Shown: piece by piece, positions 1 through 64,000 of the stretch
Layout of the letters: every line of letters begins with the position of its first letter
How positions within the stretch are numbered: position 1 is the stretch's first letter
Notes under the pieces: generated by a model
What the model was told of the DNA's origin: nothing
Database searches by the model: none
What the model saw: the letters and a program-made list of their open reading frames with translations, nothing else
Position numbers and translations under genes: made by a program
DNA from: a virus
Length of the DNA stretch: 64,000 nt
Virus record (IMG/VR): IMGVR_UViG_3300043411_000704
Location: 16,257 to 80,256 of that record
Direction: 5' to 3' (one strand)

Positions 1-76
1 CTAATGCTAGTGCGTATCCGGTTGCAACTTGAAACAGTTGATTCCCTAATCCTCCTCTATAGTTTCCTGTAATCAT
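1..76 (-). CDS. Alpha-1,2-fucosyltransferase-like (GT11), partial, runs off the window edge
   Basis: Not in the ORF track. Reverse strand from 76 reads MITGNYRGGLGNQLFQVATGYALAL, and GGLGNQLFQ is the GT11 N-terminal signature. Confidence 0.8.
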   Translation of the reverse strand, partial: MITGNYRGGLGNQLFQVATGYALAL

Positions 77-109
77 AATATTTATTAATATGCATAACGC
101 AATCTTTAG

Positions 110-679
110 TTATTTACGAATATAAATTGATAATGTGGGCTTAATCCACTTGGCGGTCGATATTTTTCTCAATTCTTTGGAATATTCGGCTTCCCATTTA
201 AATCCAATAGAATCTAATTTTTCGTTCCAATAATTCTGATCCCTACAATTTACATGGTGATAACCACCAGTTGACCATTGGGGTTCGGAATATGTCATAA
301 AAATGAAATCGGCACAATTAAATGTTGCCAAAAAATTCTCCACATATTTTTCTTCAACATGTTCAACGAACTCACATGTCCAAACCGCATCAAAATCTTG
401 AGATGGAACATATGGTCCTGATGTATAATCGTGTCGAATAAGCAAATCTTTATTGGGACTTCCATCAATGACTAATTGAGATCCCTCAACTCCGACAGCA
501 TTCAATCCCTTTTCTTTGAAATATTTGATTGACCATCCTTCACCACAACCCACATCAATGATTGATCTTACTCCGTATTTTTCGATCAAAATATCCCAAA
601 TATTAGTATCCCATGTATCGGAGTCGCCGCCTTTTACACAACCGCCTAGATGCCCGTCCCTAATTAATTCGTATGCCAT
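110..679 (-). CDS. Class I SAM-dependent methyltransferase
   Basis: IIDVGCGEG motif I; FDAVWTCEFVEHV; GGYHHVN, as in glycan-associated methyltransferases. Confidence 0.85.
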   Translation of the reverse strand: MAYELIRDGHLGGCVKGGDSDTWDTNIWDILIEKYGVRSIIDVGCGEGWSIKYFKEKGLNAVGVEGSQLVIDGSPNKDLLIRHDYTSGPYVPSQDFDAVWTCEFVEHVEEKYVENFLATFNCADFIFMTYSEPQWSTGGYHHVNCRDQNYWNEKLDSIGFKWEAEYSKELRKISTAKWIKPTLSIYIRK

Positions 680-681
680 TT

Positions 682-1350
682 CTATATTAATCCTTCTGTT
701 CTCAATAAATCAAGTTCTTCCACAGTCACTTGCTGTATATACCAATGTTTATCGTTGATATTAAATGGTCGATCTCGATCATAACCAAAACTCAATTTAG
801 AATGATTATGAAGTCTTGTAAATTTATATTCTGGTAAAACATCTTTATCATCATCTTGTGCAAGGCTCGCAATGATGGCAGGAATAGCATTTCTCTTAAC
901 CAAGAATAATGATTGTGCTACACCTATCAGCTTACATGATCCAACAACAATATCACTATTTCCAATATCTTGATATAACTGATCGACGATACCTTCACCA
1001 AACCATAAGCAATCTTGTTCCTTGTAAAGAAAATCAACATTGTTGAGATATGCGTGCATCATACCAAAAACTACACCGGCTGTCCAGCCACACCATTTAC
1101 CTTGACGAGAGCCATTTAAATAATCTCCTACATGACCTAAATTTGGGTAATCTGCTATCTGTCGAATCCATAGAAATCTATCATCTGATGGAATATCAGG
1201 ACCAAATAGGTTGATTTGAGTGTTCTTTGAAAACTTTTGTGTGTTTGAATACCAAATATTTAGCCACTGATCAGAGCCTAATCCTCCGTATTGCGTATTT
1301 GATATATGGGGATTGGGATTTCTGTAAAATCCCGAGTATATATTATACAT
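682..1350 (-). CDS. Putative glycosyltransferase (GT-A-like) / hypothetical
   Basis: FLYKEQDCL DxD-like motif; sits inside the glycosyltransferase cluster. Confidence 0.45.
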   Translation of the reverse strand: MYNIYSGFYRNPNPHISNTQYGGLGSDQWLNIWYSNTQKFSKNTQINLFGPDIPSDDRFLWIRQIADYPNLGHVGDYLNGSRQGKWCGWTAGVVFGMMHAYLNNVDFLYKEQDCLWFGEGIVDQLYQDIGNSDIVVGSCKLIGVAQSLFLVKRNAIPAIIASLAQDDDKDVLPEYKFTRLHNHSKLSFGYDRDRPFNINDKHWYIQQVTVEELDLLRTEGLI

Positions 1351-1984
1351 ATTTTTTATTTATGAAAATAGCGAATCCGTTTCTAACGCTTTCATTTTCT
1401 CGAAGCAATTCCCAATCTTCATTATCTTTAAGTTCACGATATATTTGATAACATTTGAATGCATGATGAACATCATCCAAAAAGAAAACCTTTGTTCTAT
1501 CTTTCAATAAAAGATACTCGGAATAACCCACAAATTCTCCACCGTCTATCAATACACCATCATATAATGTAGCATCAGTTTCTAAAAATCCGGTAGTTTC
1601 TTGAAGGGCTTTGCAATCATAATCAAACCAAGTTTTTACTAGGTCTTTGTCATATTGGTTTCTCGTTTTATTGAAAGGTGAAGACCAAATCTTGTCAAAA
1701 TCTTTATAAACTAAACTATTATATCCTATACTTGACTGGTTGACGCATTTAATGTAAGGGATTTCCCTATATCGGTCTGACAATGTTTTAAATTTTTCTT
1801 CATTTATTTCTATACATGTCAACTTAACAGGAGTATCTATAGTATTCATGGCCTTTACAAAACATGCAGTGGAACCTTCGCCGTCCCATGATCCAATTTC
1901 CAGATTGTTGGACAATTTATAAGTTACTATAGTATTATAGATGGCTTGGCCAAAGGGTTCGTTTAAATGTATTTCTGCGTTCAT
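1343..1984 (-). CDS. SAM-dependent methyltransferase (Methyltransf_24-like)
   Basis: LEIGSWDGEGST, YDGVLIDGGEF and FFLDDV motifs. Confidence 0.75.
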   Translation of the reverse strand: MNAEIHLNEPFGQAIYNTIVTYKLSNNLEIGSWDGEGSTACFVKAMNTIDTPVKLTCIEINEEKFKTLSDRYREIPYIKCVNQSSIGYNSLVYKDFDKIWSSPFNKTRNQYDKDLVKTWFDYDCKALQETTGFLETDATLYDGVLIDGGEFVGYSEYLLLKDRTKVFFLDDVHHAFKCYQIYRELKDNEDWELLRENESVRNGFAIFINKKYV

Positions 1985-2760
1985 TTTATTTTTATTACTT
2001 GACTATGATCATTTACCCAAGGGAAATAATCTCTTAAATTTACTGGAAAATCCGTTTCATTCTGCAAGCGCTTCCAATTATTTACCGCTCCTATGTATCC
2101 ATAATAGTTTTCTTTAAATTCCAATTGTTTTTCTAGTGCATATGCATAATGATCGAAAATCCATCCCTTTTCTTGTGTAAAATCATTCGATAAAAAATTA
2201 TGCAACCCGTGGATTCTTGGTGGTTCATGTGTTCTCCAACTAGTTTTGTTCCTGACTTTCCATAATCTACACCATTCATCTGCTTTATTTCCATAGCAAT
2301 TTTCACCCCGTGTAATTAGGTTTGGACCAACATAATAATTACATTTGAAAAGCATCCCATCAAAGCCATCATTTGTTTCCGCATAATTCAAAACATCTGT
2401 CAATATTTCAGGCTTCCAGATTTCATCCACATCAAATTCCATTAGAATAGAATTCTCGACCCTATCCATGAATGAATTACACATCTCAGTCTTACCATTC
2501 CAAAATTCACCAGGATTTTTCCTAATAACTGTCACGTTATCGTCGCTCAACGAGTCTAAGAATTCTGTTGTTCCATCATTAGACCAACCGTTGTCTGTGA
2601 ATTTAGTTATATCAATATTCTTACACCATGCTGTATCTTTAACTGGTAGAGAATATCCTTCGATAATATACCATTTATCAAAAATCTTGGGAATGATCTT
2701 TGCTTGTTGTTCGATATAAGGCTGTCCATTAAGGACTATTGTAAATGCTACCTTTTTCAT
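1981..2760 (-). CDS. Glycosyltransferase family 2-like
   Basis: FTIVLNG, SNDGTTEFL, MEFDVDEIW (DxD) and FDHYAY motifs. Confidence 0.8.
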   Translation of the reverse strand: MKKVAFTIVLNGQPYIEQQAKIIPKIFDKWYIIEGYSLPVKDTAWCKNIDITKFTDNGWSNDGTTEFLDSLSDDNVTVIRKNPGEFWNGKTEMCNSFMDRVENSILMEFDVDEIWKPEILTDVLNYAETNDGFDGMLFKCNYYVGPNLITRGENCYGNKADEWCRLWKVRNKTSWRTHEPPRIHGLHNFLSNDFTQEKGWIFDHYAYALEKQLEFKENYYGYIGAVNNWKRLQNETDFPVNLRDYFPWVNDHSQVIKIK

Positions 2761-2766
2761 TAGAAT

Positions 2767-3027
2767 TCAATAATTTCCATACCTCAATTCAATAAAATTT
2801 TTCATATTATTATATTCACAATAAGGTTTTGGTGTTTTTATCTTTTGATGAGAACATTCAAACCCATCAATTTTCAAATTTTCAACTAATTTTAAAAAAC
2901 TCACCCAATCGGCCCGGTGTCGTATTACATTATGGTTTTGAACGTCTGAGATTTCAGCATCAGTTGTTAATTCAAAATAATCATCAGTATAACCTAATTG
3001 TGATTCTCTGCATATAAATGTGTTCAT
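2767..3027 (-). CDS. Hypothetical protein
   Basis: Start chosen at the ATG overlapping the upstream TGA (ATGA at 3024-3027). Confidence 0.6.
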   Translation of the reverse strand: MNTFICRESQLGYTDDYFELTTDAEISDVQNHNVIRHRADWVSFLKLVENLKIDGFECSHQKIKTPKPYCEYNNMKNFIELRYGNY

Positions 3028-3752
3028 ATTTGTTTCCAATCTAATTTTAATCTAGGAATTCCTTTAAGGTGCCCATCTTTCAATGTATCACCATAATATC
3101 CGTGCTTCAATAACAAAATTTGTTCAGGAACTTTAATTTGCAATTGATCTACTAAATTAGAGAAACAACTTTCAATCAAATAATGTCCTACCATATTTTC
3201 GAGTGTTGTAATCCAATCAAACACACTAAGAGAATCGGGCGTCAGAAATCTAGTATCATGACGGTTACAATAACCTTCCAATTTTTCAAATGATAGTTTA
3301 GTATCAGATGAGTGCATCTGTGCTATTTTCTTCAAATTATTATATGCTAATATATTTTTTTCAACATCTAAATCTCTATTAGTAATCTGTAAATTCCACT
3401 TTTCTTCAAATGGAACTTCTGCGATCTCATACTTCATTTCATCAAATGAAAGACTATCATTGTGATTCAAATACCAGTCTGTATTATGACTATTTGCACC
3501 GGGGAGCGTGAATGCTAGATCAATAACTCGGTTACAACTATTTTGGAAACAAATCTGATGTGCTGCCATACAGTTAAAATCGTTTAGAGGAATAAATTGA
3601 ACATAATCAACATATCCAATAAAGTTGTTTATAATGTCTTTGTGAACAGGCCAAATGACTGTCCATCCACGGTCAGCATACCATTTAGCAATGGGCAAAC
3701 ATATAATAATGTCTCCTATTTTTCCAGGTTGAATGATACCCAATTTTTTCAT
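3024..3752 (-). CDS. GT9 (heptosyltransferase)-like glycosyltransferase
   Basis: N-terminal IIQPGKIGDIIICLP motif; start trimmed to MKKLGII, just after the upstream stop. Confidence 0.65.
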   Translation of the reverse strand: MKKLGIIQPGKIGDIIICLPIAKWYADRGWTVIWPVHKDIINNFIGYVDYVQFIPLNDFNCMAAHQICFQNSCNRVIDLAFTLPGANSHNTDWYLNHNDSLSFDEMKYEIAEVPFEEKWNLQITNRDLDVEKNILAYNNLKKIAQMHSSDTKLSFEKLEGYCNRHDTRFLTPDSLSVFDWITTLENMVGHYLIESCFSNLVDQLQIKVPEQILLLKHGYYGDTLKDGHLKGIPRLKLDWKQI

Positions 3753-3753
3753 G

Positions 3754-4614
3754 TTATGCATTATAACGCAAATGATTTTCCGTTTCAAGAGAAAAGATGT
3801 TAAAAAACTCTTGTGAGAACTCTTTTTCACCCGGTTGCGGTTCCATAAATGCACCAAATGGTTTACGATTTACCAAGTTTTTTTGTAAATGGTAGTGCAT
3901 CATATTATAACACAAGTGGTCGAATGGTGTGGATTTCCGTAAATTAGTATTCCATTGCAACTCTGGAGTATCGTCTTTCCATTGAATCTCATGTCTAATA
4001 TGAAATAATATGGGAAAAGTTGGGGCATTAAATATCTGTCCACCAGTGACCGATATTATACCTGCAAAAATTTGATCAAATTGAGAAATCCCTAAAATAT
4101 AATCTTGTAAAAGATGATTATATTTCTTCCACCACTCTTTGGTTACAACCAAAAAATCATATCCAGCGATTTCTAGGCGTAAAACACCAACATTTCCACT
4201 AGCTAACTCATCAAATGAATTAACATCTTGTATATCCAGTCTAGACACTGCAATTGCAGGTGGTTGTATTTTATTGTAAAGTTCATGTATAAGTGATGTG
4301 ATAATACAATCCGAATTTACCCATCCTATATGAGTGACTGACTCATCGTTTTCCACACTTTTATAAACTTCTTCTAGAATGTCCCGCACAATTGGAAGTT
4401 TTTTAGTTCCATGTGGAACTATATCTAATGATGATCTACTTAATTTTGGCAAAACTTCTATACCATCATATTCTATAGTGGGTTCATCTTCAAATTGAAC
4501 AGCCTTTATCTGAACAAAATCTGGATATTTTTTCATCAGATGTTTCCATGAATCAACCGCCACATCTTGTCGATGATATTTACCAAAAATATTTGATCCC
4601 AACACTATTTTCAT
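3754..4614 (-). CDS. Putative GT-A glycosyltransferase, paralog of 4611-5456
   Basis: GWVNSDCII; shares RQDVAVxSW, KKLP, SRxDI and AGxDx motifs with its neighbour. Confidence 0.6.
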   Translation of the reverse strand: MKIVLGSNIFGKYHRQDVAVDSWKHLMKKYPDFVQIKAVQFEDEPTIEYDGIEVLPKLSRSSLDIVPHGTKKLPIVRDILEEVYKSVENDESVTHIGWVNSDCIITSLIHELYNKIQPPAIAVSRLDIQDVNSFDELASGNVGVLRLEIAGYDFLVVTKEWWKKYNHLLQDYILGISQFDQIFAGIISVTGGQIFNAPTFPILFHIRHEIQWKDDTPELQWNTNLRKSTPFDHLCYNMMHYHLQKNLVNRKPFGAFMEPQPGEKEFSQEFFNIFSLETENHLRYNA

Positions 4615-5456
4615 ACTAAATTTCTATCCATTCGCATATAATCAAAGAAATCGCGTTCTTTCTCTTTTTCCTTATCTGCTAAATTTTGAAACGTATTTTT
4701 TGGCATCCGATTAATCAAATTTGTTTTGAAATTATAATCCATTAGATTAAACATCATTTTATTCAATGGTCTGCTGTCAGCAATTTCTAAGTTCCATTGA
4801 CGCTCTGGACAGTCTTCTAATACACTATTTGATTCATGTTCAATATGAAAAATTGATGGTGGATAATCGTTACCAATCGGAAAATTTCCACCAAAAGCCT
4901 TTGCATAACCCGCAATCACAATATCCCATACGGCTTTACCTAAAACAAATTTTTGGGCCAAATGTTGATGGTTTGCTAGTGCAAATAACCGGTTGAAACA
5001 AAACAAATCAAATCCTGCACAATAGAAGTCTAGAGGTTCTATTTGACGGTCAACAATACTCTGATATCCATTCACCGGTTGCCTTATATCAAATCGACTA
5101 CAAACAAAGGCTTGTGGTTTCTTTTCTAGGATAGTATCGACACATATTTTGTTAATTATCACATCGTTGTTTATCACAATAAAATGATCGCCATCTAATT
5201 GCAGACCATATTCATATAATTCGGAAAAGAAAGGTAGTTTTTTACTCGCACCTTTAATCACCGCAGTTGAATCACTTAAAACAAAAACAGGTTCCAATGA
5301 CGGATATGGATTTATGAAATCTGATTTTTCATCTTCAAATTGTAGATTATGAATACGAATCTTATCGGGGAATAATTTTTGCATGTGAAGCCATGACTGG
5401 ACTGCCACATCCTGACGTGGATTTGATTTATATGTGTTTACTATAATGTCAATCAT
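4611..5456 (-). CDS. Putative GT-A glycosyltransferase, paralog of 3754-4614
   Basis: VINNDVII; RQDVAVQSW, KKLP, SRFDI and AGFDL motifs. Confidence 0.6.
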   Translation of the reverse strand: MIDIIVNTYKSNPRQDVAVQSWLHMQKLFPDKIRIHNLQFEDEKSDFINPYPSLEPVFVLSDSTAVIKGASKKLPFFSELYEYGLQLDGDHFIVINNDVIINKICVDTILEKKPQAFVCSRFDIRQPVNGYQSIVDRQIEPLDFYCAGFDLFCFNRLFALANHQHLAQKFVLGKAVWDIVIAGYAKAFGGNFPIGNDYPPSIFHIEHESNSVLEDCPERQWNLEIADSRPLNKMMFNLMDYNFKTNLINRMPKNTFQNLADKEKEKERDFFDYMRMDRNLV

Positions 5457-6247
5457 TTTGCGTTTCGTATAGACTTCAATTTGTCAACCGTATTTTCTGT
5501 TCCTATATCAGGAATATGTGAAATAGGTATTCCATGTTTCTGCATAAAATATAGATAATCAGGTTTAAGCCGTTCTAACCGTTTACCATCAGCATCCAAT
5601 CTAGACGTTGCATCAGGATTATTCATGATCAGATCATCAGAATTAGATAGATCAGCAAAGTATCTAAAAGGGGCCACAAATTTGGTGTCAGTCGCTCTTT
5701 TAACCCATTCCACATCAAACCCATTGACCATTTTTTCATCATACAATCCTACCAATTCATGGAGTTTACGGGTCCGGTAGGATGCTTCGTTACACATCTC
5801 ACCATGAAAGGATACGACGGTGTTCGGGTCATAATGAACATCTAATTTTGGTGTCCTGTTACCAGGATGTCCAGTGTTCCATGCATAACTCACAAAATGT
5901 AGATATTGTAAGCCCGTAATTTTACTGACCCTTATATATTCATCAAATATATCATCGTTTTTTACAATCAAATCATCTTCAAAAATAAAGATGTGGTCAC
6001 ATCCTTTACTATAAAGGTAATTTAGTGCATCATTACGCGACCGAGCAGACCCTAAATTAGTCTCATGTTGTATCCAGTGCATATTGCCATACATTCGTTT
6101 ATACGTCGTTTCGTATGGGTTTCCACCATTGACAACCACCAGTTCATCATATCTATGATCTGGTAATGATTCAAATAGTTTTTTGAAATAGTTCTCGGAA
6201 TTGAATGTGATAATTCCTAAACCTATTTTTTCATCATTGTATATCAT
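5453..6247 (-). CDS. Glycosyltransferase family 2
   Basis: GIITFN, VVVNGG, NLGSARSRN, FIFEDD and VGLYDE motifs. Confidence 0.85.
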   Translation of the reverse strand: MIYNDEKIGLGIITFNSENYFKKLFESLPDHRYDELVVVNGGNPYETTYKRMYGNMHWIQHETNLGSARSRNDALNYLYSKGCDHIFIFEDDLIVKNDDIFDEYIRVSKITGLQYLHFVSYAWNTGHPGNRTPKLDVHYDPNTVVSFHGEMCNEASYRTRKLHELVGLYDEKMVNGFDVEWVKRATDTKFVAPFRYFADLSNSDDLIMNNPDATSRLDADGKRLERLKPDYLYFMQKHGIPISHIPDIGTENTVDKLKSIRNAK

Positions 6248-7059
6248 TTAATCGAATATTTCTGTTCAATTTCTTCCAACCGAGTCATCAAATATTCTCT
6301 TGTTGGGACAGGTAGTTCATGTGGAAACATCCCATACTTTGACTTAAATGTTTGCCAACCAGCTATAAAATTCTGTCTAAAGTTCGTATCATTACGAATA
6401 ACACTTCGCTGATGATCTTTATCTTGATCCTTGATGTATAAATACGACTGGCTAGCGTCAGGGAAATATCTCCACGGAACACCACCTTGTAAAAATGCAC
6501 GATAATAGTGGTCTAGATGTTCTGCTGCATTTACATATGTTTCATCCATATATCCTACGGTTGAAAAATGTTTACCACTATACAGTGTGAAGGCCGCAAA
6601 ACTTTCTTGGTAAAAATCTACCTTTGTCGTTGAATATTCAACCGACTCCTTCACTTTTGGATCACCGTATGCATCTACATTTCCGCCAGCTTCACCACCG
6701 TGGCAACCATAACTTAATTGCCATACAATACCTGAATCATTCATAGTATCAATGTATTTCTCCCAAACAGTATTATCTATGATCTCCACATCGTCCTCTA
6801 ACAAGAAATAATATCCTTCTGGATTATTTTTACGAACCTCTCTGAAAAATTTATTCTTTCCTAATCCCACAGGAGTCGGATTTCTGTTTGATTGTAAAAC
6901 CTCATACCCATCATATACATCTGATAACGGAGCACCGTTATTGATAATATATCTTCTGGTAAAACACTGGGGCTCAATGCTGTTCACCAACACCTTCAAC
7001 ATATCTTCTCGGTTACATGTTACGATGCCTAACACCGTATTATCTTTATATTTGTTCAT
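6244..7059 (-). CDS. Glycosyltransferase family 2
   Basis: GIVTCNR, VGLGKN, FLLEDD, VGYMDE and EHLD motifs. Confidence 0.85.
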   Translation of the reverse strand: MNKYKDNTVLGIVTCNREDMLKVLVNSIEPQCFTRRYIINNGAPLSDVYDGYEVLQSNRNPTPVGLGKNKFFREVRKNNPEGYYFLLEDDVEIIDNTVWEKYIDTMNDSGIVWQLSYGCHGGEAGGNVDAYGDPKVKESVEYSTTKVDFYQESFAAFTLYSGKHFSTVGYMDETYVNAAEHLDHYYRAFLQGGVPWRYFPDASQSYLYIKDQDKDHQRSVIRNDTNFRQNFIAGWQTFKSKYGMFPHELPVPTREYLMTRLEEIEQKYSIK

Positions 7060-7095
7060 TATTAGAGTTTAATTTAATGTGAATCAGACCAAAAA

Positions 7096-8100
7096 TCAAT
7101 AGGAATTGAATAAATTTGTGACTGATTTTGCAACTTCTTTTTGTTCAGCCATATCTAAATCAGGTAAGTTTAGGCAAAAAGATGATATTGCATCTGGTAT
7201 GTCCACGACTTTGAATTCTTTTATTTCTTCTTGATGAACATTCAGAACTTTAAATTCATCAACTATCTCAATCCTTACGCTGAGCGGTTGACATATATTC
7301 ACCTTATCAATCAATTCTTTATCAGTAGATATGACAGATATGAAATTACCCTGAATATCTAACAAATCTTTTTCAGTTTGAACATATTTAAATTTAGGAG
7401 AAATCGTGTTTTCGATACGTTCAATTTCTCCAGTATTGGTGTCCAATATATGTAAATACTTAGGGGAATCCACATCATTAAAAGATAATGGATATGCAGA
7501 CCCTGTGTAAATGAGAGGCTTGCCATCATATAATCTTTTTTGCCAAATATGGTAGTGCCCGGAAAAACTACCCTGGTAAACTCTCTTCATCAAGTCCACA
7601 CCCTTGAAACCATGATTAGAGATCTTACCTTTTGTCAATTCATAACCAACTATATCAAAGTGTCCAAATACAAATTCACTTGGAGGAATATCTTCTAATT
7701 TTGTTGCCCACGGACAAAAGGTTAGGTTCCCTCTTTTACAAACTTTTTCATGGATCGTAATATTTGGATGATTTTTGAAAGATGCAAGAGAATGAATTTC
7801 AGTCGAATCGTTGAAAAATACGTCGTGGTTGCCCAATATGGTATCAACATTAAAGGTTTCAAATAAATTAAAAAATTCAGTAGCATAATGTAATGATTCT
7901 AATGTGATGGCAGTTCGTGAATCAAATATATCTCCAAGGAAAATTAAATCCTTGATCATATGTTCGTCACAAATATTTTTTAACCATTTTCCATAATCCA
8001 ACAAGGTCTTATGGAAAATTTGATTTACCATATGTTTTTCAATACCTAAACTGCTGCTAGTCTGTCCGATATGGAGATCCCCTACAATTATATATTTCAT
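7096..8100 (-). CDS. 47: Recombination endonuclease subunit, T4 gp47-like (Mre11/SbcD)
   Basis: GDLH, LGDIFD, GNHD, FGHF and SGHYH metallophosphoesterase motifs; lies downstream of gp55 as in T4-like phages. Confidence 0.9.
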   Translation of the reverse strand: MKYIIVGDLHIGQTSSSLGIEKHMVNQIFHKTLLDYGKWLKNICDEHMIKDLIFLGDIFDSRTAITLESLHYATEFFNLFETFNVDTILGNHDVFFNDSTEIHSLASFKNHPNITIHEKVCKRGNLTFCPWATKLEDIPPSEFVFGHFDIVGYELTKGKISNHGFKGVDLMKRVYQGSFSGHYHIWQKRLYDGKPLIYTGSAYPLSFNDVDSPKYLHILDTNTGEIERIENTISPKFKYVQTEKDLLDIQGNFISVISTDKELIDKVNICQPLSVRIEIVDEFKVLNVHQEEIKEFKVVDIPDAISSFCLNLPDLDMAEQKEVAKSVTNLFNSY

Positions 8101-8933
8101 AATGGGTAATTCTTCCTATACCAATACACTTGGTCAACAAACTTTTCAATCGCTTTGTCAGGATCAGATTCAGCAGATGTTTGACTGCGTAAACCGTCTT
8201 CTCCACAATTATAATCTGTCGTTCCTTTACCTGGATGTGGGACTTGACCACCATTGGCAACCTCAACATTAGTTCTGGTTATTATTAATGGTTTTAAAAA
8301 TCTTTTCCAAGACCATTTAGATTCAAAAACTTTACATATTAAATCATATTCTTGATCTGGATACTTATGGTCCCCTTTAACTGAGACCCGTCGATTAACG
8401 GTCGCTTTATCAGTCTCTTCATATTTTGTTTTTCCACATAAAAATGTTTTGGGTGTGAAGCTAAAGGAATACCACCACGGATCTCTAGACGACCAATCAT
8501 GTAATTTTCCACCAAAACTACACTTAAAACTTCCGCCATCCACTGAACCATATGCAGGTAGCCAACCAAATTCAAATTTGCGACTTCCAAATTTACTTCT
8601 TATTCTGCACAAATTTTTCCACCAATCAGTATATCCAAATGATGCATCCAGACTAAAATACCAAGAAAACAAAAAGGGAATTGCCATATGAAAGGCTACA
8701 CAACCTTCCGAGTCATGCCTAAACGACAGTGCTATATCAAAATATTTTTTAAACAAATAAAATTCGTTTCGTATAGTAATTCTTCCGTTATAACCAAAGG
8801 GCTCAAACCAACTTCGCCATCCATATTTTTCTTCTTTGTATATACGGAATCGCATTTTTTTACCGTCAATCTGATCACGTAATATTTGATCTTTTGATTT
8901 TTCTTCGATGTATTGATCTGTTATCATACTCAT
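8097..8933 (-). CDS. Hypothetical protein (Trp/Phe-rich)
   Basis: 278-aa ORF with ATGA overlaps at both ends. Confidence 0.75.
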   Translation of the reverse strand: MSMITDQYIEEKSKDQILRDQIDGKKMRFRIYKEEKYGWRSWFEPFGYNGRITIRNEFYLFKKYFDIALSFRHDSEGCVAFHMAIPFLFSWYFSLDASFGYTDWWKNLCRIRSKFGSRKFEFGWLPAYGSVDGGSFKCSFGGKLHDWSSRDPWWYSFSFTPKTFLCGKTKYEETDKATVNRRVSVKGDHKYPDQEYDLICKVFESKWSWKRFLKPLIITRTNVEVANGGQVPHPGKGTTDYNCGEDGLRSQTSAESDPDKAIEKFVDQVYWYRKNYPL

Positions 8934-9487
8934 TTGCTAGCTAATTTGTAAATGTATTTCATTTTAGTTTCGTCACCAAAATATTGTTCCAATTCTTCAC
9001 CATTTTTGACCAAAATTTGTGTATTACTTGGATCAGTTTCGTCTAATACATATACTTGTAGTTTAGAATCATCTGCAAACGATTTCCATAACAAAAACCC
9101 TTTTGGGGTGTGAATACTATCAGATTTGACGTATTCAAAATTATCCAACAAGAATTCAGTATATATCTTATACATTATAGAACCTATTTGTCCCGAATTC
9201 CAAATATACATTATAGTAACACCACCATCATCTTGGACCTCTAATTCAATATATCCAATGACCAAGGAATTATCCTGAACTAGGTAAAATTCTATATAAG
9301 AATCAAACTGAAACATTTGCACATTAATGGTGTTACCATTAATGTGCAAATCCTCTACTGGCTGCAAATTGTCGTGATGTTTATGCCATTTATTCTGGAA
9401 GTCAGATGCATTAACTTTGATTGGTCGCGCCCTTGTTGACATCTCCATTAATATCTTTTTAATCAGTTTATCAAATTTTTCGGTCAT
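8930..9487 (-). CDS. Hypothetical protein with KFDxL N-terminal signal; possible GNAT-like fold
   Basis: Begins MTEKFDKLIKKILME; SDSIHTPKGFLLWK; resembles 63300-63836. Confidence 0.7.
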   Translation of the reverse strand: MTEKFDKLIKKILMEMSTRARPIKVNASDFQNKWHKHHDNLQPVEDLHINGNTINVQMFQFDSYIEFYLVQDNSLVIGYIELEVQDDGGVTIMYIWNSGQIGSIMYKIYTEFLLDNFEYVKSDSIHTPKGFLLWKSFADDSKLQVYVLDETDPSNTQILVKNGEELEQYFGDETKMKYIYKLASK

Positions 9488-10497
9488 TATTCAGCCACTT
9501 CCTCCACAGTGTTTTCACCATCATCGTCATATACAATTCGTTGTCTACGAACGTTTCTCCATGCTTCAGACGAGTGCATATTTTCGTAAACATCCTCTTG
9601 ATAGGCTTGTAAAGTCGCATGATCTTGTTTTTCTTTTTTGATTCGATTAATAAAACAGTGCCATACAATCTGAGAATAAAACCCGAACGGATTTGATTTA
9701 TATGTTATGTATTTTCTAGGATTTGTATTACCAGACAGAATCAGTGCAAGTGCAACATGTGCATTATTCAACACTTTTTGATATAAATGAACCACCGTTC
9801 CTTCATGTAATTCCTTCAATTTCAGATTATTATCATCGTGCATTATACGAGTATCTGAATTTACGACATAAACCGAATCTACACCATTAACATTCAATGT
9901 TATCAGATTTTTCTTTTTAGTGTCCACAATTATAGCCCGAACCGGTGATATGATTTCTACTTCATCAGAGTCTTCCATGTGCCTAGATGAAATGTCGGGT
10001 TTTTTCTTTTTAGTCGTCCAGAAAAATATAGACTTTCCTACGTTTCTAATAATATCATCTTTATCAATAATTATCTTTGACAATTCATCAATATCATCAT
10101 ACACTTCATTACATTTATAATGTTTGAATGCCCTATCTGCAACTGCCTTGAATACTTTAACCTTTGCATCACCAATCATGTCTACCATCCAATTTGAATG
10201 TTGAACATAGTTACTAAAATTAGGTCGATGCGACATATTAGTCACAATATCATCTATCATTCGTGCAAGTTCTAGTGGAATACCCATCTGTGGGTTCGCA
10301 TCAGATTTTTCATAGTAATCCTTCAGTGCAACCCACATTTTTTCTTTATTGACGTATTCTTCTAAAATACGTTCTTTCTTTTCCAGCTTCTTTAGTCTCC
10401 TACGTTCTTTTGCATCTAATTCCAATTCAGAAAAATCAGGAATTTCTTCCTCAACATTAATTATTTCATCCAATTCATCTTCTTCAAGGTTTATCAT
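9487..10497 (-). CDS. 55: Late-transcription sigma factor, T4 gp55-like, with internal insertion
   Basis: YVN, HRPNFSNY, DMIGDA and SNPFGFYSQIVWHCFINRIKKEK are gp55 motifs; TAAATA late promoters occur throughout the window. Confidence 0.9.
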   Translation of the reverse strand: MINLEEDELDEIINVEEEIPDFSELELDAKERRRLKKLEKKERILEEYVNKEKMWVALKDYYEKSDANPQMGIPLELARMIDDIVTNMSHRPNFSNYVQHSNWMVDMIGDAKVKVFKAVADRAFKHYKCNEVYDDIDELSKIIIDKDDIIRNVGKSIFFWTTKKKKPDISSRHMEDSDEVEIISPVRAIIVDTKKKNLITLNVNGVDSVYVVNSDTRIMHDDNNLKLKELHEGTVVHLYQKVLNNAHVALALILSGNTNPRKYITYKSNPFGFYSQIVWHCFINRIKKEKQDHATLQAYQEDVYENMHSSEAWRNVRRQRIVYDDDGENTVEEVAE

Positions 10498-10574
10498 TTT
10501 GTTGTTTTTTTGCTAAATTCAATATCGTCAGTCACATCGTCTAACAATACTCTTAGGTTTTCCATACTATTGAT

Positions 10575-11072
10575 TCACTGCTTCCATTCATATTCAAAAA
10601 AGCTGAGCGCTAAACTCATTTCAGGAAATTCCTCTACTGTTACTGCACACCAACTACCAGCAGGTGATATTGTTTTGATGGTATATTCTTTTCCTACTTC
10701 TAAATTTTCTTCCGCATTTTTAATGATATTAGTGAACCAAAAAGTATGTGTTCCTTTATATCTAATTATAGTTCCTGGGAGTGGCCAAAAAATACCAGCC
10801 TCTCCGTAAAATTCTTCATATGGATTATCATAACCCAGTGGTTTAGGAATCTGGACATAATCATGCTGGTCTAAATTTAGAACCGTATAAATTTCATGTT
10901 CATTCTCGCCTTCCCATTTTATATTTTTTTCACCATCATTTTGATCATAAATGACATGACCTAATAATCCAGTTGATTTACATCGAACCACGTTTGCCTC
11001 TATACGTCGTATGATTTGCCCGTCTTCTGTTTTAATAATCTTCATACTATTGATTTGTGGCCTTCCATTCAT
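10575..11072 (-). CDS. Hypothetical protein
   Basis: ORF in the minus-strand gene run; the true start may be MKIIK near 11045. Confidence 0.65.
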   Translation of the reverse strand: MNGRPQINSMKIIKTEDGQIIRRIEANVVRCKSTGLLGHVIYDQNDGEKNIKWEGENEHEIYTVLNLDQHDYVQIPKPLGYDNPYEEFYGEAGIFWPLPGTIIRYKGTHTFWFTNIIKNAEENLEVGKEYTIKTISPAGSWCAVTVEEFPEMSLALSFFEYEWKQ

Positions 11073-12093
11073 ATTGCGTCTCAGATTTAGGTCCGTTCAT
11101 TTCAGTCAGTCCATAAGAACGAGACCACCTATATAACCTTACATAATCCCAAATATTATATTTGTTTCCTGTCAGATCTTCTGGATAATAGTCGGTATAT
11201 ACTTCTCTCACATCTTTCTCTGAAGGTTCCCAATGAAAAACCTTCAATATATCACCACCACGAGTTTTTAAAATATAGATGTATTCTTTATCCCGTTTCC
11301 AACTTTGATGATCCCAACCACACATGATAGCATTGGCCATCCAGCTATGAACCCATTCATGGTCAATATCAGTCTTATACAGATGTTCGAATGTTTTACA
11401 AAATTCTGATGCCCATATAGATGCATCTGTTGTCTGGTGTAGATCAATTTCTACTTTCTTACATGGAACTGCACGTAAATCATCTATCCAAATATTTGAT
11501 TCATCATAAGATTTTTCTATCTTAGCACAATCTTTGAAATATTCAATCATTGGGTCAGACTTTTCTTCGGTCTCTTCAGGAAAAAGATCTCTAGGAAAGA
11601 CCGCATATCCATCAGACCACATGTAATTGTTTTTCTCTCTCACTTTTTTCATCACATAATGAGAATATTTCGATTTTTCTGGTTTATAATGATCAGATAC
11701 AGTGTCAATATCATCCAAAATTTTATACAGTCCATATGATATATCTTTCCACATATTTTTTTGTTCTATAACCCATTTAACAGCATCTACAGTTTTACCT
11801 GCACACACCATTTCTGCATCATCTGCTATCAATATATCTATGTCTGTCATTTTTACTGGATCGTGTAATACGGTGCAATCAATCCCATGAGAACATTCTC
11901 CACTTGGATGTATTAAATTATGGTGCCATCCTTCTCTTGGATCACCAAGTTTATTTTCTTTTACAAATCGGTTCACTAAATCAGCCATCCGTGCGCAATC
12001 AGTAGTATCTACACCGTTTGATTGTGATGATAACCATCCAGCAAATCCGTATAGTGCTTCGCTTGCAATTAATTTATCAATATCGTTCGTCAT
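11047..12093 (-). CDS. Hypothetical protein (probably a mosaic of small phage domains)
   Basis: 348-aa ORF with ATGA overlap to uvsW. Confidence 0.75.
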   Translation of the reverse strand: MTNDIDKLIASEALYGFAGWLSSQSNGVDTTDCARMADLVNRFVKENKLGDPREGWHHNLIHPSGECSHGIDCTVLHDPVKMTDIDILIADDAEMVCAGKTVDAVKWVIEQKNMWKDISYGLYKILDDIDTVSDHYKPEKSKYSHYVMKKVREKNNYMWSDGYAVFPRDLFPEETEEKSDPMIEYFKDCAKIEKSYDESNIWIDDLRAVPCKKVEIDLHQTTDASIWASEFCKTFEHLYKTDIDHEWVHSWMANAIMCGWDHQSWKRDKEYIYILKTRGGDILKVFHWEPSEKDVREVYTDYYPEDLTGNKYNIWDYVRLYRWSRSYGLTEMNGPKSETQYEWKATNQ

Positions 12094-13628
12094 AATTTTT
12101 GTTTTATACTTTTATATTCAATCTTTTCCTTAACATATAGTTCGAGACGTTCTTTCAAATGTGCTTTTGCATAGGTAGTATCGTCCGCAATATCAAATAC
12201 GGTTGCCAAATTCTTAGACTCGTGTAATCGCATAGAACGCCCAATAGATTGCATAATTTTAATCCCACTCTTTCCAACCCCTGGGAGGACCAACCAATGA
12301 AGATTATTGATTGAAATACCGGTTGAAAAACATTTTGACATTGCAATACAAATAATTCCAGTCTGGTTTTCCATCTGGTCAATAATCTTTGCACGTTCTT
12401 CGCTCTTAACATCACTCCAAATAAAATAAACTATACGATCTGTCGTTTCAAGAATTTTTTTTAAAATCTCTCCTTGTTCTATATTATCTATCAGAATCAT
12501 ACCATTACCGGTCATTTTAGTGCAAATTTTTCTTATCAACCCGTTTCTTTTTTCACACCGATACAAGAATTTTCGTTCTTCATTATACTTTGCACTTGGC
12601 CTTTTATCTAAAACTTGTGAGATCGTCCCATCCTCATTCTGAACCTCTATAAAGGGCTCTGGAACCTCATCTGTATGTTGACAGTAGATAACTTTAATCG
12701 CCACCTCTGTCACCGTTCCTTGCTGCCGCCCTTCATATGATGACTTCATATACAAAACGGGTCCTATCTTACCCAGAATATTCCAACAGGCTTCTTTATT
12801 TTTTACAGGTAAAGTTGCGGTCAAGCCAAATTTATGTGGTGTAGGAATATTATGTAATATTTTACTGATCTGGTGCTGGTCCTTTGTTACAAATCTTTTT
12901 TTACCATCAGAATCTTCAACCAACACTCTTCTCTTCTTTTCCTTTTCTCCAACCAAATGACATTCATCAATTATCACATAGTCGTATTCTTTTAATACAG
13001 AAACCGTATAATTTATATCCTGCCACATTATATTATGACCAACTACTAATACTGGTTTTGTGAATTCTGGTATATGACCGTCTCCCCACCGTTCAATTAT
13101 TGGTAAATCAAACTTCTGATTAAAATCATTATATAATTGGTTTAGCAACCCTGTGGTTGGGACCATTACCACTATCTTAGCATCTGGTTTGACCGCTAAT
13201 AAAGATCTGGTCATACCCGCAACACAAAGGGACTTACCACCACCGGTAAAGATTAGGCATATACCACGACCATTTTTAAAAAAATGTTGTATTGCTTCTA
13301 TCTGATAATCATAATAGTTATATCCGTTAATGGATAGAATTGGAACATTTTTTAGCGACGGTCTATATACTTTTTTAAACTGGTCAGAAAATGTGATATC
13401 AAATTGTTTGTTTAGTGTCAGTATAAACGAATTTATTTCGTGCCATAACCCAACTTCAAATGCACCTGCTGGTGTAATCACATATTTTCTGATATTGAAA
13501 TTACGTGTTTTATAATTTGGTGTTGGAACCGAAAAATGTTCGCGAATCAACCGAAAAGTCTGTGGATTACTACATTTGAGAATCCCACTTTTATTCAAAT
13601 AATCTATTTCTATTTTTTCTCGGACCAC
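12090..13628 (-). CDS. uvsW: SF2 DNA helicase UvsW
   Basis: YDYQ, TGGGKS, IIDECH, GLTAT, FSTGISI and QSIGRSMR motifs; adjacent to uvsY. Confidence 0.92.
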   Translation of the reverse strand: MVREKIEIDYLNKSGILKCSNPQTFRLIREHFSVPTPNYKTRNFNIRKYVITPAGAFEVGLWHEINSFILTLNKQFDITFSDQFKKVYRPSLKNVPILSINGYNYYDYQIEAIQHFFKNGRGICLIFTGGGKSLCVAGMTRSLLAVKPDAKIVVMVPTTGLLNQLYNDFNQKFDLPIIERWGDGHIPEFTKPVLVVGHNIMWQDINYTVSVLKEYDYVIIDECHLVGEKEKKRRVLVEDSDGKKRFVTKDQHQISKILHNIPTPHKFGLTATLPVKNKEACWNILGKIGPVLYMKSSYEGRQQGTVTEVAIKVIYCQHTDEVPEPFIEVQNEDGTISQVLDKRPSAKYNEERKFLYRCEKRNGLIRKICTKMTGNGMILIDNIEQGEILKKILETTDRIVYFIWSDVKSEERAKIIDQMENQTGIICIAMSKCFSTGISINNLHWLVLPGVGKSGIKIMQSIGRSMRLHESKNLATVFDIADDTTYAKAHLKERLELYVKEKIEYKSIKQKL

Positions 13629-14047
13629 TAATTTTTCATATTCAATAACTCAGGATTTTCATTGATATTTCCTATAATTTCCACACCATATTCATCAACT
13701 GCATATCTTTCGTCTAATGCCAAGTCTGATATAGCTTCATTTGACGATAAATACCAACCATAATGAGAATCCCGGCGCTCAAATCCCGTGAAGTATTGAC
13801 CCATACAAACTGGTAGTTTTTGACCATCACAATATTCTACAATATCACCCTCATAAATTTCTTGCCCATTTACGTCTTTTAATCCAGTAAATTGTTCGAC
13901 CACATATTCATTCCCACCACTTCCATTCTGTAGATTATGAAATTTACCATCTAAGTCTAAAACATAATGATGTTTTGACAACGGTGTAATTTTGAGATAA
14001 CGTTTTTCAAGTTTATCCCATACTCTAAATTTTAATTCTCTATTCAT
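13628..14047 (-). CDS. YopX family protein
   Basis: RELKFRVWD, QFTGLKDVNGQEIYEGDIV and EIIGNINENPELL motifs. Confidence 0.92.
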   Translation of the reverse strand: MNRELKFRVWDKLEKRYLKITPLSKHHYVLDLDGKFHNLQNGSGGNEYVVEQFTGLKDVNGQEIYEGDIVEYCDGQKLPVCMGQYFTGFERRDSHYGWYLSSNEAISDLALDERYAVDEYGVEIIGNINENPELLNMKN

Positions 14048-14439
14048 AGTGTTTCTAATTTTATCATCTCAACCAAATTTTTCATAATATATCCCATGTC
14101 TATTAGATTCTTATTATTTGATTCTAAATATGAGATCAAAGTAGTATAATCATGTAGTTCTTTCTCCAATTTCTTATAATTTGGATCGTTCTCAACTTTC
14201 TTAGTGATCTTAACCTTTGATAATTCGACTGGTGAACTACCTATGTGTTGTTCAACAATCTCATTCTTTGCTTTTTCCAGTGCATGATAATTTTTCTCAC
14301 ACTGTCGTAACCTCATCAACCATTTATTTCTAATGTTTGGTAACGAATACATTTTATCCGTCAAATTAGTTATATCTACATGTGTATCAACATCTAATTC
14401 TTTAGAATATTTCTCAAAAAGTTCGTCTGCGGTTTCCAT
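14044..14439 (-). CDS. uvsY: Recombination mediator UvsY-like
   Basis: 131-aa helical protein ending GYIMKNLVEMIKLE; next to uvsW. Confidence 0.75.
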   Translation of the reverse strand: METADELFEKYSKELDVDTHVDITNLTDKMYSLPNIRNKWLMRLRQCEKNYHALEKAKNEIVEQHIGSSPVELSKVKITKKVENDPNYKKLEKELHDYTTLISYLESNNKNLIDMGYIMKNLVEMIKLETL

Positions 14440-14487
14440 CAGATTATTTTAAACTTTATGATCGTCTATTGCAAGTAAATAATGTAA

Positions 14488-14658
14488 GTGACTGAAAAAT
14501 TCGATAAATTGATTGCCGACCTAATGAAAGAAAACATGATGGCGGTTAATGTTCTTGGGCAAGCGAGTTCAGAACCATATGATATATCTGATGTTAGAAC
14601 GCCAAAGGTAATGGGAATGCGCCGACGTTTGAAAATTAGAAAGAAAAAATCTAAGTAG
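14488..14658 (+). CDS. Small basic protein (56 aa) with KFDxL signal; absent from the ORF track
   Basis: GTG start 6 nt after TAAATA (14476-14481). Reads MTEKFDKLIADLMKENMMAVNVLGQASSEPYDISDVRTPKVMGMRRRLKIRKKKSK. Confidence 0.8.
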   Translation: MTEKFDKLIADLMKENMMAVNVLGQASSEPYDISDVRTPKVMGMRRRLKIRKKKSK

Positions 14659-14700
14659 AAATGGAATTGCAATACGACTAGACATGTAGTATAGTTTTGT

Positions 14701-15165
14701 GTGAACTACACATTTATATCATTCGATGATCTTCTAAAATCATGTGAGACAAAGATCATTAATTTCTTATACGATTACCAATTATTAGAAAAATATTCTC
14801 CAGATGTGAAAAAAGTTCTTTTATATTTTCTGATAAAAGAATTTAATGAGAAATTACATGATAGAAAATTACTAATTTATCATACACATACTATTTCTGG
14901 TGATCATGAATTATTAGAAATTTATCCAAAAGAAGAATTGGATAAATTTTTCAATAAACTCTGTTTGAAAATCAAGAAAATCACTAAAAGATTGTTTTTT
15001 ATATCAAAAGACACTAAATTACCAGTAAAAGGTGAGATTCATCTATTGGATGGTTCTATAATTGATGAGATCGTGTTGTTAAACAATGAACAACCAGATT
15101 TAAAACAACTTAAAACATTTTTGTCCAAACATAAATTAGGTGAAATGTTCACTTCAATTCATTAG
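14701..15165 (+). CDS. Hypothetical protein
   Basis: 154-aa ORF filling the gap between neighbours. Confidence 0.7.
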   Translation: MNYTFISFDDLLKSCETKIINFLYDYQLLEKYSPDVKKVLLYFLIKEFNEKLHDRKLLIYHTHTISGDHELLEIYPKEELDKFFNKLCLKIKKITKRLFFISKDTKLPVKGEIHLLDGSIIDEIVLLNNEQPDLKQLKTFLSKHKLGEMFTSIH

Positions 15166-15167
15166 AT

Positions 15168-15755
15168 TCATTTATGAATATCAAATAATTCTAGTAATTT
15201 ACTATAATCCTTGGTCAGACTTTTCTTTGTTAAATGATTGGCTGGTAAAATGTTTAATATATCTGGATGGGTATAATTTACGGGAAAATCTTTATAGTCT
15301 CGTTTTTTCCATACTTGTAGAAAAGTCATGACATATGCATTGCTAGCTTTAACATATTTTTCAATATCTATGTTCAGCTTATGTTTTTTGACCAATTTAA
15401 CAACTCTACGATCAGCATCTAATTCTAGTGCCTGAATATTAATCAGATGATATTTTGGACAAGTTTTATATTTTTTAGCTAACCAATCATAGAAATAATT
15501 CAATGATTGTATACCTTTTTGCCACAGTTTAGTGTTGGTTTTCCATTGTAAAAAATGACAATATTCGTGTAAAAATATCTCAAAATCCAATTCAGTATCA
15601 AAATAATTAATCATGAATGTAGGTTTAGTAGGTTTTTCTACTGAAAAATAATTTGCAGAATGTTTGCTATTATTTTTTCGTTTATTGAATAAAATAGTGA
15701 CTTCGTGCTGGACCATATCTTTGATCGCCTGTCCTATGAAGTGTTCTTCCGTCAC
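15168..15755 (-). CDS. HExxH zinc metallopeptidase-like protein
   Basis: FLHEYCHFLQ and downstream ELDADR; late promoter 6 nt before the GTG. Confidence 0.7.
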   Translation of the reverse strand: MTEEHFIGQAIKDMVQHEVTILFNKRKNNSKHSANYFSVEKPTKPTFMINYFDTELDFEIFLHEYCHFLQWKTNTKLWQKGIQSLNYFYDWLAKKYKTCPKYHLINIQALELDADRRVVKLVKKHKLNIDIEKYVKASNAYVMTFLQVWKKRDYKDFPVNYTHPDILNILPANHLTKKSLTKDYSKLLELFDIHK

Positions 15756-15773
15756 GACACATATTTATCAAAT

Positions 15774-15802
15774 AAAAATGCCGGTGGATTAATCCACCGG
15801 CA
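15774..15802 (-). terminator. Rho-independent terminator after hsp20
   Basis: tgccggtgga-ttaa-tccaccggca hairpin followed by a T-run on the minus strand. Confidence 0.85.
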
Positions 15803-15820
15803 CTACCTTATGTATAAAGG

Positions 15821-16273
15821 CTATTGAACTTCAATCTTTTTGATCACTGGTTCAACCTTTTGTGTCTTGGGAATCGTAATTTTCAACATCCCATCCTCAA
15901 ATTTAGAACTCAGACCATTTTCTTCACCTTTATCAATAATATCCCATTTCCATTTACGGGATTTATGTGAAATACTTTGCTTGAAATACTTCACATCGTC
16001 CCGTTTAGTTGTGCCATTGACTTCGACATTAAGATAACCGTCTTGAACAGTTACTACAATATCCTCTTTCTTATGACCTGCAAGGGGGATATCAATATAA
16101 AATTCTTTATCTGTTTCAGATAAAGAATAATCCATTGGATAATCCACCTTTACGTTCAAGAATCTATCCAGATAGGAATCTGAAAAGAAACTATCAAATA
16201 CTTTATCTAATTCCCCAAAAACCCCAAAACCGGATGTCTTCGGCCAATATGTTGTGTTTATTAGTTTACTCAT
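15821..16273 (-). CDS. Small heat-shock protein Hsp20
   Basis: PLAGHKKEDIVV and FEDGMLKITIPK alpha-crystallin motifs; C-terminal IEV motif. Confidence 0.92.
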   Translation of the reverse strand: MSKLINTTYWPKTSGFGVFGELDKVFDSFFSDSYLDRFLNVKVDYPMDYSLSETDKEFYIDIPLAGHKKEDIVVTVQDGYLNVEVNGTTKRDDVKYFKQSISHKSRKWKWDIIDKGEENGLSSKFEDGMLKITIPKTQKVEPVIKKIEVQ

Positions 16274-16340
16274 TTTGTGTGTCTGTTTATATCAAGTTCT
16301 GGCCATTTCTGCACCAGAACTTAAATCGTTTTATATTTAT

Positions 16341-16562
16341 TCAAAATCCGTCACATGCATCAGTCCAAAATATATCCTTCAACAAATCTTCTAAAACCAT
16401 GAAATTTATAACCTGATCATTTGCAAACACCGGCCATCTAGTTTCTTTATATGCAACATCAGTATTTATAAAATATTTTTCTTTCAACAATTTGGTGATG
16501 TCTGCCAGTGCAGCTTTCGCTTCGTGGTGTGCAAATTCTTGTGATGGTCCCATGCAAGCCAT
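16341..16562 (-). CDS. Hypothetical protein
   Basis: Short ORF tightly packed in the operon. Confidence 0.65.
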   Translation of the reverse strand: MACMGPSQEFAHHEAKAALADITKLLKEKYFINTDVAYKETRWPVFANDQVINFMVLEDLLKDIFWTDACDGF

Positions 16563-16563
16563 A

Positions 16564-17367
16564 TCAAATTTTTCCTAAATATTTTTTAATCAGTTTTTTA
16601 TTGTTTGTTGTAAAATCCGGTGTCATATCAACATAATTTATCTTTTTATTATTTTTATGTAATAAAATGAAAGGACTATGACTGACCATGATCACCTGGA
16701 AGTATTTGGCAAGTTCGTCCAGAGTATCAAACAATTCAAGTTGTTTTTCAAGTGAAAGTGCTTTTTCTGGTTCATCCAATAGGACAGTCATAGGTCCAGT
16801 TCGTGGTAAACTATTGATATAATTAACTTCAAATTGGGCGATTGCTCGTTCTTCGGGCGATATAATATTTTCAGGCACGTTGGTCAAACTTGGGGGGTTT
16901 TGTAACATTTGCATGATCTTATTAATCTTAGTTATCCTATACTGTCCTGAACTAGGTTTGGACGCCATTACATCCATTTGTTCGGCTTCTGTAGAAATAC
17001 CGTCTGATGATTGATCAGGGTTTATAAACCATGTCATATCATTCTTCCCCATTTGGTCTGAATCGTTGTAAAAAGTTGGTGTGCCGTCCCATTCAATGAC
17101 CGCATGAGATTTACCCGGTGCATATACATGATAGCAAAACGGATAGTGTGACTGATATTGGGACCCAATTTTTGACGGTTCAGAAATTCGGGAAAATCCA
17201 CCTTTATCAATACCACAATATGCGGCCAGTGTTTTTAATAAAGATGTTTTGTTTGTTCCATTCCCACCAACAATCACATTCAATCCTGGTTTGAACTCAA
17301 ATATTCGATCTTTAATGTTGGGATTATTCATCATAAATCCCGATTTAATCATTGCTCGTTTAATCAT
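16564..17367 (-). CDS. ABC-type (AAA_21/SMC-like) ATPase
   Basis: GLNVIVGGNGTNKT Walker A, SSGQ signature, LLDEPE Walker B, VSHS H-loop; start trimmed to MIKRA. Confidence 0.85.
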   Translation of the reverse strand: MIKRAMIKSGFMMNNPNIKDRIFEFKPGLNVIVGGNGTNKTSLLKTLAAYCGIDKGGFSRISEPSKIGSQYQSHYPFCYHVYAPGKSHAVIEWDGTPTFYNDSDQMGKNDMTWFINPDQSSDGISTEAEQMDVMASKPSSGQYRITKINKIMQMLQNPPSLTNVPENIISPEERAIAQFEVNYINSLPRTGPMTVLLDEPEKALSLEKQLELFDTLDELAKYFQVIMVSHSPFILLHKNNKKINYVDMTPDFTTNNKKLIKKYLGKI

Positions 17368-18802
17368 TTTTAGGTAGATCCTTACCAATTTTTCGCCAGT
17401 CAACGAATGCATTTTTATATAAATCGGACAATTTTACTTCTTTTTCGTCAAATTGGAAGTTGGTAATACTAAAATTTGGACGATTGTTCTTAATCGGGGT
17501 AGGATTATATAGTTTCAACAGACTTTGTGGATTCGCTATGAATTGAGATTTAATCGTTTCTGCTAATTCTTTATTATCTACAGTTCCTACAATTATAGTA
17601 TCTGCTTTGCCAAAAAGCCTAGCACTAATAGTCCATTTACCATTCACTTCTTCAAGTTTAATATCAAACTTATATGCAAATGTTGGATCGACTTCAAGTA
17701 ACTTTTTATAGTTACTTTTAAATGTCGATCTCAGTCTACCAATGTCTAAATAACGACTAAAATCAACTACATCAACTTCAGGTGTCGGACATTCGTCTAA
17801 TATTTTGGTATTGGCATCAATGATATATGCACACTCCAATTCAAATTCCCAATCAGCATGATCTCTATTAATTGCCAAAATCTTATCTGATCCTGGACAA
17901 GTTAGATATAACATTTTAGATTCGTCCATGATATTTTCTGCTATAATAGTGGTCGTCAAATGTGACAACTTTCCGAACCGTGATCCAATAAAACTATATA
18001 ATTGATCTACTGTTGTGAATTCCATGTCCGAACCTACGTGATAGGTTCCTGATAGATTTAACAAGTCAATCTCATATGCTGCATTGAATCGCAGATCTGT
18101 TAGATTTTTAAATATTTCCTTCAGTTGTTTGAAATCCAGAGCGATAACATCTTTCTTGTTATCTGTTGGTTGAATAACGTAAAAACCCTGTTTCACATCG
18201 TAAAATTGTATAAACGGAACTACATATTTCTTCAAATATTCTTCTTTTTCCTGTGCAATCTTTTTAGTATTTTCCGCATCAAGTTCAGCCTTCTTTATAA
18301 GAAAGTGTTTTTCTTGCTCATATGCTTCTTGTTCTCTACGAGAATATTCAGATAATGCATTTCCACATGCTTTGATTGAATCAGATAAAACCAACTTTTC
18401 AACCAAAAATTCACTCTGTGGTATAACTTTAATATTAATTGGTATTACTGGATTAATTTTGTCATAACCTGATTTTTTTGATGGCATAATTCCACCTAAT
18501 TGTAATGAAGATTGATTTCCTAGTCTAGTTCTAAAGTAATCATTTGTCGATTCAACTACTTCACTGATTTCTTTGTTAATTTCTTGGACTACTGTATTTC
18601 TAGTATCCAGCCAAGCACTATATTCAGTTTTTAATTCTTCACTCAATTTTGTTGGTTTATTGATGAATTCATGTAAAAATTCCTTATATGTTCGTTCTCT
18701 GACATCAACATATTCTACTGTCGGGGTCTTTGATGATGATTCAAAATGTGCTAATAATTTCGTAACACCATTACTATCGGTTAATTCTATTGTTTTTTCC
18801 AT
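17360..18802 (-). CDS. Hypothetical protein (480 aa)
   Basis: Long ORF; TAAATA 7 nt upstream of the ATG. Confidence 0.8.
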   Translation of the reverse strand: MEKTIELTDSNGVTKLLAHFESSSKTPTVEYVDVRERTYKEFLHEFINKPTKLSEELKTEYSAWLDTRNTVVQEINKEISEVVESTNDYFRTRLGNQSSLQLGGIMPSKKSGYDKINPVIPINIKVIPQSEFLVEKLVLSDSIKACGNALSEYSRREQEAYEQEKHFLIKKAELDAENTKKIAQEKEEYLKKYVVPFIQFYDVKQGFYVIQPTDNKKDVIALDFKQLKEIFKNLTDLRFNAAYEIDLLNLSGTYHVGSDMEFTTVDQLYSFIGSRFGKLSHLTTTIIAENIMDESKMLYLTCPGSDKILAINRDHADWEFELECAYIIDANTKILDECPTPEVDVVDFSRYLDIGRLRSTFKSNYKKLLEVDPTFAYKFDIKLEEVNGKWTISARLFGKADTIIVGTVDNKELAETIKSQFIANPQSLLKLYNPTPIKNNRPNFSITNFQFDEKEVKLSDLYKNAFVDWRKIGKDLPKND

Positions 18803-18828
18803 AAATTTTTATTTAGATGAATTATATT

Positions 18829-19434
18829 TTACATTAATTCTTTTGCTTGCTCAAACTCAGATTCATCAACTCCTTCCATACTGAAGTTTAATTTACTCAT
18901 TACATCATCCATTTCAAAAATACCGGTTGATACAGGTCGGTCAATTCGTGCCTGCCAATTATGCCATTGAAAATAACTAATTCGGTTATCAAATTCTGTC
19001 ATGTCACCAACAGGTCGCTCTTTAATAAACGTAAAATTAGATTCAACTATTTTTACATATTCAGCCGCATTATCTTGATCCATATTAATCACAACCAAAA
19101 AATGTTGGTCGTCGTGACCAACATCAAATGTTCTAAAATTTAATTGTGGTTTAGTATCTGGCACTTTTAACTGCGGAACTTCTTGATCCGCAATTTTATA
19201 ACTTTGTCCAAACCCCGGTTCTGAGATTTCAGCATTGACCTGTGATACTGAGTTCTTATATTCTTCCAGACCTTTAGATATATATTCTGCCGCATTTAAT
19301 GCCATTTCGGTATCACCTTTTACTGGACTGTTCAACACTACGGTATGTTTCCATAGTTCCATATCTGGGACATCAGACAATCCGATCTCCATTTTCAATT
19401 TCTGTTTAATAGTTTCTTCGTCAAACTTGATCAT
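18829..19434 (-). CDS. Hypothetical protein
   Basis: 201-aa acidic ORF. Confidence 0.75.
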   Translation of the reverse strand: MIKFDEETIKQKLKMEIGLSDVPDMELWKHTVVLNSPVKGDTEMALNAAEYISKGLEEYKNSVSQVNAEISEPGFGQSYKIADQEVPQLKVPDTKPQLNFRTFDVGHDDQHFLVVINMDQDNAAEYVKIVESNFTFIKERPVGDMTEFDNRISYFQWHNWQARIDRPVSTGIFEMDDVMSKLNFSMEGVDESEFEQAKELM

Positions 19435-19450
19435 GTTCTATATTAAACCA

Positions 19451-19488
19451 TAAAAAAACCGATTTCAACTAATTAGTTGAAATCGGTT
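19451..19488 (-). terminator. Rho-independent terminator (perfect 32-bp palindrome)
   Basis: aaccgatttcaactaattagttgaaatcggtt at 19457-19488 ends in a T-run on the minus strand. Confidence 0.85.
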
Positions 19489-19493
19489 CAAGT

Positions 19494-19702
19494 TTCCTAT
19501 TCAAAGAGTTATGTAGACAAAATCTAAAACAAAATCAAAGACGCCATTTTTCTCAAAGACCTAATCAAAATCAAAGACTGGTAATCAATAAATTCCGAAA
19601 AATGGCCGATAGTTGTTAGTGGATTACCACCATTTTATTTCATTCCAAGAAAGCGCTCTATCCAGAGCAAGGTTTTGTATTTTTATGTTCTTTGAATAGG
19701 AA
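19494..19702 (-). ncRNA. Candidate structured non-coding RNA (closed by a 14-bp stem, with a pseudoknot)
   Basis: Perfect complements 19494-19507/19689-19702, 19543-19552/19597-19606 and 19579-19586/19622-19629 (the last two interleaved); hairpin 19655-19668; no ORF in the track. Confidence 0.7.
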
Positions 19703-19752
19703 TAAAGAAAAACTGGTTAGCCAAATTAACCAACCGAATTTTTCACCTTAAA

Positions 19753-20709
19753 TTATTTACCTAGATTATCAATTTCCTGATAAATGTCTGCCAGTGCATT
19801 AGGAATCACAATTTTATATGCCGAGACTTCTCTAATCTTCTCCAGACGACGAGTTTGAAGAACTGAATTCAGGGATTCTAATTCATTCTGATATTTCTGG
19901 AATCGCATATTATATTCTCGCGAAATAGTATCAAACTCATTACTAGCTTTAACGGATGCTAGGGTAAATTCCCTTTGTAGTTCTGCATTCTTTTCAGTTA
20001 CCCGATTCTGAATACGTGCCTTATATGAATTCAACTTAGATTCATATTCCCGATGTTTGGCTTGAAGATCAAAATATTCCTTATTAATTCGATCTTGGTC
20101 GAAATTAGACTTTGCAAACATCGGAATCTCTGTTTGCTGTCCATTTTGAAGAATCTTATGGAATCCCACGACTGGCCCACCAGCAAGATCATTCTTGATG
20201 TTAGACATCACACCACCCGTATGGATATACTTCCCTATATGGGAAGCCTGTGCCTCTAGCGCATAATATTCGGCTCTTTCTGCAATGGAAAGTTCACCAA
20301 CCGCATCGGTTTCAGTCCATGCCTTGACACCAAGAGGTTTATTAAACACTGGTGCGGTCTCTGTGAATTCTGGAATCTTTTCCTCATCAGTAAGAAATTC
20401 AGATGCATCGCATGTTCGATAAAACTCTAGTAATGTTGTCTTTGCCTTAATTGCTTCTTTAAGCCATGCAGACAGTGCAAAATATCGTCCTTCCTTTGTC
20501 CAATCATCAACCTCAACTTGAGTCGAGGTCGTAACCCAATGGGGCTTGCCATCAAGGACCACATTATAGTTAAATGCTCTTGCACCAGAAAGGCGTTTAC
20601 TAATGATCGTGTTTTGTTCCTTCAACAAATTACTAATATGATTAGCATGTGAAGATGAAATTCCTTCTTTTGCGAAGAAAACTAGATTGTGTTTTTGGTT
20701 TGTTTTCAT
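19753..20709 (-). CDS. Coiled-coil hypothetical protein co-transcribed with the ncRNA candidate
   Basis: 318 aa, largely helical (GISSSHANHISNLLKE...LSAWLKEAIKAK...YKIVIPNAL); has its own sigma70 promoter. Confidence 0.85.
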   Translation of the reverse strand: MKTNQKHNLVFFAKEGISSSHANHISNLLKEQNTIISKRLSGARAFNYNVVLDGKPHWVTTSTQVEVDDWTKEGRYFALSAWLKEAIKAKTTLLEFYRTCDASEFLTDEEKIPEFTETAPVFNKPLGVKAWTETDAVGELSIAERAEYYALEAQASHIGKYIHTGGVMSNIKNDLAGGPVVGFHKILQNGQQTEIPMFAKSNFDQDRINKEYFDLQAKHREYESKLNSYKARIQNRVTEKNAELQREFTLASVKASNEFDTISREYNMRFQKYQNELESLNSVLQTRRLEKIREVSAYKIVIPNALADIYQEIDNLGK

Positions 20710-20718
20710 AAGTTATTG

Positions 20719-20747
20719 ATTATAGTCTATGTGTTTTAGTGTGTCAA
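20719..20747 (-). promoter_or_regulatory. Consensus sigma70-type (early) promoter
   Basis: TTGACA-N17-TATAAT, 9 nt before the ATG at 20709. Confidence 0.9.
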
Positions 20748-20754
20748 GTTAAAT

Positions 20755-20961
20755 TTAGATGAATATTGATCCTTCTTGTCCTGGTTCATTACTATTGGTG
20801 CAATTCAACGTGTGGTCCGATGCTTTTGGGCATCTTTTATTTCCGCATAAAGGACATATAACCATCCACCAAACATACTGGTCCCGTTCACCCACATTAG
20901 GATAATTTAATGCATTACACCTGTGGCAATCACACCAATGATATTTTTGTTCGGTCTTCAT
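20755..20961 (-). CDS. Small Cys-rich (zinc-finger) protein
   Basis: CDCHRC and CPLCGNKRCPKASDH motifs. Confidence 0.75.
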   Translation of the reverse strand: MKTEQKYHWCDCHRCNALNYPNVGERDQYVWWMVICPLCGNKRCPKASDHTLNCTNSNEPGQEGSIFI

Positions 20962-20962
20962 T

Positions 20963-22297
20963 TCACATTATATATAGCATTTCTCGTGGTCTTGTGCAAG
21001 AGGTATAAAAAATACGTTTTTGTTCATCAATATTCTGATTTAATCTGATGTCTGTATAGACAACAAAACAATTGGTGTAGGTGCTCCCTTGGGCTCGATG
21101 CCCAGTGATTGAATAATTGAATCCCACGTCTGAGAAATTATCTTGGAAGCCGAAATATTTACCCCATTTTTGACCTCTACGAACCGCTTCTTTTTCACTT
21201 TTTGCATCGTCCGCCAGTTTTTTCAATACCTGTTGGTATATTTTTTGAGACTTTTCATGTAAAATATGAATATTATGTGCCTCTTCTTCGGATTCAACTG
21301 CTGCATCATAATAATGAAACTGATGCCCGTATAATTCTTTCTGGCTAACGGTTAATCCTAATACTTCAAGGTCTTCATTTGTATTATATAATATTTCATC
21401 TGGTGAATCTCCTTTGATCGGTCGATTCACCACCAGTTTTTCACCGATCACAATTTTGGGTGCATTCATACCGTATTTCATACCCCGTATAAGTTGGTTA
21501 AAATTATCAACCACCACATTTCTCCAACTAATGACCTTACAATGATCTGCATTGTTATCAAATTCGGTTGAACAGAAATAATGTTTTAACAACGTGTTAA
21601 TAACCTCTGGTTGATTTTTATTCAAAATCGCAACACCTTGGTGATCAATCACATTTTTTTGTCCAATATTAAACTGAAATTCATTTTTTAAAATTTGTTG
21701 AGAAGTCTCAATAATAGGATTACCCTTTGCCTGTCTAACAATTTCAGTCAATTCATATTGTTTAATCCCATATTTTTCTCTCTGATCCTCCAACATAGGA
21801 ATCGAATGTTCGTGATTAACCGGATTAATCTGATTTTTATCACCAATGAATATAATTTTCACACCCCGATAATTCTGATCTTCCATCTCATGGAACAATT
21901 CGTCTGCCAACATAGAAGACTCGTCTACAAAGATAATATCATATAGTGCAAATTTTGATGGACTACTTTTATCTCTTTCATACACTTCTTTACCGTTGTT
22001 AGTGATCTTATGTTTTAGACCTAGTAATGAATGAACTGTTGTGAACTTGACCCGTGCCTGATCTTCTGGAGAAAACATCTGTTTAATCACACGCAGGGCT
22101 TTATTTGTGGGGGAAATCACTGCAATATTATTATGAGCCGCCTCATTGATAATTTTACTAACTAATTGAGTAGTTAGTAACGATTTACCGCTACCAGCAG
22201 GTCCATTTAATAGTGCCTTATGGTAGTCTTGATCACCCTGGACAAATTTCCAAAGGTTATCAAATATCGGTTGTTGATGTTCTGTTAGTTTTATCAT
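20963..22297 (-). CDS. dda: SF1B DNA helicase, Dda-like
   Basis: LTEHQ, GPAGSGKS, SPTNKA, TVHSLL, VDESSM, GDKNQI, IVRQ, TGHRAQGST and YTSCTR motifs. Confidence 0.9.
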   Translation of the reverse strand: MIKLTEHQQPIFDNLWKFVQGDQDYHKALLNGPAGSGKSLLTTQLVSKIINEAAHNNIAVISPTNKALRVIKQMFSPEDQARVKFTTVHSLLGLKHKITNNGKEVYERDKSSPSKFALYDIIFVDESSMLADELFHEMEDQNYRGVKIIFIGDKNQINPVNHEHSIPMLEDQREKYGIKQYELTEIVRQAKGNPIIETSQQILKNEFQFNIGQKNVIDHQGVAILNKNQPEVINTLLKHYFCSTEFDNNADHCKVISWRNVVVDNFNQLIRGMKYGMNAPKIVIGEKLVVNRPIKGDSPDEILYNTNEDLEVLGLTVSQKELYGHQFHYYDAAVESEEEAHNIHILHEKSQKIYQQVLKKLADDAKSEKEAVRRGQKWGKYFGFQDNFSDVGFNYSITGHRAQGSTYTNCFVVYTDIRLNQNIDEQKRIFYTSCTRPREMLYIM

Positions 22298-22302
22298 GTC
22301 GT

Positions 22303-22599
22303 TCACCAAGAAATTGTGGTGTAAGTTAATCCGTTGATAGTATGTGTTGTTATATAACAAACTATTCTCAATTTAATATATTTTTTAATATAATTAAATT
22401 CATCTATTGAGAAATCACACTCGACCGCTTTCAGCTTTTCAAGATACCATCTACCATCGGATAGGGCATCATATTCCATACTATTAGTAATCAGTTGAAT
22501 ACTGCATTCATTATTAATTGAAATTCTCTTTATCATTCGGATAATAGTGTTTGCATAATCTTGCAATTCTATTATTTGATCAGCCTTTAAACGTTTCAT
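22303..22599 (-). CDS. Hypothetical protein
   Basis: ORF in the operon. Confidence 0.6.
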   Translation of the reverse strand: MKRLKADQIIELQDYANTIIRMIKRISINNECSIQLITNSMEYDALSDGRWYLEKLKAVECDFSIDEFNYIKKYIKLRIVCYITTHTINGLTYTTISW

Positions 22600-22627
22600 A
22601 TAAATTTTGAAATTAATAGTAATCTAA

Positions 22628-23242
22628 CTATGATATGCACCCATTCATATGTTTAGCTAACCATGTCATTGATGGTTCGTCAAGAAGATCTGCCGCCACT
22701 GATTCGGCTGATAAATCATCAACCACATCTAAATCCATTTTATTCTTGATCTTCGGTATATAATACTCCACCCTCTCACGACCATCAATGGCGGTCGTCT
22801 TTTTAGCTGCTTCAACGACATCATCAAAATATTGAACAGGTTGTCTGTGCCAGAAAAATTGACGAATTGGTTTATCCAAAACCATCACACAAATAGGAAG
22901 CCAGAACGGAACGACAATTCTATAGTGACGTTTAACACCTTCTAAACAATGAGCAGTCTCATTATTAATCCTCATATTATAATAAGTGTTCTTTCTATTG
23001 TTTAGAAACCTAGTTATTCTGTTCACAAAGTCTTCTGCTTTACTCTGATCATCAGTGAATAAATCTAAATCACCTGGAATTTTGATCGCTTTCTTTCTAG
23101 TGATTGCCATTGCAATACTTCCACCAAGTGCAACACCAGACTGTTGTGCAATTTTTAAAACCAAAGAATTCTTTATAATCCATTCATTTCCTACAGACCC
23201 ATAAATTTCTTGTAATGCTGTTATTTTTTTAGGTATAGTCAT
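22628..23242 (-). CDS. Putative nucleotidyltransferase (Pol-beta superfamily)
   Basis: LGGSIAM...PGDLDLF matches the hG[GS]...DxD signature. Confidence 0.6.
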   Translation of the reverse strand: MTIPKKITALQEIYGSVGNEWIIKNSLVLKIAQQSGVALGGSIAMAITRKKAIKIPGDLDLFTDDQSKAEDFVNRITRFLNNRKNTYYNMRINNETAHCLEGVKRHYRIVVPFWLPICVMVLDKPIRQFFWHRQPVQYFDDVVEAAKKTTAIDGRERVEYYIPKIKNKMDLDVVDDLSAESVAADLLDEPSMTWLAKHMNGCIS

Positions 23243-23245
23243 ATT

Positions 23246-23626
23246 TTAATGGTAATGTGATAGGATAAATAATTTATTGTGCCAAACTTTTTCATCTGAC
23301 TTGATGAATCTGAGCAAACCCTTTTCGTTCAACCATTTACAAGTGTTTTCCATATATTGATCATCAATTTTATGCGGTGATAATTCTGTAAAGTCTAACA
23401 TTTCGTCACCCCATTCAGACCCAACTGCAATACAATATCCGGCAATACAATAATCATTATTCATTCCATCATATAAAATGCCCATCGTATTTTTTGCACC
23501 TTTTCCACACCATGGGAATTTTAGAGGCTCGATAAGATTATTATAAATCTCGTCATCACAAGTTTCAATTTTATCCAAATCTAATTGGACACCGTAAATT
23601 ATATATGTTTCTGCTAGTGTGCCCAT
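23246..23626 (-). CDS. Hypothetical protein
   Basis: YIIYGV and DGMNNDYCIAG; typical small phage ORF. Confidence 0.75.
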   Translation of the reverse strand: MGTLAETYIIYGVQLDLDKIETCDDEIYNNLIEPLKFPWCGKGAKNTMGILYDGMNNDYCIAGYCIAVGSEWGDEMLDFTELSPHKIDDQYMENTCKWLNEKGLLRFIKSDEKVWHNKLFILSHYH

Positions 23627-23628
23627 AT

Positions 23629-24081
23629 TTATTCACTTTTAATTCTTTTTGTATCGTCCAAAAATTCGGTTAAAAATTTCTTATTTCGTTCTAATTCTCG
23701 TAATTGTGCAGCTTCTTGATAGGGAATATAAAATGCATTATAAAGTCTTTCCATATCCTTTTCTGAAAAAAAGGTATACCCATATTGAAACATATAAACT
23801 TCGTTATAAGAAATTTTCTGCAACGAATATGACAAACATTTATGTTCATATAAACTAAAGACAGATGAATTAACAACCCATTCAGATGGAGGAAATTTTT
23901 TTAGATCCTCGATAACAGTATCAACTATTTGTTTAGATAATTTATCTTTCTCTGATAATTCGGGTATATTAATTTTTACTTCTGGTATATCGTTAGAATA
24001 ATCAGATTCAGTTTGTGAACAACATTGTGGATTTCCAATTATCGAATCCCATACTAGTTTCAATTTTTGTTTTATACTCAT
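23629..24081 (-). CDS. Hypothetical protein
   Basis: ORF in the operon. Confidence 0.7.
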   Translation of the reverse strand: MSIKQKLKLVWDSIIGNPQCCSQTESDYSNDIPEVKINIPELSEKDKLSKQIVDTVIEDLKKFPPSEWVVNSSVFSLYEHKCLSYSLQKISYNEVYMFQYGYTFFSEKDMERLYNAFYIPYQEAAQLRELERNKKFLTEFLDDTKRIKSE

Positions 24082-24085
24082 ATAA

Positions 24086-24712
24086 TTATGATTTGATCAT
24101 GATTTTTTGACCACGAATGGGTTGGTTTTCCTCATATAGTTTCTTAAACTTATCTTTTCCGATTCGATAAAATTTCATTGCTTCTTTTTTAGAATTGAAT
24201 TCCTTACAAATTCCTTTGGTATAAATCGAATATGTGCTAGATGGTAGAAGTTTGCCACTATCTAGATAGTGTCTGACGACATGGGACGGAACACTTAAAT
24301 CAACCAATAAGTGCTGTCTCTTCCTATAAAATTTCTCTTCCCCTTTCTCTGAAACAACAACAAATTCTTTATCAGAAGATATAGAATTATATTGCACAGT
24401 TAGCAATGTTTCGGATGAAACATATTGATAATAATGTTTATACCATCGTCTACCATCGTGCATACTATTATATAGTGCTCCGTTATAACTCACATATTTT
24501 TGTATAATGGTTTTTTTATTAGAAAACCCTTTTTTGATAAAAAAATCTCGCACTGCTTGATTTCTATTTTTATAAACGGCAATTACATTGCCGTTATCGT
24601 CTAATTTAGCAACATGATACTGGTCCAAACAACCAGATTTTTCGGCCTCATGGTTAGCTTTAATCACTTTGTTTTTTATTTCGTTCATATAATTATGTTG
24701 GAATTCCTCCAA
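24086..24712 (-). CDS. Basic hypothetical protein, possible NUMOD1-like DNA-binding repeats
   Basis: LDDNGNVIAVYKNRNQAVR and KEFNSKKEAMKF resemble NUMOD1; start uncertain. Confidence 0.55.
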   Translation of the reverse strand: MEEFQHNYMNEIKNKVIKANHEAEKSGCLDQYHVAKLDDNGNVIAVYKNRNQAVRDFFIKKGFSNKKTIIQKYVSYNGALYNSMHDGRRWYKHYYQYVSSETLLTVQYNSISSDKEFVVVSEKGEEKFYRKRQHLLVDLSVPSHVVRHYLDSGKLLPSSTYSIYTKGICKEFNSKKEAMKFYRIGKDKFKKLYEENQPIRGQKIMIKS

Positions 24713-24753
24713 TTTTATTCTTTTAGTTAAATCTTTTTCTGGAATTCATATAT

Positions 24754-25185
24754 TTAACATAAATCAATGGGTATTTCACCGGTTTTAGTTGATTTTGATG
24801 CTAATTTATCACAATAATTATTCCAATGGTTGAGTGGATCATGACCCTTCAACCAGCACAGTCTAATATTTTCATTAATCATCGGACATAATTCATCCCA
24901 CATATCTATGTTCGCTCTTTTCTTCCAGCCTTCCATAATAGTATTCACCACATATTTTGAATCACTGTAAATTGTTGTATCCCAATCATGTTCAATCTTT
25001 TTGATTGCCTCCATAACTGCCTTGATCTCCATTCGATTGTTAGTCGTATTCTTCATCCTACCATATCCATCAACTATCAGTTGATCATTATCATCAACAA
25101 TAGCATATGCATACCCACCTATATTATGGGCTCCTCTGGTGTTGAAATCACATGCACCATCTGTATAAATTTTTACTTTCTTCAT
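24754..25185 (-). CDS. rnhA: Ribonuclease HI
   Basis: IYTDGAC, TTNNRMEI, IYSDSKY, WLKGH and NNYCDKLA motifs. Confidence 0.95.
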   Translation of the reverse strand: MKKVKIYTDGACDFNTRGAHNIGGYAYAIVDDNDQLIVDGYGRMKNTTNNRMEIKAVMEAIKKIEHDWDTTIYSDSKYVVNTIMEGWKKRANIDMWDELCPMINENIRLCWLKGHDPLNHWNNYCDKLASKSTKTGEIPIDLC

Positions 25186-25295
25186 TATCTAAATTTAACC
25201 CAATCTAAACAACAAATCAAGCAAAATCTTCAAATTCAGCATCAAAAACACGCTTTTTCAGCTTAATATTTAGTAAAAGATTGTAAATATATAAT

Positions 25296-25500
25296 TGTTA
25301 TCAGGTGGTTATGAGGAAGAGAGAATAGGAATTCCCTTCCTGGCGAAACTCTTTGAGTTTTTATAGACAAGAAGTTATCCTACTCTCTTCCAAATGTAAC
25401 CTGATAAATCAGTATGGCCCCATCGGAATCCAGTCTAAGTTTTGATGGGTAAATTTGGAAATCCCCTTGACCAGTCGAGCGGTTGATCCCCTTCCGTATC
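25296..25500 (+). ncRNA. Candidate late-expressed structured ncRNA
   Basis: TAAATA at 25284-25289; nested stems 25298-25306/25399-25407, 25315-25323/25383-25391 and 25326-25330/25378-25382; hairpin 25419-25449 with G-U pairs on the plus strand. Confidence 0.55.
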
Positions 25501-25630
25501 AACACTAAATTTATATGTAAACTAATGGTGATCCATTTTATTGGACGAAGTATTAGTTAAGTTCTATTTAAACAGATTCGAAATACGATTGCAAGTTTTT
25601 TCTTCATCCATTGTAAACTTTTTTTCTCTG

Positions 25631-25638
25631 TATAAATA
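25631..25638 (+). promoter_or_regulatory. T4-type late promoter TATAAATA
   Basis: Exact T4 late consensus 7 nt before the ATG at 25646. Confidence 0.85.
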
Positions 25639-25645
25639 AATTTCG

Positions 25646-26092
25646 ATGACACCAAAATTTGACGAATTATATACCCAATTAATGGAAGACCTTTCACAAC
25701 AAGGAAAAGGATTGTTGGCCAATCAGGGAGGTGGAGGATCACCAGCCAATAATTCGTCAAAGCCTATTACAGCGCCTTCTACTAGTTCCGCACCAGCAGT
25801 CAAGCCTGCAACCAATCTATCAGGTCAAAAGCCTTTAAACAGCACACAGCAAGATTTTGGGGTATTGTTACAAGATCCGAACGATAATACAGCAGCAGAT
25901 GCGGTATTGAATCATTTGACTACTAATAATATTGATTTTAACGATCCTAAATTTGCAGAAACACCTGAAGGACAGGCAATAGGACAAAGAATTCAAAAAA
26001 ATCCTAAATTTGCAGATGCACTAGATCAGGCACAACAGCGATTGATTGCCGGTGCATCAGATGCAACTAAACAAGCATTTGCAACACAATAA
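25646..26092 (+). CDS. Putative virion internal protein (KFDxL signal)
   Basis: Begins MTPKFDELYTQLMED; low-complexity Ala/Gln/Ser; late promoter. Confidence 0.75.
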   Translation: MTPKFDELYTQLMEDLSQQGKGLLANQGGGGSPANNSSKPITAPSTSSAPAVKPATNLSGQKPLNSTQQDFGVLLQDPNDNTAADAVLNHLTTNNIDFNDPKFAETPEGQAIGQRIQKNPKFADALDQAQQRLIAGASDATKQAFATQ

Positions 26093-26132
26093 TATCATAC
26101 ATAATCCACTATCATTTTGTTAAATAATGTGA

Positions 26133-26807
26133 ATGACCAAGAATTTTGACGTATTATATAATAGAATAATTGCAGAAGCAGCAGATGATTCTGAATTACC
26201 GGATTTTGGTCAGCAACAAGATCAAGGTGGTGATACCCAAATGGATCAAGGATTGGCCGATCTTTCGCCTGATGAATTAGGTATGGACGAATCCAAACCA
26301 GTTCCACCCGAAGAACTAGAATTGGCACATTTGGCAATCAGGGCAGTAAATTTTGACATTAAATCTAAAGATGTTCATCAATATGGATTTCAGGATAATA
26401 CGGGCAATAGAATATCATTTGAACAGATTCCTTCATATTTCGAAGAAACCAAAGACTGGAGACGTGTATTAAAGTTTATTGAATGGTTGATCAATAAATT
26501 TGAAGGTGTTAATTCTCAATGGGCAGAAGAACAGGAATTAAAAGGGAAGAATATTTTACAAAAAATAAGTATTATTAATCGAAAGAATAAGGCAAATCCT
26601 GAACTACAGTTGGATAATTCTAAACGGCTGGTTTGGACTCGTATTATTTTGAATGCACTCATTAATTCAGATTCTTCTATGAACATTATTGGTTCGGATA
26701 TTGATGAAAAGAGTTTACCTGATATATTCAATCAACTTAAACAGAATTTTATGCACAGTTCAACCGGATTATTCGCCAATAAACCAGTTCACCCAATCAA
26801 CAATTAA
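26133..26807 (+). CDS. Putative virion internal/prohead protein (KFDxL-like signal)
   Basis: Begins MTKNFDVLYNRIIAEA; TAAATA at 26121-26126. Confidence 0.75.
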   Translation: MTKNFDVLYNRIIAEAADDSELPDFGQQQDQGGDTQMDQGLADLSPDELGMDESKPVPPEELELAHLAIRAVNFDIKSKDVHQYGFQDNTGNRISFEQIPSYFEETKDWRRVLKFIEWLINKFEGVNSQWAEEQELKGKNILQKISIINRKNKANPELQLDNSKRLVWTRIILNALINSDSSMNIIGSDIDEKSLPDIFNQLKQNFMHSSTGLFANKPVHPINN

Positions 26808-26816
26808 AAAAAGTTC

Positions 26817-26845
26817 TTGACATACACGTCAATCACATTTAAACT
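26817..26845 (+). promoter_or_regulatory. Sigma70-type promoter
   Basis: TTGACA-N17-TAAACT upstream of 26855. Confidence 0.75.
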
Positions 26846-26854
26846 AATCTTGAT

Positions 26855-27142
26855 ATGAAGAAACAAACGTATACAATGATACAAGCGGATATTGATGGTG
26901 CAACAAAAGACTCTTTCGAGAATAATCCGATCACTAGAGCGATTAAAAGAAAAATTCATAGAAGTGCCAATTCATCCGCATATTTTAGAGATGTATATTA
27001 CCAAACATCGGCTGGATACACCCGAAGTTTCTGGCTTCCAGAAAAAGCAATAGACCTGATTAACAAATTTGATGCGGGCAAAAAGGTTAAACCAATTACA
27101 TTCACTATTGAAGAAAAGGCTGGCGATTCTATTTTGCGCTGA
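26855..27142 (+). CDS. Hypothetical protein
   Basis: ORF directly behind the promoter. Confidence 0.7.
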   Translation: MKKQTYTMIQADIDGATKDSFENNPITRAIKRKIHRSANSSAYFRDVYYQTSAGYTRSFWLPEKAIDLINKFDAGKKVKPITFTIEEKAGDSILR

Positions 27143-27157
27143 TTGTAAATAACCTAC

Positions 27158-28459
27158 ATGTCCAACAATTCATTTGAAATGGGTAAAAAGTATACATATA
27201 ATGCTTCATCTGGAAAAATAACATTTCTATCTGAAGAAAAGTTTGGAAAAAATTTGGTTTATGATCGAAGCACAGTTAAAAAAATACTAGAATTGTATTC
27301 TGATTTTGATGGTGTTCCGCACACCGTAACCGAAATAAGTCAAAAAACAGGGGTTCCAAAAGATAGGGTGTTGTTTGTTGTTAAAGCATTAGGAAAAACT
27401 CACAGTTGTTTACCTGTGATTCCAGAAGAACTTGATGTTCATCCGGTTGAACAAATTGTAGATGATTTAGTTGAATCTAAAGAACATGTGGTAAAAGCAA
27501 AATTTGAAAAAGTATGCTTACAAAAAACAAAAGAAGATGCAGCAAATTGGTTGGAATTAAAATCGGGCAAACTTTCGCTGGTTAAGGACTATCTGAAAAA
27601 TTTGAAAATCAGTTCTCCCGTTATATACAAACCGATTTTCACACCAGTAAAATCAGGTGATGTATACCTTGCATCAGTATCAGATATCCATTTTGGTATT
27701 CAGCATTATGCCGAGAATGCATTTAACGGCAAACCATATGAATTTGAAGATATTAAGGAAATAATTGAAAACTATATTCATGATATTATTCGAGATGTGA
27801 ATAATCGTAAAACAGGGTTTGAAAAATGTGTGTTAGTCAATGCAGGTGATACCCTACATTCACTTTCAGGATTTACTTCAAAAGGGACTAAATTACAGGA
27901 TGGAGTATGGGGACATAAACAGTTTGTGCTTGCATTCGAAACGCTTACATTTTTAATCCAAAGTCTGAACAATATATTTGGAACAGTAGAAGTTAAATCG
28001 GTCGGGGGGAACCATGCATTTATAGAAGATTACATTCTCTTTTATTCACTAGAGAAATACTTTGACAAGAACAACAAAATACTGTTTGATATATCAACCG
28101 CTCGATGGATGGATTTTGTGATTAAAAACACGCTATTTGTGGTAGATCATGGTAGTAGTGCAACCATTAAATCAGTTCTTCCCGAAGGCAGTAAACAACG
28201 TGAAGCATTTATTCAAAATATTTTTATGAACGTCAACACATCTAAGTATGATACGATTGATCATCGGGTGTATATCTGTGGGGACAAACATAATATTCAG
28301 TATGGTGAATATGCAAACTTTGAATTCGTGCGGTTTAGCACACCAGTAAAAGGTGAAAGCTATTCAGATCAATTAGGTCTTAAAAATAGACCGAGGTTTA
28401 ATGCATTGGTAATCAATGATGATGGTATAAAAGAAATTCTAAATTATTACGTGAAGTGA
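27158..28459 (+). CDS. Calcineurin-like metallophosphoesterase with N-terminal HTH-like region
   Basis: SDIHFG, AGDTLH, GGNH, DHG and GDKH motifs. Confidence 0.8.
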   Translation: MSNNSFEMGKKYTYNASSGKITFLSEEKFGKNLVYDRSTVKKILELYSDFDGVPHTVTEISQKTGVPKDRVLFVVKALGKTHSCLPVIPEELDVHPVEQIVDDLVESKEHVVKAKFEKVCLQKTKEDAANWLELKSGKLSLVKDYLKNLKISSPVIYKPIFTPVKSGDVYLASVSDIHFGIQHYAENAFNGKPYEFEDIKEIIENYIHDIIRDVNNRKTGFEKCVLVNAGDTLHSLSGFTSKGTKLQDGVWGHKQFVLAFETLTFLIQSLNNIFGTVEVKSVGGNHAFIEDYILFYSLEKYFDKNNKILFDISTARWMDFVIKNTLFVVDHGSSATIKSVLPEGSKQREAFIQNIFMNVNTSKYDTIDHRVYICGDKHNIQYGEYANFEFVRFSTPVKGESYSDQLGLKNRPRFNALVINDDGIKEILNYYVK

Positions 28460-29271
28460 AAATAAAATTCGTAGGACATAGTGGTGCTTTTGCACCGATA
28501 GAAAAAGGTAATAGTAATATGCTATTCATTTCTGATAGTGGAAAAATGTTGGCATTTGATATGGGGACCACATGGCCATATATCTATCGCGATGAATGGA
28601 AAGCAGATTTTAAAGATATAGATGCACTTTATATTTCGCATTTGCACTCAGATCATGCGGCGATTGAACAATTTGCATTCTCCCGATTTTTTATGCCTAA
28701 AAAGGATAATAATGGGACAATCATCAAACCTAAATTGTTTATGGTCAAGTCTCTAATGAAAGAGGCATGGGAGACCACATGGAAAGGAGGACTCGAATCT
28801 TTACAAGGCAAGATTATGAATCTGACAGATTATTTTGAGTGTTGTCCAGTGTCAGATAATAAGTCGTTTATATGGGAAGGGTATTCATTTACACCGATTC
28901 AAACAGTTCATGTTAGATCTGGTTATATAATCAAACATTCATATGGATTGGGTATTAGGAAACTGCCGGAAAAAATTACGGGCGGAACAACCAGACTTGT
29001 GGATGAATCGACATATGATTGTTATGTGACATCCGACACTATGTTTGATCCACAATTAGCTGAATTTTATAAAAAATCTAAAATAATTTTTAGTGATTGT
29101 GAGGTGTCACCATTTAGATCACATGTGCATCCCAATTATGATGATCTAAAAACACTTGTGCCCGAATATAAGAAAAAAATGTGGTTATATCATTATAATA
29201 ATGAGGCACCTACATGGGTGGAAGATGGATTTGCAGGATTTGTCAAAAAAGGACAGGAATTCGTTTTCTAA
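28456..29271 (+). CDS. Metallo-beta-lactamase fold hydrolase (RNase Z/phosphodiesterase-like)
   Basis: ISHLHSDH, TVH, TSDT, HVH and LYHY motifs. Confidence 0.88.
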   Translation: MKIKFVGHSGAFAPIEKGNSNMLFISDSGKMLAFDMGTTWPYIYRDEWKADFKDIDALYISHLHSDHAAIEQFAFSRFFMPKKDNNGTIIKPKLFMVKSLMKEAWETTWKGGLESLQGKIMNLTDYFECCPVSDNKSFIWEGYSFTPIQTVHVRSGYIIKHSYGLGIRKLPEKITGGTTRLVDESTYDCYVTSDTMFDPQLAEFYKKSKIIFSDCEVSPFRSHVHPNYDDLKTLVPEYKKKMWLYHYNNEAPTWVEDGFAGFVKKGQEFVF

Positions 29272-29774
29272 TGAAAAATAAATTTACAATTTTACTTAAA
29301 ACCGTGGAGATTCCGTTGAAAACCATAGTAAAAAACGGAGTGAATCCATGTGATCGAACTGGATTTCAAAAATTATATGCACATCACTTATGCAAACCAT
29401 CAACACATGTGATTTTGGATAAGGTTTTAGAATTATCTAATTCACAAGGTATAGAGTTTGCTACACATAATTGTCGATGGATAGACACTATTGGTGAACA
29501 GACTGAAACAAAGTTTAGATCAACAAATGGTGAGGACGCTATTGATCTACCTATAAGTCATTATATCAACTATATTTTGAAGGCACGACAGAAATTAGAA
29601 ATTGCTCACAATGAACGGAACAGTGTTAAGTGGTATCATTTTGACAGAAAATCAGACATCCAGAAAAGAATATATGAAGCTGAGTTCATGATTGGATATT
29701 GTTCCAAATTTAGAGCCGCAGATATCACATTTCCATCGTTCAAACGTCAGTGGTTTTTAGATCTTTATTATTAA
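29271..29774 (+). CDS. Hypothetical protein
   Basis: Start at MKNKF overlapping the upstream stop (TAATG). Confidence 0.65.
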   Translation: MKNKFTILLKTVEIPLKTIVKNGVNPCDRTGFQKLYAHHLCKPSTHVILDKVLELSNSQGIEFATHNCRWIDTIGEQTETKFRSTNGEDAIDLPISHYINYILKARQKLEIAHNERNSVKWYHFDRKSDIQKRIYEAEFMIGYCSKFRAADITFPSFKRQWFLDLYY

Positions 29775-30265
29775 TGAATGACAAAATTAAAATTCATCCA
29801 CATTTCGTTCGCAATACCGATCAAATTGTTTCGTATGTAAAAAAACATTTTGATACGAAGTTCAAACCTCGGATTGGAGACGACCGACATACAGGTATTA
29901 TACCAAAAGTATATTCAGATTTCTGCACTTTAAAGGATGTGGATATGGATAAACAGTTGATAGATCTCATTTTTTCAGATAATGATTTTGATCCTGATTT
30001 GAAAGATTTTTATAATTTTATTCAAATTCAACGATACCTACCTGGACAATTCATATGTCCCCACTATGACCAGTATTCCATTCGTAAATTACATTTGATA
30101 ACATTGACATCAAGTGATTATGACGGTTTATATATCGAAGATGGATTTGGTGGCATTAAATTTGCACCAGATGTTGCAGGACAGTATATAGATTTTGATA
30201 ATTCATTGATTCATTGGGTTGGACCAGTTAGAGAAGAGCGGTATTCTATGGTTATAGGTGAATAA
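29774..30265 (+). CDS. 2OG-Fe(II) oxygenase
   Basis: RYLPGQFICPHYD (HxD), IHWVGPV (distal H) and RYS (2OG-binding RxS). Confidence 0.8.
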   Translation: MNDKIKIHPHFVRNTDQIVSYVKKHFDTKFKPRIGDDRHTGIIPKVYSDFCTLKDVDMDKQLIDLIFSDNDFDPDLKDFYNFIQIQRYLPGQFICPHYDQYSIRKLHLITLTSSDYDGLYIEDGFGGIKFAPDVAGQYIDFDNSLIHWVGPVREERYSMVIGE

Positions 30266-30304
30266 CACTTGAAATCCTATATTTGGTGTTATCAATATTA
30301 GATA

Positions 30305-31633
30305 ATGCCTAAATTTGTAAAACCTGAGATTGAAAAAAAGTTTGTCCCTAAATTTGAACCGCCCAAGTTTTTAATCGACCCCTTTTATAATCCGTGGAAG
30401 GACAATGTTTTTAAAAGAACAAACCTTTCCAGGATAATTCATAATGCTAAATTAAAGTCTATTAAACTACCACCTCCTGGTGAAAATCTTCCACGAGTTT
30501 TACACTATTGTGCAGACCAAGGTGGATGTGCATTTTGGAGGCTTATTTTTCCAGGTAATGAATTGCTGGCAAATAATAAAGCCGTGGTTCAGACAATGTA
30601 TCAAATGCTGGCTGATCCTAGCGTATATAATGGGCTGTCTGCAATCCGTTTACAACGGCAATGTAGTGATATTCAATTAGACTTCATTAAACATCTAAGG
30701 AATATCTCAGACTCGTTTAAACAACAGGGTAAAGAAGGATTCAAAATTATATATGAAGTTGATGACCTGATTTCCAATTCTGAAATAACCGACTTCAATC
30801 TGTGCAAAGCAGGATTCACTGATCCTAAGATTGTAGAAAATGTTAAAAACGTTATTCAGTATTGTCACGAAATGGTAGTCCCTTCACAATATATGGCGGA
30901 TTATTATCGTAAACTACTTAATTACGATAAAATTTCGGTCATACCAAATTATGTTCCAAAATATTGGTTTGATAAAGGTGTGACTGTCGAACATTCGGTA
31001 AACCGATATATTAAAAATAAAGAAAAACCTCGTATTCTATATGCAGGTAGTTCGACGCATTTTGATGTTGCAAACCTTAATGGTATGGTTGATGATTTTT
31101 ATCATGTGAACGACGTAATCCTTCGGGATATTGAAATAGATAAAAAATATCAATGGATTTTTGTCGGTGGATATCCATATAGACTCAAAAAATATGTGGA
31201 TGATAAAACTATTAAATATCATAATTGGACCTCCATGACCGAATACCCATCATTATTGAACAGCACTGATGCACAGATTATGCTAGCACCGCTGATGAAT
31301 AATTCGTTCAATAAAGCAAAGGCGAATATTAAACTAACTGAAGGTGCTGCACTAGGGATTCCTACGGTTGCTCAGAATCTTGAGTGTTATAATTCAGATG
31401 GGTGGAAATATTTGTTTACTACTGGTGAGCAAATGATGGAACAAATTACGGCTATATTAGCATCAGAAGACAGTTATAGAAGTGCGGTTACTAATGCTAA
31501 ACAATATGTCGATAGATATTGGTTAGGAGATCACCTAGATGAATGGACTAAGCTCTACACCACACCGTATGGAGACAGTTCAAGAAAAGAACTTACTGAT
31601 TTTTATGAACGAAACAAAAAACAATTTGAATGA
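30305..31633 (+). CDS. GT-B glycosyltransferase
   Basis: GGCAFWR, YEVDD, VIPNY, YAGSSTH and APLMNNSFNKAKANIKLTE motifs. Confidence 0.85.
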   Translation: MPKFVKPEIEKKFVPKFEPPKFLIDPFYNPWKDNVFKRTNLSRIIHNAKLKSIKLPPPGENLPRVLHYCADQGGCAFWRLIFPGNELLANNKAVVQTMYQMLADPSVYNGLSAIRLQRQCSDIQLDFIKHLRNISDSFKQQGKEGFKIIYEVDDLISNSEITDFNLCKAGFTDPKIVENVKNVIQYCHEMVVPSQYMADYYRKLLNYDKISVIPNYVPKYWFDKGVTVEHSVNRYIKNKEKPRILYAGSSTHFDVANLNGMVDDFYHVNDVILRDIEIDKKYQWIFVGGYPYRLKKYVDDKTIKYHNWTSMTEYPSLLNSTDAQIMLAPLMNNSFNKAKANIKLTEGAALGIPTVAQNLECYNSDGWKYLFTTGEQMMEQITAILASEDSYRSAVTNAKQYVDRYWLGDHLDEWTKLYTTPYGDSSRKELTDFYERNKKQFE

Positions 31634-31634
31634 T

Positions 31635-31874
31635 ATGAAAGCAAAACCACCTATATTTCCTCCGAATAGAGTATTCCAAAATCATTGGTTGAATGGTATG
31701 ACTGAAACCCCTGAATCTATTTTGGCGACTAAAGAATGGAGCGATGCAATGAATCACTGTGATACCAAAGCTGTAGAAGCACGTAAAAATCTGGTGTTGG
31801 GCTCGTTAATGCAATTGAAACCTGGGACACATGGTGCCAGAATATATTCAGAATCTGACCAAAAAACAATTTGA
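31635..31874 (+). CDS. Hypothetical protein
   Basis: Probable start MKAKPP just after the GT stop codon. Confidence 0.55.
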   Translation: MKAKPPIFPPNRVFQNHWLNGMTETPESILATKEWSDAMNHCDTKAVEARKNLVLGSLMQLKPGTHGARIYSESDQKTI

Positions 31875-32464
31875 CTGATAAATTTATGATAAAAGCACCT
31901 AGAATATATAAAAAAGAAGAACTAACTTTCGCCAATGTTGATGGTAAAGTAGAGGTTTCAGCCGCAGATAATAGTGCAATTCCTATTCTAACATCATTTC
32001 AATATGAGGATTTGCAGTTTCCTAAAGTTGATGACATGGTGGTCGATGAATTCAATATAAAATTTCACCAAGAACAATACCTTCCAAGTATTCTACATAA
32101 ATTGGCTGACACAGCAGAAGAAATAGCATCACCATTGACATGGAAACGTGATTTTGATAATGTAGACGCCGATTACATGTCTGAATTGATAGGTGATGCA
32201 ACCTTTGTGATTGCAACACCGAAAATATGCATAATGATACAACTCCGAAGAGATTTTGAGCCTCTTGTTATAAACTGCTATCGTCACATACATGAAGTTG
32301 GTATGTTATCAACTAAAACCCAAGTGTATAGGGATGTCTTGTATCAAGAAATCATCTCCTTTGATAAATCAGATAGTCCGCCCGAATTTTTGATAACCGA
32401 TACAAAAATGTATTGGATAAGAAAACCTTATAGTGTGTTTGAGAATTTGATAAAACCTTTATAA
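31871..32464 (+). CDS. Hypothetical protein
   Basis: 197-aa ORF. Confidence 0.7.
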   Translation: MTDKFMIKAPRIYKKEELTFANVDGKVEVSAADNSAIPILTSFQYEDLQFPKVDDMVVDEFNIKFHQEQYLPSILHKLADTAEEIASPLTWKRDFDNVDADYMSELIGDATFVIATPKICIMIQLRRDFEPLVINCYRHIHEVGMLSTKTQVYRDVLYQEIISFDKSDSPPEFLITDTKMYWIRKPYSVFENLIKPL

Positions 32465-32595
32465 ATGATCATAAAAAAGACTGATTTGAATGATATTAAA
32501 TCCTGGAAGACCCGAGATTTATTGAGTGGTAAAATTAAATTTAAAGATAATCCAGCGCTTTTGTTGAAGATCAAAAAGGAAATTAGAAGAAGAAC

Positions 32596-32624
32596 TAGAC
32601 AAGGGTGATCAGATGTGGTAGATT
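32596..32624 (+). promoter_or_regulatory. Sigma70-like promoter of the DNA polymerase gene
   Basis: TAGACA-N17-TAGATT with extended TG, 6 nt before the ATG at 32631. Confidence 0.6.
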
Positions 32625-32630
32625 GATCAA

Positions 32631-35183
32631 ATGAGTTACCGCAATTGCTATTTTTGTAGAAAACATTCGACCATCCATCTTTGGAATTACCAATCCGATG
32701 GAACGCCTGTAAAAAACGAGTATTTCTTTAAGCCGTATATCTATTTACCTGCTGGTAAACCTGATGAGGCACAAATGTGGGGTATTGATGGTGTTCCATT
32801 GGTAAAAAAAGAATTTAACTATGAATGGGAGAGACGTAAATTTGTTGAAGGATATAAAGGAACTGTATATTTTAATTTACCCCCAACACAACAATATTTG
32901 TTGGAAAATTATCACCACAAGGATATTAGTGAACTTACACAGTTTCCGCTAAGAACCTTCTTTTTTGATATCGAAGTTATTGCCGACGAATTTCCGACTG
33001 CAAGCGAATCTAAATTTCCATTGACTTCTGTTACAGTATATGATTCACAGGCAAAAAAATATTATGTGTGGGGAATCAAACGCTATGATGAATATTCTTG
33101 TAAAGATCATTTAGAAGGCATTGAACCTGATGAAATTGTATACGAATATTGTGCGGATGAGAAATATCTGTTGGTTAAATTTCTAAAATTTTGGAGACGT
33201 AATTTTCCAGATTTGATAGTTGGATATAACTCCTCAAGTTTTGATGTGCCATATATAGTAGGACGTATTGAAAAGGTTTTGGGTGAAGGAAAGAGTGCCA
33301 AACTGTCTCCTGTGGATAGCATATATGGCAAGGAACAGACGAATAAATTTGGCCAGTCATATCAAGAATTTTCTATTGGGGGTATTTCTCACATAGACTA
33401 TATGGTTCTATACAAAACCTTTACTCCAGGCGAACGGGAAAGTGATGCACTAGATTATGTGTGTAATGAGGAATTAGGAATTGGTAAACTAGACTATACA
33501 GGTGAATCACTATCATCATTAATGCACCGGGATTGGAACAAGTTCATTAATTACAATATTTGGGATGTAAAACTAATGATTTTGTTGGATGATAAAAGAA
33601 AATATTTAGAAATTGCCAAGTTTTCTGCTTTTTCAGGGTTCTGTAATGTGGATAAAGCATTAGGAAAAGTCGCAATCATTACTGGAGTTCTGGCTAAGCA
33701 AGCATTATCAGATGGTAAAATAATCACCACCCAAGATGAAGGTGAACATGAAACTATTCCTGGTGGATTTGTGAAAATTCCTAAACCTGGAATGTATGAA
33801 AGTGTTACAAGTATAGATCTCAATAGTTTGTATCCAAATGTAATCATTACACTTAACATTTCCCCTGAGACTAAGCGTGCTAAAGTTGTCAAAAAAGTGG
33901 GGGATGACCTAACAGTTTTTTTGTTCCTTGAAAAAAAATATATCAACTTAAAAATCAATGAATTAATCGTATTTGCTAAAAATAAGGGCTGGTCCATGTC
34001 TGCATCAGGAGTGTTATTTGACCAAAAAGTGCAGAGTGTGTGCTCTAAGTTCGTGGACGGATTATATCAGAAACGAAAAGCGGTCAAAGCTAAAATGCTC
34101 AGGCTTGAAGCAGAAAAAAATCAGGATAAAAAGCTGATTTCTCAATTAGATACCGAACAATACTTGTATAAAATTCTTTTAAATTCTACATATGGAGTGT
34201 TGGCGAACCGTTTTTTTGCATTATATGATATTGATTGTGCCAAATCAATCACCACCACAGGACAGGCACTTATCAAAGAATCGGAAAGGCTAACAAATAA
34301 AATAATAAATGAAAAATATGATCTAGACCATGATCATGTTTGCGCAGGTGATACGGATAGTTTATATTTAACACTTGTTAAAGTTCTGGAGAAGTTAGAT
34401 ATTAAAATTGCGGACAGTGAAGGCAATCTGACACCTGAATTTGAAGAAGTTGAGAATTATATTGTAGATTCCATTAATGACGGTGTTACCGAATGGGCAA
34501 AGACTAAATTGAATTCTACTGATCCTCGTTTTGAATTCAAACGAGAATCGGTATGCCCCAAAGCCATATGGGTTGGAAAAAAACACTATATTCTTCGTAT
34601 CATCAATAAGGAAGGAGTGAAGATGGATAAGATCAAATACTCTGGTTTGTCTGTAGTTAAAGCCACATTTTCGGATCAAGTCAAAGCTGTGACTAAGGGC
34701 ATTGTGAAACAGATAATGGCTGATAATACCAAATCGCAATGTGATGCGCTTTTTATTAAAGAATATGAGAATTTTAACAGTTTGGATACCAAATATATTG
34801 CTACTAGATCATCTATGAAAGTTCTAGATAAATGGGGCTCACAGTGTGTTGGATTAAAATCAGTTAAAGGGTGTCCGCGTCATGCCAAGTGGTCGGTTTA
34901 TCATAACCACCTCAGAAAAGAACTTGGTTTGGAACATAAATACCCTGAAATTGAAGATGGCAAGAAAATCAAATTGATATATGTAGAACCCAATAAATAT
35001 AATATTGATGGAATTGCATACCTTGATGAATTTCCTACAGAATTCGGTTTAAATCCTGATAAAGATAAAATGTTTGAAATATGTGTAATCAAATGTTTAC
35101 AACCAATTTATGAGGCTATTGGCTGGAAGATTCCCAACCCACATATTCAATATGACAATACGGAGGATGAAGTATTTGGCTAA
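32631..35183 (+). CDS. 43: Family B DNA polymerase, T4 gp43-like
   Basis: Exonuclease motifs FDIE, GYNSSSFD, YNIWD; polymerase motifs DLNSLYP, KILLNSTYG, AGDTDS, KKHY. Confidence 0.97.
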   Translation: MSYRNCYFCRKHSTIHLWNYQSDGTPVKNEYFFKPYIYLPAGKPDEAQMWGIDGVPLVKKEFNYEWERRKFVEGYKGTVYFNLPPTQQYLLENYHHKDISELTQFPLRTFFFDIEVIADEFPTASESKFPLTSVTVYDSQAKKYYVWGIKRYDEYSCKDHLEGIEPDEIVYEYCADEKYLLVKFLKFWRRNFPDLIVGYNSSSFDVPYIVGRIEKVLGEGKSAKLSPVDSIYGKEQTNKFGQSYQEFSIGGISHIDYMVLYKTFTPGERESDALDYVCNEELGIGKLDYTGESLSSLMHRDWNKFINYNIWDVKLMILLDDKRKYLEIAKFSAFSGFCNVDKALGKVAIITGVLAKQALSDGKIITTQDEGEHETIPGGFVKIPKPGMYESVTSIDLNSLYPNVIITLNISPETKRAKVVKKVGDDLTVFLFLEKKYINLKINELIVFAKNKGWSMSASGVLFDQKVQSVCSKFVDGLYQKRKAVKAKMLRLEAEKNQDKKLISQLDTEQYLYKILLNSTYGVLANRFFALYDIDCAKSITTTGQALIKESERLTNKIINEKYDLDHDHVCAGDTDSLYLTLVKVLEKLDIKIADSEGNLTPEFEEVENYIVDSINDGVTEWAKTKLNSTDPRFEFKRESVCPKAIWVGKKHYILRIINKEGVKMDKIKYSGLSVVKATFSDQVKAVTKGIVKQIMADNTKSQCDALFIKEYENFNSLDTKYIATRSSMKVLDKWGSQCVGLKSVKGCPRHAKWSVYHNHLRKELGLEHKYPEIEDGKKIKLIYVEPNKYNIDGIAYLDEFPTEFGLNPDKDKMFEICVIKCLQPIYEAIGWKIPNPHIQYDNTEDEVFG

Positions 35184-35193
35184 ATACCTAGTG

Positions 35194-35478
35194 ATGAAGA
35201 AAAAATGGGAAAATTATATATCTAAAATAAAAAGGATATATAATATCATCTTTGAGACCCGTGATTTGGAAGAAATTCGTGCAGATTATTATGCAGCAAA
35301 GTGGATTTCTAAAGAAGAATTACGAAGACTGATGAAATATGAGATTGAACAACTTACAAATTTGTTAATTGCCGAAAAAGATAGTAGTAAAATATTGTTT
35401 GAGAATTTTAATCTGGCAACCATGAGAAATAGTTTTGATATAGAAGAAAAAACGATAAAAAGTGGAAGAAAATATTGA
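35194..35478 (+). CDS. Hypothetical protein
   Basis: Start MKKKW, 7 nt after TAAATA (35181-35186). Confidence 0.6.
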   Translation: MKKKWENYISKIKRIYNIIFETRDLEEIRADYYAAKWISKEELRRLMKYEIEQLTNLLIAEKDSSKILFENFNLATMRNSFDIEEKTIKSGRKY

Positions 35479-35676
35479 TGCAAAAGAGAAATATAAAATT
35501 GATTATGGATGATACCTGTTACGTGTTGAATGACCATGAACCACCATTCAGTCTTCTACCAGAAGAAATAAAAGAATTATACCGATTATGTGTAAAATTT
35601 AAATACATGCTAGAACCCTGTGATTTTTTTGTGAAAATCACTTGAAATCATGTTTTTCGTTGTTTAATAAAAGACA

Positions 35677-36036
35677 ATGAGCAAAATAATAGCAATTTAT
35701 GAAGATGTGGCAAGATTAGTCGTTGGTGAAGTGGTTGAAGAAACACCAGAGTTTTATAAACTTAAAAATCCGGTGATCGCAATGGCAAAATCACCGCAAC
35801 CCGGACAATTTCAAACTGAATTTATTCCGTATGAAATGGTGAGTGTTGAACCTCAACCTTTGCCTCTCAGGGCAATGTGTGAAGAATCATATAATGGTAT
35901 TATGACCTTTCAGAAAAAGGGGTTACGAATGGATAATGTTCCACTTAGAGCAGATCTATTGGATGGATATAAGCAAAAAATTGCGGGTCAACCTGTTCAA
36001 AAAGCACCTGAAAAGAATATAGTTAAATTATTTTAA
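35677..36036 (+). CDS. Hypothetical protein, Sm-like fold possible
   Basis: LVVGEVVEE...KLKNPV pattern of the small beta-barrel proteins of T4-like phages. Confidence 0.65.
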   Translation: MSKIIAIYEDVARLVVGEVVEETPEFYKLKNPVIAMAKSPQPGQFQTEFIPYEMVSVEPQPLPLRAMCEESYNGIMTFQKKGLRMDNVPLRADLLDGYKQKIAGQPVQKAPEKNIVKLF

Positions 36037-36075
36037 TACACAAAACCGCAAAAACAATACTAAATAGAAAATCTC

Positions 36076-36342
36076 ATGGCAGAAGAAACAGAAAATACAG
36101 AAAATACCGTCAGCGCCAATTCAGTGGTAGCTGAACTATATGCAGCATATACCGCAGATTATGCAAAGTTCACTGATAAAGGAACTGCACAAGCTGCTGC
36201 TCGTGCTCGAAAGGCTCTTTCAGCACTAGGAAAAGCAGTTAAACCCGCTCGTAAAGAACTTCAACTTGCAAAGGTTGAGGCGGTCGCAAAGAAACGTGCG
36301 GCAAAGGCTGCTGCAAAAGCAGCTACACCGGTTGCAGAATAA
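36076..36342 (+). CDS. Histone H1-like (Hc1-like) nucleoid protein
   Basis: KFTDKGTAQAAARARKALSALGK...RKE core plus Lys/Ala-rich tail. Confidence 0.75.
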   Translation: MAEETENTENTVSANSVVAELYAAYTADYAKFTDKGTAQAAARARKALSALGKAVKPARKELQLAKVEAVAKKRAAKAAAKAATPVAE

Positions 36343-36366
36343 TAAGCATATACAAATAATAAAGTT

Positions 36367-36400
36367 AAAACGCAAAGAAGTCAAATTCTTTGCGTTTTTT
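36367..36400 (+). terminator. Rho-independent terminator
   Basis: aaaacgcaaagaa-gtcaaa-ttctttgcgtttt hairpin followed by Ts. Confidence 0.85.
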
Positions 36401-36441
36401 CTTGAAACGGACTTGACGATTTGTTAAATTGTGCTCTATAT

Positions 36442-37521
36442 ATGGCAGTCAACAAAGCATTAATTGAAAAAATCAAGAAAAATTCATCAATCAAAGATGT
36501 AACGATACTTTCAAATTCCAAATTTTATAACGAAAAAACATTTGTAAATACAAAAATACCAGCACTCAATATTCTTTTGTCAGGTGACTTGGATAAAGGA
36601 TGGGGATCAGGATTAACATTTTGGGCAGCAGACTCAAAACATTTTAAGACCGCATTTGTGCTAACACTGGTGAAAGCATACTTAGATGCAAACGAAGATT
36701 CGGTTATTGTGTTTTATGATTCTGAATTTGGTGCGCCTCCACCATATTTTACTGCCTTTGGAATTGATACAGATCGTGTTATACACTGTCCCATAACTTG
36801 TATAGAGGATTTAAAGTTTGATTTAGTTAAACAACTAAAGGACTTCAGTAGGGATGATAAAGTTGCGATAATGATTGATTCGATTGGCAATTTGGCATCA
36901 ACCAAAGAAGTGCAAAATGCAGAGGAACATAATCAGGCTAAAGATATGACTCGTGCCCAAGAATTGAAGAGTCTGTGGAGAATGATTACGCCGCATCTAA
37001 CGATTAAAGATGTGCCAATGGCAGCAATTAATCATGTATACGAGGAACAGAAGATGTATGGTAAATCAATCATGAGTGGCGGTAAAGGTGGGATCTTGTC
37101 ATCAGACAATATTTTCTTTATCAGTAAATCACAAGAAAAAGATAAAACAACCAATGAATTATTGGGTAATAATTTCACCGTAACGGCAGAAAAGAGTAGG
37201 TTAATTAAAGAACGATCAAAAATCACCTTCAATGTAACCTTTGAAGGTGGTATCAACCGTTGGAGCGGTCTGCTAGATATTGCACTGGATTCTGGTCATG
37301 TAGTTAAACCTAAAATGGGGTGGTATGCAAGAGTCCTGAACGGTAAACAAGAGGAAACTCTATACAGAGAGAAAAATACCAATACGGAAGATTTTTGGAA
37401 ACCAATTCTTGCAGATCCAACCTTTAAGGAATTTGTGAAGGAAAGTTTCTCATTAGGACAAGTTGAAATGATTCAGGATAAATCCGCAACCGAAATCGCA
37501 GAAGAATTGGGCGAAGAATAA
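36442..37521 (+). CDS. uvsX: RecA-like recombinase UvsX
   Basis: ALNILLSG, ADSKHFKT, FYDSEFG, IDSIGNLAS, DMTRA, INHVY and SGGKG motifs; start set at MAVNK. Confidence 0.95.
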   Translation: MAVNKALIEKIKKNSSIKDVTILSNSKFYNEKTFVNTKIPALNILLSGDLDKGWGSGLTFWAADSKHFKTAFVLTLVKAYLDANEDSVIVFYDSEFGAPPPYFTAFGIDTDRVIHCPITCIEDLKFDLVKQLKDFSRDDKVAIMIDSIGNLASTKEVQNAEEHNQAKDMTRAQELKSLWRMITPHLTIKDVPMAAINHVYEEQKMYGKSIMSGGKGGILSSDNIFFISKSQEKDKTTNELLGNNFTVTAEKSRLIKERSKITFNVTFEGGINRWSGLLDIALDSGHVVKPKMGWYARVLNGKQEETLYREKNTNTEDFWKPILADPTFKEFVKESFSLGQVEMIQDKSATEIAEELGEE

Positions 37522-37538
37522 GTAAAAAGAACATTAAT

Positions 37539-37841
37539 ATGATAAAAGCGACATTAAAATCAACAGGATGGCGGGCAGACGAACCAAAAACAAATGAATA
37601 TCTGATCGAAGAAGATAAAGTAGCATTTGATAAATTAGAAAACAACGGAACAAAAACACCCGTCACCTTTGGCGAACTGTATAATGTGTATAAAGATAGA
37701 AAATCTTATACTAAAGTGGATGCAGGATATGAAAAGACTGTTCTTAACGTTGAAATGTTTGAAAATTGGTTTTTTAAAACATATGTTCCTAAAGGATTAT
37801 ATGACAGAATGATCTCCGTAAAATTTGAAAAAGTAGGATGA
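37539..37841 (+). CDS. Hypothetical protein, paralog of 37838-38143
   Basis: Shares MIK...PKT.E.L...VA...L...G.K...T.G.L...YK.R...FE.WF with its neighbour. Confidence 0.75.
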   Translation: MIKATLKSTGWRADEPKTNEYLIEEDKVAFDKLENNGTKTPVTFGELYNVYKDRKSYTKVDAGYEKTVLNVEMFENWFFKTYVPKGLYDRMISVKFEKVG

Positions 37842-38143
37842 TTAAATCTGTAATAACATTATCGTCAATGTTTGTTGATAAACCTAAAACAATAGAAATT
37901 CTGTTGAACGATAATGATGTGGCAATGGAACATCTGGATGAAGCAACGGGTTCAAAAGTAAAAACTACGGTTGGTCAACTGTTTGACCTTTACAAACGAC
38001 GGAGTGTGTATTACAATGATGGCCGCGAAGTGGATTCACAGATAACGCCTGATGTTTTTGAACAATGGTTTTATTTCAAACATATAAACGGAAAAGCATT
38101 TAGTCAAAGAATTTTAAAAATTGAACATCAACGAATAAAATGA
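37838..38143 (+). CDS. Hypothetical protein, paralog of 37539-37841
   Basis: Tandem paralog with ATGA overlap. Confidence 0.75.
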   Translation: MIKSVITLSSMFVDKPKTIEILLNDNDVAMEHLDEATGSKVKTTVGQLFDLYKRRSVYYNDGREVDSQITPDVFEQWFYFKHINGKAFSQRILKIEHQRIK

Positions 38144-38553
38144 AAGCACAAAATAAATTACGTAGAGAAATAATGTTGTATGCAGCAACAGATGCCAATT
38201 ACTTACCATATAAAGATGTATCAAATTATACGACTGATATAGATGTTGAAAATACTTGGACGCATTTTATCGAAGAACACCATTCTTATGGCCCACAAGA
38301 TGTGATAACTGATTTTAGATATCAGGGCGAAGATTCAAATTGTAATTCCAAAGAATGGTCTCGACACTATGACCATGAAGAACGAGCAGTTCAGTGTTGC
38401 GATGGATCATGGGTAGGTTACACTTTTTGGTCAGGCGGCGGCAATCATGGAACACCTGAAGAAATTGATTATATATCAGATGCATATGATATTGTGGTAG
38501 AAAAAGAATATAAAATTATTAAACGCGAATTTAAAAGAGTTGATGAAAAATAA
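38140..38553 (+). CDS. Hypothetical phage protein
   Basis: WSRHY...DGSWVGYTFWSGGGNHGTPE. Confidence 0.8.
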   Translation: MKAQNKLRREIMLYAATDANYLPYKDVSNYTTDIDVENTWTHFIEEHHSYGPQDVITDFRYQGEDSNCNSKEWSRHYDHEERAVQCCDGSWVGYTFWSGGGNHGTPEEIDYISDAYDIVVEKEYKIIKREFKRVDEK

Positions 38554-38737
38554 ATATTTCTTTGACCAAGATGATGATTGTCATTGGTATTTGATTGACA
38601 ACGATATGCGATTTGAATGGTTCCAATGGAAGGAATTAGCAAGTAACACAACAGAAAGTCTAAGCACCCCTTATTTTGCACAGGCACTAGGTTGTAATCC
38701 ATCTAGATATGTGTTTGAAAACCCTGATAAGTTATGA
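38543..38737 (+). CDS. Hypothetical protein
   Basis: QDDDCHWYLI motif of small phage ORFs. Confidence 0.7.
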   Translation: MKNKYFFDQDDDCHWYLIDNDMRFEWFQWKELASNTTESLSTPYFAQALGCNPSRYVFENPDKL

Positions 38738-38931
38738 AAACCGAAACTGTAGAACAGAGCTTAGACCATGCTATATGGGATGCAAAATGTGATTTTGAGG
38801 AATCAATGATGTTGCGACGAGTTTATAAAAAACTTGGTAATACCACAATATCTGACTTTTGCGAAAAAGGTGCAAGAAAATACTTACAAAGAATTAGAAA
38901 TTTTAAAAAACTAAAACAATTAATAAAATGA
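38734..38931 (+). CDS. Hypothetical protein
   Basis: ATGA overlaps at both ends. Confidence 0.65.
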   Translation: MKTETVEQSLDHAIWDAKCDFEESMMLRRVYKKLGNTTISDFCEKGARKYLQRIRNFKKLKQLIK

Positions 38932-39284
38932 ATAAATTCAAATGTGTAAATTGTGGATATATTGGTGAAACAGATAATAATTTCTTTATCTTATGTCCTA
39001 AATGTCTTGTCGTGACAGAAAAACAAGAGGCGGAGTTATCAACTATGAATAATGGTGTGACAGGGCTAGTATATAAGTGTCCTGACTATGATCAACATCA
39101 ATTGAATGATGAAGAAAAATCGTTGATAGATAATGGTCGAAAAATTGATGCAATCAAATTACTACGAAATAGGTATTATAATGAAGGGCGTTCGTTGGGA
39201 TTGGCCGAGGCTAAAGCCGTGTGTGATGCATATGATGGTCCATCACTAAGTTACTCAACTAAATTCGGAGGTTTAAGCGGTTAG
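38928..39284 (+). CDS. Zinc-ribbon protein with ribosomal L7/L12 C-terminal-like domain
   Basis: CVNC...CPKC followed by GRKIDAIKLLR...LGLAEAKAVCD. Confidence 0.65.
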   Translation: MNKFKCVNCGYIGETDNNFFILCPKCLVVTEKQEAELSTMNNGVTGLVYKCPDYDQHQLNDEEKSLIDNGRKIDAIKLLRNRYYNEGRSLGLAEAKAVCDAYDGPSLSYSTKFGGLSG

Positions 39285-39285
39285 T

Positions 39286-39525
39286 ATGGAATGGACCCAA
39301 GAAGAAATATTGGATTGGTTGTCTAAAAAAGATCGACTGATACGCATTGGATGGGGTGTGCATCATTTTAATGGATCTGGTGATATTCTATATAATGTGG
39401 AACATACGGGTAATGTATATGAAATATGGTGTGTATATACGCCATGGGAAACTCCTTCAGAATTTTGGCTTACACCTAAGTTAAAAAGTATTGGAATTCA
39501 ACTGGAACTAAATTTTAATGTCTAA
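39286..39525 (+). CDS. Hypothetical protein
   Basis: ORF in the operon. Confidence 0.65.
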   Translation: MEWTQEEILDWLSKKDRLIRIGWGVHHFNGSGDILYNVEHTGNVYEIWCVYTPWETPSEFWLTPKLKSIGIQLELNFNV

Positions 39526-39999
39526 AATAGACCTAGATTTTGTAAGCACTGGTTCTCACATGAACACCTAATAGTTTAATGCAAAGAATGCTCTCAGTAA
39601 AATATCAAAAAGTAAAATAATTTATGTTCAAAATGTTTGACAACCTGTTCTATTCTGTATTAGAAAAAACTAAACATTCACAAAAGGATCGGATACCATC
39701 GGCGAGGCTCCCCTCTACGCTAATACAACACCAATGCAAAAATTGTGGTGCAAGTCTAAATGATTTGAATACCAGTATAATTGTTTGCGAATATTGTAAA
39801 TCTAGGTATGAAAATAATAAGATTACTGATAAATTTTACAGTGCTCATGTAGGAACAGATGCAGGAAGGTTATCAGGATTATGTCAAAAAGATTTAAGCG
39901 CAACAGAATTTGCACTAAGCGGGAATTACTATGATCCTAAACAAATGTTAGAAAATTACTGGTTCCCAAAAAATAATGAGTAAAATAGACCTAGATTTT
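39523..39999 (+). repeat. 19-nt direct repeat of the helicase 5' end (39523-39541 and 39981-39999)
   Basis: taaaatagacctagatttt occurs twice; both copies encode MSKIDLDF. Confidence 0.85.
39624..39983 (+). CDS. Zinc-ribbon hypothetical protein
   Basis: CKNCGASL...CEYCKS motif. Confidence 0.7.
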   Translation: MFKMFDNLFYSVLEKTKHSQKDRIPSARLPSTLIQHQCKNCGASLNDLNTSIIVCEYCKSRYENNKITDKFYSAHVGTDAGRLSGLCQKDLSATEFALSGNYYDPKQMLENYWFPKNNE

Positions 40000-41331
40000 T
40001 TCGAAAAAATTCTATTTCAACAAATCTTAAAGAAGGATAATACGTTCCTTGCTGCATGTGTTGATCATCTGGATAAAGAGTTGTTTAAAAATAAAGATAT
40101 TGGTGTAATAGTCGGTATCATCAAAGATTTTTATTTGGAACGCGATGCGATTCCTACGCATACGGAATTAAAAGTTCGGATCAATGAGTCCAAGGTGAGA
40201 GACCACTTAGAAAAAGCGGTTAAAGAAATACGAGACCTTGATAAGGAATATGATGAAGATGAATTGATTGCTAATACCGAATACTTTCTAAAACAACGTA
40301 AAACCGAATTAGTTTTAACCAAGGCAGTTGAAGAAAAGGTTGCAAACAAAGCGGTTGATCTAGATGAATATCAGAAAGAAAATGAGAAAATTAGTAATAT
40401 CTGTCTGATAGACAACCTGGGGTTGGACTACTTCGGAGACAATCATCGTGTGGTTTCATATCTGGAAGAAGTTGACACTTTGATTTCTACAGGTTTTAAG
40501 GGATTAGACAATGCAATTGGTGGTGGATTGATGGCTGAAGGCAGGGCACTATATTGTATTTCAGGTGAAACAAATGCCGGTAAAAGTGTCGTGTTAGCTA
40601 ATATTGCGGTAAACCTATTACTACAAAATAAAAATGTAGTGCTGTATACGCTTGAAATGAGTGAGAAAAGGTATGCTAAGCGTATTTCTGGCATATTGAC
40701 TGGTATTGCCATAGCATCACTAAAAGATAATATCAATTCCTACAAAGAATATATACGTGATTTTGTAGAAAAATATAGATCGAAGTTAATAATTAAAGAG
40801 TTTCCGACCAAAAGCATAACCGCAAAAAACATTTATGCTTATACAATGAAGTTGATGAGGCACAAAAAATGTAGATTTGATGTAATGCTATTTGATTATC
40901 ATACATTGCTTAAACCAAGCCTTAAACAACCTAGCAAACACGACGAATTACAATTTATTACACAAGAATGTCGGGGTCTCACATATACCCTTGAATGTCC
41001 GGGTATAACAGTTGCTCAGCTTAATAGAGGATCACATAAACAGCAAAAACCTGGATTAGACAATGCTGCCGGTTCATGGAACCAGATTTCGGATTTTGAT
41101 GCATGGGTTACGTTAGCCCAAACAGACGAAGATAGAGAAGCAAATATTTTACGATTCTATGGTGACAAATGTCGCGACGGAATGAAAGGAAATACTGGAA
41201 TATTCAATGTTGATTATAATACTTTAAGATTGACTGATCCAGACAATATGATTGTTGAATCCATACACACTATAAATGAAATAGACAGTGATACAATTTC
41301 CGAAATTGATTTACTGGATTACACGGACTGA
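39976..41331 (+). CDS. 41: Replicative DnaB-like helicase, T4 gp41-like
   Basis: STGFKGLD, GETNAGKS, YTLEMSE, IKEFPT, FDY and AQLNR motifs. Confidence 0.93.
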   Translation: MSKIDLDFFEKILFQQILKKDNTFLAACVDHLDKELFKNKDIGVIVGIIKDFYLERDAIPTHTELKVRINESKVRDHLEKAVKEIRDLDKEYDEDELIANTEYFLKQRKTELVLTKAVEEKVANKAVDLDEYQKENEKISNICLIDNLGLDYFGDNHRVVSYLEEVDTLISTGFKGLDNAIGGGLMAEGRALYCISGETNAGKSVVLANIAVNLLLQNKNVVLYTLEMSEKRYAKRISGILTGIAIASLKDNINSYKEYIRDFVEKYRSKLIIKEFPTKSITAKNIYAYTMKLMRHKKCRFDVMLFDYHTLLKPSLKQPSKHDELQFITQECRGLTYTLECPGITVAQLNRGSHKQQKPGLDNAAGSWNQISDFDAWVTLAQTDEDREANILRFYGDKCRDGMKGNTGIFNVDYNTLRLTDPDNMIVESIHTINEIDSDTISEIDLLDYTD

Positions 41332-41636
41332 ACAATTTAGATTCAAATATTGAACTTGGGACGAATAAACAGAATCAATTAGATATTCCAAGAGAAAAAA
41401 GAATGGAACTTTCGATGAAAATGCGAAATCGTAAACGTTCTCCACAAGAAGAAGAAAATTATAGAAAAGCTGTTAGAGAAAAATTATGCAAATATAAAGA
41501 AGAACATGTATACGAAATGCGTCGATTATATGCAGAAGGGCTATGTTATGAACATATATCAAGAAAAATGGGAATTCCTGGTGGGATAATACGAAATATA
41601 ATTTTGCGTAAAACATACAATCACATTCCACTATAA
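41328..41636 (+). pseudogene. Truncated HNH homing endonuclease remnant (C-terminal HTH retained)
   Basis: The frame upstream of ATG 41403 reads LNNLDSNIELGTNKQN, the second half of an HNH motif; C-terminus KYKEEHVYEMRRLYAEG...IRNIILRKTYNH. Confidence 0.65.
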
Positions 41637-41678
41637 AATTCTAATTGAATTGAGAACATCACATCGTAAATATTTCGA

Positions 41679-41972
41679 ATGATAGTCATCAATGATTCAT
41701 ATACTCATCCATCCGCAGCAGAAATCATAAACCAAGAAGAACTTGAAAAGACGGTCAATACATTTGGAAGTTTTTTTACTATGGTAACTAACAAACCAAT
41801 TTCATGTGTGACTTTTTTTCTTCTACTGAACCAAAATCCTGAAATTAGATCTTGCATAGAACGCATTGCTGATGTATCATGGTATGAACTGGTTAATTAT
41901 CTGGCAAAACGCTATCCAGTTTTAAATAAATCCAAAAAAATCAAATACGAGCATGATTTATCAGAATTTTAA
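41679..41972 (+). CDS. Hypothetical protein
   Basis: TAAATA 6 nt upstream of the ATG. Confidence 0.75.
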   Translation: MIVINDSYTHPSAAEIINQEELEKTVNTFGSFFTMVTNKPISCVTFFLLLNQNPEIRSCIERIADVSWYELVNYLAKRYPVLNKSKKIKYEHDLSEF

Positions 41973-42399
41973 CTTTGACCAGTGGTTGGCTGAATACTAC
42001 CTAACATATTTGTTCTTTTCACATAAAGAACCTGATGTTGATCTGATGGAATCCGAGTTTTCTAATTTAGAGGAGATGAGAGAACTGTTCTATGCACAAC
42101 ATCACAATGAAAATGATGATATATGGTGTGGGTGTTGTCAATATCTAAATATTTTGACAGGGTTTAATGAACTATGTGCTGTCATATCCCAAAAAGAATG
42201 GAAGACAGAGGATGTGGTTGCCCATTTTTTGAAAAAACGATATCCTTCACATAAAAGAAGTAAAAGCATTGCACATGCACTTACAAAAGGTATCAAATCT
42301 TATATTTCAGTTGATGAAAACGGAAACGAGTTCGAATTTCAAAAGTATATGGTGAAAAATATTGAAAAGTTTTTAACAGAATTGGGAGTAAAACAATGA
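41953..42399 (+). CDS. Hypothetical protein
   Basis: ORF in the operon. Confidence 0.7.
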   Translation: MIYQNFNFDQWLAEYYLTYLFFSHKEPDVDLMESEFSNLEEMRELFYAQHHNENDDIWCGCCQYLNILTGFNELCAVISQKEWKTEDVVAHFLKKRYPSHKRSKSIAHALTKGIKSYISVDENGNEFEFQKYMVKNIEKFLTELGVKQ

Positions 42400-42590
42400 A
42401 ATTTATATACAAATGGATATCAGGACTAGAGTGGTTCACTACTGGAACAATATTAATTAGATGTGGGAACCATATAGCAAAAATGGATCAATATCCTGAT
42501 CTAATGCACCACGCATCAAATCTAACCCAGGCAACAACACATGCAATTTGTGCATATCTATTGTGGTATGCAAGTGATAGAATAAAGTGA
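42396..42590 (+). CDS. Hypothetical protein
   Basis: Overlaps both neighbours. Confidence 0.55.
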   Translation: MKFIYKWISGLEWFTTGTILIRCGNHIAKMDQYPDLMHHASNLTQATTHAICAYLLWYASDRIK

Positions 42591-43246
42591 TAACCGAAAC
42601 ACAACAACAGATATATAATTTTTATCTTCGTTCTCTAGCAGAAGGATCGGCTCGACCTTATAAAGTTCGAAAAAATTTCGATAATATCAAACCCGAATAT
42701 GTGGTAGAATTAGAAAAATTAGAAACATTTTTCAACAAATACCCACATTTATTACGATACGAATTTTTTGTTGCGCCCTACAAGTTATACACTGATGACA
42801 AGAAATTTTATTCTCTAAAATTTTATTCTAGTTATAAAGGTATGTCAACGTGTATTGCATACTTCAAATCATTAAAAGAATCCGCACCAGATGAGCAACT
42901 GGACTATCTCAAAGAATCACTTAAATTTATAACCAATTTTTGTGTTGAGAAACAGATTGAACTGGATGCATATCCTTCTTACCGATCCATAGCACAATAT
43001 GATTTTATTATACATTTGAAACAACATAAAGTATCTTTCTATGCCATATTTGCACTTCCTAATACATATTATTGTTTGCTTAATTTACCTATTGATGAGT
43101 TTCAGTTGTATTTTGGCACTGATGTCAATCTGGATGATATGCACAATCGTTATCATTCTAGTAGAGAAGCTAAAAAGTGGTTGGAAGAGAATGTGCAGAA
43201 AATTCGCAAATACATCACAAATAAGTTGAAATCAAAATCTGAATAG
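42587..43246 (+). CDS. Hypothetical protein; size and position near gp32 compatible with a gp59-like helicase loader
   Basis: 219-aa helical, Tyr/Phe/Lys-rich protein. The function is inferred from position only. Confidence 0.55.
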   Translation: MITETQQQIYNFYLRSLAEGSARPYKVRKNFDNIKPEYVVELEKLETFFNKYPHLLRYEFFVAPYKLYTDDKKFYSLKFYSSYKGMSTCIAYFKSLKESAPDEQLDYLKESLKFITNFCVEKQIELDAYPSYRSIAQYDFIIHLKQHKVSFYAIFALPNTYYCLLNLPIDEFQLYFGTDVNLDDMHNRYHSSREAKKWLEENVQKIRKYITNKLKSKSE

Positions 43247-43260
43247 ACGAATATGAACAT

Positions 43261-43655
43261 ATGCATAGAGAATTAAAATTTAGAGTTTGGTCTAAAAAAT
43301 TGAATAGGTATGTAATGGAAGATTGTGATCTGTGTAATTGGGACCATGAAATCGGTGATGCTCCTATTAATTCATATGGACCTGGATTATATGACGAATG
43401 TATTATTGAGCAATATACGGGTCTGAAGGATAGAAATGGGATAGAAATGGGAAAGAAATCTATGAAGGTGACATTCTTGAATATTCATGGTCATGTCCTA
43501 TAATGACTTCAAACTCTGGAAAAGTAATTGGAGAAACCGTCTATATTGACGGACGATATTGTATCAATCAATCATATGTATTAGGGAATTATACAGATTC
43601 TACGTTTGAAGTGATTGGAAATGTCCATGAAAATCCTGAACTACTAATTAAATGA
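43261..43655 (+). pseudogene. YopX family gene disrupted by an 11-nt tandem duplication
   Basis: ggatagaaatg occurs twice at 43428-43449; removing one copy restores QYTGLKDRNGKEIYEGDIL...EVIGNVHENPELL. Confidence 0.85.
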
Positions 43656-43843
43656 CGCACAAACTTAAAGAACAGATTAGACGTTGGTTGCACTGTAGCG
43701 GTAATTATGCACGTCCAAATCATTCGGACAGTATTATGACTTATAATCATATTTGTAATCATAATGATGGTCATATGTGTCAATGTAGAGTTGAAAAATT
43801 GATTGAATCAATAGAAGAATTTGAGAATTCCTCAGATAAATAG
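43652..43843 (+). CDS. Hypothetical protein
   Basis: ATGA overlap with the YopX stop; Cys/His-rich. Confidence 0.55.
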   Translation: MTHKLKEQIRRWLHCSGNYARPNHSDSIMTYNHICNHNDGHMCQCRVEKLIESIEEFENSSDK

Positions 43844-43911
43844 AATTTTGATATCAAATGAGTAGTTTGATATCATTTAAAAACAAACAAACAAACAAAA
43901 ATAAAAAATAT

Positions 43912-44835
43912 ATGTTAAACCTAGATGATATCCTGAATAAAGTAAAAGAAGATAGAGAAAAAGATGTGGTAATGGCAACCTCATCGAATTATAAAGCACC
44001 CGAAGAATTGTTTAAACCAAAAGCAGGAAATACATATTATTTCCGATTTCTACCAGAACATCCAGAAACCGTGAAGGATTGGCGAGCACGTCGTTCTTAT
44101 GCAGAACACAGTTTCAATTCAAGAACTACCGGGCAATTCATTTTTCTTGGTCGGTCATTGACAGATTCACTGTCTGATCAGACGGTTAAAAATGACCCAG
44201 TTAAAATTGCTCAGATTGAGACGTATACAAAAGCTAAGAAGGAAAAGGATCAGGAATTGCACGATGTGGCAAAAAACCTGTTTCCTCGTCGTAAAGAACT
44301 TATGAATATCTATGTTCACAAGGTTGATGGTCCAGACCAAGAAGTTGTTGGAAAGGTATTGGTTTGGAAGTATAATGCGACTCTTGGAAAAGAGGGTGAA
44401 CCCAAGGGCGATATTTATCCTATCATTGTCGAGGCCCTGACCGGTAGTAAACAAAAGAACATTGGTTCTAAGGCATTTGACTTGTCTGAAAACGGTCGTT
44501 CATTTGCACTCAAGGTGTCGGTTGCAAAGCTCCCTAATGGGACAGAAATCCCTAATTTTAAGGGTTCTGCATTTGAAGATGCTGAAGATATTGGATTGAA
44601 TAAGAAACAGATTGATGCGATTCAAAAACAATCATATGATTTGTCCAAATACATTCCAGAAGTCAAACCAACGGATGAAGTTAAGAAACTACTTGACGAA
44701 CATTGGTTTGGTCTGGTTGCAAGTCCAGAAGATGAAATTGAGCCACAGAATGTTAAGTCTGATTTGAAAGATGATGACGATGAGATTCCAATGGGTGACG
44801 ATGATGCAGACCTAGATGCATTGTTAAATCAATAA
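43912..44835 (+). CDS. 32: Single-stranded DNA-binding protein, T4 gp32-like
   Basis: YFRFLP, HSF, NIYV, GKVLVWKY, AFDLSENGRSFALKV, PNFKGSAF and an acidic tail (DDDADLDALL). Confidence 0.88.
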   Translation: MLNLDDILNKVKEDREKDVVMATSSNYKAPEELFKPKAGNTYYFRFLPEHPETVKDWRARRSYAEHSFNSRTTGQFIFLGRSLTDSLSDQTVKNDPVKIAQIETYTKAKKEKDQELHDVAKNLFPRRKELMNIYVHKVDGPDQEVVGKVLVWKYNATLGKEGEPKGDIYPIIVEALTGSKQKNIGSKAFDLSENGRSFALKVSVAKLPNGTEIPNFKGSAFEDAEDIGLNKKQIDAIQKQSYDLSKYIPEVKPTDEVKKLLDEHWFGLVASPEDEIEPQNVKSDLKDDDDEIPMGDDDADLDALLNQ

Positions 44836-44873
44836 AAATTGAAACTCCTGTGTTAGCCGCTAAATAAAAAACA

Positions 44874-45491
44874 ATGAATCCTGATGAATTTGAAGATTTG
44901 AAATTAGCGGCTAACATGGCCAACAATGCCAAGGGTTATTTCCGTGAAAGATTTGCTGGAAATGACCCTAGATATCTTGCCAATATTTTACCTGATCCTA
45001 AAATACAGGTGGACCCTAGAAAAATCATTGCACGAGATTGGAGGCAGTCGGTTGAACAAGTTCAACAACTACCTCAGTTTCAACCACAAGCACCCCAACA
45101 GGTCATTCCATACGGAATGAACATACCAGATCCTAATCAAATTGGATCAAAACCGTTGATTCAACGGATTCCCAAGGGAATGGACGAACATGGGAATACT
45201 ATTTACGAAGAAGTTAGCCCGACCCAAATTTTAGGTATTCCTAATCAACAACCGGTTTATCAACAACCACCAAATTTTCAATCTACGGGTTTTCAACTTC
45301 CACAATTTGGAACACCAAAACAAGTGGAAACTAAACCTACTATGGATATTGAAGAAAAATTTGACTGGCTGGTAAAAGAGATCAAATCACTTAGATCTTC
45401 GATAAATAAGTTGACACGGCAGTTATCACCTGTTAAATTAAAGGACAAACCATCAACATCAGACTCTCTTGAGACTACAGATCAATCCTAA
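44874..45491 (+). CDS. Hypothetical Gln/Pro-rich protein
   Basis: TAAATA 7 nt upstream; C-terminal coiled coil. Confidence 0.75.
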   Translation: MNPDEFEDLKLAANMANNAKGYFRERFAGNDPRYLANILPDPKIQVDPRKIIARDWRQSVEQVQQLPQFQPQAPQQVIPYGMNIPDPNQIGSKPLIQRIPKGMDEHGNTIYEEVSPTQILGIPNQQPVYQQPPNFQSTGFQLPQFGTPKQVETKPTMDIEEKFDWLVKEIKSLRSSINKLTRQLSPVKLKDKPSTSDSLETTDQS

Positions 45492-46191
45492 AACATTCCA
45501 AACAGACTTTATTAAACCTTTTCTGGAGGTTAATAAAAACGGAAGGTGTGCTATTCAAACCGAAGATGATTATGTCTTTTCTAATCAACGGACAGAAGAT
45601 GGCCAGACTGGTATTCATGTTCGGTATCAAACAAAGTTTCTTGAGCCGTTACCAAGATTTAATATTGACCTAACTCAATTAGAAGCGGCTCTTAAATGTG
45701 TGGCAGATAAAGAACTAGTTGAATTAGAAATAACTAAACAATCTATTTCATATGCAGATGAAAAGATTAAGTTCAAGATCAGAACTATAGAAGATGTGAT
45801 GGTTCCGTTGTTCAAGTTTGATCATAAAAAACATGCGGATATTCCAGGGTTTTTAGTTTTTGATTTGCCCCCAAAAATAACGATTGACATTAAAAAAGCA
45901 ATGGACTTTGCATCAACCAGTTTAAAGTTCTATCTTTATTCGGATGATAAAAAATTGTTTATCCACTTTGGCGATAAAAAACAAAAACATTTGAATAATG
46001 TGGACATCCTTATTAAAGATAATTTGGACAAAGATGTGGAAGAACGAATCTATAATGTGGCGTTCATGCGATTGATTTTATCACAGAAAAATCTGATGTC
46101 TCTAAAATTAGAAGAATCAGGTGTATTACAAGCATCATCCGTAGACGGCCCTAATAAGGTAATTTACCGAACAGCAAAACTAAAAGACTAA
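45469..46191 (+). CDS. Probable sliding clamp (gp45/PCNA-like)
   Basis: 240 aa with alternating alpha/beta pattern in the replication module; no diagnostic motif. Confidence 0.5.
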   Translation: MRLQINPKTFQTDFIKPFLEVNKNGRCAIQTEDDYVFSNQRTEDGQTGIHVRYQTKFLEPLPRFNIDLTQLEAALKCVADKELVELEITKQSISYADEKIKFKIRTIEDVMVPLFKFDHKKHADIPGFLVFDLPPKITIDIKKAMDFASTSLKFYLYSDDKKLFIHFGDKKQKHLNNVDILIKDNLDKDVEERIYNVAFMRLILSQKNLMSLKLEESGVLQASSVDGPNKVIYRTAKLKD

Positions 46192-46490
46192 TGAGAATAT
46201 ATAATAATACCTTATCAATTGAAGATTTTAAGAAAAATCTTTCTAATGTGGATGTAAAAGTAGTAGAATCAGGGTTCTACTATAACCGAGCCGACAGCCG
46301 ATGCTGGACACTCAGGTTGAATCCTGACACCGACAATATTTGGGTCACGTATCATGTGAATAAAGAATATCTGGGAGATCAATCAGTAGATATTCTATCA
46401 TCTGAAAAAACAATGATCGGGATTGAACCTGAATATGTTTATGACATTATTGACGAGATTATTACAAATACTGACACACAAGAAGACTAA
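46191..46490 (+). CDS. Hypothetical protein (distant paralog of 46493-46876)
   Basis: YNRADSRCWTLRLNP compared with YSKEDKRSFSIMVDK in the neighbour. Confidence 0.7.
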   Translation: MRIYNNTLSIEDFKKNLSNVDVKVVESGFYYNRADSRCWTLRLNPDTDNIWVTYHVNKEYLGDQSVDILSSEKTMIGIEPEYVYDIIDEIITNTDTQED

Positions 46491-46492
46491 TT

Positions 46493-46876
46493 ATGGAAAA
46501 AACTAATAAAATTACTACAAAGTCATATTTCATTCATCGCATGAAGGATGCGGGGTATAATGTGGATAAACTGGAGAATGTGAAATATTCGAAAGAAGAT
46601 AAACGATCATTTTCTATTATGGTGGATAAAGGTGGAATGGCAATTTTGATCACAGTTTATAAAGATGAGATTGTAAATGGTAATAGACGTAATGGTAAAA
46701 TTCAATTCTACGATGGTGGTCATAATTATAATTCACATCTGCCGCTTAGAACCGACTCAATGGAGGTCATTTGGGAAACCATGCACTATGCAGGTTCCAC
46801 CAATAAACATTGGGAATATAATGCTAGAAAACCAATTTATAATACTGACGGAACTTACATTCAATTCGATAAATAA
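46493..46876 (+). CDS. Hypothetical protein
   Basis: NKITTKSYFIHRMKDAGY; LRTDSMEVI. Confidence 0.75.
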   Translation: MEKTNKITTKSYFIHRMKDAGYNVDKLENVKYSKEDKRSFSIMVDKGGMAILITVYKDEIVNGNRRNGKIQFYDGGHNYNSHLPLRTDSMEVIWETMHYAGSTNKHWEYNARKPIYNTDGTYIQFDK

Positions 46877-47218
46877 ATGATCATGGGAACAAAACGGAAA
46901 GATGCGATCTCCAAAAAAGAGATGAATCATATTGATGCTGAATTAGAAAAAGTTGGTAGCATCACTGTTCCTCGTCAAAAGGGAAAGGCTCTTAAACAAG
47001 AGGATAAGAATAAAAGGCTTTTGGCCGCAAAACAAATACTATCCGAATATATTGGTGCCTTTATTCTGATTGGTTATGATTTGGAAGAAGACCCTGTGGT
47101 TATGCTCAATGCTGAAACTGTTTATCAACAAAAAGCCGTATTGGGTTTAATGGCTGATGTGGCAGATGATATTCTTGGTGATGGTCCTAGTATGATAAAT
47201 GGTAGCGGATTCGACTAA
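46877..47218 (+). CDS. Hypothetical protein
   Basis: LSEYIGAFILIGYD. Confidence 0.75.
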   Translation: MIMGTKRKDAISKKEMNHIDAELEKVGSITVPRQKGKALKQEDKNKRLLAAKQILSEYIGAFILIGYDLEEDPVVMLNAETVYQQKAVLGLMADVADDILGDGPSMINGSGFD

Positions 47219-47227
47219 ATAGTTTTG

Positions 47228-47911
47228 ATGGTCCTACCATTAGAAACTTGTAAAAAAATCTGGAGCATCGTCAACTGCATTGAGACTGGAACATCATTTT
47301 TTGATTATTCACAGATAACTATTTTACCTGATGGGCCAAATAAAATCCGACAATTGACCCTCAGTGTGGGCTTTACGCAGTCGTCTACTAATTTAGAAAA
47401 AGTAATAAGATTATATCTTGATAAGAAAGGCAAGTATTCTAATAGATTTGCCCCATATTTAAAACGTATTTCCACTGATTTTAGTTTGGTTAATGATAAA
47501 AATTTTATTGATGCACTAGTCACATCATCAAAAAATGATCAGCTAATGCGTGATGCACAGGACGAAATATTTGATCAAGTGTATTTTGGTCCGGCACTAA
47601 AGTGGTGTGAAAAAGAAGGTATTAAAACTCCTTTGGGTATATTAGTGGTTTATGATTCGCTGCTCCACTCGGGACAGATATTCACATTTCTCCGTAATAA
47701 ATTTTCAGAAAGAACGCCTACACATGGCGGTGATGAAAAAAAATGGATTACATCCTATGTGAATGTGCGCAATAATTGGTTGTCAAATCATTCAAACAAG
47801 GCAGTTAGAAATTCTGCATATAGAACACGAACATACATCAAATTGATAGAAGCCAATAACTGGGATTTGAAAGGTCCGATTGAAACTCTAAACGGATGCA
47901 ATGTTGTCTAA
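47228..47911 (+). CDS. GH46 chitosanase-like lysozyme-fold enzyme, probable endolysin
   Basis: IVNCIETG (catalytic E), DG...LTLSVGFT, MRDAQDEIFDQVYFGPA, VVYDSLLHSG and EKKWITSY; late promoter 6 nt before the ATG. Confidence 0.82.
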   Translation: MVLPLETCKKIWSIVNCIETGTSFFDYSQITILPDGPNKIRQLTLSVGFTQSSTNLEKVIRLYLDKKGKYSNRFAPYLKRISTDFSLVNDKNFIDALVTSSKNDQLMRDAQDEIFDQVYFGPALKWCEKEGIKTPLGILVVYDSLLHSGQIFTFLRNKFSERTPTHGGDEKKWITSYVNVRNNWLSNHSNKAVRNSAYRTRTYIKLIEANNWDLKGPIETLNGCNVV

Positions 47912-49975
47912 TTTCTTCTGTAGTTCTATATATTGAGCTTCTAGTTTAGTATTCCATTCAATTGCTTTTTCAATCAGTGCATCTAATTGATTTTCTTTTG
48001 TTCTAATACCCATACCAGACGGTAATTCTTCATCTTTATTAGGTTCGGTCCAATCACCATTGGTCAAAACAATGGGTTCACATTGTCCATTAATGGCCGT
48101 TGCACCACCAAATTTTTCGACCGATGTGAAATTAGTTAGATCATTATGAACGGGATTAGGTAATACTGGTGTAACATAGTTATTCCTTGACCCTATTGCC
48201 CTTACTGCATCATGTGGTGTAAGAGGTTCACCACCCACAGTTTGTCCAACCGTAATATCAAATGGTGTGGTGGTTTCCACAAATTTAGTTGGGGGTAATT
48301 TATATACATGATGATGTGCATGAACCATCACCGAATTTTCGGCCAAAACTGAATATACAGGGAAACAACCTGCACAATCACCGCACTCAACTAAACAATA
48401 GCCTATTAAATGCCCAGCCAATATATCTGCATGAGTTGGGATCTTAGGCGGTTCAGATGTTTGACAAGGAAAATCTTTGTCAACCGTTGGATCAGCCGTT
48501 ACATTTGATCCAATACATGGACCACTTACTAGTGGTTGTATATCTTTACCATATTCAAAATCTGATTCTGTTATATGAAATTCTGATGGACAAGTCTGAC
48601 TATGAAATGACATATTTCCTTCCGCATGGAGTCCGCCTTTAATAATAGTGTTGCCTGTGATGCCTAGATTACCATCAATCAGAAGTTGTCCATCAATTTC
48701 GGTTTCCTCTTTAGAATTTAATGGTAATAATGCGGGTTCACCTTGTTCATCCTCAATAATTCTAGATATTTTATTAGGTCTTATTGAGATGATATCTGCG
48801 GATAAATCTATTCGTTCGGCTTTTAGACCAATATCTGCACTAGAATTGAGTTCATAATTCTCGGTCGTTACTGTCATCTGACTTGCATATTGCTCCAATG
48901 GACCAACAGTTTTTATCTCAATTCCATTAGCACCGACGATTAATCGGTATTCATCAGATGCAGTGACGTGATATTTGCCTCCCAACATACTATCGGGTGA
49001 AACAGTTTCTACCAATGTTGAAGGCACATATTGGGTATAAACGCTTTTACCTAACGGATCAATTTTAACACTTGCAGGCACTAGTTTTCCATGTGGATCT
49101 TTTCTAAAAGTTTCAAAATCATTGAATGCCAGTCCTACAACTTCTATTTTATCCTTTGCAGTTTTTATTATATTGGTCCCGCTATCTGGATGTTTGTTTT
49201 GCCCGCACTGGCATTCCACATCAAACAGTTGTTCCTGTATTTTAACCCGTTCTTCAACAATCTTATCCTTTTGGGTTTCTTTATCCCATTTACCATCTTG
49301 AGTAGATGGGCTTCTACCTAGTCCATAGGATGTAAAATCAGACCATCCAGCACTTGCCGCAACATCCTGATATTCGTCTACTGGTTGTTGTGTTATCTTA
49401 AATATTGTTCTATTAGGCCCTGCCTTAGTTGCACATTCGTATTCTACGGGTGTTTTTGTAACCAATACTTTGTTTATAATTTCGTCTGATGGATTGGGTG
49501 CAAATACACCAGATTTTTTTTGTTCTGGTGCTTGATCAATCGGATTATGGTTTTTAGTCCTACGAATTTCAAACAATCTTTTAATCGCATGAAGGGGTCT
49601 TAATAATTTTTTATATAATTCATGATATTTCTGTTGTTTATCAACATCTCCGATTTTGGTATATTGATTTCCATAGATCACCGTGTCCTTGTCTTTATCA
49701 ACAACCTCCACACTATTTCCATTGATTTGATTAAATGCATCACCTTGAGTTTGTTCTCTACGATCATTCATATTCAAATGATCGGTTGAAAATTTATTGA
49801 ACTTAATGAACGACCCATCTATATAAGAAATATGAAGCATTTCATCGTCCTTCGTTTCCACGAATTCGATTGAACCTGCGGGACTGTTGATTATTGATAA
49901 CCCTCTGGTTGGAAAATTATTAGCACTAGGTTCGTTATTTCTATCACCAGGATATGTTGGACTAGATTTCTGCAT
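47888..49975 (-). CDS. Baseplate spike/needle, gp5 C-terminal-like (beta-helix) protein
   Basis: GSIEFVETKDDEMLHISYIDGSFI resembles gp5 after the lysozyme domain; beta-helix-type repeats; HAHHH near the tip; late promoter. Confidence 0.65.
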   Translation of the reverse strand: MQKSSPTYPGDRNNEPSANNFPTRGLSIINSPAGSIEFVETKDDEMLHISYIDGSFIKFNKFSTDHLNMNDRREQTQGDAFNQINGNSVEVVDKDKDTVIYGNQYTKIGDVDKQQKYHELYKKLLRPLHAIKRLFEIRRTKNHNPIDQAPEQKKSGVFAPNPSDEIINKVLVTKTPVEYECATKAGPNRTIFKITQQPVDEYQDVAASAGWSDFTSYGLGRSPSTQDGKWDKETQKDKIVEERVKIQEQLFDVECQCGQNKHPDSGTNIIKTAKDKIEVVGLAFNDFETFRKDPHGKLVPASVKIDPLGKSVYTQYVPSTLVETVSPDSMLGGKYHVTASDEYRLIVGANGIEIKTVGPLEQYASQMTVTTENYELNSSADIGLKAERIDLSADIISIRPNKISRIIEDEQGEPALLPLNSKEETEIDGQLLIDGNLGITGNTIIKGGLHAEGNMSFHSQTCPSEFHITESDFEYGKDIQPLVSGPCIGSNVTADPTVDKDFPCQTSEPPKIPTHADILAGHLIGYCLVECGDCAGCFPVYSVLAENSVMVHAHHHVYKLPPTKFVETTTPFDITVGQTVGGEPLTPHDAVRAIGSRNNYVTPVLPNPVHNDLTNFTSVEKFGGATAINGQCEPIVLTNGDWTEPNKDEELPSGMGIRTKENQLDALIEKAIEWNTKLEAQYIELQKKLDNIASV

Positions 49976-49992
49976 TTTCTTCTATTTAAAGG

Positions 49993-50020
49993 TTGAATGT
50001 ATTAATTTTGGTGTTATAAT
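49993..50020 (+). promoter_or_regulatory. Sigma70-type promoter
   Basis: TTGAAT-N16-TATAAT with extended TG, 6 nt before the ATG at 50027. Confidence 0.7.
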
Positions 50021-50026
50021 ATGTTT

Positions 50027-50539
50027 ATGAAAAAAGAATTAAAAGAAGGTGATATTGTCGAAGGTTTTGGGTTTGATCCAACTCCATTATCACTATATGA
50101 TAAGATCTATATCAAAGTTAAATTCGGTTGGAAAGACTTCATTTATTGGTGGAAAAAGCAATACCAGAAAATTAGATATGGGTTCTCATTAGAAGAATCT
50201 TGGGACTTTCATTCTGCACTATGTAAATGGTCATTGCCAAGACTCAGACACTTGAAGAATAATATGCAAGGCCATCCTATGGAATTAACATCAGATGAAT
50301 GGTCACAAGTATTGACCGATATTATTTGGTCTATGGAAAACCATGATGAAACTGTTATGCCTATATATCCAACTAATTATGACCATCACCAACGAGTTGT
50401 GAAATATAATGATTTTGGAATCTCGTTTGAAAATGTTGATAAACGACCCCTAGATTGGACTCCTGTGACTGAACATGCAGAAAGAGTTCAAAAAGGATTT
50501 GACTTATTGGGTAAATGGATGTTACATTTATGGGATTAA
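50027..50539 (+). CDS. Hypothetical phage protein
   Basis: ESWDF...LPRLRHLK...W..VL.DIIWS...GFDLLGKWMLHLWD. Confidence 0.8.
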   Translation: MKKELKEGDIVEGFGFDPTPLSLYDKIYIKVKFGWKDFIYWWKKQYQKIRYGFSLEESWDFHSALCKWSLPRLRHLKNNMQGHPMELTSDEWSQVLTDIIWSMENHDETVMPIYPTNYDHHQRVVKYNDFGISFENVDKRPLDWTPVTEHAERVQKGFDLLGKWMLHLWD

Positions 50540-50543
50540 AAAT

Positions 50544-50777
50544 ATGAAGAGAACGGAAAATAAAACAAACATTTTGATTATTAAAGCTGAACGATTTCCA
50601 GATACTTGGGAATATTACAATTTTGGAAAATACAAACTTAATAAAAAAGAATTGCTTAAATGGTTTTCTGATAATGAAGAGGCGGTGGGCAATAAATGGT
50701 GGATCATGAGTAACGATTATGAATGGCTTTCATTGGAAAACATAGACTTGGCCTCCGAATTTGATAAATTGTTATGA
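50544..50777 (+). CDS. Hypothetical protein
   Basis: Start MKRTE after the upstream stop. Confidence 0.6.
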   Translation: MKRTENKTNILIIKAERFPDTWEYYNFGKYKLNKKELLKWFSDNEEAVGNKWWIMSNDYEWLSLENIDLASEFDKLL

Positions 50778-51101
50778 ATGAAACTGAAGAAGAATATTGG
50801 GCTAGATATAAAGACGAACAAAACCGTCGCCAACCATTTATGATTTCGAAGCCGCATGGAAGTATACAAGTGGTTGTGGTCCAGAAAAACGAATTGTTTA
50901 TAAAATAGTATGAAAAAGTTTAAACAACAGATAAAACGGAAAGAAGAAAAATTTTCCATGGGATATCGAGATACCTATATTTTTAATTGCGGTTATGTAG
51001 AAGCATTAAAAACCAATAAGTTGATAACCAATCAACAATATGAAAAATACATGGACCAATTGACTAGAATTTGTAACTATACCTGAACATCGTGAAACGT
51101 T

Positions 51102-51365
51102 ATGAAAATTCTTAATTATCTAGGCATTTATAAAATGAGGGTCAAATGGATCTGTCGATTAACACCACAACAGATACAGGGATATAAATCATCATTTAAA
51201 TTATTTTTCCCATATAAAACTTTTGTTGAACTTGATGATAAAATTCGAACACAATGGTGTTTAACATTTTTTAAAAATCCTAGAGATGTTGCCATATCAT
51301 GGAATCAATTCTTTAATAGGAATTTGAATAAAACACATCTATGTGTAACCGCATGGTATAACTAA
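51102..51365 (+). CDS. Hypothetical protein
   Basis: 87-aa ORF. Confidence 0.5.
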   Translation: MKILNYLGIYKMRVKWICRLTPQQIQGYKSSFKLFFPYKTFVELDDKIRTQWCLTFFKNPRDVAISWNQFFNRNLNKTHLCVTAWYN

Positions 51366-52843
51366 GATTCCTGAACATCATGAATTCCCATAAAGTCTTC
51401 TTGGTTGTAGAACACACCATCAACTACCGGGAATAGTGGATCACCGTTCTCAAAATAGACGCTCACATGGCTACCCACCGCTGGAATACTGAGCATTCCT
51501 TTAACTTTATCCCCCTGTGTTGAACTTCTAAGTTCTTGGGGATTTTTATCAGGAATCTGTGTATTTGGGTTCTTTGTTTTTTTAGGATCGGTTTGTGAAT
51601 CTGGTTCAGTTTTTTGGGTCTGCCTAAAAATAGACATTGGGTTACTTCCACCAAAAATACTTTTTTTGATCGCATTAAAAGGTAATATATTGGAATAACT
51701 CAGGGTATTCATTTCTGCCCCACTGCCACCAGCATTATAGGTTGGCTGTGATATTATTTGGGGCGGAATTATAGGATTTCCCATAATTTGGGTAGGCACA
51801 GCCGTATATTCTGCAAACAATGATGAAAGTCCACCTAATCTAGTGCTGTTGAAATCTATAGGACTACTGGCATCTACTGGAGTAATAACGATATTTTTTA
51901 TATCAGACGAATCAATAGATATATGAGTATCCTTGCGAACAGTTGCACCGGTCGAATCAGTGGTGTATATATCTTTAGACACAATTTTTCCATCTTTATA
52001 AACTACTAATTCTGCACGGGTTGTAAATTTCCGAGGCTTGATCACACCGGTTGTAATCGGAACAAAACTTATTTCTATAGGTGTTTTGGAAGTCACGGTT
52101 TTATTTGTCGGCAGATCATATGTAATCGGTGGTAAAATAACCAGTGGTATATTTGATGTTGATGAATATGTATTAACTTGTTTGGTTCCAGATTCATCTA
52201 TAAAACCTGTGACTGATCCTGTTGAATCAGTGATCGAAAAGGAGGAATTGAATAAACGAGTTCTGTTATTGATGCCCACAAATTTAGGATCGACATAAGA
52301 TATGGTGACTCCCACAATATTATCAGACTTAACATCAGTAGACACTGGAACGGCTGATATAGGATTTGATGTGGTGGCCGTGCTGTTACGGACATAATCA
52401 GGTAATGTTGGTGTATAGGTGGATTGAACATCTGGTGATACACTACTATCAGCTTTCAGTGCATCAAGTAGGGTGGTTGTATTATCCGTTTCTGGTAGAG
52501 TTTTATTGATATCCGTATGTTGTTTGGCCGTATCCGAATCATTTTTAGATTCTGAAAAATTTCGATCATTATGATACGTCAAACTAGAACCCATACCAAA
52601 GATTGGATATTTTATAATATTCCAGGGAAGACAGTCCTTCAATCTCTGAATCAATTCGGGTGTTAATGATGAATCAAGGTTGTCACCTAATCCAGTAAAT
52701 TTCTTATCCTGATCTCTGTTTTTAGTAAATCCTTCTAATAGTGCAGCATTAACTTCTGGAACGAACGTTTTTATTCGGCCTGATTGCTCAGGATCGTCAT
52801 TCTGGATCACCAATCCCTTGTATCTACCTGTATACTTGATCAT
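51362..52843 (-). CDS. Baseplate hub gp5 N-terminal OB-fold protein with large insertion
   Basis: YKGLVIQNDDPEQSGRIK...LPW at the N-terminus and IPAVGSHVSVYFENGDPLFPV at the C-terminus are gp5/VgrG OB-fold motifs. Confidence 0.8.
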   Translation of the reverse strand: MIKYTGRYKGLVIQNDDPEQSGRIKTFVPEVNAALLEGFTKNRDQDKKFTGLGDNLDSSLTPELIQRLKDCLPWNIIKYPIFGMGSSLTYHNDRNFSESKNDSDTAKQHTDINKTLPETDNTTTLLDALKADSSVSPDVQSTYTPTLPDYVRNSTATTSNPISAVPVSTDVKSDNIVGVTISYVDPKFVGINNRTRLFNSSFSITDSTGSVTGFIDESGTKQVNTYSSTSNIPLVILPPITYDLPTNKTVTSKTPIEISFVPITTGVIKPRKFTTRAELVVYKDGKIVSKDIYTTDSTGATVRKDTHISIDSSDIKNIVITPVDASSPIDFNSTRLGGLSSLFAEYTAVPTQIMGNPIIPPQIISQPTYNAGGSGAEMNTLSYSNILPFNAIKKSIFGGSNPMSIFRQTQKTEPDSQTDPKKTKNPNTQIPDKNPQELRSSTQGDKVKGMLSIPAVGSHVSVYFENGDPLFPVVDGVFYNQEDFMGIHDVQES

Positions 52844-52853
52844 TATCAGTTAT

Positions 52854-53822
52854 TTAAGCTATTTGAACCACATCATCTGCTTTTGCAACAGGTGTTGGAA
52901 CATGTCGGGTCATAGGACGATTAAGCCTATCCACAATAGATGTTCCATTTTCAGTCTGAATATCAAAGTATTGAGGTTCAAGTTTTATCTGGTAATCAAC
53001 CGGGAAGTAGGCGTCCAGCAATTGTAGCGTCGGTCCAAATCTTTGTGCAGATTTTACTAAACATGGGGCCACAGATTTTTTATTTCTTTCGCTGTTCAAA
53101 ACATCCATTGCACCTGGATAACCATGACTGGCCGATGTATTGGAATCATTTAATAAAATAGCATTATTTCCCTCTGGACGTTGGGCTCGCAAAAACAAAC
53201 AATTTACTAATGATGTTGATATATCAATTTGGTGCCCAACATTTTTAAACATTTTAGTATCCACATTTCTCCTTAGTGGATAATCAGTGCTCATCATATT
53301 TTTACCATCAATTTCTATTCTTTTTAACGGATGAATATCTTTAGAAGTTAATACGATTTGGCCCAGACTTCCTACTTGTTCGGAAATTTGTTGAAAGTGT
53401 GGAAATTTTCCTATATTATTTTGGATATATGCATTAACCGATGGATGAATTGCTTGTGCTCTTGAGATAAATTCTCTATACATCGGAATATCCATATCAT
53501 TTGCCGTCACCGTATTTTGTCTACCTATGGTAGAATTATTGGAAATAGAATTCAGGACGTTTAAGGCAGTTTTTACTTGATTGCTGATTCCTTTATTTTG
53601 TTTATCACTATATAAGGACAACAAGGACAGTAATAGATTGGCAACCGCACTGTTGGTTCCTACCCAAACACCGTGCATTTCAGATATTAATTGTAATACT
53701 TGTTCTAAAGGTTTTTGAGAGTGTTGGGTTGCATGGCGGAATTCGTCAAAAACCGTGAGTTTTTTACGTTCTCCAGACGGAATCGCATATAAGTTTTTGA
53801 CAAAATCTTCTTTAACCACCAT
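52854..53822 (-). CDS. Hypothetical late (probably structural) protein
   Basis: TAAATA 6 nt upstream; lies in the baseplate block. Confidence 0.7.
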   Translation of the reverse strand: MVVKEDFVKNLYAIPSGERKKLTVFDEFRHATQHSQKPLEQVLQLISEMHGVWVGTNSAVANLLLSLLSLYSDKQNKGISNQVKTALNVLNSISNNSTIGRQNTVTANDMDIPMYREFISRAQAIHPSVNAYIQNNIGKFPHFQQISEQVGSLGQIVLTSKDIHPLKRIEIDGKNMMSTDYPLRRNVDTKMFKNVGHQIDISTSLVNCLFLRAQRPEGNNAILLNDSNTSASHGYPGAMDVLNSERNKKSVAPCLVKSAQRFGPTLQLLDAYFPVDYQIKLEPQYFDIQTENGTSIVDRLNRPMTRHVPTPVAKADDVVQIA

Positions 53823-53838
53823 TTTGTTTATTTAACTC

Positions 53839-53867
53839 TTGACTTATGTATCATCGAATAGTAATAT
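53839..53867 (+). promoter_or_regulatory. Sigma70-like promoter
   Basis: TTGACT-N17-TAATAT, 5 nt before the ATG at 53873. Confidence 0.55.
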
Positions 53868-53872
53868 TGGAT

Positions 53873-54166
53873 ATGCAAGACCATACTAAACAACATCTGT
53901 TGAAAATTATTGATTTACTGTATAATGAATGCAAACGTTCTGGTGGAGATGGTGATGCAATTTGGTTTATAAAATATTATAAATTAGAAGATATAATACC
54001 TTTAGTCGAAGAGTATAATTCAAAATTAAAATTCCCATTCACTTTCCAAAAAATATCCGATAAAACTATGAATTGGGGAGATAATCAAGAATGGGTGACA
54101 TTTACCACTGACGAAGAGATTTACAATAATTTACCTGGATGGGAACAGATGGTAATTAAGAACTAA
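53873..54166 (+). CDS. Hypothetical protein inserted on the opposite strand in the baseplate block
   Basis: MQDHTKQ...SGGDGDA. Confidence 0.7.
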   Translation: MQDHTKQHLLKIIDLLYNECKRSGGDGDAIWFIKYYKLEDIIPLVEEYNSKLKFPFTFQKISDKTMNWGDNQEWVTFTTDEEIYNNLPGWEQMVIKN

Positions 54167-55724
54167 TTATAGGAACATCTTCACCATCCTGCATTCTATT
54201 AATTTCTTGATAGGTATGAACTTTTACGCCTATTAATTCGGTAGAATATGAGCGGTTAGATGTAGAAAAATTATGGATTACTGATGTCAGAAAATACTGC
54301 CCTTCCAATTTCGAGTCATGTTCTTGATCATTTTGGGTTTGTTTACTGAGTCCAAAAAAACGTCCGGGGTTACGATGTGTTAATCCTCTAAGTTGCAAAG
54401 AAATGCACAAGTTTGTAAACAAATAATGTTGTAGTATTTTATTCCGTCCTTCAACCAACCGTTGTTTATCGTTATAATACGGGGAATATACATAATCAGT
54501 ATTATATCCTTCCTTAATATATCTAGTTACGGGTAATCTATCATCAGACTCTTGTGTCAATATATTAGGTGCCACACTGTTCTTATAAAACTCTTTATAT
54601 TTTTCAGACACATGTTCTTTTGATTCGATATTAAACTGTCCCTTTTTTTGGTTGTATGATACGATCACTTTATTAGACAAATTAATTGCATAATCTAAAC
54701 CTGACATGTCAATTAATTGATAATTTGAGGTCTTAGTATAATTATCAGCCTTGACCTCTCCTTCAAACGAATTTTTACCCAACGGTGCTTTAGGTATAAT
54801 CACATCAAATTCATTACTGTTTGATGTTTGTGATCCTTCTTCTAGGAAAATATGTTCTATCTGATATTCCCCAGGAGTAGTCGCCTCTTTACCTGCTTTT
54901 TCAAAATATTTTTTAAACGGTAATAAAGAAAACTGTTTAGGTTGTCCTGTTTCTGCCCGTTCTAATTTCAAAATACATGGTTGAAATTGATTTGATTCGG
55001 ACGATGTATGACGATCATGAATATAGTTCAGGTCTTCAATAAAGCGCGTATTGGTTGCTGATGTATAAAATATTTTATTTTGTGGATCACCTTTATCCCA
55101 AAATTCTTCATCGTCTACTAGTTCCGCATGTTTTGAAAAATCTGTATCCGATTTTAATAATTCTGCAAGTGCTTCTCCAGTCTTCAGTGACCGATCTTCG
55201 TTGTTTAATTTATGTATATTAGACTTACCCTTGTTTTCACCTGTGTTGGCAGTCGTAAATTCCACGTTTTTTTCCTGCATTAACTGATAAAGTTTTTCAT
55301 GAAAATATAAAACCTTAGATTTTTTGGACATGTCAGTATGTTGATTATCCTTTACATCGTAAATAACAGCTTCCAATTCAATTCTCCATCTTTTTTCTTC
55401 AAATTCTCCAAAATCAATTTCCAAGTCTTCTTTTTTTGGCAAGACCGAGATGAAAAGGGTGTCACGACCATCATTACGGAATTTATAAATGACTTTTGTA
55501 TTATCTGCCGCAATGAGTGCCACTTCAGCAGAACTTCTTTCTAATGAATCGAACGGCGAACTTATTTCAATAGAACCGCGCATCCACCATTCAAATATAT
55601 CCTCCTCAATATACAGGTTGTCCCATCCTTCAGGTCTTAGTTCCACCTCATTTATACCATTTTTTAACACTATTTTAAAATAGTAATCGTGCTGGTTGAA
55701 TGAATAAATTGAAGTATCTGCCAC
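54156..55724 (-). CDS. Baseplate hub protein (gp27-like)
   Basis: LYIEEDIF...GSI at the N-terminus; GLTHRNPGRFF...LEGQYFLTSVIHNF at the C-terminus. Confidence 0.7.
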   Translation of the reverse strand: MADTSIYSFNQHDYYFKIVLKNGINEVELRPEGWDNLYIEEDIFEWWMRGSIEISSPFDSLERSSAEVALIAADNTKVIYKFRNDGRDTLFISVLPKKEDLEIDFGEFEEKRWRIELEAVIYDVKDNQHTDMSKKSKVLYFHEKLYQLMQEKNVEFTTANTGENKGKSNIHKLNNEDRSLKTGEALAELLKSDTDFSKHAELVDDEEFWDKGDPQNKIFYTSATNTRFIEDLNYIHDRHTSSESNQFQPCILKLERAETGQPKQFSLLPFKKYFEKAGKEATTPGEYQIEHIFLEEGSQTSNSNEFDVIIPKAPLGKNSFEGEVKADNYTKTSNYQLIDMSGLDYAINLSNKVIVSYNQKKGQFNIESKEHVSEKYKEFYKNSVAPNILTQESDDRLPVTRYIKEGYNTDYVYSPYYNDKQRLVEGRNKILQHYLFTNLCISLQLRGLTHRNPGRFFGLSKQTQNDQEHDSKLEGQYFLTSVIHNFSTSNRSYSTELIGVKVHTYQEINRMQDGEDVPIISS

Positions 55725-55738
55725 TTTTGATATTTATG

Positions 55739-56056
55739 TTATAAACTAGCTAATATTTGTGAAATAACTGGTTGTTTTAGTATTTTCAATTTTGTCCCAG
55801 GTTGTATATCATCAAACGGATTGATGATATTATTTGCAATCAATATGACCCACCATAATCTAGTGGTGTTATAATATTGATATGAAAGATGGTAAAAATT
55901 ATCGGTGATAGACCACGGATGTTCAGTATATAAAGTTGGATCTATATCACCTTCAATATTAATTGATTGAAAAAGATTATAGAACTCTAGTCCGTCTTCA
56001 TCTGTATACACATCGAAGATGTTTGCAAGGTCAAATTGATGTAATGTATTAGCCAT
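55739..56056 (-). CDS. Baseplate wedge LysM-domain protein (gp53-like)
   Basis: LSYQYYNTTRLWWVILIANNIINPF...GTKLKI. Confidence 0.85.
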   Translation of the reverse strand: MANTLHQFDLANIFDVYTDEDGLEFYNLFQSINIEGDIDPTLYTEHPWSITDNFYHLSYQYYNTTRLWWVILIANNIINPFDDIQPGTKLKILKQPVISQILASL

Positions 56057-57069
56057 TAGGTTCGTGGTCTATTATTTTGACTCAATACAAATTCACCTGC
56101 ACTTCTAAGTGAAGGATTTTCTGCAATAAATTGTTCTAAACTATCAACAGCCTGTATTCTCTCACCTGTATCTAATCCATTCATAATATTTCGTGTATCC
56201 ATCAACAATGAAGTAAACGTCATGTTAAATCTATATGCTTCGGGAATTATTCGTTTGACTCCATCACCATATAGTTGCATCTGATAGGTATTTCCTAAAT
56301 TAGTTATTTCCAAAGAAGAAACATAACATGCAGGCATAGAAATAATATCTGGTATGTGCATATCATATATTACTGGCGGGTCTACAATAAATGCGGACCT
56401 ACGAGCCGGACTATTTTGATATGCCAAAATATATGCTAAATTTCTATTGTTTGCAATATCCTCTACTGTTCCGGTATTGAATAAATCAAACGTGACGGAA
56501 AAAGTAGGAGGAGTTGAATTTACCCAACTTTGCGGATTTTCTAAATTTATTTTTCCTGGTAAAAGAGTGTTTAAAATACCAACCGCAGTTTCTGTTCCGG
56601 CCAAAATTTTTCCCAGAAAACCCATACCGCTAGTCTTACCACGAATTGCGGCAAGAGATGCGGAATTATTTGCCAGTTCAATCAAATTGTTGAACGGGTT
56701 TTCATTATCTCCATACCCAAAGTCATTTGTTTTTGAATGTTTTTTTGGATTGAAATATGGAATTTTATAGGTAAATCCAGTGGGTTCTGCAAAATATTTG
56801 TATTTGTATATACTACGATCATCCGCCGCACCTCCAATAAGACTGTCCGTTCCATTAACAATATTATCTGCAGCCTTAGTATAAAATATAGCAGCACTTA
56901 TCAACTGACCTACGTTTTGTTGATATTCGGTTAGATATATACATGGAACATTCACTCTACCTGATTGCGGTGTTTTAGTCCAGGCCATGCGAGTTACATC
57001 CACAGCAGAATCCCCAGTAGGAACAAGAAACCTACTAGATTTATCAGACTGTTTATATGTTATTGCCAC
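56056..57069 (-). CDS. Baseplate/tail-tube cap protein (gp48-like)
   Basis: FSVTFDLFN...PPVIYDM...ACYVSSLEIT...PEAYRFNMTFTSL, a tail-tube-like fold; position next to the tape measure. Confidence 0.6.
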   Translation of the reverse strand: MAITYKQSDKSSRFLVPTGDSAVDVTRMAWTKTPQSGRVNVPCIYLTEYQQNVGQLISAAIFYTKAADNIVNGTDSLIGGAADDRSIYKYKYFAEPTGFTYKIPYFNPKKHSKTNDFGYGDNENPFNNLIELANNSASLAAIRGKTSGMGFLGKILAGTETAVGILNTLLPGKINLENPQSWVNSTPPTFSVTFDLFNTGTVEDIANNRNLAYILAYQNSPARRSAFIVDPPVIYDMHIPDIISMPACYVSSLEITNLGNTYQMQLYGDGVKRIIPEAYRFNMTFTSLLMDTRNIMNGLDTGERIQAVDSLEQFIAENPSLRSAGEFVLSQNNRPRT

Positions 57070-57082
57070 AACAGTTATTTAA

Positions 57083-59287
57083 TTAGCGTCTAAGCCTGTC
57101 CAGTGCCTTTGCACGGAAGTCTGCACCAGGATTTCTATTGCTCTGTTGTGTCCCACCAGAAGCCGCACCTGCGGTCGCAACAACCGCATTAGTCACATTG
57201 TTAGACCCCATTAATGTTGCTTCAGCAAGTATCGTAAATCCGTGGCTTAAAATCTGAATTTCTTCATCCATTTTCTCAATCATTTTCTTTAGTGCTAAAT
57301 CAAATGGTCCACCATTTTTAGCCATTAGAATTTGATCTTTAGAATGTGGTTGGACAACAACCGCATCCTTGGTCGCAGGAAATTTATCAGAAATACCTAG
57401 TTTATCTGCAAACCAATCACCAATTTCAGTTCCATGTGATGTTAGTTTCGATGATGCGGATTCAAAAATATTTTTTAAATTGTCTAGTATAGATTTAAAA
57501 AACCCGCCTGCATATGATACTAAATTTTCTACAAATTTATCAGGATTAAGCATCTGTTTGTTCGCATCTGGTATGGCAGAGGATGTTTTCCCACCATCCA
57601 GAGTATCAATCAATCCGAGTAATCCACCTAGATACGGTAATGGGGTAAACCATCCAATGGCATTCATCAAAGATTTTAGTCCACCACTGATATCACCGTC
57701 CATAAACTGTTTACCCGCATCATACATTCTCATTAGACCGCCAATAACAGGCACCTTTTTCAAATTTTCAGCCGATAATTTGGTGCCCAACCATTTTGTT
57801 AGTGGACTGAAGAAATCGCTTATCATTTGTCCTTTAGTTTGACCACCTTTTTGTTTGTAATCTAGGAATGCATTGAATACGTCTAGACCAACAGATATAG
57901 CAGTTCCAATACCAGGAAATAGCGTTGCTATTCCAGATGCAATATCTAGAACCCCACCAAATACATCATTCTTCTTAAATCTATCATGTGCAGAATAAAA
58001 GGATATTATAGTTCCTATAAGAGGAACGAATTTAATAACCTTTAATAATTTTGCACCAAATTTCAATCCAGATCCGGTTAAAATTTTAAGGAAATTCGTA
58101 GGTTTAAATTTTTGTAAAATTTTGGACCCCGCCATTCCTTTTAACAAGGATTCGCCTGATTTTTCAAAAAAATTGGCCATCAATTTTGGTATATAACCAA
58201 GTAGATTATCAAGACCGCCCATGACCTTACCGAATATTTTTCCAGTCAGTTTATTACCAATTCCTAATATCAGAGATGTTATACTTTTGAAAATACCTTT
58301 GGTCAATATTGTTGCAATACCTGATCCTTCGTCACCCAGACGTTCTTTCAGACCAAAAAAGGAAAAAGTGGTTTTGAAAAATTTGGTAATAACATTGAAT
58401 GTCCCGCTAATTGCATCATCCATCAATTGTGTGATTGATTTTTTATGTGTAATCAGAAAATTAGTGGTGCCTGTAATCAGATAATCAAATATTTTGCTAA
58501 AAGTGTGACCTATTAATCGAAAGACTCTCTGTATTTTACCGGACTCTAATAATTCACCTGCCCAACCACTTATGGCACTGCCTATTTTTCTGATCGTCTG
58601 TTTAATAGTCTTACCTAATTCAGTTTTCTCAATCAAATATGATATACCCGCAAGACCCGCAAACATAGTCAATCCGCTGGTAATAAAGCCTAATATACTC
58701 GAAAGAACACCCCCTTTTTCTTTATCATTGTTCTCTATTACTACATTTGTCAAACCTTTTTTAATTGTTTCCAACAAACTTTTATCCATGGTCTTGACAT
58801 TAACATCCATAGAATGGATTCGGTGTGAATGACCAGATACGTCAGGTTTTGATAAAACCGATTCGGATGAAAATCTTTTTTGAAAATGTTGAAAGAACGT
58901 ATCATATACTGAGTCTTTTATATGCACCAGATTTACATCTATTGCATGAACTCTATATTCACCACCTTCCTCTTTTTTATGTCGTGTAAAGGTTGATGAA
59001 AAATTGGACTGTAATTTGGTAAAGAATGCATTAAGTGAATTTAATGTATTTTTACCAGAAAATGCATACTCTATATTTTTAGAGATCTTTTCTATCTTCG
59101 ATGAAAATTTATCAATATTTTGAGTCAGTTTTTTAACAACTCCATCCTTTACATTGAATGGTGATTCATCACTTTCGAAAAAGTCACCCATCTTTTTTGC
59201 CAAATATTTTGTGCCCTTACCATTGCTTTTCATATATGCATCAATAGCAGTAAGTAACTCACTCATGGTATTCGTATTATTTGGCAC
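57083..59287 (-). CDS. Tape measure protein (gp29-like)
   Basis: 734 aa; Gly/Ala-rich amphipathic helices; KFVPLIG...FPGIGTAISVGLD. Confidence 0.75.
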   Translation of the reverse strand: MPNNTNTMSELLTAIDAYMKSNGKGTKYLAKKMGDFFESDESPFNVKDGVVKKLTQNIDKFSSKIEKISKNIEYAFSGKNTLNSLNAFFTKLQSNFSSTFTRHKKEEGGEYRVHAIDVNLVHIKDSVYDTFFQHFQKRFSSESVLSKPDVSGHSHRIHSMDVNVKTMDKSLLETIKKGLTNVVIENNDKEKGGVLSSILGFITSGLTMFAGLAGISYLIEKTELGKTIKQTIRKIGSAISGWAGELLESGKIQRVFRLIGHTFSKIFDYLITGTTNFLITHKKSITQLMDDAISGTFNVITKFFKTTFSFFGLKERLGDEGSGIATILTKGIFKSITSLILGIGNKLTGKIFGKVMGGLDNLLGYIPKLMANFFEKSGESLLKGMAGSKILQKFKPTNFLKILTGSGLKFGAKLLKVIKFVPLIGTIISFYSAHDRFKKNDVFGGVLDIASGIATLFPGIGTAISVGLDVFNAFLDYKQKGGQTKGQMISDFFSPLTKWLGTKLSAENLKKVPVIGGLMRMYDAGKQFMDGDISGGLKSLMNAIGWFTPLPYLGGLLGLIDTLDGGKTSSAIPDANKQMLNPDKFVENLVSYAGGFFKSILDNLKNIFESASSKLTSHGTEIGDWFADKLGISDKFPATKDAVVVQPHSKDQILMAKNGGPFDLALKKMIEKMDEEIQILSHGFTILAEATLMGSNNVTNAVVATAGAASGGTQQSNRNPGADFRAKALDRLRR

Positions 59288-59293
59288 AAAACA

Positions 59294-59310
59294 TATTTAA
59301 TTGTTAAATA
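59294..59310. promoter_or_regulatory. Back-to-back divergent late promoters
   Basis: TAAATA on the minus strand (59294-59299) and plus strand (59305-59310), each 6 nt from its start codon. Confidence 0.85.
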
Positions 59311-59316
59311 AGTTTC

Positions 59317-59823
59317 ATGACAAATCTTGAACTGTTATATGAATCCCGATTTACCACTATTCGTCCATCTTTAATAAATTCGATATTGAATGCTGAAAAA
59401 AATAAAAATTATTCTGTGATCGAAGGTTATGTGAAGGCACTAAATGAACATGAAAAACAACATTTGGTGGAAGAAGGATTTTTGGATAGAATGCAAGAAG
59501 TTATAGAAGAGGCCCCACAATTTTGGGGTGGTCTTAAAAATGCATTTTCGGGAATTAAACAAAATTATCAGGCTGGTAAACAACAGCAGGCCCAGAAAAA
59601 TTTGATTAATCAAATTAATCAATATATGCAAAATGGACAGAAATTGTTTAATCAATTACCAACGGTTTTCCCTAATGATGTGCAAATGCAACAATTAGTG
59701 AAGGATATTGGTCAATGGGTTACGAATCTAAATGCCCATGCTATGCCACAACAACCAGTGGCTCCATCGACTACACAACAGCAATCAACCCCACCACCGA
59801 TACCAACCACACAGACACCTTAA
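59317..59823 (+). CDS. Putative virion internal protein, Gln/Pro-rich
   Basis: Begins MTNLELLYES; LVEEGFLD is a possible protease site; late promoter. Confidence 0.7.
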   Translation: MTNLELLYESRFTTIRPSLINSILNAEKNKNYSVIEGYVKALNEHEKQHLVEEGFLDRMQEVIEEAPQFWGGLKNAFSGIKQNYQAGKQQQAQKNLINQINQYMQNGQKLFNQLPTVFPNDVQMQQLVKDIGQWVTNLNAHAMPQQPVAPSTTQQQSTPPPIPTTQTP

Positions 59824-60641
59824 TTTAGAAACAAAACGGGTGATAGTTCTACTTCACCTGTGTATTCTATATCATTAATCGTAACTTTAATTTGATTGAT
59901 TTTTGTGAGTTGTTTGCCGAACACAGTATCTATTTTGGTAGTAATTTGGTTGAATACTGATGCCGGTAGTGCTTCAGTTATAGCAAGTCTATCAGCGATT
60001 TTTTTATCAACTAAATCTATTATTTGATCCCCTATTTTAACTTGCTTAACATATTGGGCCACCGCATTAATGAACATTGGTGCAAATAATGATTTGATAG
60101 AGTCCACGTTTTTCTGATCAAGTCCTTGAATACGAGTTTTATATAAATTGTTTTCAAATTGATATTCTTCTTCTATCGAAGGATAGTTCAGCACCACTTT
60201 GTATTGTTCGTTACCAACCTCAACATCAGTAAATGACAATTTCATTTTTTTAATTTTGTTCAGCAATGCCGGTATTTCAACCGTGGTCGTGGTATCTCCT
60301 TTTTCAGACCTTACATGCACAACTAATTCCGAACTAATATTTTTTGATCGTAGTTCTAATAGTAAAACTACTTTATCCAAGATATTTAGATATGCTAATG
60401 ATATACTTGGGTCTTTGATTTCGTTCAAGACATTATACATCATCAGTGTGAAATGATTTGGGGAAAACACACCTTCTAGTGCAGATTTTGCAATATTTTT
60501 GGTATGAGTCGCATTAAGAGACTTAATATGTATTTCTTTGCCAAGTGATGGAATATAAACATCTTGCTCTAATTTCTTATTAGTGTCCGCAATAAGAGAA
60601 AGAATATCTTTTACTTCCATAGGTTTTTCATTTTCAGCCAT
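59820..60641 (-). CDS. Baseplate hub assembly protein (gp26-like)
   Basis: VYIPSLGKEIHIKSL, LNILDK..LLLELRSKNIS and VVLNYPS motifs. Confidence 0.7.
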   Translation of the reverse strand: MAENEKPMEVKDILSLIADTNKKLEQDVYIPSLGKEIHIKSLNATHTKNIAKSALEGVFSPNHFTLMMYNVLNEIKDPSISLAYLNILDKVVLLLELRSKNISSELVVHVRSEKGDTTTTVEIPALLNKIKKMKLSFTDVEVGNEQYKVVLNYPSIEEEYQFENNLYKTRIQGLDQKNVDSIKSLFAPMFINAVAQYVKQVKIGDQIIDLVDKKIADRLAITEALPASVFNQITTKIDTVFGKQLTKINQIKVTINDIEYTGEVELSPVLFLN

Positions 60642-60672
60642 TTTCAATTATTTAGATGCGATATTATTTGTA

Positions 60673-61626
60673 TCAACTAAATTCTGACGGACTTTCAAAC
60701 ATATCCGTTTGTTTAGGTTCAGATTTTTCAGCAGATGTATTGACTTGTTTTAGGTAATCCATCATTATATTGGATTCCATAGGAGAAATACGCATGATGA
60801 ATTCTGGGTTTATTGCAACAGGTTGAGATGATAGATTGAATATATTCATCAATAACGAGTTAATAGAATTATCTTTAAACAATATTTTTATCAAATCCGA
60901 TATGGTTGTGATTTCGAATTTTAGATCAAATTTCTGTTTACATGAATGGACTGGACAACATGTGTTTAGGAAACTGAGGTCGGACAATGATTGATGAATC
61001 GGATTGAGGAAATCGTTTTTGATATTGTTAATCAATCCTGCGGGTAGTTGTCGAAAAATAAGTTTCCGATCAGACATCTTGAGATCATCAAAAGAAATTA
61101 GATTATCATTGATCATCAATTTTCTTATATGCGATAGAATATAATTATCATATAAGTTATCAAAATCTTTTTTGTTCTCATTATTCAATAATCCGTGTTC
61201 AAATAATTTATATTCGGTGTTAACCGATGGGATATCCATGATGCAAACAAATGTTTCGAACGAGATTCTGGTTGAGAACGACCGATCTATATCAGGACCC
61301 ACATTGGTGATCAATTGATTTAAATCCAAATTTATGTCAAATGGAATACCACATTTATCACAAACCCTACTCAATGATATGGATGGGGAACAACTATATA
61401 ATTTAAGATAAATGCAGATAATAAACCTGTCAATGGTTGTCAACGTGTTGTAATCATAATCCGATACCAAATTATCTTTTAATATCTGATTTAAATGATA
61501 GAAGAACTCAATCTCAGTCTCATCATCAATGACCTTTAATAAACATCTGTATTGGTCATTGGTTAGTTCTTGAAATCTCAGGTAATTCCTTATAGATGGA
61601 ATCCATATTAGATAAGAATTTTTCAT
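60673..61626 (-). CDS. Baseplate hub assembly protein (gp26-like, possible gp51-like C-terminus)
   Basis: IWIPSI, LTTIDRF, CDKC, CPVHSC; C-terminal FIMRISPME. Confidence 0.65.
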   Translation of the reverse strand: MKNSYLIWIPSIRNYLRFQELTNDQYRCLLKVIDDETEIEFFYHLNQILKDNLVSDYDYNTLTTIDRFIICIYLKLYSCSPSISLSRVCDKCGIPFDINLDLNQLITNVGPDIDRSFSTRISFETFVCIMDIPSVNTEYKLFEHGLLNNENKKDFDNLYDNYILSHIRKLMINDNLISFDDLKMSDRKLIFRQLPAGLINNIKNDFLNPIHQSLSDLSFLNTCCPVHSCKQKFDLKFEITTISDLIKILFKDNSINSLLMNIFNLSSQPVAINPEFIMRISPMESNIMMDYLKQVNTSAEKSEPKQTDMFESPSEFS

Positions 61627-61638
61627 AACGGATACTTA

Positions 61639-62523
61639 TTATGCTAAATTTCTGGTATCTTGATTGATAAATTCTTTATTGGGAGTGGTAGAAAATGTTT
61701 GGGACGACGCCCGCAGATTATTCTGAACTGGCACCGCTCTTTCAACTGTTTGTCCTACAAAGCCTGTTTCATTTCCACACTCGGATTGTTGATCTTGATT
61801 TATTTGATATGATTCATATACAAATTGTGCTTGCCGTTTACCATAGTCTGATGTATCATATACAAGTTGTTCAGGTGATATAAAAGTAGGGGCCGCATTT
61901 TTAAATATCCATGCTTTTCGTATATAATTAGGAACGGTTTCTCCTTGACGTGCTAGTTGATATACATAGATATTGGCTTTAATCGACTGGTTTAGAGGTT
62001 TTGCTAACAATCCTTCGTGTGCAACCAGAATAGACCACGGCCTTAGCACACCATCCACAAATGATTGATGTGTTTCTAAAAATCCGACTTCCAGCGGCTC
62101 AAAATCTGACCTACCATTTATAATTGGTCCATTAATGAACCCTCTTCTTGATCCCTCGGTGATACCCGCACGTTCAACATTTATGGTTTCTCCAGGTAAA
62201 GAAACTCCCTGTGCAAATATACAGCCGACAGTGTTCTGTGTCTGTTCATTCCAGGTATCATAAATTATGTTTTGAGTTCCCCATCTAGGATCTTCCAGTT
62301 TTTGCATAGAAGTTGATAATCTATTGAGTAGATAATCTTTATCATGTGCATCAATGACCAACACCCACATATACTGTAGTGCAGGATTATATGCCCATCT
62401 ACACATCATCTGGTGAACGAACGGAATTTGCGAATGAGTCACATCAGGCACACAATTTACTCTTGGAGTATCCAAAAATAAAGGTTGTCTGATTATACCA
62501 CAATTAGTAAAGATTTCGGTCAC
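61639..62523 (-). CDS. Tail tube-like / tube initiator protein (gp54/gp19-like)
   Basis: AQGVSLPGE, LEVGFLET, RPW and WIFKNAAPT...FVYESY motifs. Confidence 0.7.
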   Translation of the reverse strand: MTEIFTNCGIIRQPLFLDTPRVNCVPDVTHSQIPFVHQMMCRWAYNPALQYMWVLVIDAHDKDYLLNRLSTSMQKLEDPRWGTQNIIYDTWNEQTQNTVGCIFAQGVSLPGETINVERAGITEGSRRGFINGPIINGRSDFEPLEVGFLETHQSFVDGVLRPWSILVAHEGLLAKPLNQSIKANIYVYQLARQGETVPNYIRKAWIFKNAAPTFISPEQLVYDTSDYGKRQAQFVYESYQINQDQQSECGNETGFVGQTVERAVPVQNNLRASSQTFSTTPNKEFINQDTRNLA

Positions 62524-62532
62524 GGTAATTAT

Positions 62533-62982
62533 TTAACCGTTCTTTTTCCTAAAATGATCAACAAAAGGTTTTTTAGTTAAATCATATTCCTTTTGATATT
62601 TTGGTCCAATTTTATATAAACCATTTGGATGCACAACTTTTATTTCCATATCACCTTGTTTAGAGTTGACAGATGCCCCAATTTCTTTGGGGTTCGTCCC
62701 ATCTATTTTAATATGACCTGATACACCATTGGCAATCCCAATTTCGTTTGGATCTTTTTTTGATATATTTCTACCTCGTATTTTAGAAACACCGTTACCC
62801 ACATATTGCTGATTACCTAATTTAGTTCGTTGTGATGCAGTTTTATTATTATGACTACGCATATTACGAACAACACTAGATAACCCTGCTTTTCCAGGTT
62901 CCCAATAACGAGATTTATGTTCCTTTCTTTTGGTAGAAGGAGTTAATAGTTCTGTTATTAGACGATCAAACTTTGGAGTCAC
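62533..62982 (-). CDS. Basic putative internal protein (KFDxL signal)
   Basis: Begins MTPKFDRLITELL; Lys/Arg-rich; TAAATA 6 nt before the GTG. Confidence 0.75.
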   Translation of the reverse strand: MTPKFDRLITELLTPSTKRKEHKSRYWEPGKAGLSSVVRNMRSHNNKTASQRTKLGNQQYVGNGVSKIRGRNISKKDPNEIGIANGVSGHIKIDGTNPKEIGASVNSKQGDMEIKVVHPNGLYKIGPKYQKEYDLTKKPFVDHFRKKNG

Positions 62983-63346
62983 TATCCTTATTTAGTTGCG
63001 TTATAATAATGTTGTCCGGAATTTCGCCCATATACAATGGTATAATTTCAGGATCAACCTCTATTACCGAATAATATTTTAACAATATGTTTAATATATC
63101 ATATCCACCATGTATCCAATGCGCAACAGTATCAAATTTTTGTATGATTAAGCCTTCTTTGGTAATAATTCCAGTAATGCAATGTATAACGGTTTTATCT
63201 AGTATAAGAAAATGTGCATCATTATGAATAATTAGGCACAAATCGGGGGTATGCAAATCTGATAATTGATCAGCATTATATGACGCGAATTGTGAAATAT
63301 TAGGCTTTAGGTGGATAGATTTTGATTCTATGAGATAGTGTTGCAT
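62966..63346 (-). CDS. Hypothetical protein
   Basis: 126-aa ORF overlapping both neighbours. Confidence 0.5.
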   Translation of the reverse strand: MQHYLIESKSIHLKPNISQFASYNADQLSDLHTPDLCLIIHNDAHFLILDKTVIHCITGIITKEGLIIQKFDTVAHWIHGGYDILNILLKYYSVIEVDPEIIPLYMGEIPDNIIITQLNKDSDSKV

Positions 63347-63836
63347 AGTTGTTCAATTTGTTAATGTCTATTAATGGAATATCATTGTCCATTCCATGTT
63401 CTTTGTGAACAAAGAATGTATATCCTTCACTGATAAAAATATTAAAGTTCTTTTTCAAGAAGGTAATAGCATCAGTAGATGCAATCATACCTGTTTTTAT
63501 GTATGTGAATCTTGATAATATCCATTTAAGAATACGATACATGAGAGAGAAATTAAATCTGCCTTTTTTAGTATAAATCATTTTAGTTTCTATCCCACCA
63601 TCAGATAATATAAAACCCTCATAAAAGGCGACGGCTTCATCCGCGATAAAGAAGTAATAGTTCCCATTGGTTTCTGATTTTATAATGAAACGGAAACCAT
63701 TTAGATCAAAATTATCCACTATTGGATCATTTACATGATTTTGTGCATTACCCAACCAACGGTCTTCGTTGTTAGGCGTTCTGTCTGACACTGAGCGCAT
63801 TAGCATTTCATAAAGCGCATCGAATTTGGGAAGCAT
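63300..63836 (-). CDS. Hypothetical protein with KFDxL signal, related to 8930-9487
   Basis: Start MLPKFDALYEML, 5 nt after TAAATA (63842-63847). Confidence 0.7.
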   Translation of the reverse strand: MLPKFDALYEMLMRSVSDRTPNNEDRWLGNAQNHVNDPIVDNFDLNGFRFIIKSETNGNYYFFIADEAVAFYEGFILSDGGIETKMIYTKKGRFNFSLMYRILKWILSRFTYIKTGMIASTDAITFLKKNFNIFISEGYTFFVHKEHGMDNDIPLIDINKLNNYATLSHRIKIYPPKA

Positions 63837-64000
63837 ATTGATATTTAATATACAAAACGTCATTTTCACTTGTAATACAACACCCTTGTGTTAGCTTTAT
63901 CCGTGGAGATACCGGCATCATATACGATTTCTAAATTTAGGCAGTATTGTGGAAAAACTGTTCAGACTTCAAAATATCTGAACGGTTCATGTCCTATTTG

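Follow-up and report, generated by a model that had tools for sequence, protein, structure and literature searches.

How a T4-like phage whose genes lack Shine-Dalgarno signals would express its virion proteins is the question raised by a 64,000-nucleotide stretch of viral DNA (IMGVR_UViG_3300043411_000704:16257-80256; hereafter the window), part of an 80-kb contig. In T4, late transcription uses a TATAAATA box, the gp55 sigma factor, the gp33 co-activator and the gp45 sliding clamp (PMC2988020, PMC7892883). A preliminary description of the window placed TAAATA 5-7 nt before the start codons of some 20 genes and proposed that these are expressed as leaderless mRNAs. Taken as a whole, that interpretation is partly supported: TAAATA is probably a late promoter read by a gp55-type RNA polymerase, with first cistrons translated leaderless, or nearly so, without Shine-Dalgarno pairing. 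What we infer from the observed motif, spacing and conservation is where transcription starts, that it depends on gp55 and occurs late, and how the messages are translated. No published description of such a start-codon-fused late promoter layout was found in the literature.

All 21 TAAATA coordinates first listed, and a TAAGTA variant at 61633, are present in the sequence; two further window sites (46870, plus strand; 1357, minus strand) were absent from that list. Start-adjacent TAAATA occurs at 26 sites on the 80-kb contig, 22 of them in the window. The range of 5-7 nt proved too even a description of the spacing, as 6 nt (15 sites) and 7 nt (8 sites) dominate on the contig, with 5 nt found only twice and 8 nt once. 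The box-linked features are as follows.

1348..1362, minus strand: TAAATA-N6-ATG, 222-aa gene (682-1350)
14476..14490, plus strand: TAAATA-N6-GTG, 56-aa ORF (14488-14658) of the M-T-x-K-F-D family
15753..15767, minus strand: TAAATA-N6-GTG, 195-aa gene
18800..18815, minus strand: TAAATA-N7-ATG, 480-aa gene
25633..25648, plus strand: TAAATA-N7-ATG, 148-aa gene; the box closes a 460-nt non-coding gap
26121..26135, plus strand: TAAATA-N6-ATG, 224-aa gene
27146..27160, plus strand: TAAATA-N6-ATG, 433-aa gp47/SbcD-like exonuclease
35181..35196, plus strand: TAAATA-N7-ATG, 94-aa ORF; the DNA polymerase gene stops at the TAA of the box
41667..41681, plus strand: TAAATA-N6-ATG, 97-aa gene
44861..44876, plus strand: TAAATA-N7-ATG, 205-aa gene
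46870..46885, plus strand: TAAATA-N7-ATG, 111-aa gene
47216..47230, plus strand: TAAATA-N6-ATG, 227-aa GH46-like glycosidase, candidate lysin
49973..49988, minus strand: TAAATA-N7-ATG, 695-aa gene
52841..52856, minus strand: TAAATA-N7-ATG, 493-aa protein with gp5-type OB domain
53820..53834, minus strand: TAAATA-N6-ATG, 322-aa gene
55722..55736, minus strand: TAAATA-N6-GTG, 522-aa baseplate-block protein
57067..57081, minus strand: TAAATA-N6-GTG, 337-aa gene
59285..59319, both strands: two back-to-back TAAATA separated by 5 bp, within the 29 nt between divergent genes (GTG at 59287, minus strand, 734 aa; ATG at 59317, plus strand, 168 aa, baseplate-hub-like)
60639..60654, minus strand: TAAATA-N7-ATG, 273-aa T4_baseplate/hub-like protein
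61624..61638, minus strand: TAAGTA-N6-ATG (variant box), 317-aa T4_baseplate (PF12322) protein
62521..62535, minus strand: TAAATA-N6-GTG, 294-aa tail-tube-like protein
62980..62994, minus strand: TAAATA-N6-GTG, 149-aa gene
63834..63847, minus strand: TAAATA-N5-ATG, 178-aa gene

The genes behind the boxes thus include baseplate hub, T4_baseplate, tail-tube-like and gp5 OB proteins and the GH46 lysin candidate. A box of its own for nearly every structural gene is found at 11 of the 13 minus-strand genes between 47.9 and 63.9 kb, the other two overlapping their upstream gene; the boxes are not, however, restricted to structural genes, since the gp47-like nuclease has one too. Homologues of the 522-aa protein begin at the same residue. 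The box at 15753..15767 has a hairpin plus T-run directly upstream and 65 nt of free DNA upstream. Searches of the window for Rfam families and for tRNAs found none.

With a contig G+C content of 34% and A/T-rich upstream regions, an A/T-rich hexamer might be expected to cluster in intergenic DNA by chance. TAAATA is, however, scarce: the window holds 69 copies against 122 +/- 11 in dinucleotide shuffles, and on the 80-kb contig its 83 copies make it the least frequent of the 15 orderings of AAAATT, the others having 115-288. Of those 83 copies, 23 lie at a spacer of 6 or 7 nt before the ATG or GTG of an ORF (at least 50 codons in this control), whilst no other ordering exceeds 3 per spacer bin. 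These two bins take 23 of the 45 motif-to-start matches within 40 nt (binomial p 2e-18), with 0.13 sites predicted by uniform placement. No peak is seen for any of the 14 other orderings. Together with p values from 2e-18 to 1e-43 and the repetition of the pattern in 75 related loci, this refutes chance clustering, to which we assign a negligible probability.

The adjacency might alternatively be a by-product of compact-genome squeeze, TAAATA being a late promoter whose genes are translated from read-through transcripts by Shine-Dalgarno-independent internal initiation or by coupling. Packing is tight, with 41 of 124 genes overlapping or touching the one upstream; at 35181, 47216, 52851 and 62530 the box and the preceding gene's stop codon have TAA in common; spacers range over 5-8 nt; and far-clade orthologues of the 522-aa gene are without a box of their own. 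Twelve sites with at least 25 nt (25-460 nt) of free non-coding DNA upstream nonetheless keep spacers of 5-7 nt, which counters an explanation by compaction only. T4, Melnitz and S-CRM01 are, moreover, as compact as this phage yet have leaders of 14-43 nt, so that the difference from T4 drawn earlier is borne out. Since the spacing is also kept across clades in which the hexamer has changed, and the start codon of spacer-5 sites carries the initiation-like signature described below, we consider this squeeze unlikely to be the explanation.

A further alternative places the signal in the RNA, with the hexamer acting as a non-Shine-Dalgarno translation element (an A/U-rich landing site for the ribosome or S1, or the target of a phage factor) and not as a promoter. 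Its short, fixed distance from the start codon is where RBS-like elements sit, no Shine-Dalgarno motif is present, and the hexamer is frequently found between closely packed genes of the same orientation. Against this, TAAATA is depleted about 3-fold inside coding sequences on the sense strand (21 versus 66 +/- 8 expected) and equally on the antisense strand (25 versus 70 +/- 8), an avoidance on both strands that fits a DNA-level signal. The hexamer also matches the central part of the late box of the T4 family, a box that relatives such as S-CRM01 carry 16-27 nt upstream of starts; it covaries with a base-contacting residue of gp55; promoters of sigma70 type with -35 and -10 elements show the same spacing; and the back-to-back boxes occupy the 29 nt separating divergent genes, a place that has to hold promoters. 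An RNA-level element is accordingly improbable, and we continue with TAAATA as a late promoter.

The box had been taken to be TATAAATA, which T4 numbering puts at -13..-6 (PMC7892883); the conserved part here is TAAATA only, corresponding to T4 positions -11..-6. The two bases 5' of it are unconserved (A5/C3/G5/T2 and A3/C2/G4/T6 in the spacer-6 class), and position counts upstream reveal no conserved -35. Relative to T4, the box is hence 6 bp instead of 8 and lacks conservation of T-13/A-12; A-12 is the base flipped out by T4 gp55, and its lack of conservation counts against a T4-type reading. From box to start codon there are 6-7 nt, as opposed to 14-28 nt in T4. What is shared with T4 is a gp55-family sigma, an A/T -10-like box with a TAAATA core and no -35, its position upstream of virion and lysis genes, and the provision of many genes with individual late promoters. 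The candidate sigma factor is encoded in the window.

9487..10497, minus strand: gp55-family late sigma factor (phrog_234), 336 aa, including an insertion of about 140 aa

This protein matches phrog_234 ('late sigma transcription factor') in two stretches (E 2.4e-18), and directly, though weakly, gp55 of PDB 7d7c chain F in two blocks (T4 residues 10-76 and 91-131). An NPF..RIKKEK block is conserved, the pattern NP[FH]x[YF]..RIKKE aligning with gp55 of both T4 and HTVC008M; the insert is a difference from T4. The sliding clamp gp45 (PF02916), present in T4, was not found on this contig, whose completeness CheckV puts at only 31%. Ribosomal protein S21 (PF01165) was likewise not found on this fragment or on those of five relatives; with records 31-65% complete, neither result speaks for a true absence.

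Relatives were gathered via alignment and IMG/VR as 75 uncultured loci, in which the start-adjacent geometry is kept although the hexamer itself differs between clades. TAAATA occurs at spacers 5, 6 and 7 in 60, 61 and 22 cases versus 0.5 expected, and distant clades carry TAAGTA at spacer 5-6 in 60-96 cases versus 0.2-0.3 expected, near-duplicate loci being counted in both figures. The orthologous box junction of the 522-aa gene is kept in near relatives whose flanks have diverged. A single-protein scan of IMG/VR gave no match, and the 522-aa protein had none in GenBank phages or prokaryote genome contigs; as no GenBank phage matches it, the clade is different from HTVC008M and uncultured. 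At the gp55 position matching T4 T99, the residue in contact with A-8, 8 TAAATA phages have T or S and 4 TAAGTA phages have N, a covariation that probably reflects one evolutionary event.

Promoters of sigma70 type share the close spacing. The boxes reported at 32596, 49993 and 53839 are present as described, and replication-gene starts are likewise abutted by such promoters.

32596..32633, plus strand: sigma70-like, TAGACA-N17-TAGATT-N6-ATG, DNA polymerase gene
49993..50029, plus strand: sigma70-like, TTGAAT-N16-TATAAT-N6-ATG (second ATG, at 50027)
53839..53875, plus strand: sigma70-like, TTGACT-N17-TAATAT-N5-ATG (53873)
19432..19468, minus strand: sigma70-like, TTGAAA-N17-TAATAT-N5-ATG, 201-aa gene
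20707..20747, minus strand: sigma70-like, perfect TTGACA-N17-TATAAT-N9-ATG, 318-aa gene

A gene-centred test, used in place of a permissive scan that was too noisy, found a -10 box at 9 of 124 gene starts, ending 5-9 nt ahead of the codon, versus 1 of 402 internal ATGs (p 1.4e-5).

The reported lack of Shine-Dalgarno motifs, which also sets this phage apart from T4, was confirmed. Anti-SD duplex energies upstream of genes are no better than background (mean dG +0.1 kcal/mol for late genes, -1.0 for others and -1.4 for background), and none of the TAAATA-linked genes reaches -6 kcal/mol or lower. As to a transcription start on or next to the start codon, very short leaders are predicted for this phage instead of none: by the T4 register, spacers of 5, 6 and 7 nt predict leaders of 0, 1 and 2 nt, so that only relatives with spacer 5 would be exactly leaderless. 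Such short leaders matter: in Caulobacter each nucleotide lowers leaderless translation about 2-fold, and in E. coli a single one is inhibitory (PMC8459731). A search for transcript data turned up four wastewater runs labelled 'RNA-Seq cDNA', which consist of Logan contigs, probably of DNA, and yielded neither starts nor ends. In the relatives' unique spacer-5 sites a pyrimidine precedes the ATG in 46 of 55 (84%) and 48 of 51 (94%) cases versus 46% in background, and this Y(-1)/R(+1) arrangement may represent a transcription-start signature at the start codon. The spacer-6 class of this contig has a pyrimidine in 8 of 14, an uninformative count. A purine at motif+7 (21 of 23) was not counted as independent support, since the start codon dictates this base in the spacer-6 class; among the 8 informative sites, 6 have a purine.

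Start-codon usage points the other way. The seven GTG starts noted previously (14488, 15755, 55724, 57069, 59287, 62523 and 62982) are all present, and GTG accounts for 7 of 24 TAAATA-linked starts (about 30%), an enrichment over other genes (p 0.016); relatives' box-linked starts are at least 95% ATG and 4-5% GTG. Leaderless mRNAs elsewhere strongly prefer AUG, so the 30% counts against a leaderless reading, and the squeeze explanation has it that GTG starts behind leaders of a predicted 1-2 nt would serve leaderless translation poorly. Mycobacteria do tolerate leaderless GUG (PMC4633059).

In the late-promoter mechanism that we favour, host RNA polymerase equipped with the phage gp55-family sigma would recognise TAAATA as a -10-like box of T4 type in shortened form. 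The 6-7 nt between box and start codon would then put the 5' end of late transcripts on the first base of the ATG or GTG or 1-2 nt before it, a geometry that the sigma70-like early promoters would share. Translation of the first cistrons of such messages would accordingly be leaderless, or nearly so, and would proceed without Shine-Dalgarno pairing. Most late genes may have their own box because a leaderless start works only at a 5' end; for the remaining genes, which overlap the stop codon before them or directly adjoin it, coupling is the probable mode of translation. That the host is constrained to one with efficient leaderless translation, as proposed earlier, is plausible.

There are precedents for parts of this layout. 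The Thermus thermophilus phage phiYS40 is reported to have middle and late mRNAs without leaders, with promoter -10 elements adjoining start codons (Sevostyanova et al. 2007, as cited in PMC3594737 and PMC12340547). This phage is not T4-like, has no reported gp55-type sigma and infects a host of the phylum Deinococcus-Thermus, known for leaderless genes. In the present phage, by contrast, the layout is predicted only, G+C is low, and early promoters share the arrangement. Cellular leaderless genes with a -10 region right beside their ORF, a few bp before the start codon and without Shine-Dalgarno motifs, are described in Deinococcus-Thermus (PMC12340547), mycobacteria (PMC4633059) and Caulobacter (PMC8459731). 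They use the host primary sigma, whereas here a box for a phage-encoded alternative sigma would serve the whole late regulon; their GTG share in Caulobacter is 4.4% (PMC8459731), compared with 30% here.

More broadly, a low-G+C T4-like radiation may have merged its transcription and translation start signals, with TAAATA changing to TAAGTA as gp55 changed from T/S to N, a proposition that we regard as evenly balanced. This radiation would be large and mostly uncultured, taking in the present wastewater/freshwater clade and the SAR11 myophages; its early sigma70 and gp55 late promoters would both put +1 on the start codon, most first cistrons would be leaderless, and its hosts would make no use of Shine-Dalgarno pairing. 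The hexamer change together with the substitution at the gp55 residue reading base -8 would mean that a phage sigma has switched its promoter specificity in nature, and the variant pair (T/S versus N, with A or G at -8) would be available for studies of promoter recognition. If true, a major environmental group of T4-like phages expresses its virion genes by a mode of translation deemed minor in most bacteria, its hosts (among them SAR11, for HTVC008M) must support leaderless translation efficiently, and gene callers would gain a precise start-codon rule for such phages, the box plus 5-7 nt. It would also account for the failure in pelagimyophages, reported by the authors, of methods for detecting cyanophage late promoters (PMC7029224). 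The cultured SAR11 phage HTVC008M, T4-like and of about 34% G+C, has the fused layout, with TAAATA-N5-ATG at 11 genes in 100 kb; it differs from the present phage in its strict 5-nt spacer, the absence of GTG and a gp55 without the insert.

The hexamer TAAATA (hereafter the box) lies just upstream of start codons in a pattern that is real and highly non-random. The contig carries 26 start-adjacent boxes, 22 of them in the window, with a spacer between box and start of 6 nt (15 sites), 7 nt (eight), 5 nt (two) or 8 nt (one). The preliminary description had placed boxes 5–7 nt before about 20 starts; its coordinates all proved correct on the sequence, whilst the spacing is tighter than stated, being mostly 6 or 7 nt, and its list left out the in-window sites at 46870 (plus strand) and 1357 (minus strand). 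TAAATA is scarce in the window (69 copies versus 122 ± 11 in shuffled sequence) and is the least frequent of the 15 orderings of its letters (83 copies versus 115–288). Twenty-three of the 83 copies stand at spacer 6–7 ahead of an ATG or GTG opening at least 50 codons, versus at most three per spacer bin for the other orderings. The clustering in these two bins has a p of approximately 2e-18, with 0.13 sites expected under uniform placement. Seven box-linked genes start with GTG and Shine-Dalgarno (SD) motifs are absent, both as previously claimed, anti-SD pairing upstream being no better than at random genome positions.

Paralogues with the N-terminus M-T-x-K-F-D-x-L straight after the start codon are encoded at 8930–9487(−), 14488–14658(+), 25646–26092(+), 26133–26807(+), 62533–62982(−) and 63300–63836(−); the majority have their own box, and the motif at codons 2–8 supports the start-codon assignments. 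A 460-nt non-coding gap (25186–25645), in which Rfam finds no family, contains three boxes (25267−, 25284+, 25565−) without a start at 5–8 nt, which may drive non-coding late transcripts.

An RNA-level signal would be avoided in the sense orientation only, whereas a directional promoter is damaging on either strand. Inside coding sequences TAAATA is depleted approximately threefold in both orientations (sense, 21 versus 66 ± 8 in codon-shuffled genes; antisense, 25 versus 70 ± 8), and its assignment as a promoter is well supported. No −35 conservation was seen at the expected position upstream of the boxes. The divergent pair 59287(−)/59317(+) is separated by a 29-nt gap holding two back-to-back boxes with 5 bp between them, each with a spacer of 6 nt to its own start codon. 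The spacer is still 5–7 nt at 12 sites with 25–460 nt of non-coding DNA free upstream, thus the adjacency is not forced by compaction. Replication genes, including that for the DNA polymerase, have sigma70-like promoters of the TTGACA-N17-TATAAT type, and these too adjoin starts, as had been noted, ending 5–9 nt before the start codon; this arrangement is seen at 9 of 124 gene starts but, of 402 ATGs internal to genes, at only 1 (p 1.4e-5).

The source record is a single 80,256-bp IMG/VR virus contig (34% G+C), of which the window covers bases 16257–80256, and the phage is T4-like but very divergent. CheckV puts the record at 31% completeness, from which a full genome would measure approximately 260 kb. 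UvsX, a DnaB-like helicase, Dda and a gp47-like nuclease are present, as are a baseplate hub, a T4_baseplate protein, a gp5-type OB protein and a tail-tube-like protein; the majority of its virion proteins lack a PHROG or Pfam family match. Two genes are of particular relevance:

32631–35183: family-B DNA polymerase, sharing approximately 31% identity with its counterparts in Methylophilales phage Melnitz and cyanomyophages
9487–10497, minus strand: gp55-family late sigma factor, two blocks of which match the T4 late-sigma PHROG (E 2.4e-18)

The latter aligns to T4 gp55 around the NPHAYITQ...RIKKERK segment, with an insert of approximately 140 aa separating the two conserved blocks; the insert varies in length in the near clade of relatives (proteins of 245–336 aa) and is lacking in gp55 of the far clade, T4 and the cultured Pelagibacter phage HTVC008M. 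The open-complex structure with T4 gp55 shows the adenines at −12, −9 and −8 turned out into pockets, with a hydrogen bond between T99 and A−8 (PMC7892883). The flipped adenines fix the 8-bp T4 late-promoter box TATAAATA at −13 to −6, so that TAAATA occupies −11 to −6 and +1 is the sixth base past the box.

The 522-aa baseplate-block protein (54156–55724) has more than 100 homologues, every one metagenomic, and none in the GenBank phages searched; some, such as P0026 and P0031, are approximately 720 aa long with an SLT lytic transglycosylase domain (PF01464). An alignment-based scan with this family gave 75 IMG/VR loci as relatives. In the near clade (34–57% identity) TAAATA occurs at spacer 5/6/7 60/61/22 times versus 0.5 expected, and in two distant clades (25–31% identity) TAAGTA is enriched at spacer 5–6, 60–96 times versus 0.2–0.3 expected; these counts include near-duplicate loci, with 55/55/19 (TAAATA) and 51/40 (TAAGTA) unique sites. 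At the 522-aa gene junction, near relatives hold the box 5–7 nt from the start whilst flanks diverge and ATG and GTG swap; far relatives have this gene inside an operon. At spacer 5, a pyrimidine precedes ATG at 46/55 and 48/51 unique sites, versus 46% before other gene starts. This excess would be the Y(−1)/R(+1) start-site preference of bacterial RNA polymerase, and it coincides exactly with +1 in T4's register.

At the gp55 position of T4 T99, eight TAAATA users carry T or S: T4, HTVC008M, this phage (with S) and five relatives. Four TAAGTA users carry N there, and motif use differs between the two groups (p 9e-6). Since each clade probably represents one lineage, this covariation may reflect a single evolutionary event. 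The adjacent Q100 position is likewise altered, to S, in the TAAGTA phages.

We propose that the boxes are gp55-type late promoters placing +1 on the start codon or 1–2 nt before it, such that every late gene would yield its own leaderless or near-leaderless mRNA; genes that overlap or abut the preceding gene (41 of 124) would probably be translated by coupling. Box-linked genes are mainly baseplate, tail-tube and lysin candidates. One, a GH46 (chitosanase-type) glycosidase at 47228–47911(+), belongs to a family unusual for a candidate phage lysin. The modal spacers of 6–7 are one above those of the relatives and HTVC008M, and in T4's register predict leaders of 1–2 nt, unless this gp55-RNA polymerase were to start one base further downstream. 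In E. coli as well as Caulobacter, such leaders lower leaderless translation according to PMC8459731, which also gives 4.4% GTG among Caulobacter leaderless mRNAs. GTG makes up 30% of box-linked starts here versus 4–5% in relatives, and is confined to spacer 6 (7/15 versus 0/8 at spacer 7; p 0.05), which would fit, weakly, +1 on the G. A further weak point is that gp45 was not found, nor gp33 recognised, on this fragment of an approximately 31% complete record. Of the earlier proposal of leaderless late expression, the promoter reading is well supported, whilst at the modal spacers T4's register predicts short leaders. Geometry and comparative signatures nonetheless make leaderless expression the best explanation, and a fairly probable one.

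As previously claimed, T4 differs: its boxes lie 14–28 nt from the first real start and SD sequences are visible. Distances are 16–43 nt in Melnitz, except for one of eight sites at 5 nt. Across 50 kb of virion genes in Synechococcus phage S-CRM01 (positions 1–50000), TATAAATA is absent and TAAATA clusters 16–27 nt before starts, unlike in this phage; cyanophages therefore share the 6-bp core as their form of the box, but with normal leaders. HTVC008M resembles this phage, with 11 TAAATA-N5-ATG in 100 kb and almost no other spacings. A pelagimyophage survey describes results from cyanophage late-promoter methods as unsatisfactory (PMC7029224). We found no account in the literature of start-codon-fused late promoters in T4-like phages. 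The closest parallels are the middle and late mRNAs of Thermus phage phiYS40, described as mostly leaderless (PMC3594737), and cellular −10-adjacent leaderless genes (PMC12340547). What is new is the joining of a T4 late promoter with leaderless expression, each known separately.

Contig bases 1–80, 16.2 kb upstream of the window, consist of 18-bp units repeated in tandem (AGCACCAACAACCACTAT); as the contig opens within this array, the assembly probably broke there. Wastewater metagenomes contain strains 95–99% identical to this phage, and in two runs a variant has CTA in place of 196 nt at 50905–51100, thereby losing a 58-aa ORF (50910–51086).

What the first reader, a model, noticed from the sequence alone, without database searches (positions are those of the whole stretch)
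19451..20747. Self-contained protein + pseudoknotted ncRNA cassette (candidate undescribed ribonucleoprotein system)
Seen: a perfect TTGACA-N17-TATAAT promoter drives one 318-aa coiled-coil gene, but the terminator lies about 265 nt past the stop codon, in a genome where genes normally abut. The gap is highly structured. A perfect 14-bp stem (ttcctattcaaaga 19494-19507 / tctttgaataggaa 19689-19702) closes a domain containing a hairpin (19655-19668) and two interleaved helices of 10 bp (19543-19552/19597-19606) and 8 bp (19579-19586/19622-19629), which form a pseudoknot. The remaining strands carry an exact 13-nt repeat (GUCUUUGAUUUUG on the RNA; 19530-19542 and 19566-19578) plus degenerate copies. 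Inference: this is an early-expressed protein-RNA pair. The RNA could be a scaffold, decoy, antitoxin or guide, and the U-rich repeats could be binding sites for the protein. It matches no RNA class I recognise.
Basis: partly seen in the sequence, partly recalled or inferred. Interest (0 to 1): 0.92.

Follow-up and report, generated by a model that had tools for sequence, protein, structure and literature searches.

The report
New phage protein–structured RNA gene pair
A previously undescribed folded RNA of about 210 nt always sits directly behind the gene for an unknown helical protein, in hundreds of phages and some gut Bacteroidales, so this looks like a new protein–RNA module linked to RNA repair or phage–host conflict, with its function still untested.

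Summary
The sequence features are real, and they extend far beyond this window. The ~265-nt gap after the 318-aa gene encodes a structured RNA. It has a hairpin at the stop codon (P0), a 14-bp closing stem (P1), a 10-bp helix (b) and two single-stranded arrays of hexamer repeats (G-n-Y-n-U-n).

The protein family has 1,127 cluster representatives and no Pfam, PHROG, NCBIfam, PADLOC or PDB match. It occurs in hundreds of phage contigs and sporadically in Bacteroidales chromosomes. Nearly all copies carry the same RNA core directly downstream on the same strand. Only one weak profile or covariance-model hit lies elsewhere.

P1 and b covary strongly (97-98% paired, almost every pair with compensatory changes). 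G·U outnumbers A·C 6.7:1, so this is an RNA made from the sense strand. No Rfam family matches. The claimed pseudoknot is not beyond chance and is not conserved.

In some Bacteroidales the pair lies between a divergent WYL regulator and the RNA ligase RtcB. In phages it lies among tRNA and tmRNA genes. About a tenth of the RNAs contain tRNA-like T-arms.

Best reading: a new protein–RNA module organised like Ro60–Y RNA, acting in RNA repair, surveillance or phage–host conflict. Binding and function are inferred, not shown.

The parts
20719..20747 (-). Promoter: TTGACA (20747-20742), 17-nt spacer, TATAAT (20724-20719). The -10 box ends 9 nt before the ATG, so the mRNA has a very short leader or none.
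   Evidence: Conserved in L084, L086 and L087.
19753..20709 (-). Gene for the 318-aa helical protein. It belongs to a new family of 1,127 cluster representatives, all about 290-340 aa, with no fused forms found.
   Evidence: ORF. No Pfam, PHROG, NCBIfam or PADLOC match. AlphaFold model has pLDDT 90.5 and a single 90-residue helix at 205-296. Fold searches found no specific match. Family size; no longer fused forms.
19707..19744 (-). P0: a long hairpin starting 9 nt after the stop codon. In this window it looks like a terminator. It is conserved as a structure across the family.
   Evidence: Compensatory changes in the inner P0 helix of another clade.
19689..19702 (-). P1 5' strand of the closing stem (UUCCUAUUCAAAGA).
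   Evidence: Compensatory changes appear in L084, L086 and L087. P1 is 12-21 bp with unrelated sequences across the family. All 18 of 18 pairs covary in alignment A9.
19654..19669 (-). Hairpin UGCUCUGGAUAGAGCG, which resembles a tRNA D-arm. It lies in the variable 5' domain.
   Evidence: A hairpin stands at the same place in L086 and L087 with a different sequence.
19622..19629 (-). UGGUAAUC, the 5' strand of the proposed pseudoknot helix. It can alternatively form a small local hairpin.
   Evidence: Not beyond chance and not conserved.
19597..19606 (-). Helix b 5' strand (GCCAUUUUUC), preceded by the conserved UAUCG.
19553..19578 (-). Array 1: hexamer repeats inside the loop of helix b (GUCUUUG AUUUUG AUUAG GUCUUUGA). 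The proposed pseudoknot partner GAUUACCA lies just upstream at 19579-19586.
19543..19552 (-). Helix b 3' strand (GAAAAAUGGC).
   Evidence: 96.2% of cells paired and 10 of 10 pairs with compensatory changes.
19513..19542 (-). Array 2: single-stranded run of four to five hexamers (GUCUUU GAUUUU GUUUUA GAUUUU GUCUAC) between helix b and P1. The family logo is G-n-Y-n-U-n.
   Evidence: (logo from 97 non-redundant elements).
19494..19507 (-). P1 3' strand (UCUUUGAAUAGGAA).
19449..19489 (-). Intrinsic terminator with a 15-bp stem and a U7 run. It ends the transcription unit. A weak promoter-like site for the next gene overlaps it.

Best explanation
The cassette is one member of a large, previously undescribed two-part module: a roughly 300-aa helical protein and its own non-coding RNA.

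How it is made. Both parts come from one transcript, driven here by a strong sigma-70-type promoter. The RNA is the 3' part of that transcript. It folds into:
- P0, a hairpin at the stop codon;
- P1, a long closing stem that probably serves as a processing or stabilising stalk;
- a variable 5' domain, which in some lineages is tRNA-like;
- helix b.

Helix b presents two single-stranded arrays of hexamers (G-n-Y-n-U-n), with 2-3 units before its 3' strand and 4-5 after.

Proposed mechanism. I propose that the arrays are periodic binding sites for several copies of one protein, most probably the co-encoded protein. The resulting ribonucleoprotein would act on other RNAs, in tRNA or RNA repair, surveillance or protection, in the manner of Ro60-Y RNA particles. 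Phages would use it during infection. Some Bacteroidales keep it as an inducible accessory island with a WYL regulator and the RNA ligase RtcB.

Shown: the RNA structure, the strand, and the strict protein-RNA linkage and distribution.
Inferred: co-transcription, processing at P1, protein binding to the arrays, and the RNA-repair or conflict role.
For: Linkage:
- A sequence profile of the 3' core hit 118 of 161 homolog loci at E<0.01. Every hit lay on the gene's strand, 96-756 nt past its stop, with none elsewhere in 1.3 Mb.
- Most of the loci without a hit carry variant hexamers when read by eye.
- 62 of 80 loci from bacterial genomes carry the core likewise, with no hit elsewhere in those loci.
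- Reciprocal test: covariance model R2 was run over 151 genomes of the family of G002, a Muribaculaceae isolate. It gave 6 hits, 5 of them 120-150 nt downstream of the protein gene. Only 12 of those genomes have that gene.
- No other gene is consistently nearby.

Structure:
- Helix b is 96.2% paired, with 10 of 10 pairs showing compensatory changes. Covariation score is 1.22, against 0.23 in shuffles and 0.14-0.17 when the pairing is slid.
- On a plain MAFFT alignment, RNAalifold recovers P0, P1 and b. There, 97.7% of cells are paired, 31 of 32 pairs are compensatory, and 0 of 500 shuffles reach the observed values.
- P1 is present with unrelated sequences across clades.

RNA rather than DNA:
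- With G·U and A·C allowed equally, helix b has 155 G·U and 23 A·C. Shuffles give a ratio of 2.1.
- Canonical T-arm hairpins occur in 9 of 97 elements and in 0 controls.

Periodic sites:
- In the logo G carries 1.4-2.0 bits every 6 nt, position 2 is almost never a purine, and position 4 is U.

Context:
- tRNA genes lie directly downstream in 34 loci.
- A tmRNA and many tRNAs lie next to the pair in L005 and L108.
- A divergent WYL regulator lies directly upstream in 16 loci. RtcB is adjacent in 5 loci, with a weak partial match in a sixth, in two different gene orders.
- The promoter is conserved in the window's clade.
Against: - No experiment or expression data could be obtained.
- The protein is near-neutral overall, with pI about 6. 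Only residues 1-105 and the long helix are basic.
- The protein has no recognisable RNA-binding fold.
- The exact heptamer GUCUUUG equals the published optimum for the host cold-shock protein CspB (PMC1904285).
- RtcB and WYL adjacency is seen in only a minority of loci.
- The module's sporadic distribution fits a toxin-antitoxin or defence system equally well.
Confidence: 0.4

Rival explanations
1. The RNA is a tether or sponge for a host protein, in the manner of a Y RNA. Its single-stranded hexamer arrays would bind host OB-fold proteins such as cold-shock proteins, or the S1/KH/CSD domains of PNPase or RNase R. The co-encoded protein would bind elsewhere, for example at P1 or P0, or would act separately.
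For: - The window has three exact GUCUUUG heptamers, at 19578-19572, 19560-19554 and 19542-19536.
- This heptamer is the consensus high-affinity site of B. subtilis CspB, 5'-GTCTTTG/T-3' (PMC1904285).
- From knowledge of Chen et al. 2013 Cell, and as summarised in the abstract of PMC4201824: in Deinococcus the Y RNA tethers Ro60 to PNPase.
- The co-encoded protein is not basic overall.
Against: - The family logo conserves alternate positions (G1, Y3, U5). This overlaps only partly with CspB's preferences (T2, C3, T4, T6).
- Hexamer flavour drifts between clades, from GUCUUU to GUUCUU to GUCUAA. That fits co-evolution with a fast-evolving partner better than binding to a universal host protein.
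- The strict linkage with the protein gene is left unexplained.
Confidence: 0.2
2. The module is a toxin-antitoxin or abortive-infection pair resembling type III systems. The protein would be toxic, or an effector, and the adjacent repeat-bearing RNA would neutralise it until infection or stress disturbs the balance.
For: - It is a self-contained protein plus RNA pair with no other conserved partner.
- Its accessory distribution is sporadic: 12 of 151 genomes of the family of G002, a Muribaculaceae isolate, one copy each.
- It occurs in both phages and chromosomes, in variable contexts. These include type I restriction-modification S subunits, IS elements and WYL regulators of the kind found beside defence systems.
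- The RNA carries short repeats.
Against: - The gene order is reversed compared with ToxIN: here the RNA follows the protein.
- The repeats are 6 nt long, not about 36 nt, and lie inside one closed fold rather than forming a tandem array of units.
- There is no similarity to ToxN/AbiQ or to any PADLOC model.
- One chromosomal copy has its protein gene split by an IS. That says nothing either way about toxicity.
- Neither toxicity nor defence was tested.
Confidence: 0.15
3. The structure is only a cis-acting 3' UTR of the protein's mRNA. It would act as a stabiliser or autoregulatory element, or as a translation-coupled switch, since P0 begins at the stop codon. It would have no function of its own in trans.
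For: - P0 starts 9 nt after the stop codon in the window and right at the stop codon in other clades.
- No separate promoter for the RNA was found.
- The RNA never occurs convincingly without the gene.
Against: - About 210-390 nt of conserved architecture, with tRNA-like inserts, a 12-21-bp closing stalk and sequence-conserved single strands, is far more than mRNA stabilisers need.
- tRNA genes often follow directly in the same orientation, as in stable-RNA operons.
Confidence: 0.1
4. The element works as DNA: a replication origin or protein-binding site with iterons and a cruciform, placed next to the helicase gene.
For: - Direct repeats and inverted repeats lie in an AT-rich gap within a replication-gene neighbourhood. 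A Dda-like helicase is encoded at 20963-22360.
Against: - Strand-asymmetric wobble pairs: 155 G·U against 23 A·C, with a chance ratio of 2.1.
- The orientation relative to the protein gene is fixed in every locus.
- T-arm modules are present.
- A 6-bp repeat spacing does not put sites on one face of duplex DNA.
- The element also occurs in chromosomal islands without replication genes.
Confidence: 0.02
5. The hexamer arrays are coding. A tiny ORF with alternating GNY and NUN codons would give an alternating small-or-acidic and hydrophobic peptide, for example VFDFVLDFVY, possibly read as a tmRNA-like tag.
For: - A six-base period is a multiple of three.
- In the G-first frame the window, L084 and L002 give similar peptides.
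- tRNA-like modules and a nearby tmRNA gene in some phages recall trans-translation.
Against: - The third base of the GNY codon is almost never a purine (0-3 of 97). Coding does not require that.
- Conserved positions alternate with period 2, not 3.
- There is no conserved start codon.
- An in-frame UAG interrupts array 1 in the window.
- Sequences after GUCUAC are not conserved as peptide.
- ARAGORN and Rfam find no tmRNA in the window, in eight further relatives scanned with Rfam, or, with ARAGORN, across all fetched phage and metagenome loci.
Confidence: 0.03

Closest known systems
Ro60 (Rsr)-Y RNA particles of bacteria and phages (YrlA type), often encoded with RtcB
   Same: - The RNA gene lies next to the gene of its partner protein.
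- The distribution is sporadic, in bacteria and in phages.
- The RNA is closed by a long stem formed by its two ends.
- Some members have a tRNA-like module. L002 has the YrlA order of T-arm, acceptor-like hairpin and D-arm (PMC4201824).
- RtcB is encoded alongside in some genomes.
   Different: - The protein has no TROVE/Ro60 or vWA domain and is a 300-aa helical protein of unknown fold.
- No Rfam Y-RNA or YrlA match.
- The conserved core here is helix b plus the hexamer arrays, which Y RNAs lack.
- tRNA-like modules are optional, present in about 10% of elements.
Type III toxin-antitoxin systems (ToxIN, CptIN, TenpIN)
   Same: - A protein plus a repeat-bearing RNA form a self-contained, mobile pair found in phages, plasmids and chromosomes.
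- A hairpin lies between the two parts.
   Different: - The RNA lies downstream of the protein gene, not upstream.
- The repeats are 6 nt long inside one closed fold, not tandem units of about 36 nt.
- The protein is unrelated to ToxN/AbiQ.
RNAs with periodic protein-binding sites: TRAP-binding leader (GAG/UAG triplets every 5-6 nt) and the TMV origin of assembly (G every third base)
   Same: A strictly periodic conserved base (G every 6 nt) in a single-stranded stretch. In those systems this reflects one site per subunit of an oligomeric protein. This comparison is from my own knowledge and was not tested here.
   Different: - The period and motif differ (G-n-Y-n-U-n).
- The arrays are split by a helix.
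- The partner protein is unknown and unrelated.
Cold-shock protein (CspB) binding sites
   Same: GUCUUUG, present three times in the window, equals the CspB consensus 5'-GTCTTTG/T-3' (PMC1904285).
   Different: - The family-wide logo conserves positions 1, 3 and 5, not 2, 3, 4 and 6.
- Other clades use GUUCUU or GUCUAA.
Large phage-associated ncRNAs near tRNA genes (GOLLD, ROOL)
   Same: They are structured RNAs of unknown function, carried by phages and often found beside tRNA genes. This comparison is from my own knowledge.
   Different: - No Rfam match to either.
- This RNA is much smaller, at 210-390 nt.
- It is always coupled to one protein gene.

Membership tests
Any Rfam 15 family | Covariance-model match at the family's gathering score | tested here: not met
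   No match in the window at gathering thresholds. Only chance-level hits in 19300-19900 at E up to 10. In 17 related loci only tRNA, one tmRNA and one sub-threshold group I intron hit were found, none covering the core.
Bacterial Y RNA (YrlA) / Ro60 RNP | Encoded next to a Ro60 (TROVE-domain) protein | tested here: not met
   The adjacent protein has no Pfam domain at E<0.01, and structure searches show no HEAT-ring or vWA fold. The neighbours of the window cassette also lack TROVE.
Bacterial Y RNA (YrlA) / Ro60 RNP | tRNA-like domain in the order T-arm, acceptor-like stem-loop, D-arm | tested here: inconclusive
   Present in L002 (Rfam tRNA 36.6 bits). T-arms occur in 9 of 97 elements. The window copy has only a D-arm-like hairpin.
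Type III toxin-antitoxin | Tandem array of roughly 34-40-nt antitoxin repeats upstream of the toxin gene | tested here: not met
   The repeats are hexamers, the only longer repeat has two copies 36 nt apart, and the RNA lies downstream of the gene.
Type III toxin-antitoxin | Toxin of the ToxN/AbiQ endoribonuclease fold | tested here: inconclusive
   No PADLOC, Pfam or PDB match and no fold match. A missing match does not exclude a divergent fold.
Type III toxin-antitoxin | Protein toxic when expressed without the RNA | not testable with these tools
   This needs expression assays.
tmRNA | Acceptor/T-arm tRNA-like domain ending in CCA, plus a tag reading frame recognised by ARAGORN or Rfam RF00023 | tested here: not met
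   ARAGORN and Rfam find none in the window or its close relatives. A separate, genuine tmRNA lies upstream of the pair in L005.
Iteron-type replication origin | Function on duplex DNA, with no strand-specific RNA pairing rules | tested here: not met
   G·U to A·C is 155:23 against a chance ratio of 2.1. Orientation relative to the gene is fixed in all loci.
Intrinsic terminator (for P0, 19744-19707) | G+C-rich hairpin followed by a U-run, conserved as such in relatives | tested here: inconclusive
   The scanner calls it terminator-like in the window. The hairpin is conserved, but most clades lack the U-run. Read-through cannot be measured here.
H-type pseudoknot inside the element | Second helix (19622-19629 with 19579-19586) supported beyond chance and by covariation | tested here: not met
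   8% of shuffles reach the window's score. Only L087 shows an independent 6-bp equivalent. The family median z is 0.13.

The most novel reading that the evidence does not exclude
This is a new class of ribonucleoprotein. Several copies of a helical protein would line up on an RNA with a strict six-nucleotide register, one subunit per G-n-Y-n-U-n unit. The RNA's variable, sometimes tRNA-like, domain would recruit damaged or targeted RNAs for RtcB-type repair, or shield them from host nucleases. Phages would carry it to keep translation running during infection, and Bacteroidales would keep it as a WYL-controlled stress island.
Probability: 0.25. Interest if true: 0.92.

Novelty: categorically new. 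Interest (0 to 1): 0.86.

Why it matters
- Very few protein-RNA partnerships are known in bacteria and their viruses. Each one found so far (tmRNA-SmpB, Ro-Y RNA, CRISPR, retrons, type III TA, OMEGA systems) opened a field or yielded a tool.
- This module has over a thousand protein clusters, a well-defined RNA architecture with an unusual six-base code, and a presence in gut phages and Bacteroidales.
- It recurs next to tRNA and tmRNA genes and the RNA ligase RtcB.
- It is absent from Rfam, Pfam, PHROGs, NCBIfam and PADLOC.
- The pair is small (about 1.2 kb) and has its own promoter and terminator, so it can be cloned and tested directly.

Tried and rejected
Tools that failed or were closed:
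The closest relatives, P0003 to P0005 and P0007, could therefore not be fetched.
No expression data were obtained, and read laying was not used.

Searches that gave nothing:
- DNA search of the phage collection gave no match. Protein search there gave only two distant records.
- Fold searches of the whole protein and of residues 1-204 gave only generic helix matches. This covered Foldseek against PDB and BFVD and VIA-align wide.
- A PDB sequence profile search gave only coiled-coil noise.
- The ESM Atlas gave no usable hit.
- No longer or fused homologs were found.
- The homodimer prediction returned no verdict: score 0.50 with one control at 0.33.

Ideas considered and dropped:
- The pseudoknot, rejected after the shuffle test.
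- A small ORF in the arrays.
- A DNA origin.
- A hammerhead-like or box C/D-like reading of the 'GACUGA...GAAAC' loop in P0. The conserved bases do not fit, and Rfam is silent.
- GGAGG ahead of array 1 as a Shine-Dalgarno sequence. It is absent from the window's clade, and no conserved start codon follows it.

Technical notes:
- Iterating the nhmmer profile drifted towards the largest clade and lost others, so I used the union of the iterations.
- One weak covariance-model hit without the protein gene (G016) looks spurious.
Full report
**What is in the window.** All genes around the finding run on the minus strand.
- A perfect TTGACA-N17-TATAAT promoter lies at 20747-20719. It is the only perfect match in the 64 kb, although 14% of shuffles have at least one.
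- It precedes a 318-aa ORF at 19753-20709. The -10 box ends 9 nt before the ATG, so the mRNA has almost no leader.
- The same promoter (TTGACA-N16/17-TATAAT or TATAGT) stands before the homologous gene in L084, L086 and L087.
- Downstream there is a 318-nt gap before the next ORF (18829-19434).
The scanner finds the strong terminator at 19489-19456.
- As RNA of the sense strand the gap folds at -88.6 kcal/mol, against -58.6 ± 5.1 for shuffles (z = -5.8).
- Two corrections are needed. A long hairpin (P0, 19744-19707) starts 9 nt after the stop codon, and the scanner calls it terminator-like. The 13-nt repeats belong to a run of hexamers with G every sixth base.

**The genome.** The window is part of an 80-kb IMG/VR virus record that CheckV rates 31% complete, so it is a fragment of a large phage. 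Its neighbours are a Dda-like helicase, an SMC/SbcC-like ATPase and an Hsp20. No tRNA and no Rfam family is found in the window.

**The protein.**
- It has no Pfam, PHROG, NCBIfam or PADLOC match.
- AlphaFold gives a confident model (pLDDT 90.5). An N-terminal helical domain carries two beta-hairpins, followed by a single 90-residue helix at 205-296.
- Fold and sequence searches against the PDB and BFVD return only generic helical matches and one uncharacterised phage protein. The same holds for the N-terminal 204 residues alone.
- The family is large. It has 1,127 cluster representatives at E ≤ 0.001, all about 290-340 aa, and no fused forms were found.
- It is near-neutral, with pI about 6. 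Only residues 1-105 and the long helix are basic.

**The RNA travels with the protein.** I fetched 80 loci from IMG/VR, 80 from metagenomes and 80 from GTDB genomes.
- Downstream of the closest relatives available (77%, 57% and 40% protein identity) the element is alignable. Changes are compensatory in the closing stem and in the 10-bp helix.
- Relatives at 25-34% identity show the same plan with unrelated helix sequences.
- A sequence profile of the 3' core hit 118 of 161 loci at E<0.01. All hits lay on the gene's strand, 96-756 nt past its stop, with none anywhere else in about 1.3 Mb.
- Most of the remaining loci carry variant hexamers such as GUCUAA.
- A descriptor combining the helix and the array found the signature in 155 of 162 loci. 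A few of those helix assignments were wrong on inspection.
- In the genome loci, 62 of 80 have the core, again only downstream on the sense strand.
- Reciprocally, covariance model R2 was run over 151 genomes of the family of G002, a Muribaculaceae isolate. It gave six hits, five of them 120-150 nt downstream of the protein gene. Only 12 of those genomes possess that gene. The sixth hit is weak and looks spurious.
- No other gene is consistently linked to the pair.

**Structure and strand.**
- On the covariance-model alignment of 32 diverse elements, helix b is 96.2% paired and all ten pairs show compensatory changes. The covariation score is 1.22, against 0.23 in shuffles and 0.14-0.17 for slid registers. 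That alignment is fitted to the model.
- On an independent plain MAFFT alignment of 14 full-length elements from another clade, RNAalifold finds the inner P0 helix, an 18-bp P1 and a 9-bp helix b. There, 97.7% of cells are paired, 31 of 32 pairs are compensatory, and 0 of 500 shuffles reach the observed values.
- P1 is 12-21 bp in most loci. Its sequences are unrelated between clades, and its 3' arm begins about 32 nt after the first G of array 2.
- The best helix at the b position has a median of 11 bp, against 7 in shuffles.
- When G·U and A·C are allowed equally, helix b contains 155 G·U and 23 A·C. Shuffles give a ratio of 2.1. This points to an RNA transcribed from the gene's strand, not to a DNA cruciform.
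- The proposed pseudoknot does not hold up. 8% of shuffles match it in the window, L084 weakens it, and the family shows nothing.

**The hexamer arrays.**
- In 97 non-redundant elements, the stretch after helix b reads G-n-Y-n-U-n four to five times. G is present in 86-97 of 97, position 2 is a purine in at most 3 of 97, and position 4 is U in 83-96 of 97. The odd positions are nearly free.
- Two or three more units lie in the loop just before the 3' strand of helix b.
- Alternate-base conservation and the ban on purines at position 2 argue against codons. The window also has an in-frame UAG in array 1.
- A conserved base at a fixed period in a single strand is what oligomeric RNA-binding proteins leave behind. 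TRAP and the TMV origin of assembly are examples, cited from my own knowledge.
- The exact heptamer GUCUUUG occurs three times in the window. It is the published optimum for B. subtilis CspB (PMC1904285). The family logo only partly fits CspB's preferences, so this is a lead and not a result.

**Variable parts.**
- Nine of 97 elements contain canonical T-arm hairpins, against none in the controls.
- L002 carries a T-arm, an acceptor-like hairpin and a D-arm in the order described for YrlA Y RNAs (PMC4201824).
- L089 and L092 carry an acceptor/T-arm minihelix inside the loop of helix b.
- The window copy has only a D-arm-like hairpin.

**Context.**
- In phages the pair often sits in stable-RNA clusters. 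tRNA genes follow directly in 34 loci. L108 has about 20 tRNAs upstream. L005 has a genuine tmRNA (59 bits, gathering score 47) just upstream.
- In bacteria the family is almost confined to Bacteroidales, mainly Muribaculaceae, Porphyromonadaceae, Prevotellaceae and Bacteroides, plus one Flavobacteriales bin.
- There it is present in 12 of 151 genomes of one family, one copy each. Its neighbours are ordinary chromosomal genes that differ from genome to genome.
- Recurrent neighbours are a divergent HTH-WYL-WCX regulator directly upstream in 16 loci, and RtcB. RtcB lies directly after the RNA in L119, L123, L126 and L239, and before the protein gene in L222, with a weak partial match in L131.
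- One copy is split by an IS3 insertion.

**Interpretation.**
- What is shown: a new, widespread structured RNA on the sense strand, strictly coupled to a new protein family, forming a compact mobile module.
- What I infer: the two are made from one transcript; P1 is a processing or stabilising stalk; the arrays bind several copies of a protein, most likely the co-encoded one; and the particle works in RNA repair, surveillance or protection. That role would be comparable in organisation to Ro60-Y RNA-RtcB operons.
- Rivals that remain open: a tether for a host OB-fold protein, a type III-like toxin-antitoxin or defence pair, and a purely cis-acting 3' UTR.
- Rivals that are disfavoured: a DNA origin and a tiny ORF.

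**Limits.** I obtained no expression data and no access to the closest relatives' contigs. The dimer prediction gave no verdict. The earlier scan note e1-6024161 is a second reading of this same stretch and reaches the same description.

Noticed in passing
L005:2912-3296 (with tRNAs at 2264-2335, 2495-2567 and 4894-4962): A phage contig of about 97 kb carries a genuine tmRNA gene (Rfam RF00023, 59 bits, gathering score 47) and several tRNAs immediately around the protein/RNA pair.
   Followed up: partly
L108:1-3024 and 5139-5223: About 20 tRNA genes are packed upstream of the pair in one phage contig.
   Followed up: no
L003-L023, about 255-330 nt past the protein stop (e.g. L005:4894-4962): Directly after the RNA, ARAGORN calls an odd tRNA with an unassignable anticodon ('tRNA-??? 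tt'). Rfam scores it as tRNA at only 36 bits.
   Followed up: no
L065:1196-1393: A group I intron-like match scores 44.8 bits, just under the gathering score of 50, upstream of the protein gene.
   Followed up: no
window 20707-20747: The cassette mRNA is leaderless or nearly so, because the -10 box ends 9 nt before the ATG. The same short spacing is seen in L084 and L086.
   Followed up: partly
window 20755-20961 (-): A 68-aa cysteine-rich ORF with several CxxC-type pairs lies between the Dda-like helicase gene and the cassette promoter. It matches no family.
   Followed up: no
window 16564-18802 (-): A 480-aa ORF without matches overlaps a 282-aa ORF that carries the N- and C-terminal ATPase motifs of SMC/SbcC-type proteins. 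This may be a split or unusual Rad50/SbcC-like gene.
   Followed up: no
L228 (G001:C1:2195938-2198480): In a complete Muribaculaceae chromosome the protein gene is interrupted by an IS3-family transposase. The N-terminal 52 residues lie 1.6 kb upstream of the rest.
   Followed up: partly
A9 columns 50-58 and 291-297; e.g. L007:4901-5156: In the Bacteroidales-phage clade, 'UUGAAUA' just before P1 and 'UAACUU' just after it are nearly invariant. P0 carries a conserved 'GACUGA...GAAAC' internal loop. The meaning of these motifs is unknown.
   Followed up: no
L093, L116, L122, L167, L216, L239 (loop of helix b): A conserved 'CUUGAUUGUCCGGAGG'-like motif precedes array 1 in the GC-richer clades. 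The window's clade lacks the GGAGG part.
   Followed up: no
window 25186-25645: Gene orientation flips here and the cumulative GC skew reaches its minimum. This divergent intergenic region is a more likely place for an origin or for divergent early promoters than the finding itself.
   Followed up: no

Follow-up and report, generated by a model that had tools for sequence, protein, structure and literature searches.

A candidate structured small RNA in the non-coding gap between RNase H and a long gene block of an uncultured T4-like phage

A non-coding gap between two oppositely oriented gene blocks of an uncultured, T4-like phage contains a structured element, which we tentatively read as a separate small-RNA gene, the structured product of which would measure about 205-215 nt and be transcribed from the plus strand. 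If real, this would probably be a phage small RNA of a previously undescribed RNA family. The structured element had been noticed in a sequence-only reading of the window (the whole stretch of 64,000 nucleotides analysed here), and this observation was confirmed. Support for a candidate RNA comes from the way the element folds, from its bias to one strand and its rarity within the genome, and from the presence of a like-built element with a real terminator in a relative. Against it stand the lack of a canonical terminator in the window copy, the lack of a recognisable -35 sequence, a promoter class that differs between the two phages, and a long hairpin (H1) that is neutral with respect to strand. 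We infer both the transcription of the element as a discrete molecule and its mode of action, and we therefore regard it as a reasonable candidate and not as a demonstrated RNA.

The window comes from an IMG/VR virus record of 80 kb that is estimated to be about 31% complete. T4-type core genes are present, and the DNA polymerase shares at best 31% identity with those of cultured phages (tblastn). Genes are oriented leftward up to position 25185 and rightward from position 25646, where a co-oriented block of 22 kb begins (25646-47911). The last leftward gene encodes an RNase H (24754-25185, minus strand; PHROG 531, E 1e-31), and the first rightward gene (25646-26092, plus strand) encodes a protein with the N-terminus MTPKFDEL for which no family match was found. 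The non-coding gap between them measures 460 bp (25186-25645). It had been called the largest intergenic gap, which is plausible: the bigger gaps between ORFs of at least 100 aa are occupied by abutting small ORFs, and for this reason the 460-bp gap is plausibly the biggest truly non-coding stretch. The left boundary of the element is set by the promoter-like site of the RNase H gene (25193-25220, minus strand), in which TTGATT (25220-25215) is followed by 16 nt, TTAAAT (25198-25193), 7 nt and the ATG at 25185, a layout shared with other early-looking genes. Its right boundary is the late-type promoter TATAAATA (25631-25638, plus strand), read from the sequence 7 nt before the ATG of gene 25646-26092. 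Among 50,697 phage records, blastn found nothing that matches the gap. In tblastn searches against cultured phages the RNase H reached at most 41% and the 224-aa neighbour found nothing, leaving the region without a close cultured relative. An N-terminal MTxKFDxL... peptide is common to two otherwise unrelated proteins of the window (25646-26092 and 26133-26807), and it is also retained in their homologues in a distant relative (L089, 2764-3177 and 2074-2751, see below). This N-terminus is reminiscent of the short capsid-targeting leaders of T4 internal proteins.

The promoters of this phage are closely tied to start codons. At about 22 genes in the window, TAAATA is followed by 5-7 nt and a start codon, and early-looking genes show TTGACA-N17-TATAAT, 6-9 nt and an ATG; the same promoter-to-start layout is seen in the relative L089. 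Shine-Dalgarno-like 4-mers occur upstream of 76 phage ORFs at a frequency of 9.2%, compared to a background of 8.8%, and judged by these start regions the phage messages seem to be leaderless or near-leaderless and free of Shine-Dalgarno sites. By our estimate, TAAATA is rarer than the base composition predicts.

In the gap, the TAAATA that had been reported at 25284-25289 is indeed present, as part of a promoter-like stretch AAAGATTGTAAATATATAAT (25276-25295, plus strand) that also holds an overlapping TATAAT (25290-25295). A usable -35 sequence was not found for this stretch. The 11-mer GATTGTAAATA (25279-25289) is identical to the late-type box before gene 27158, and here it is followed by a hairpin and not by a gene. 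This combination of a -10 box and a hairpin stands out, because promoters in this phage normally sit 5-9 nt before start codons. The earlier view that no start codon lies at the usual distance needs a correction, since a TTG located 5 nt after TAAATA (25295) opens a frame of 23 codons; however, this frame is not conserved. The identity with the box before gene 27158 likewise agrees with the earlier designation of a late promoter, but the relative has TATAAT and not TAAATA at the aligned place. A late promoter for the candidate RNA is plausible from these motifs in the window only, the promoter class being different in the two phages. Both phages do have a block AAAGATT[G/A]TAA located 9-11 nt before the foot of the hairpin, as seen by eye and in a MAFFT alignment of the hairpin regions.

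The segment 25284-25500 folds on the plus strand with -63.7 kcal/mol and a z-score of -4.4, and none of 200 shuffled sequences folded as well. On the minus strand the z-score is -2.35. The 5' part is taken up by H1, an imperfect long hairpin of 110 nt (25298-25407, plus strand; z = -5.1) with CCCUU in an internal loop near its tip. Its perfect arms are TTATCAGGT/ACCTGATAA (25298-25306 and 25399-25407) and GGAAGAGAG/CTCTCTTCC (25315-25323 and 25383-25391), inside which TAGGA/TCCTA is nested and then an apical hairpin AAACTC-TTT-GAGTTT; all of these stems had been recognised correctly from the letters. Among 4260 sliding windows of 114 nt on the plus strand, H1 ranked second after correction for GC content. 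Other top-ranked folds were located at about 48436, 58981 and 36286 (all plus strand) and at 9241-9353 (both strands), where positions 9313-9353 form a perfect 18-bp palindrome. Within a 150-aa ORF (15821-16273), the minus strand has a separate perfect hairpin of 12 bp with a T run behind it (16102-16128), and the surrounding stretch of 161 nt has a z-score of -4.2. This hairpin could be an internal terminator, or the ORF could be mis-called.

Because H1 folds equally well on both strands, it is the 3' half of the element that sets the strand. The specificity for the plus strand that had been proposed is thus seen in the 3' half but not in H1 itself. Positions 25415-25515 fold with -23.5 kcal/mol on the plus strand versus -18.7 kcal/mol on the minus strand. 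A second predicted hairpin, H2 (25419-25449, plus strand), had been described as a 10-bp hairpin with G-U pairs that work on the plus strand only. It is indeed plus-specific, but it has 11 pairs, of which three are G-U, and the minus strand keeps 6. H2 is followed by UAAAUUUGG and, from its sequence, could be a weak terminator. Further downstream, a first CCCCUU motif (25463-25468, plus strand) is paired in most of the predicted ensemble (P unpaired 0.12), and a terminal hairpin formed by GUUGAU and AUCAAC (25482-25503, plus strand) presents the loop CCCCUUCCGU, the motif of which is predicted to be largely open (P unpaired 0.75). The position of this last hairpin matches that of the terminator hairpin in L089, and it has no U run behind it. 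A canonical terminator was not found anywhere in the window gap, so that the RNA may extend into the gene downstream; strong terminators are used elsewhere by the same phage. An A/U-rich hairpin, H4 (25520-25558, plus strand), is predicted between the candidate RNA and the promoter of the next gene, and its membership of the RNA is uncertain. The element as a whole has a GC content of 0.38-0.47 compared to 0.25-0.27 in its flanks, and it forms a GC island in an AT-rich gap. The candidate RNA would start at about position 25296, at the foot of H1 and right after the -10-like box, and it would end near 25505, past the hairpin with CCCCUU in its loop.

Known RNA families did not account for the element. 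The whole window was searched against Rfam 15, as had been suggested, and no family matched at the gathering threshold or, beyond noise, at E-values up to 10, where the best hits were RgsA on the minus strand (19 bits versus 88) and the hairpin of a plant miRNA (15 versus 195). The Rfam-curated phage RNAs, including the families from T4-like cyanophages, do not match the window, and ARAGORN detected no tRNA or tmRNA in it. A mobile hairpin repeat of the MITE or REP type was considered and rejected, the element being present in a single copy in the 80-kb record with no similar stretch elsewhere in the window.

Scans of viral, metagenome and genome contigs with the RNase H, its alignment, the 148-aa gene, the polymerase and the alignments A5 and A3 yielded one syntenic record, IMGVR_UViG_3300033121_001123. 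We refer to this record as L089; L090, L111 (a locus of 11.5 kb) and L259 are the same record. All other loci from these scans contained only distant RNase H genes. Nearer RNase H homologues (P0001-P0003 and P0124) with 61-82% identity (82, 74 and 61%) are located on contigs of up to 243 kb. The comparison of the element is one of two sequences, the window and L089. The proteins common to the two phages share 31-42% identity, and the gene order is the same, namely RNase H, gap, MTKFD gene, a 225-aa gene and then a 434-aa gene. One strand of L089 carries genes of 434, 176, 225 and 137 aa; the product of the last one starts with MTKFD, and this gene is preceded by a TAAATA-N6 box. The adjoining gap measures 376 bp, and beyond it are an extra 144-aa ORF and the RNase H gene on the opposite strand. 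This extra ORF (3554-3988, plus strand) separates the RNA candidate from RNase H, and tblastn gave no counterpart of it in the window.

One relative, L089, was found to carry a like-built element at the same place. On the strand pointing toward the MTKFD gene, which corresponds to the plus strand of the window, the L089 gap contains a TATAAT, 8 nt, a 107-nt hairpin, two further hairpins and a terminator. The hairpin has 22 uninterrupted basal pairs and a z-score of -8.7, and it is the top fold of 761 windows in L111. Like H1, it is equally stable on both strands. The terminator is canonical, with CTGCGGTG-CCCCTTAG-TGTGCCGCAG followed by CGTTTTTGT; it consists of 9 pairs, the loop CCCCUUAG and a U5 tail. 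No second terminator was found in 1.4 kb, and this one points toward the MTKFD gene. About 235 nt separate the -10 box from the U run in L089, and the same landmarks are about 210 nt apart in the window. The 9-bp basal stem of H1 resembles the foot of the L089 hairpin, and both hairpins have CCCTT near the tip (by eye and in the MAFFT alignment of the hairpin regions). The basal stems, TTAT[C/G]AGGT and AC[C/T]T[G/C]ATAA, differ by one compensatory flip from C-G to G-C and by one change from G-C to G-U.

At the level of overall sequence, the two gaps are no more similar than shuffled sequences: a Smith-Waterman comparison scored 23 against 21.2 ± 2.5 for shuffled gaps, and 121 of 500 shuffles scored as high. 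Aligning the two gaps globally with MAFFT gave no meaningful result. A covariance model derived from the single L089 hairpin did not recover H1 in the window at E-values up to 10 and found only generic perfect hairpins or terminator hairpins. Scans of viral and genome collections for DNA patterns made of the shared blocks, which returned about 170 loci, gave no third member; except for L111, these loci were rejected as chance matches after failing the checks of the 3' foot, the fold and the motif. We infer a common descent of the two elements from their place, orientation, build, length and loop motif, with no demonstrable sequence homology.

The motif TCCC(C)TT had been said to recur three times, and it does so in the window as TCCCTT at 25333 and as TCCCCTT at 25462 and 25487. 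CCCCTT occurs in 11 copies in the 128 kb formed by both strands of the window, and two of these copies are located 25 nt apart in the element. In L090 there are 4 copies per 12 kb (both strands), and two of them are in the element on the same strand, one in the loop of the terminator. The motif was named before any relative was examined, and its occurrence in L089 is therefore an independent test. Given how often the motif occurs locally, at least two copies would fall in the L089 element with a probability of about 0.003, and among 91 loci only the window and L089 have a pair of CCCCTT within 250 nt in low-GC DNA. The 3'-most CCCCUU lies in the loop of the last hairpin in both phages, with a probability of being unpaired of 0.75 in the window and 0.91 in L089. 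Other CCCCTT sites of the window (38667 and 16082) were examined as possible paralogues and found to be unrelated to the element.

A base-pairing riboregulator would be the likeliest mode of action. The long 5' hairpin may stabilise the RNA or offer a site for RNase III, and the exposed C-rich loops (UCCCCUU) may form base pairs with G-rich sequences, AAGGGG for example, in mRNAs of the host or the phage. Pairing of the C-rich loops with G-rich sites is proposed because this design matches that of the Rsa RNAs of staphylococci, in which a 5' hairpin and a 3' terminator accompany unpaired UCCC motifs, and these motifs pair with ribosome-binding sites (Geissmann et al.; PMC2790875). Like the UCCC-motif riboregulators of Firmicutes (RsaA-K, RsaE/RoxS and the RNAIII hairpins; PMC2790875), the candidate combines a 5' hairpin with several unpaired C-rich UCCC or UCCCC motifs, one of which is in the loop of a 3' terminal hairpin, and it falls within their size of one to a few hundred nt. 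UCCCCUU is found in the last loop of both phages, with a second or third copy upstream. Both a 5' hairpin and a classical terminator are present in L089, whereas in the window copy, which does have a 5' hairpin, the last hairpin is not followed by a U tract. In contrast to these riboregulators, the candidate has a far longer 5' hairpin (107-110 nt), and it has no match to RsaE in sequence or model. It also differs from the Rsa class in that the phage's own genes are without Shine-Dalgarno sites and the window copy lacks a classical terminator. Because the phage genes show no Shine-Dalgarno signal, a blocking RNA would have no obvious substrate in the phage itself. Seed duplexes with the start regions of 76 phage genes were no better than those of shuffled seeds. 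The best complementarity in the phage, of 13 nt between 25475-25487 and positions 28093-28105 in the mRNA of a 433-aa exonuclease gene, is not significant (E 0.16). Neither of these searches of the window revealed a phage target. Of the sequence-only reading, the non-coding, structured plus-strand RNA is supported as the best interpretation, and its C/U-rich motif has held.

Non-coding RNAs have been described in lytic and jumbo phages, with four in PA5oct (PMC7318152) and others on the RNA map of phiKZ (PMC8244752), and T4-like cyanophages have CfrI, PhotoRC-II and wcaG RNAs and a glutamine riboswitch (PMC9964418). The candidate resembles these RNAs in being phage-encoded, intergenic, structured and located in a large genome of the virulent type. 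It differs from them in that they come from RNA-seq or belong to other families, while the candidate is known from sequence alone.

The element could also act in cis as the 5' leader of the 22-kb rightward block, that is, as an attenuator or a put-like antitermination RNA for which the terminator of the relative would be a regulated or overridden stop. Its location makes this worth considering, since in both phages it is directly upstream of a long co-oriented operon and points to it. Moreover, read-through is to be expected of a window copy without a terminator of its own, and the L089 terminator is located about 55 nt before the promoter of the next gene. The put RNA of phage HK022, which acts in processive antitermination, has about 70 nt and two short hairpins. 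It is similarly a structured RNA just past a promoter, at the head of a long operon and with a terminator downstream; however, the candidate is about 210 nt long with a single hairpin of 110 nt, and past the element the operon is served by a promoter of its own. Indeed, in both phages the downstream gene has a late-type promoter 6-7 nt before its start codon, and because of this promoter most downstream expression would bypass the leader. Beyond a possibility of 5-6 bp no alternative antiterminator pairing is evident, and no riboswitch or leader family of Rfam was matched. We consider a role as a leader unlikely, albeit one to be kept in mind.

We also find it rather improbable that the element is a functionless structured spacer and that the features shared by the two phages are a coincidence. 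This would agree with the lack of significant sequence similarity, with the failure of the covariance model to match one hairpin to the other, and with the fact that only two genomes, in which the blocks shared by eye are short, are compared. However, it would require the joint occurrence of rare features, namely a fold of top rank in each of the two syntenic gaps together with two rare CCCCTT motifs on the same strand in both. It would also be at odds with the otherwise tight packing of genes with overlapping or abutting ORFs.

An element acting at the DNA level at the point of divergence, either as an origin of replication (with an R-loop primer or a cruciform) or as a protein-binding inverted repeat, is in our view improbable. 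The strand-neutral stability of H1 in the window and of its counterpart in L089 would suit such an element, as would the position next to RNase H in both phages and at the switch of gene orientation, where the cumulative GC skew has its minimum (about 26 kb). But this minimum, although found by the GC-skew check that had been proposed, coincides with the orientation switch and is explained by gene orientation alone, so that it decides nothing. The R-loop origins oriF and oriG of T4 combine a middle-type promoter with an AT-rich DNA unwinding element downstream of it. The element shares with them a predicted promoter-proximal transcript, an intergenic position, a T4-type genome and a nearby RNase H, but it has no AT-rich unwinding element and no conserved MotA-type box, and it differs further in the strong self-fold of the RNA and the terminator in the relative. 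A loose resemblance to a MotA box, AGCTTAA at 25260-25266, is absent from L089. Neither iterons nor tandem repeats are present, and the promoter is followed by a self-structured stretch with a higher GC content. The 3' half with its G-U pairs is specific to one strand, and the terminator in the relative is oriented and discrete. These observations speak against the R-loop origin that had been put forward as an alternative.

A short leaderless gene, represented by the 23-codon frame at 25295-25366 (TTG) or by a 26-codon frame in L089 (with an ATG 4 nt after TATAAT), is very hard to reconcile with the data. Both elements do open a short frame right after the -10-like box, which is the layout of real genes here, and Pro14 and Lys18 coincide. 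Yet BLASTP did not align the two frames even at an E-value of 100, their N-terminal halves differ in charge (acidic versus basic), the nucleotide foot common to both elements is read in different frames, and the ATG of L089 would be too near the -10 box to be part of the transcript. Corresponding small ORFs were not found between the two gaps.

Equally far-fetched, to our mind, is the idea that the candidate RNA imitates the 3' end of 16S rRNA and masks the ribosome-binding sites of host mRNAs, which would bias translation toward phage genes. The sequence of the last hairpin with its loop is GCGGUUGAUCCCCUUCC in the window, the corresponding L089 sequence is CCUGCGGUGCCCCUUA, and the 3' end of the 16S rRNA of Escherichia coli is CCUGCGGUUGGAUCACCUCCUUA. 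We take the 5' arm and loop of the last hairpin (window 25476-25496; L089 3279-3264) to resemble this 3' end, including the anti-Shine-Dalgarno sequence, with one U missing. An abundant copy of the anti-Shine-Dalgarno sequence could be useful if, as it seems, the phage messages are leaderless and free of Shine-Dalgarno sites. In 6S RNA, a rod spans the entire molecule, its large central bubble imitates an open promoter, and the RNA binds the sigma70 holoenzyme and serves as a template for product RNA. Lastly, the 6S-like RNA polymerase decoy proposed in the sequence-only reading would suit a phage that reprograms transcription, and also an RNA of about 200 nt that is long and for the most part double-stranded, but it is scarcely credible, given that neither hairpin has a large central bubble (there are only small internal loops, and L089 has 22 uninterrupted pairs), that the rod covers only half of the RNA and that no 6S model matched at E-values up to 10.

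Small RNAs have seldom been described in virulent phages, and hardly any come from uncultured T4-like lineages. If the candidate small RNA is real, it would represent a new RNA family that has stayed beside the same genes despite a drift of the proteins to 31-42% identity, and its testable feature would be the C-rich loops on a scaffold of a 5' hairpin and a terminator. In a phage with promoters that abut the start codons and with genes that are free of Shine-Dalgarno sites, an RNA that may be aimed at G-rich ribosome-binding sites would be worth a look.
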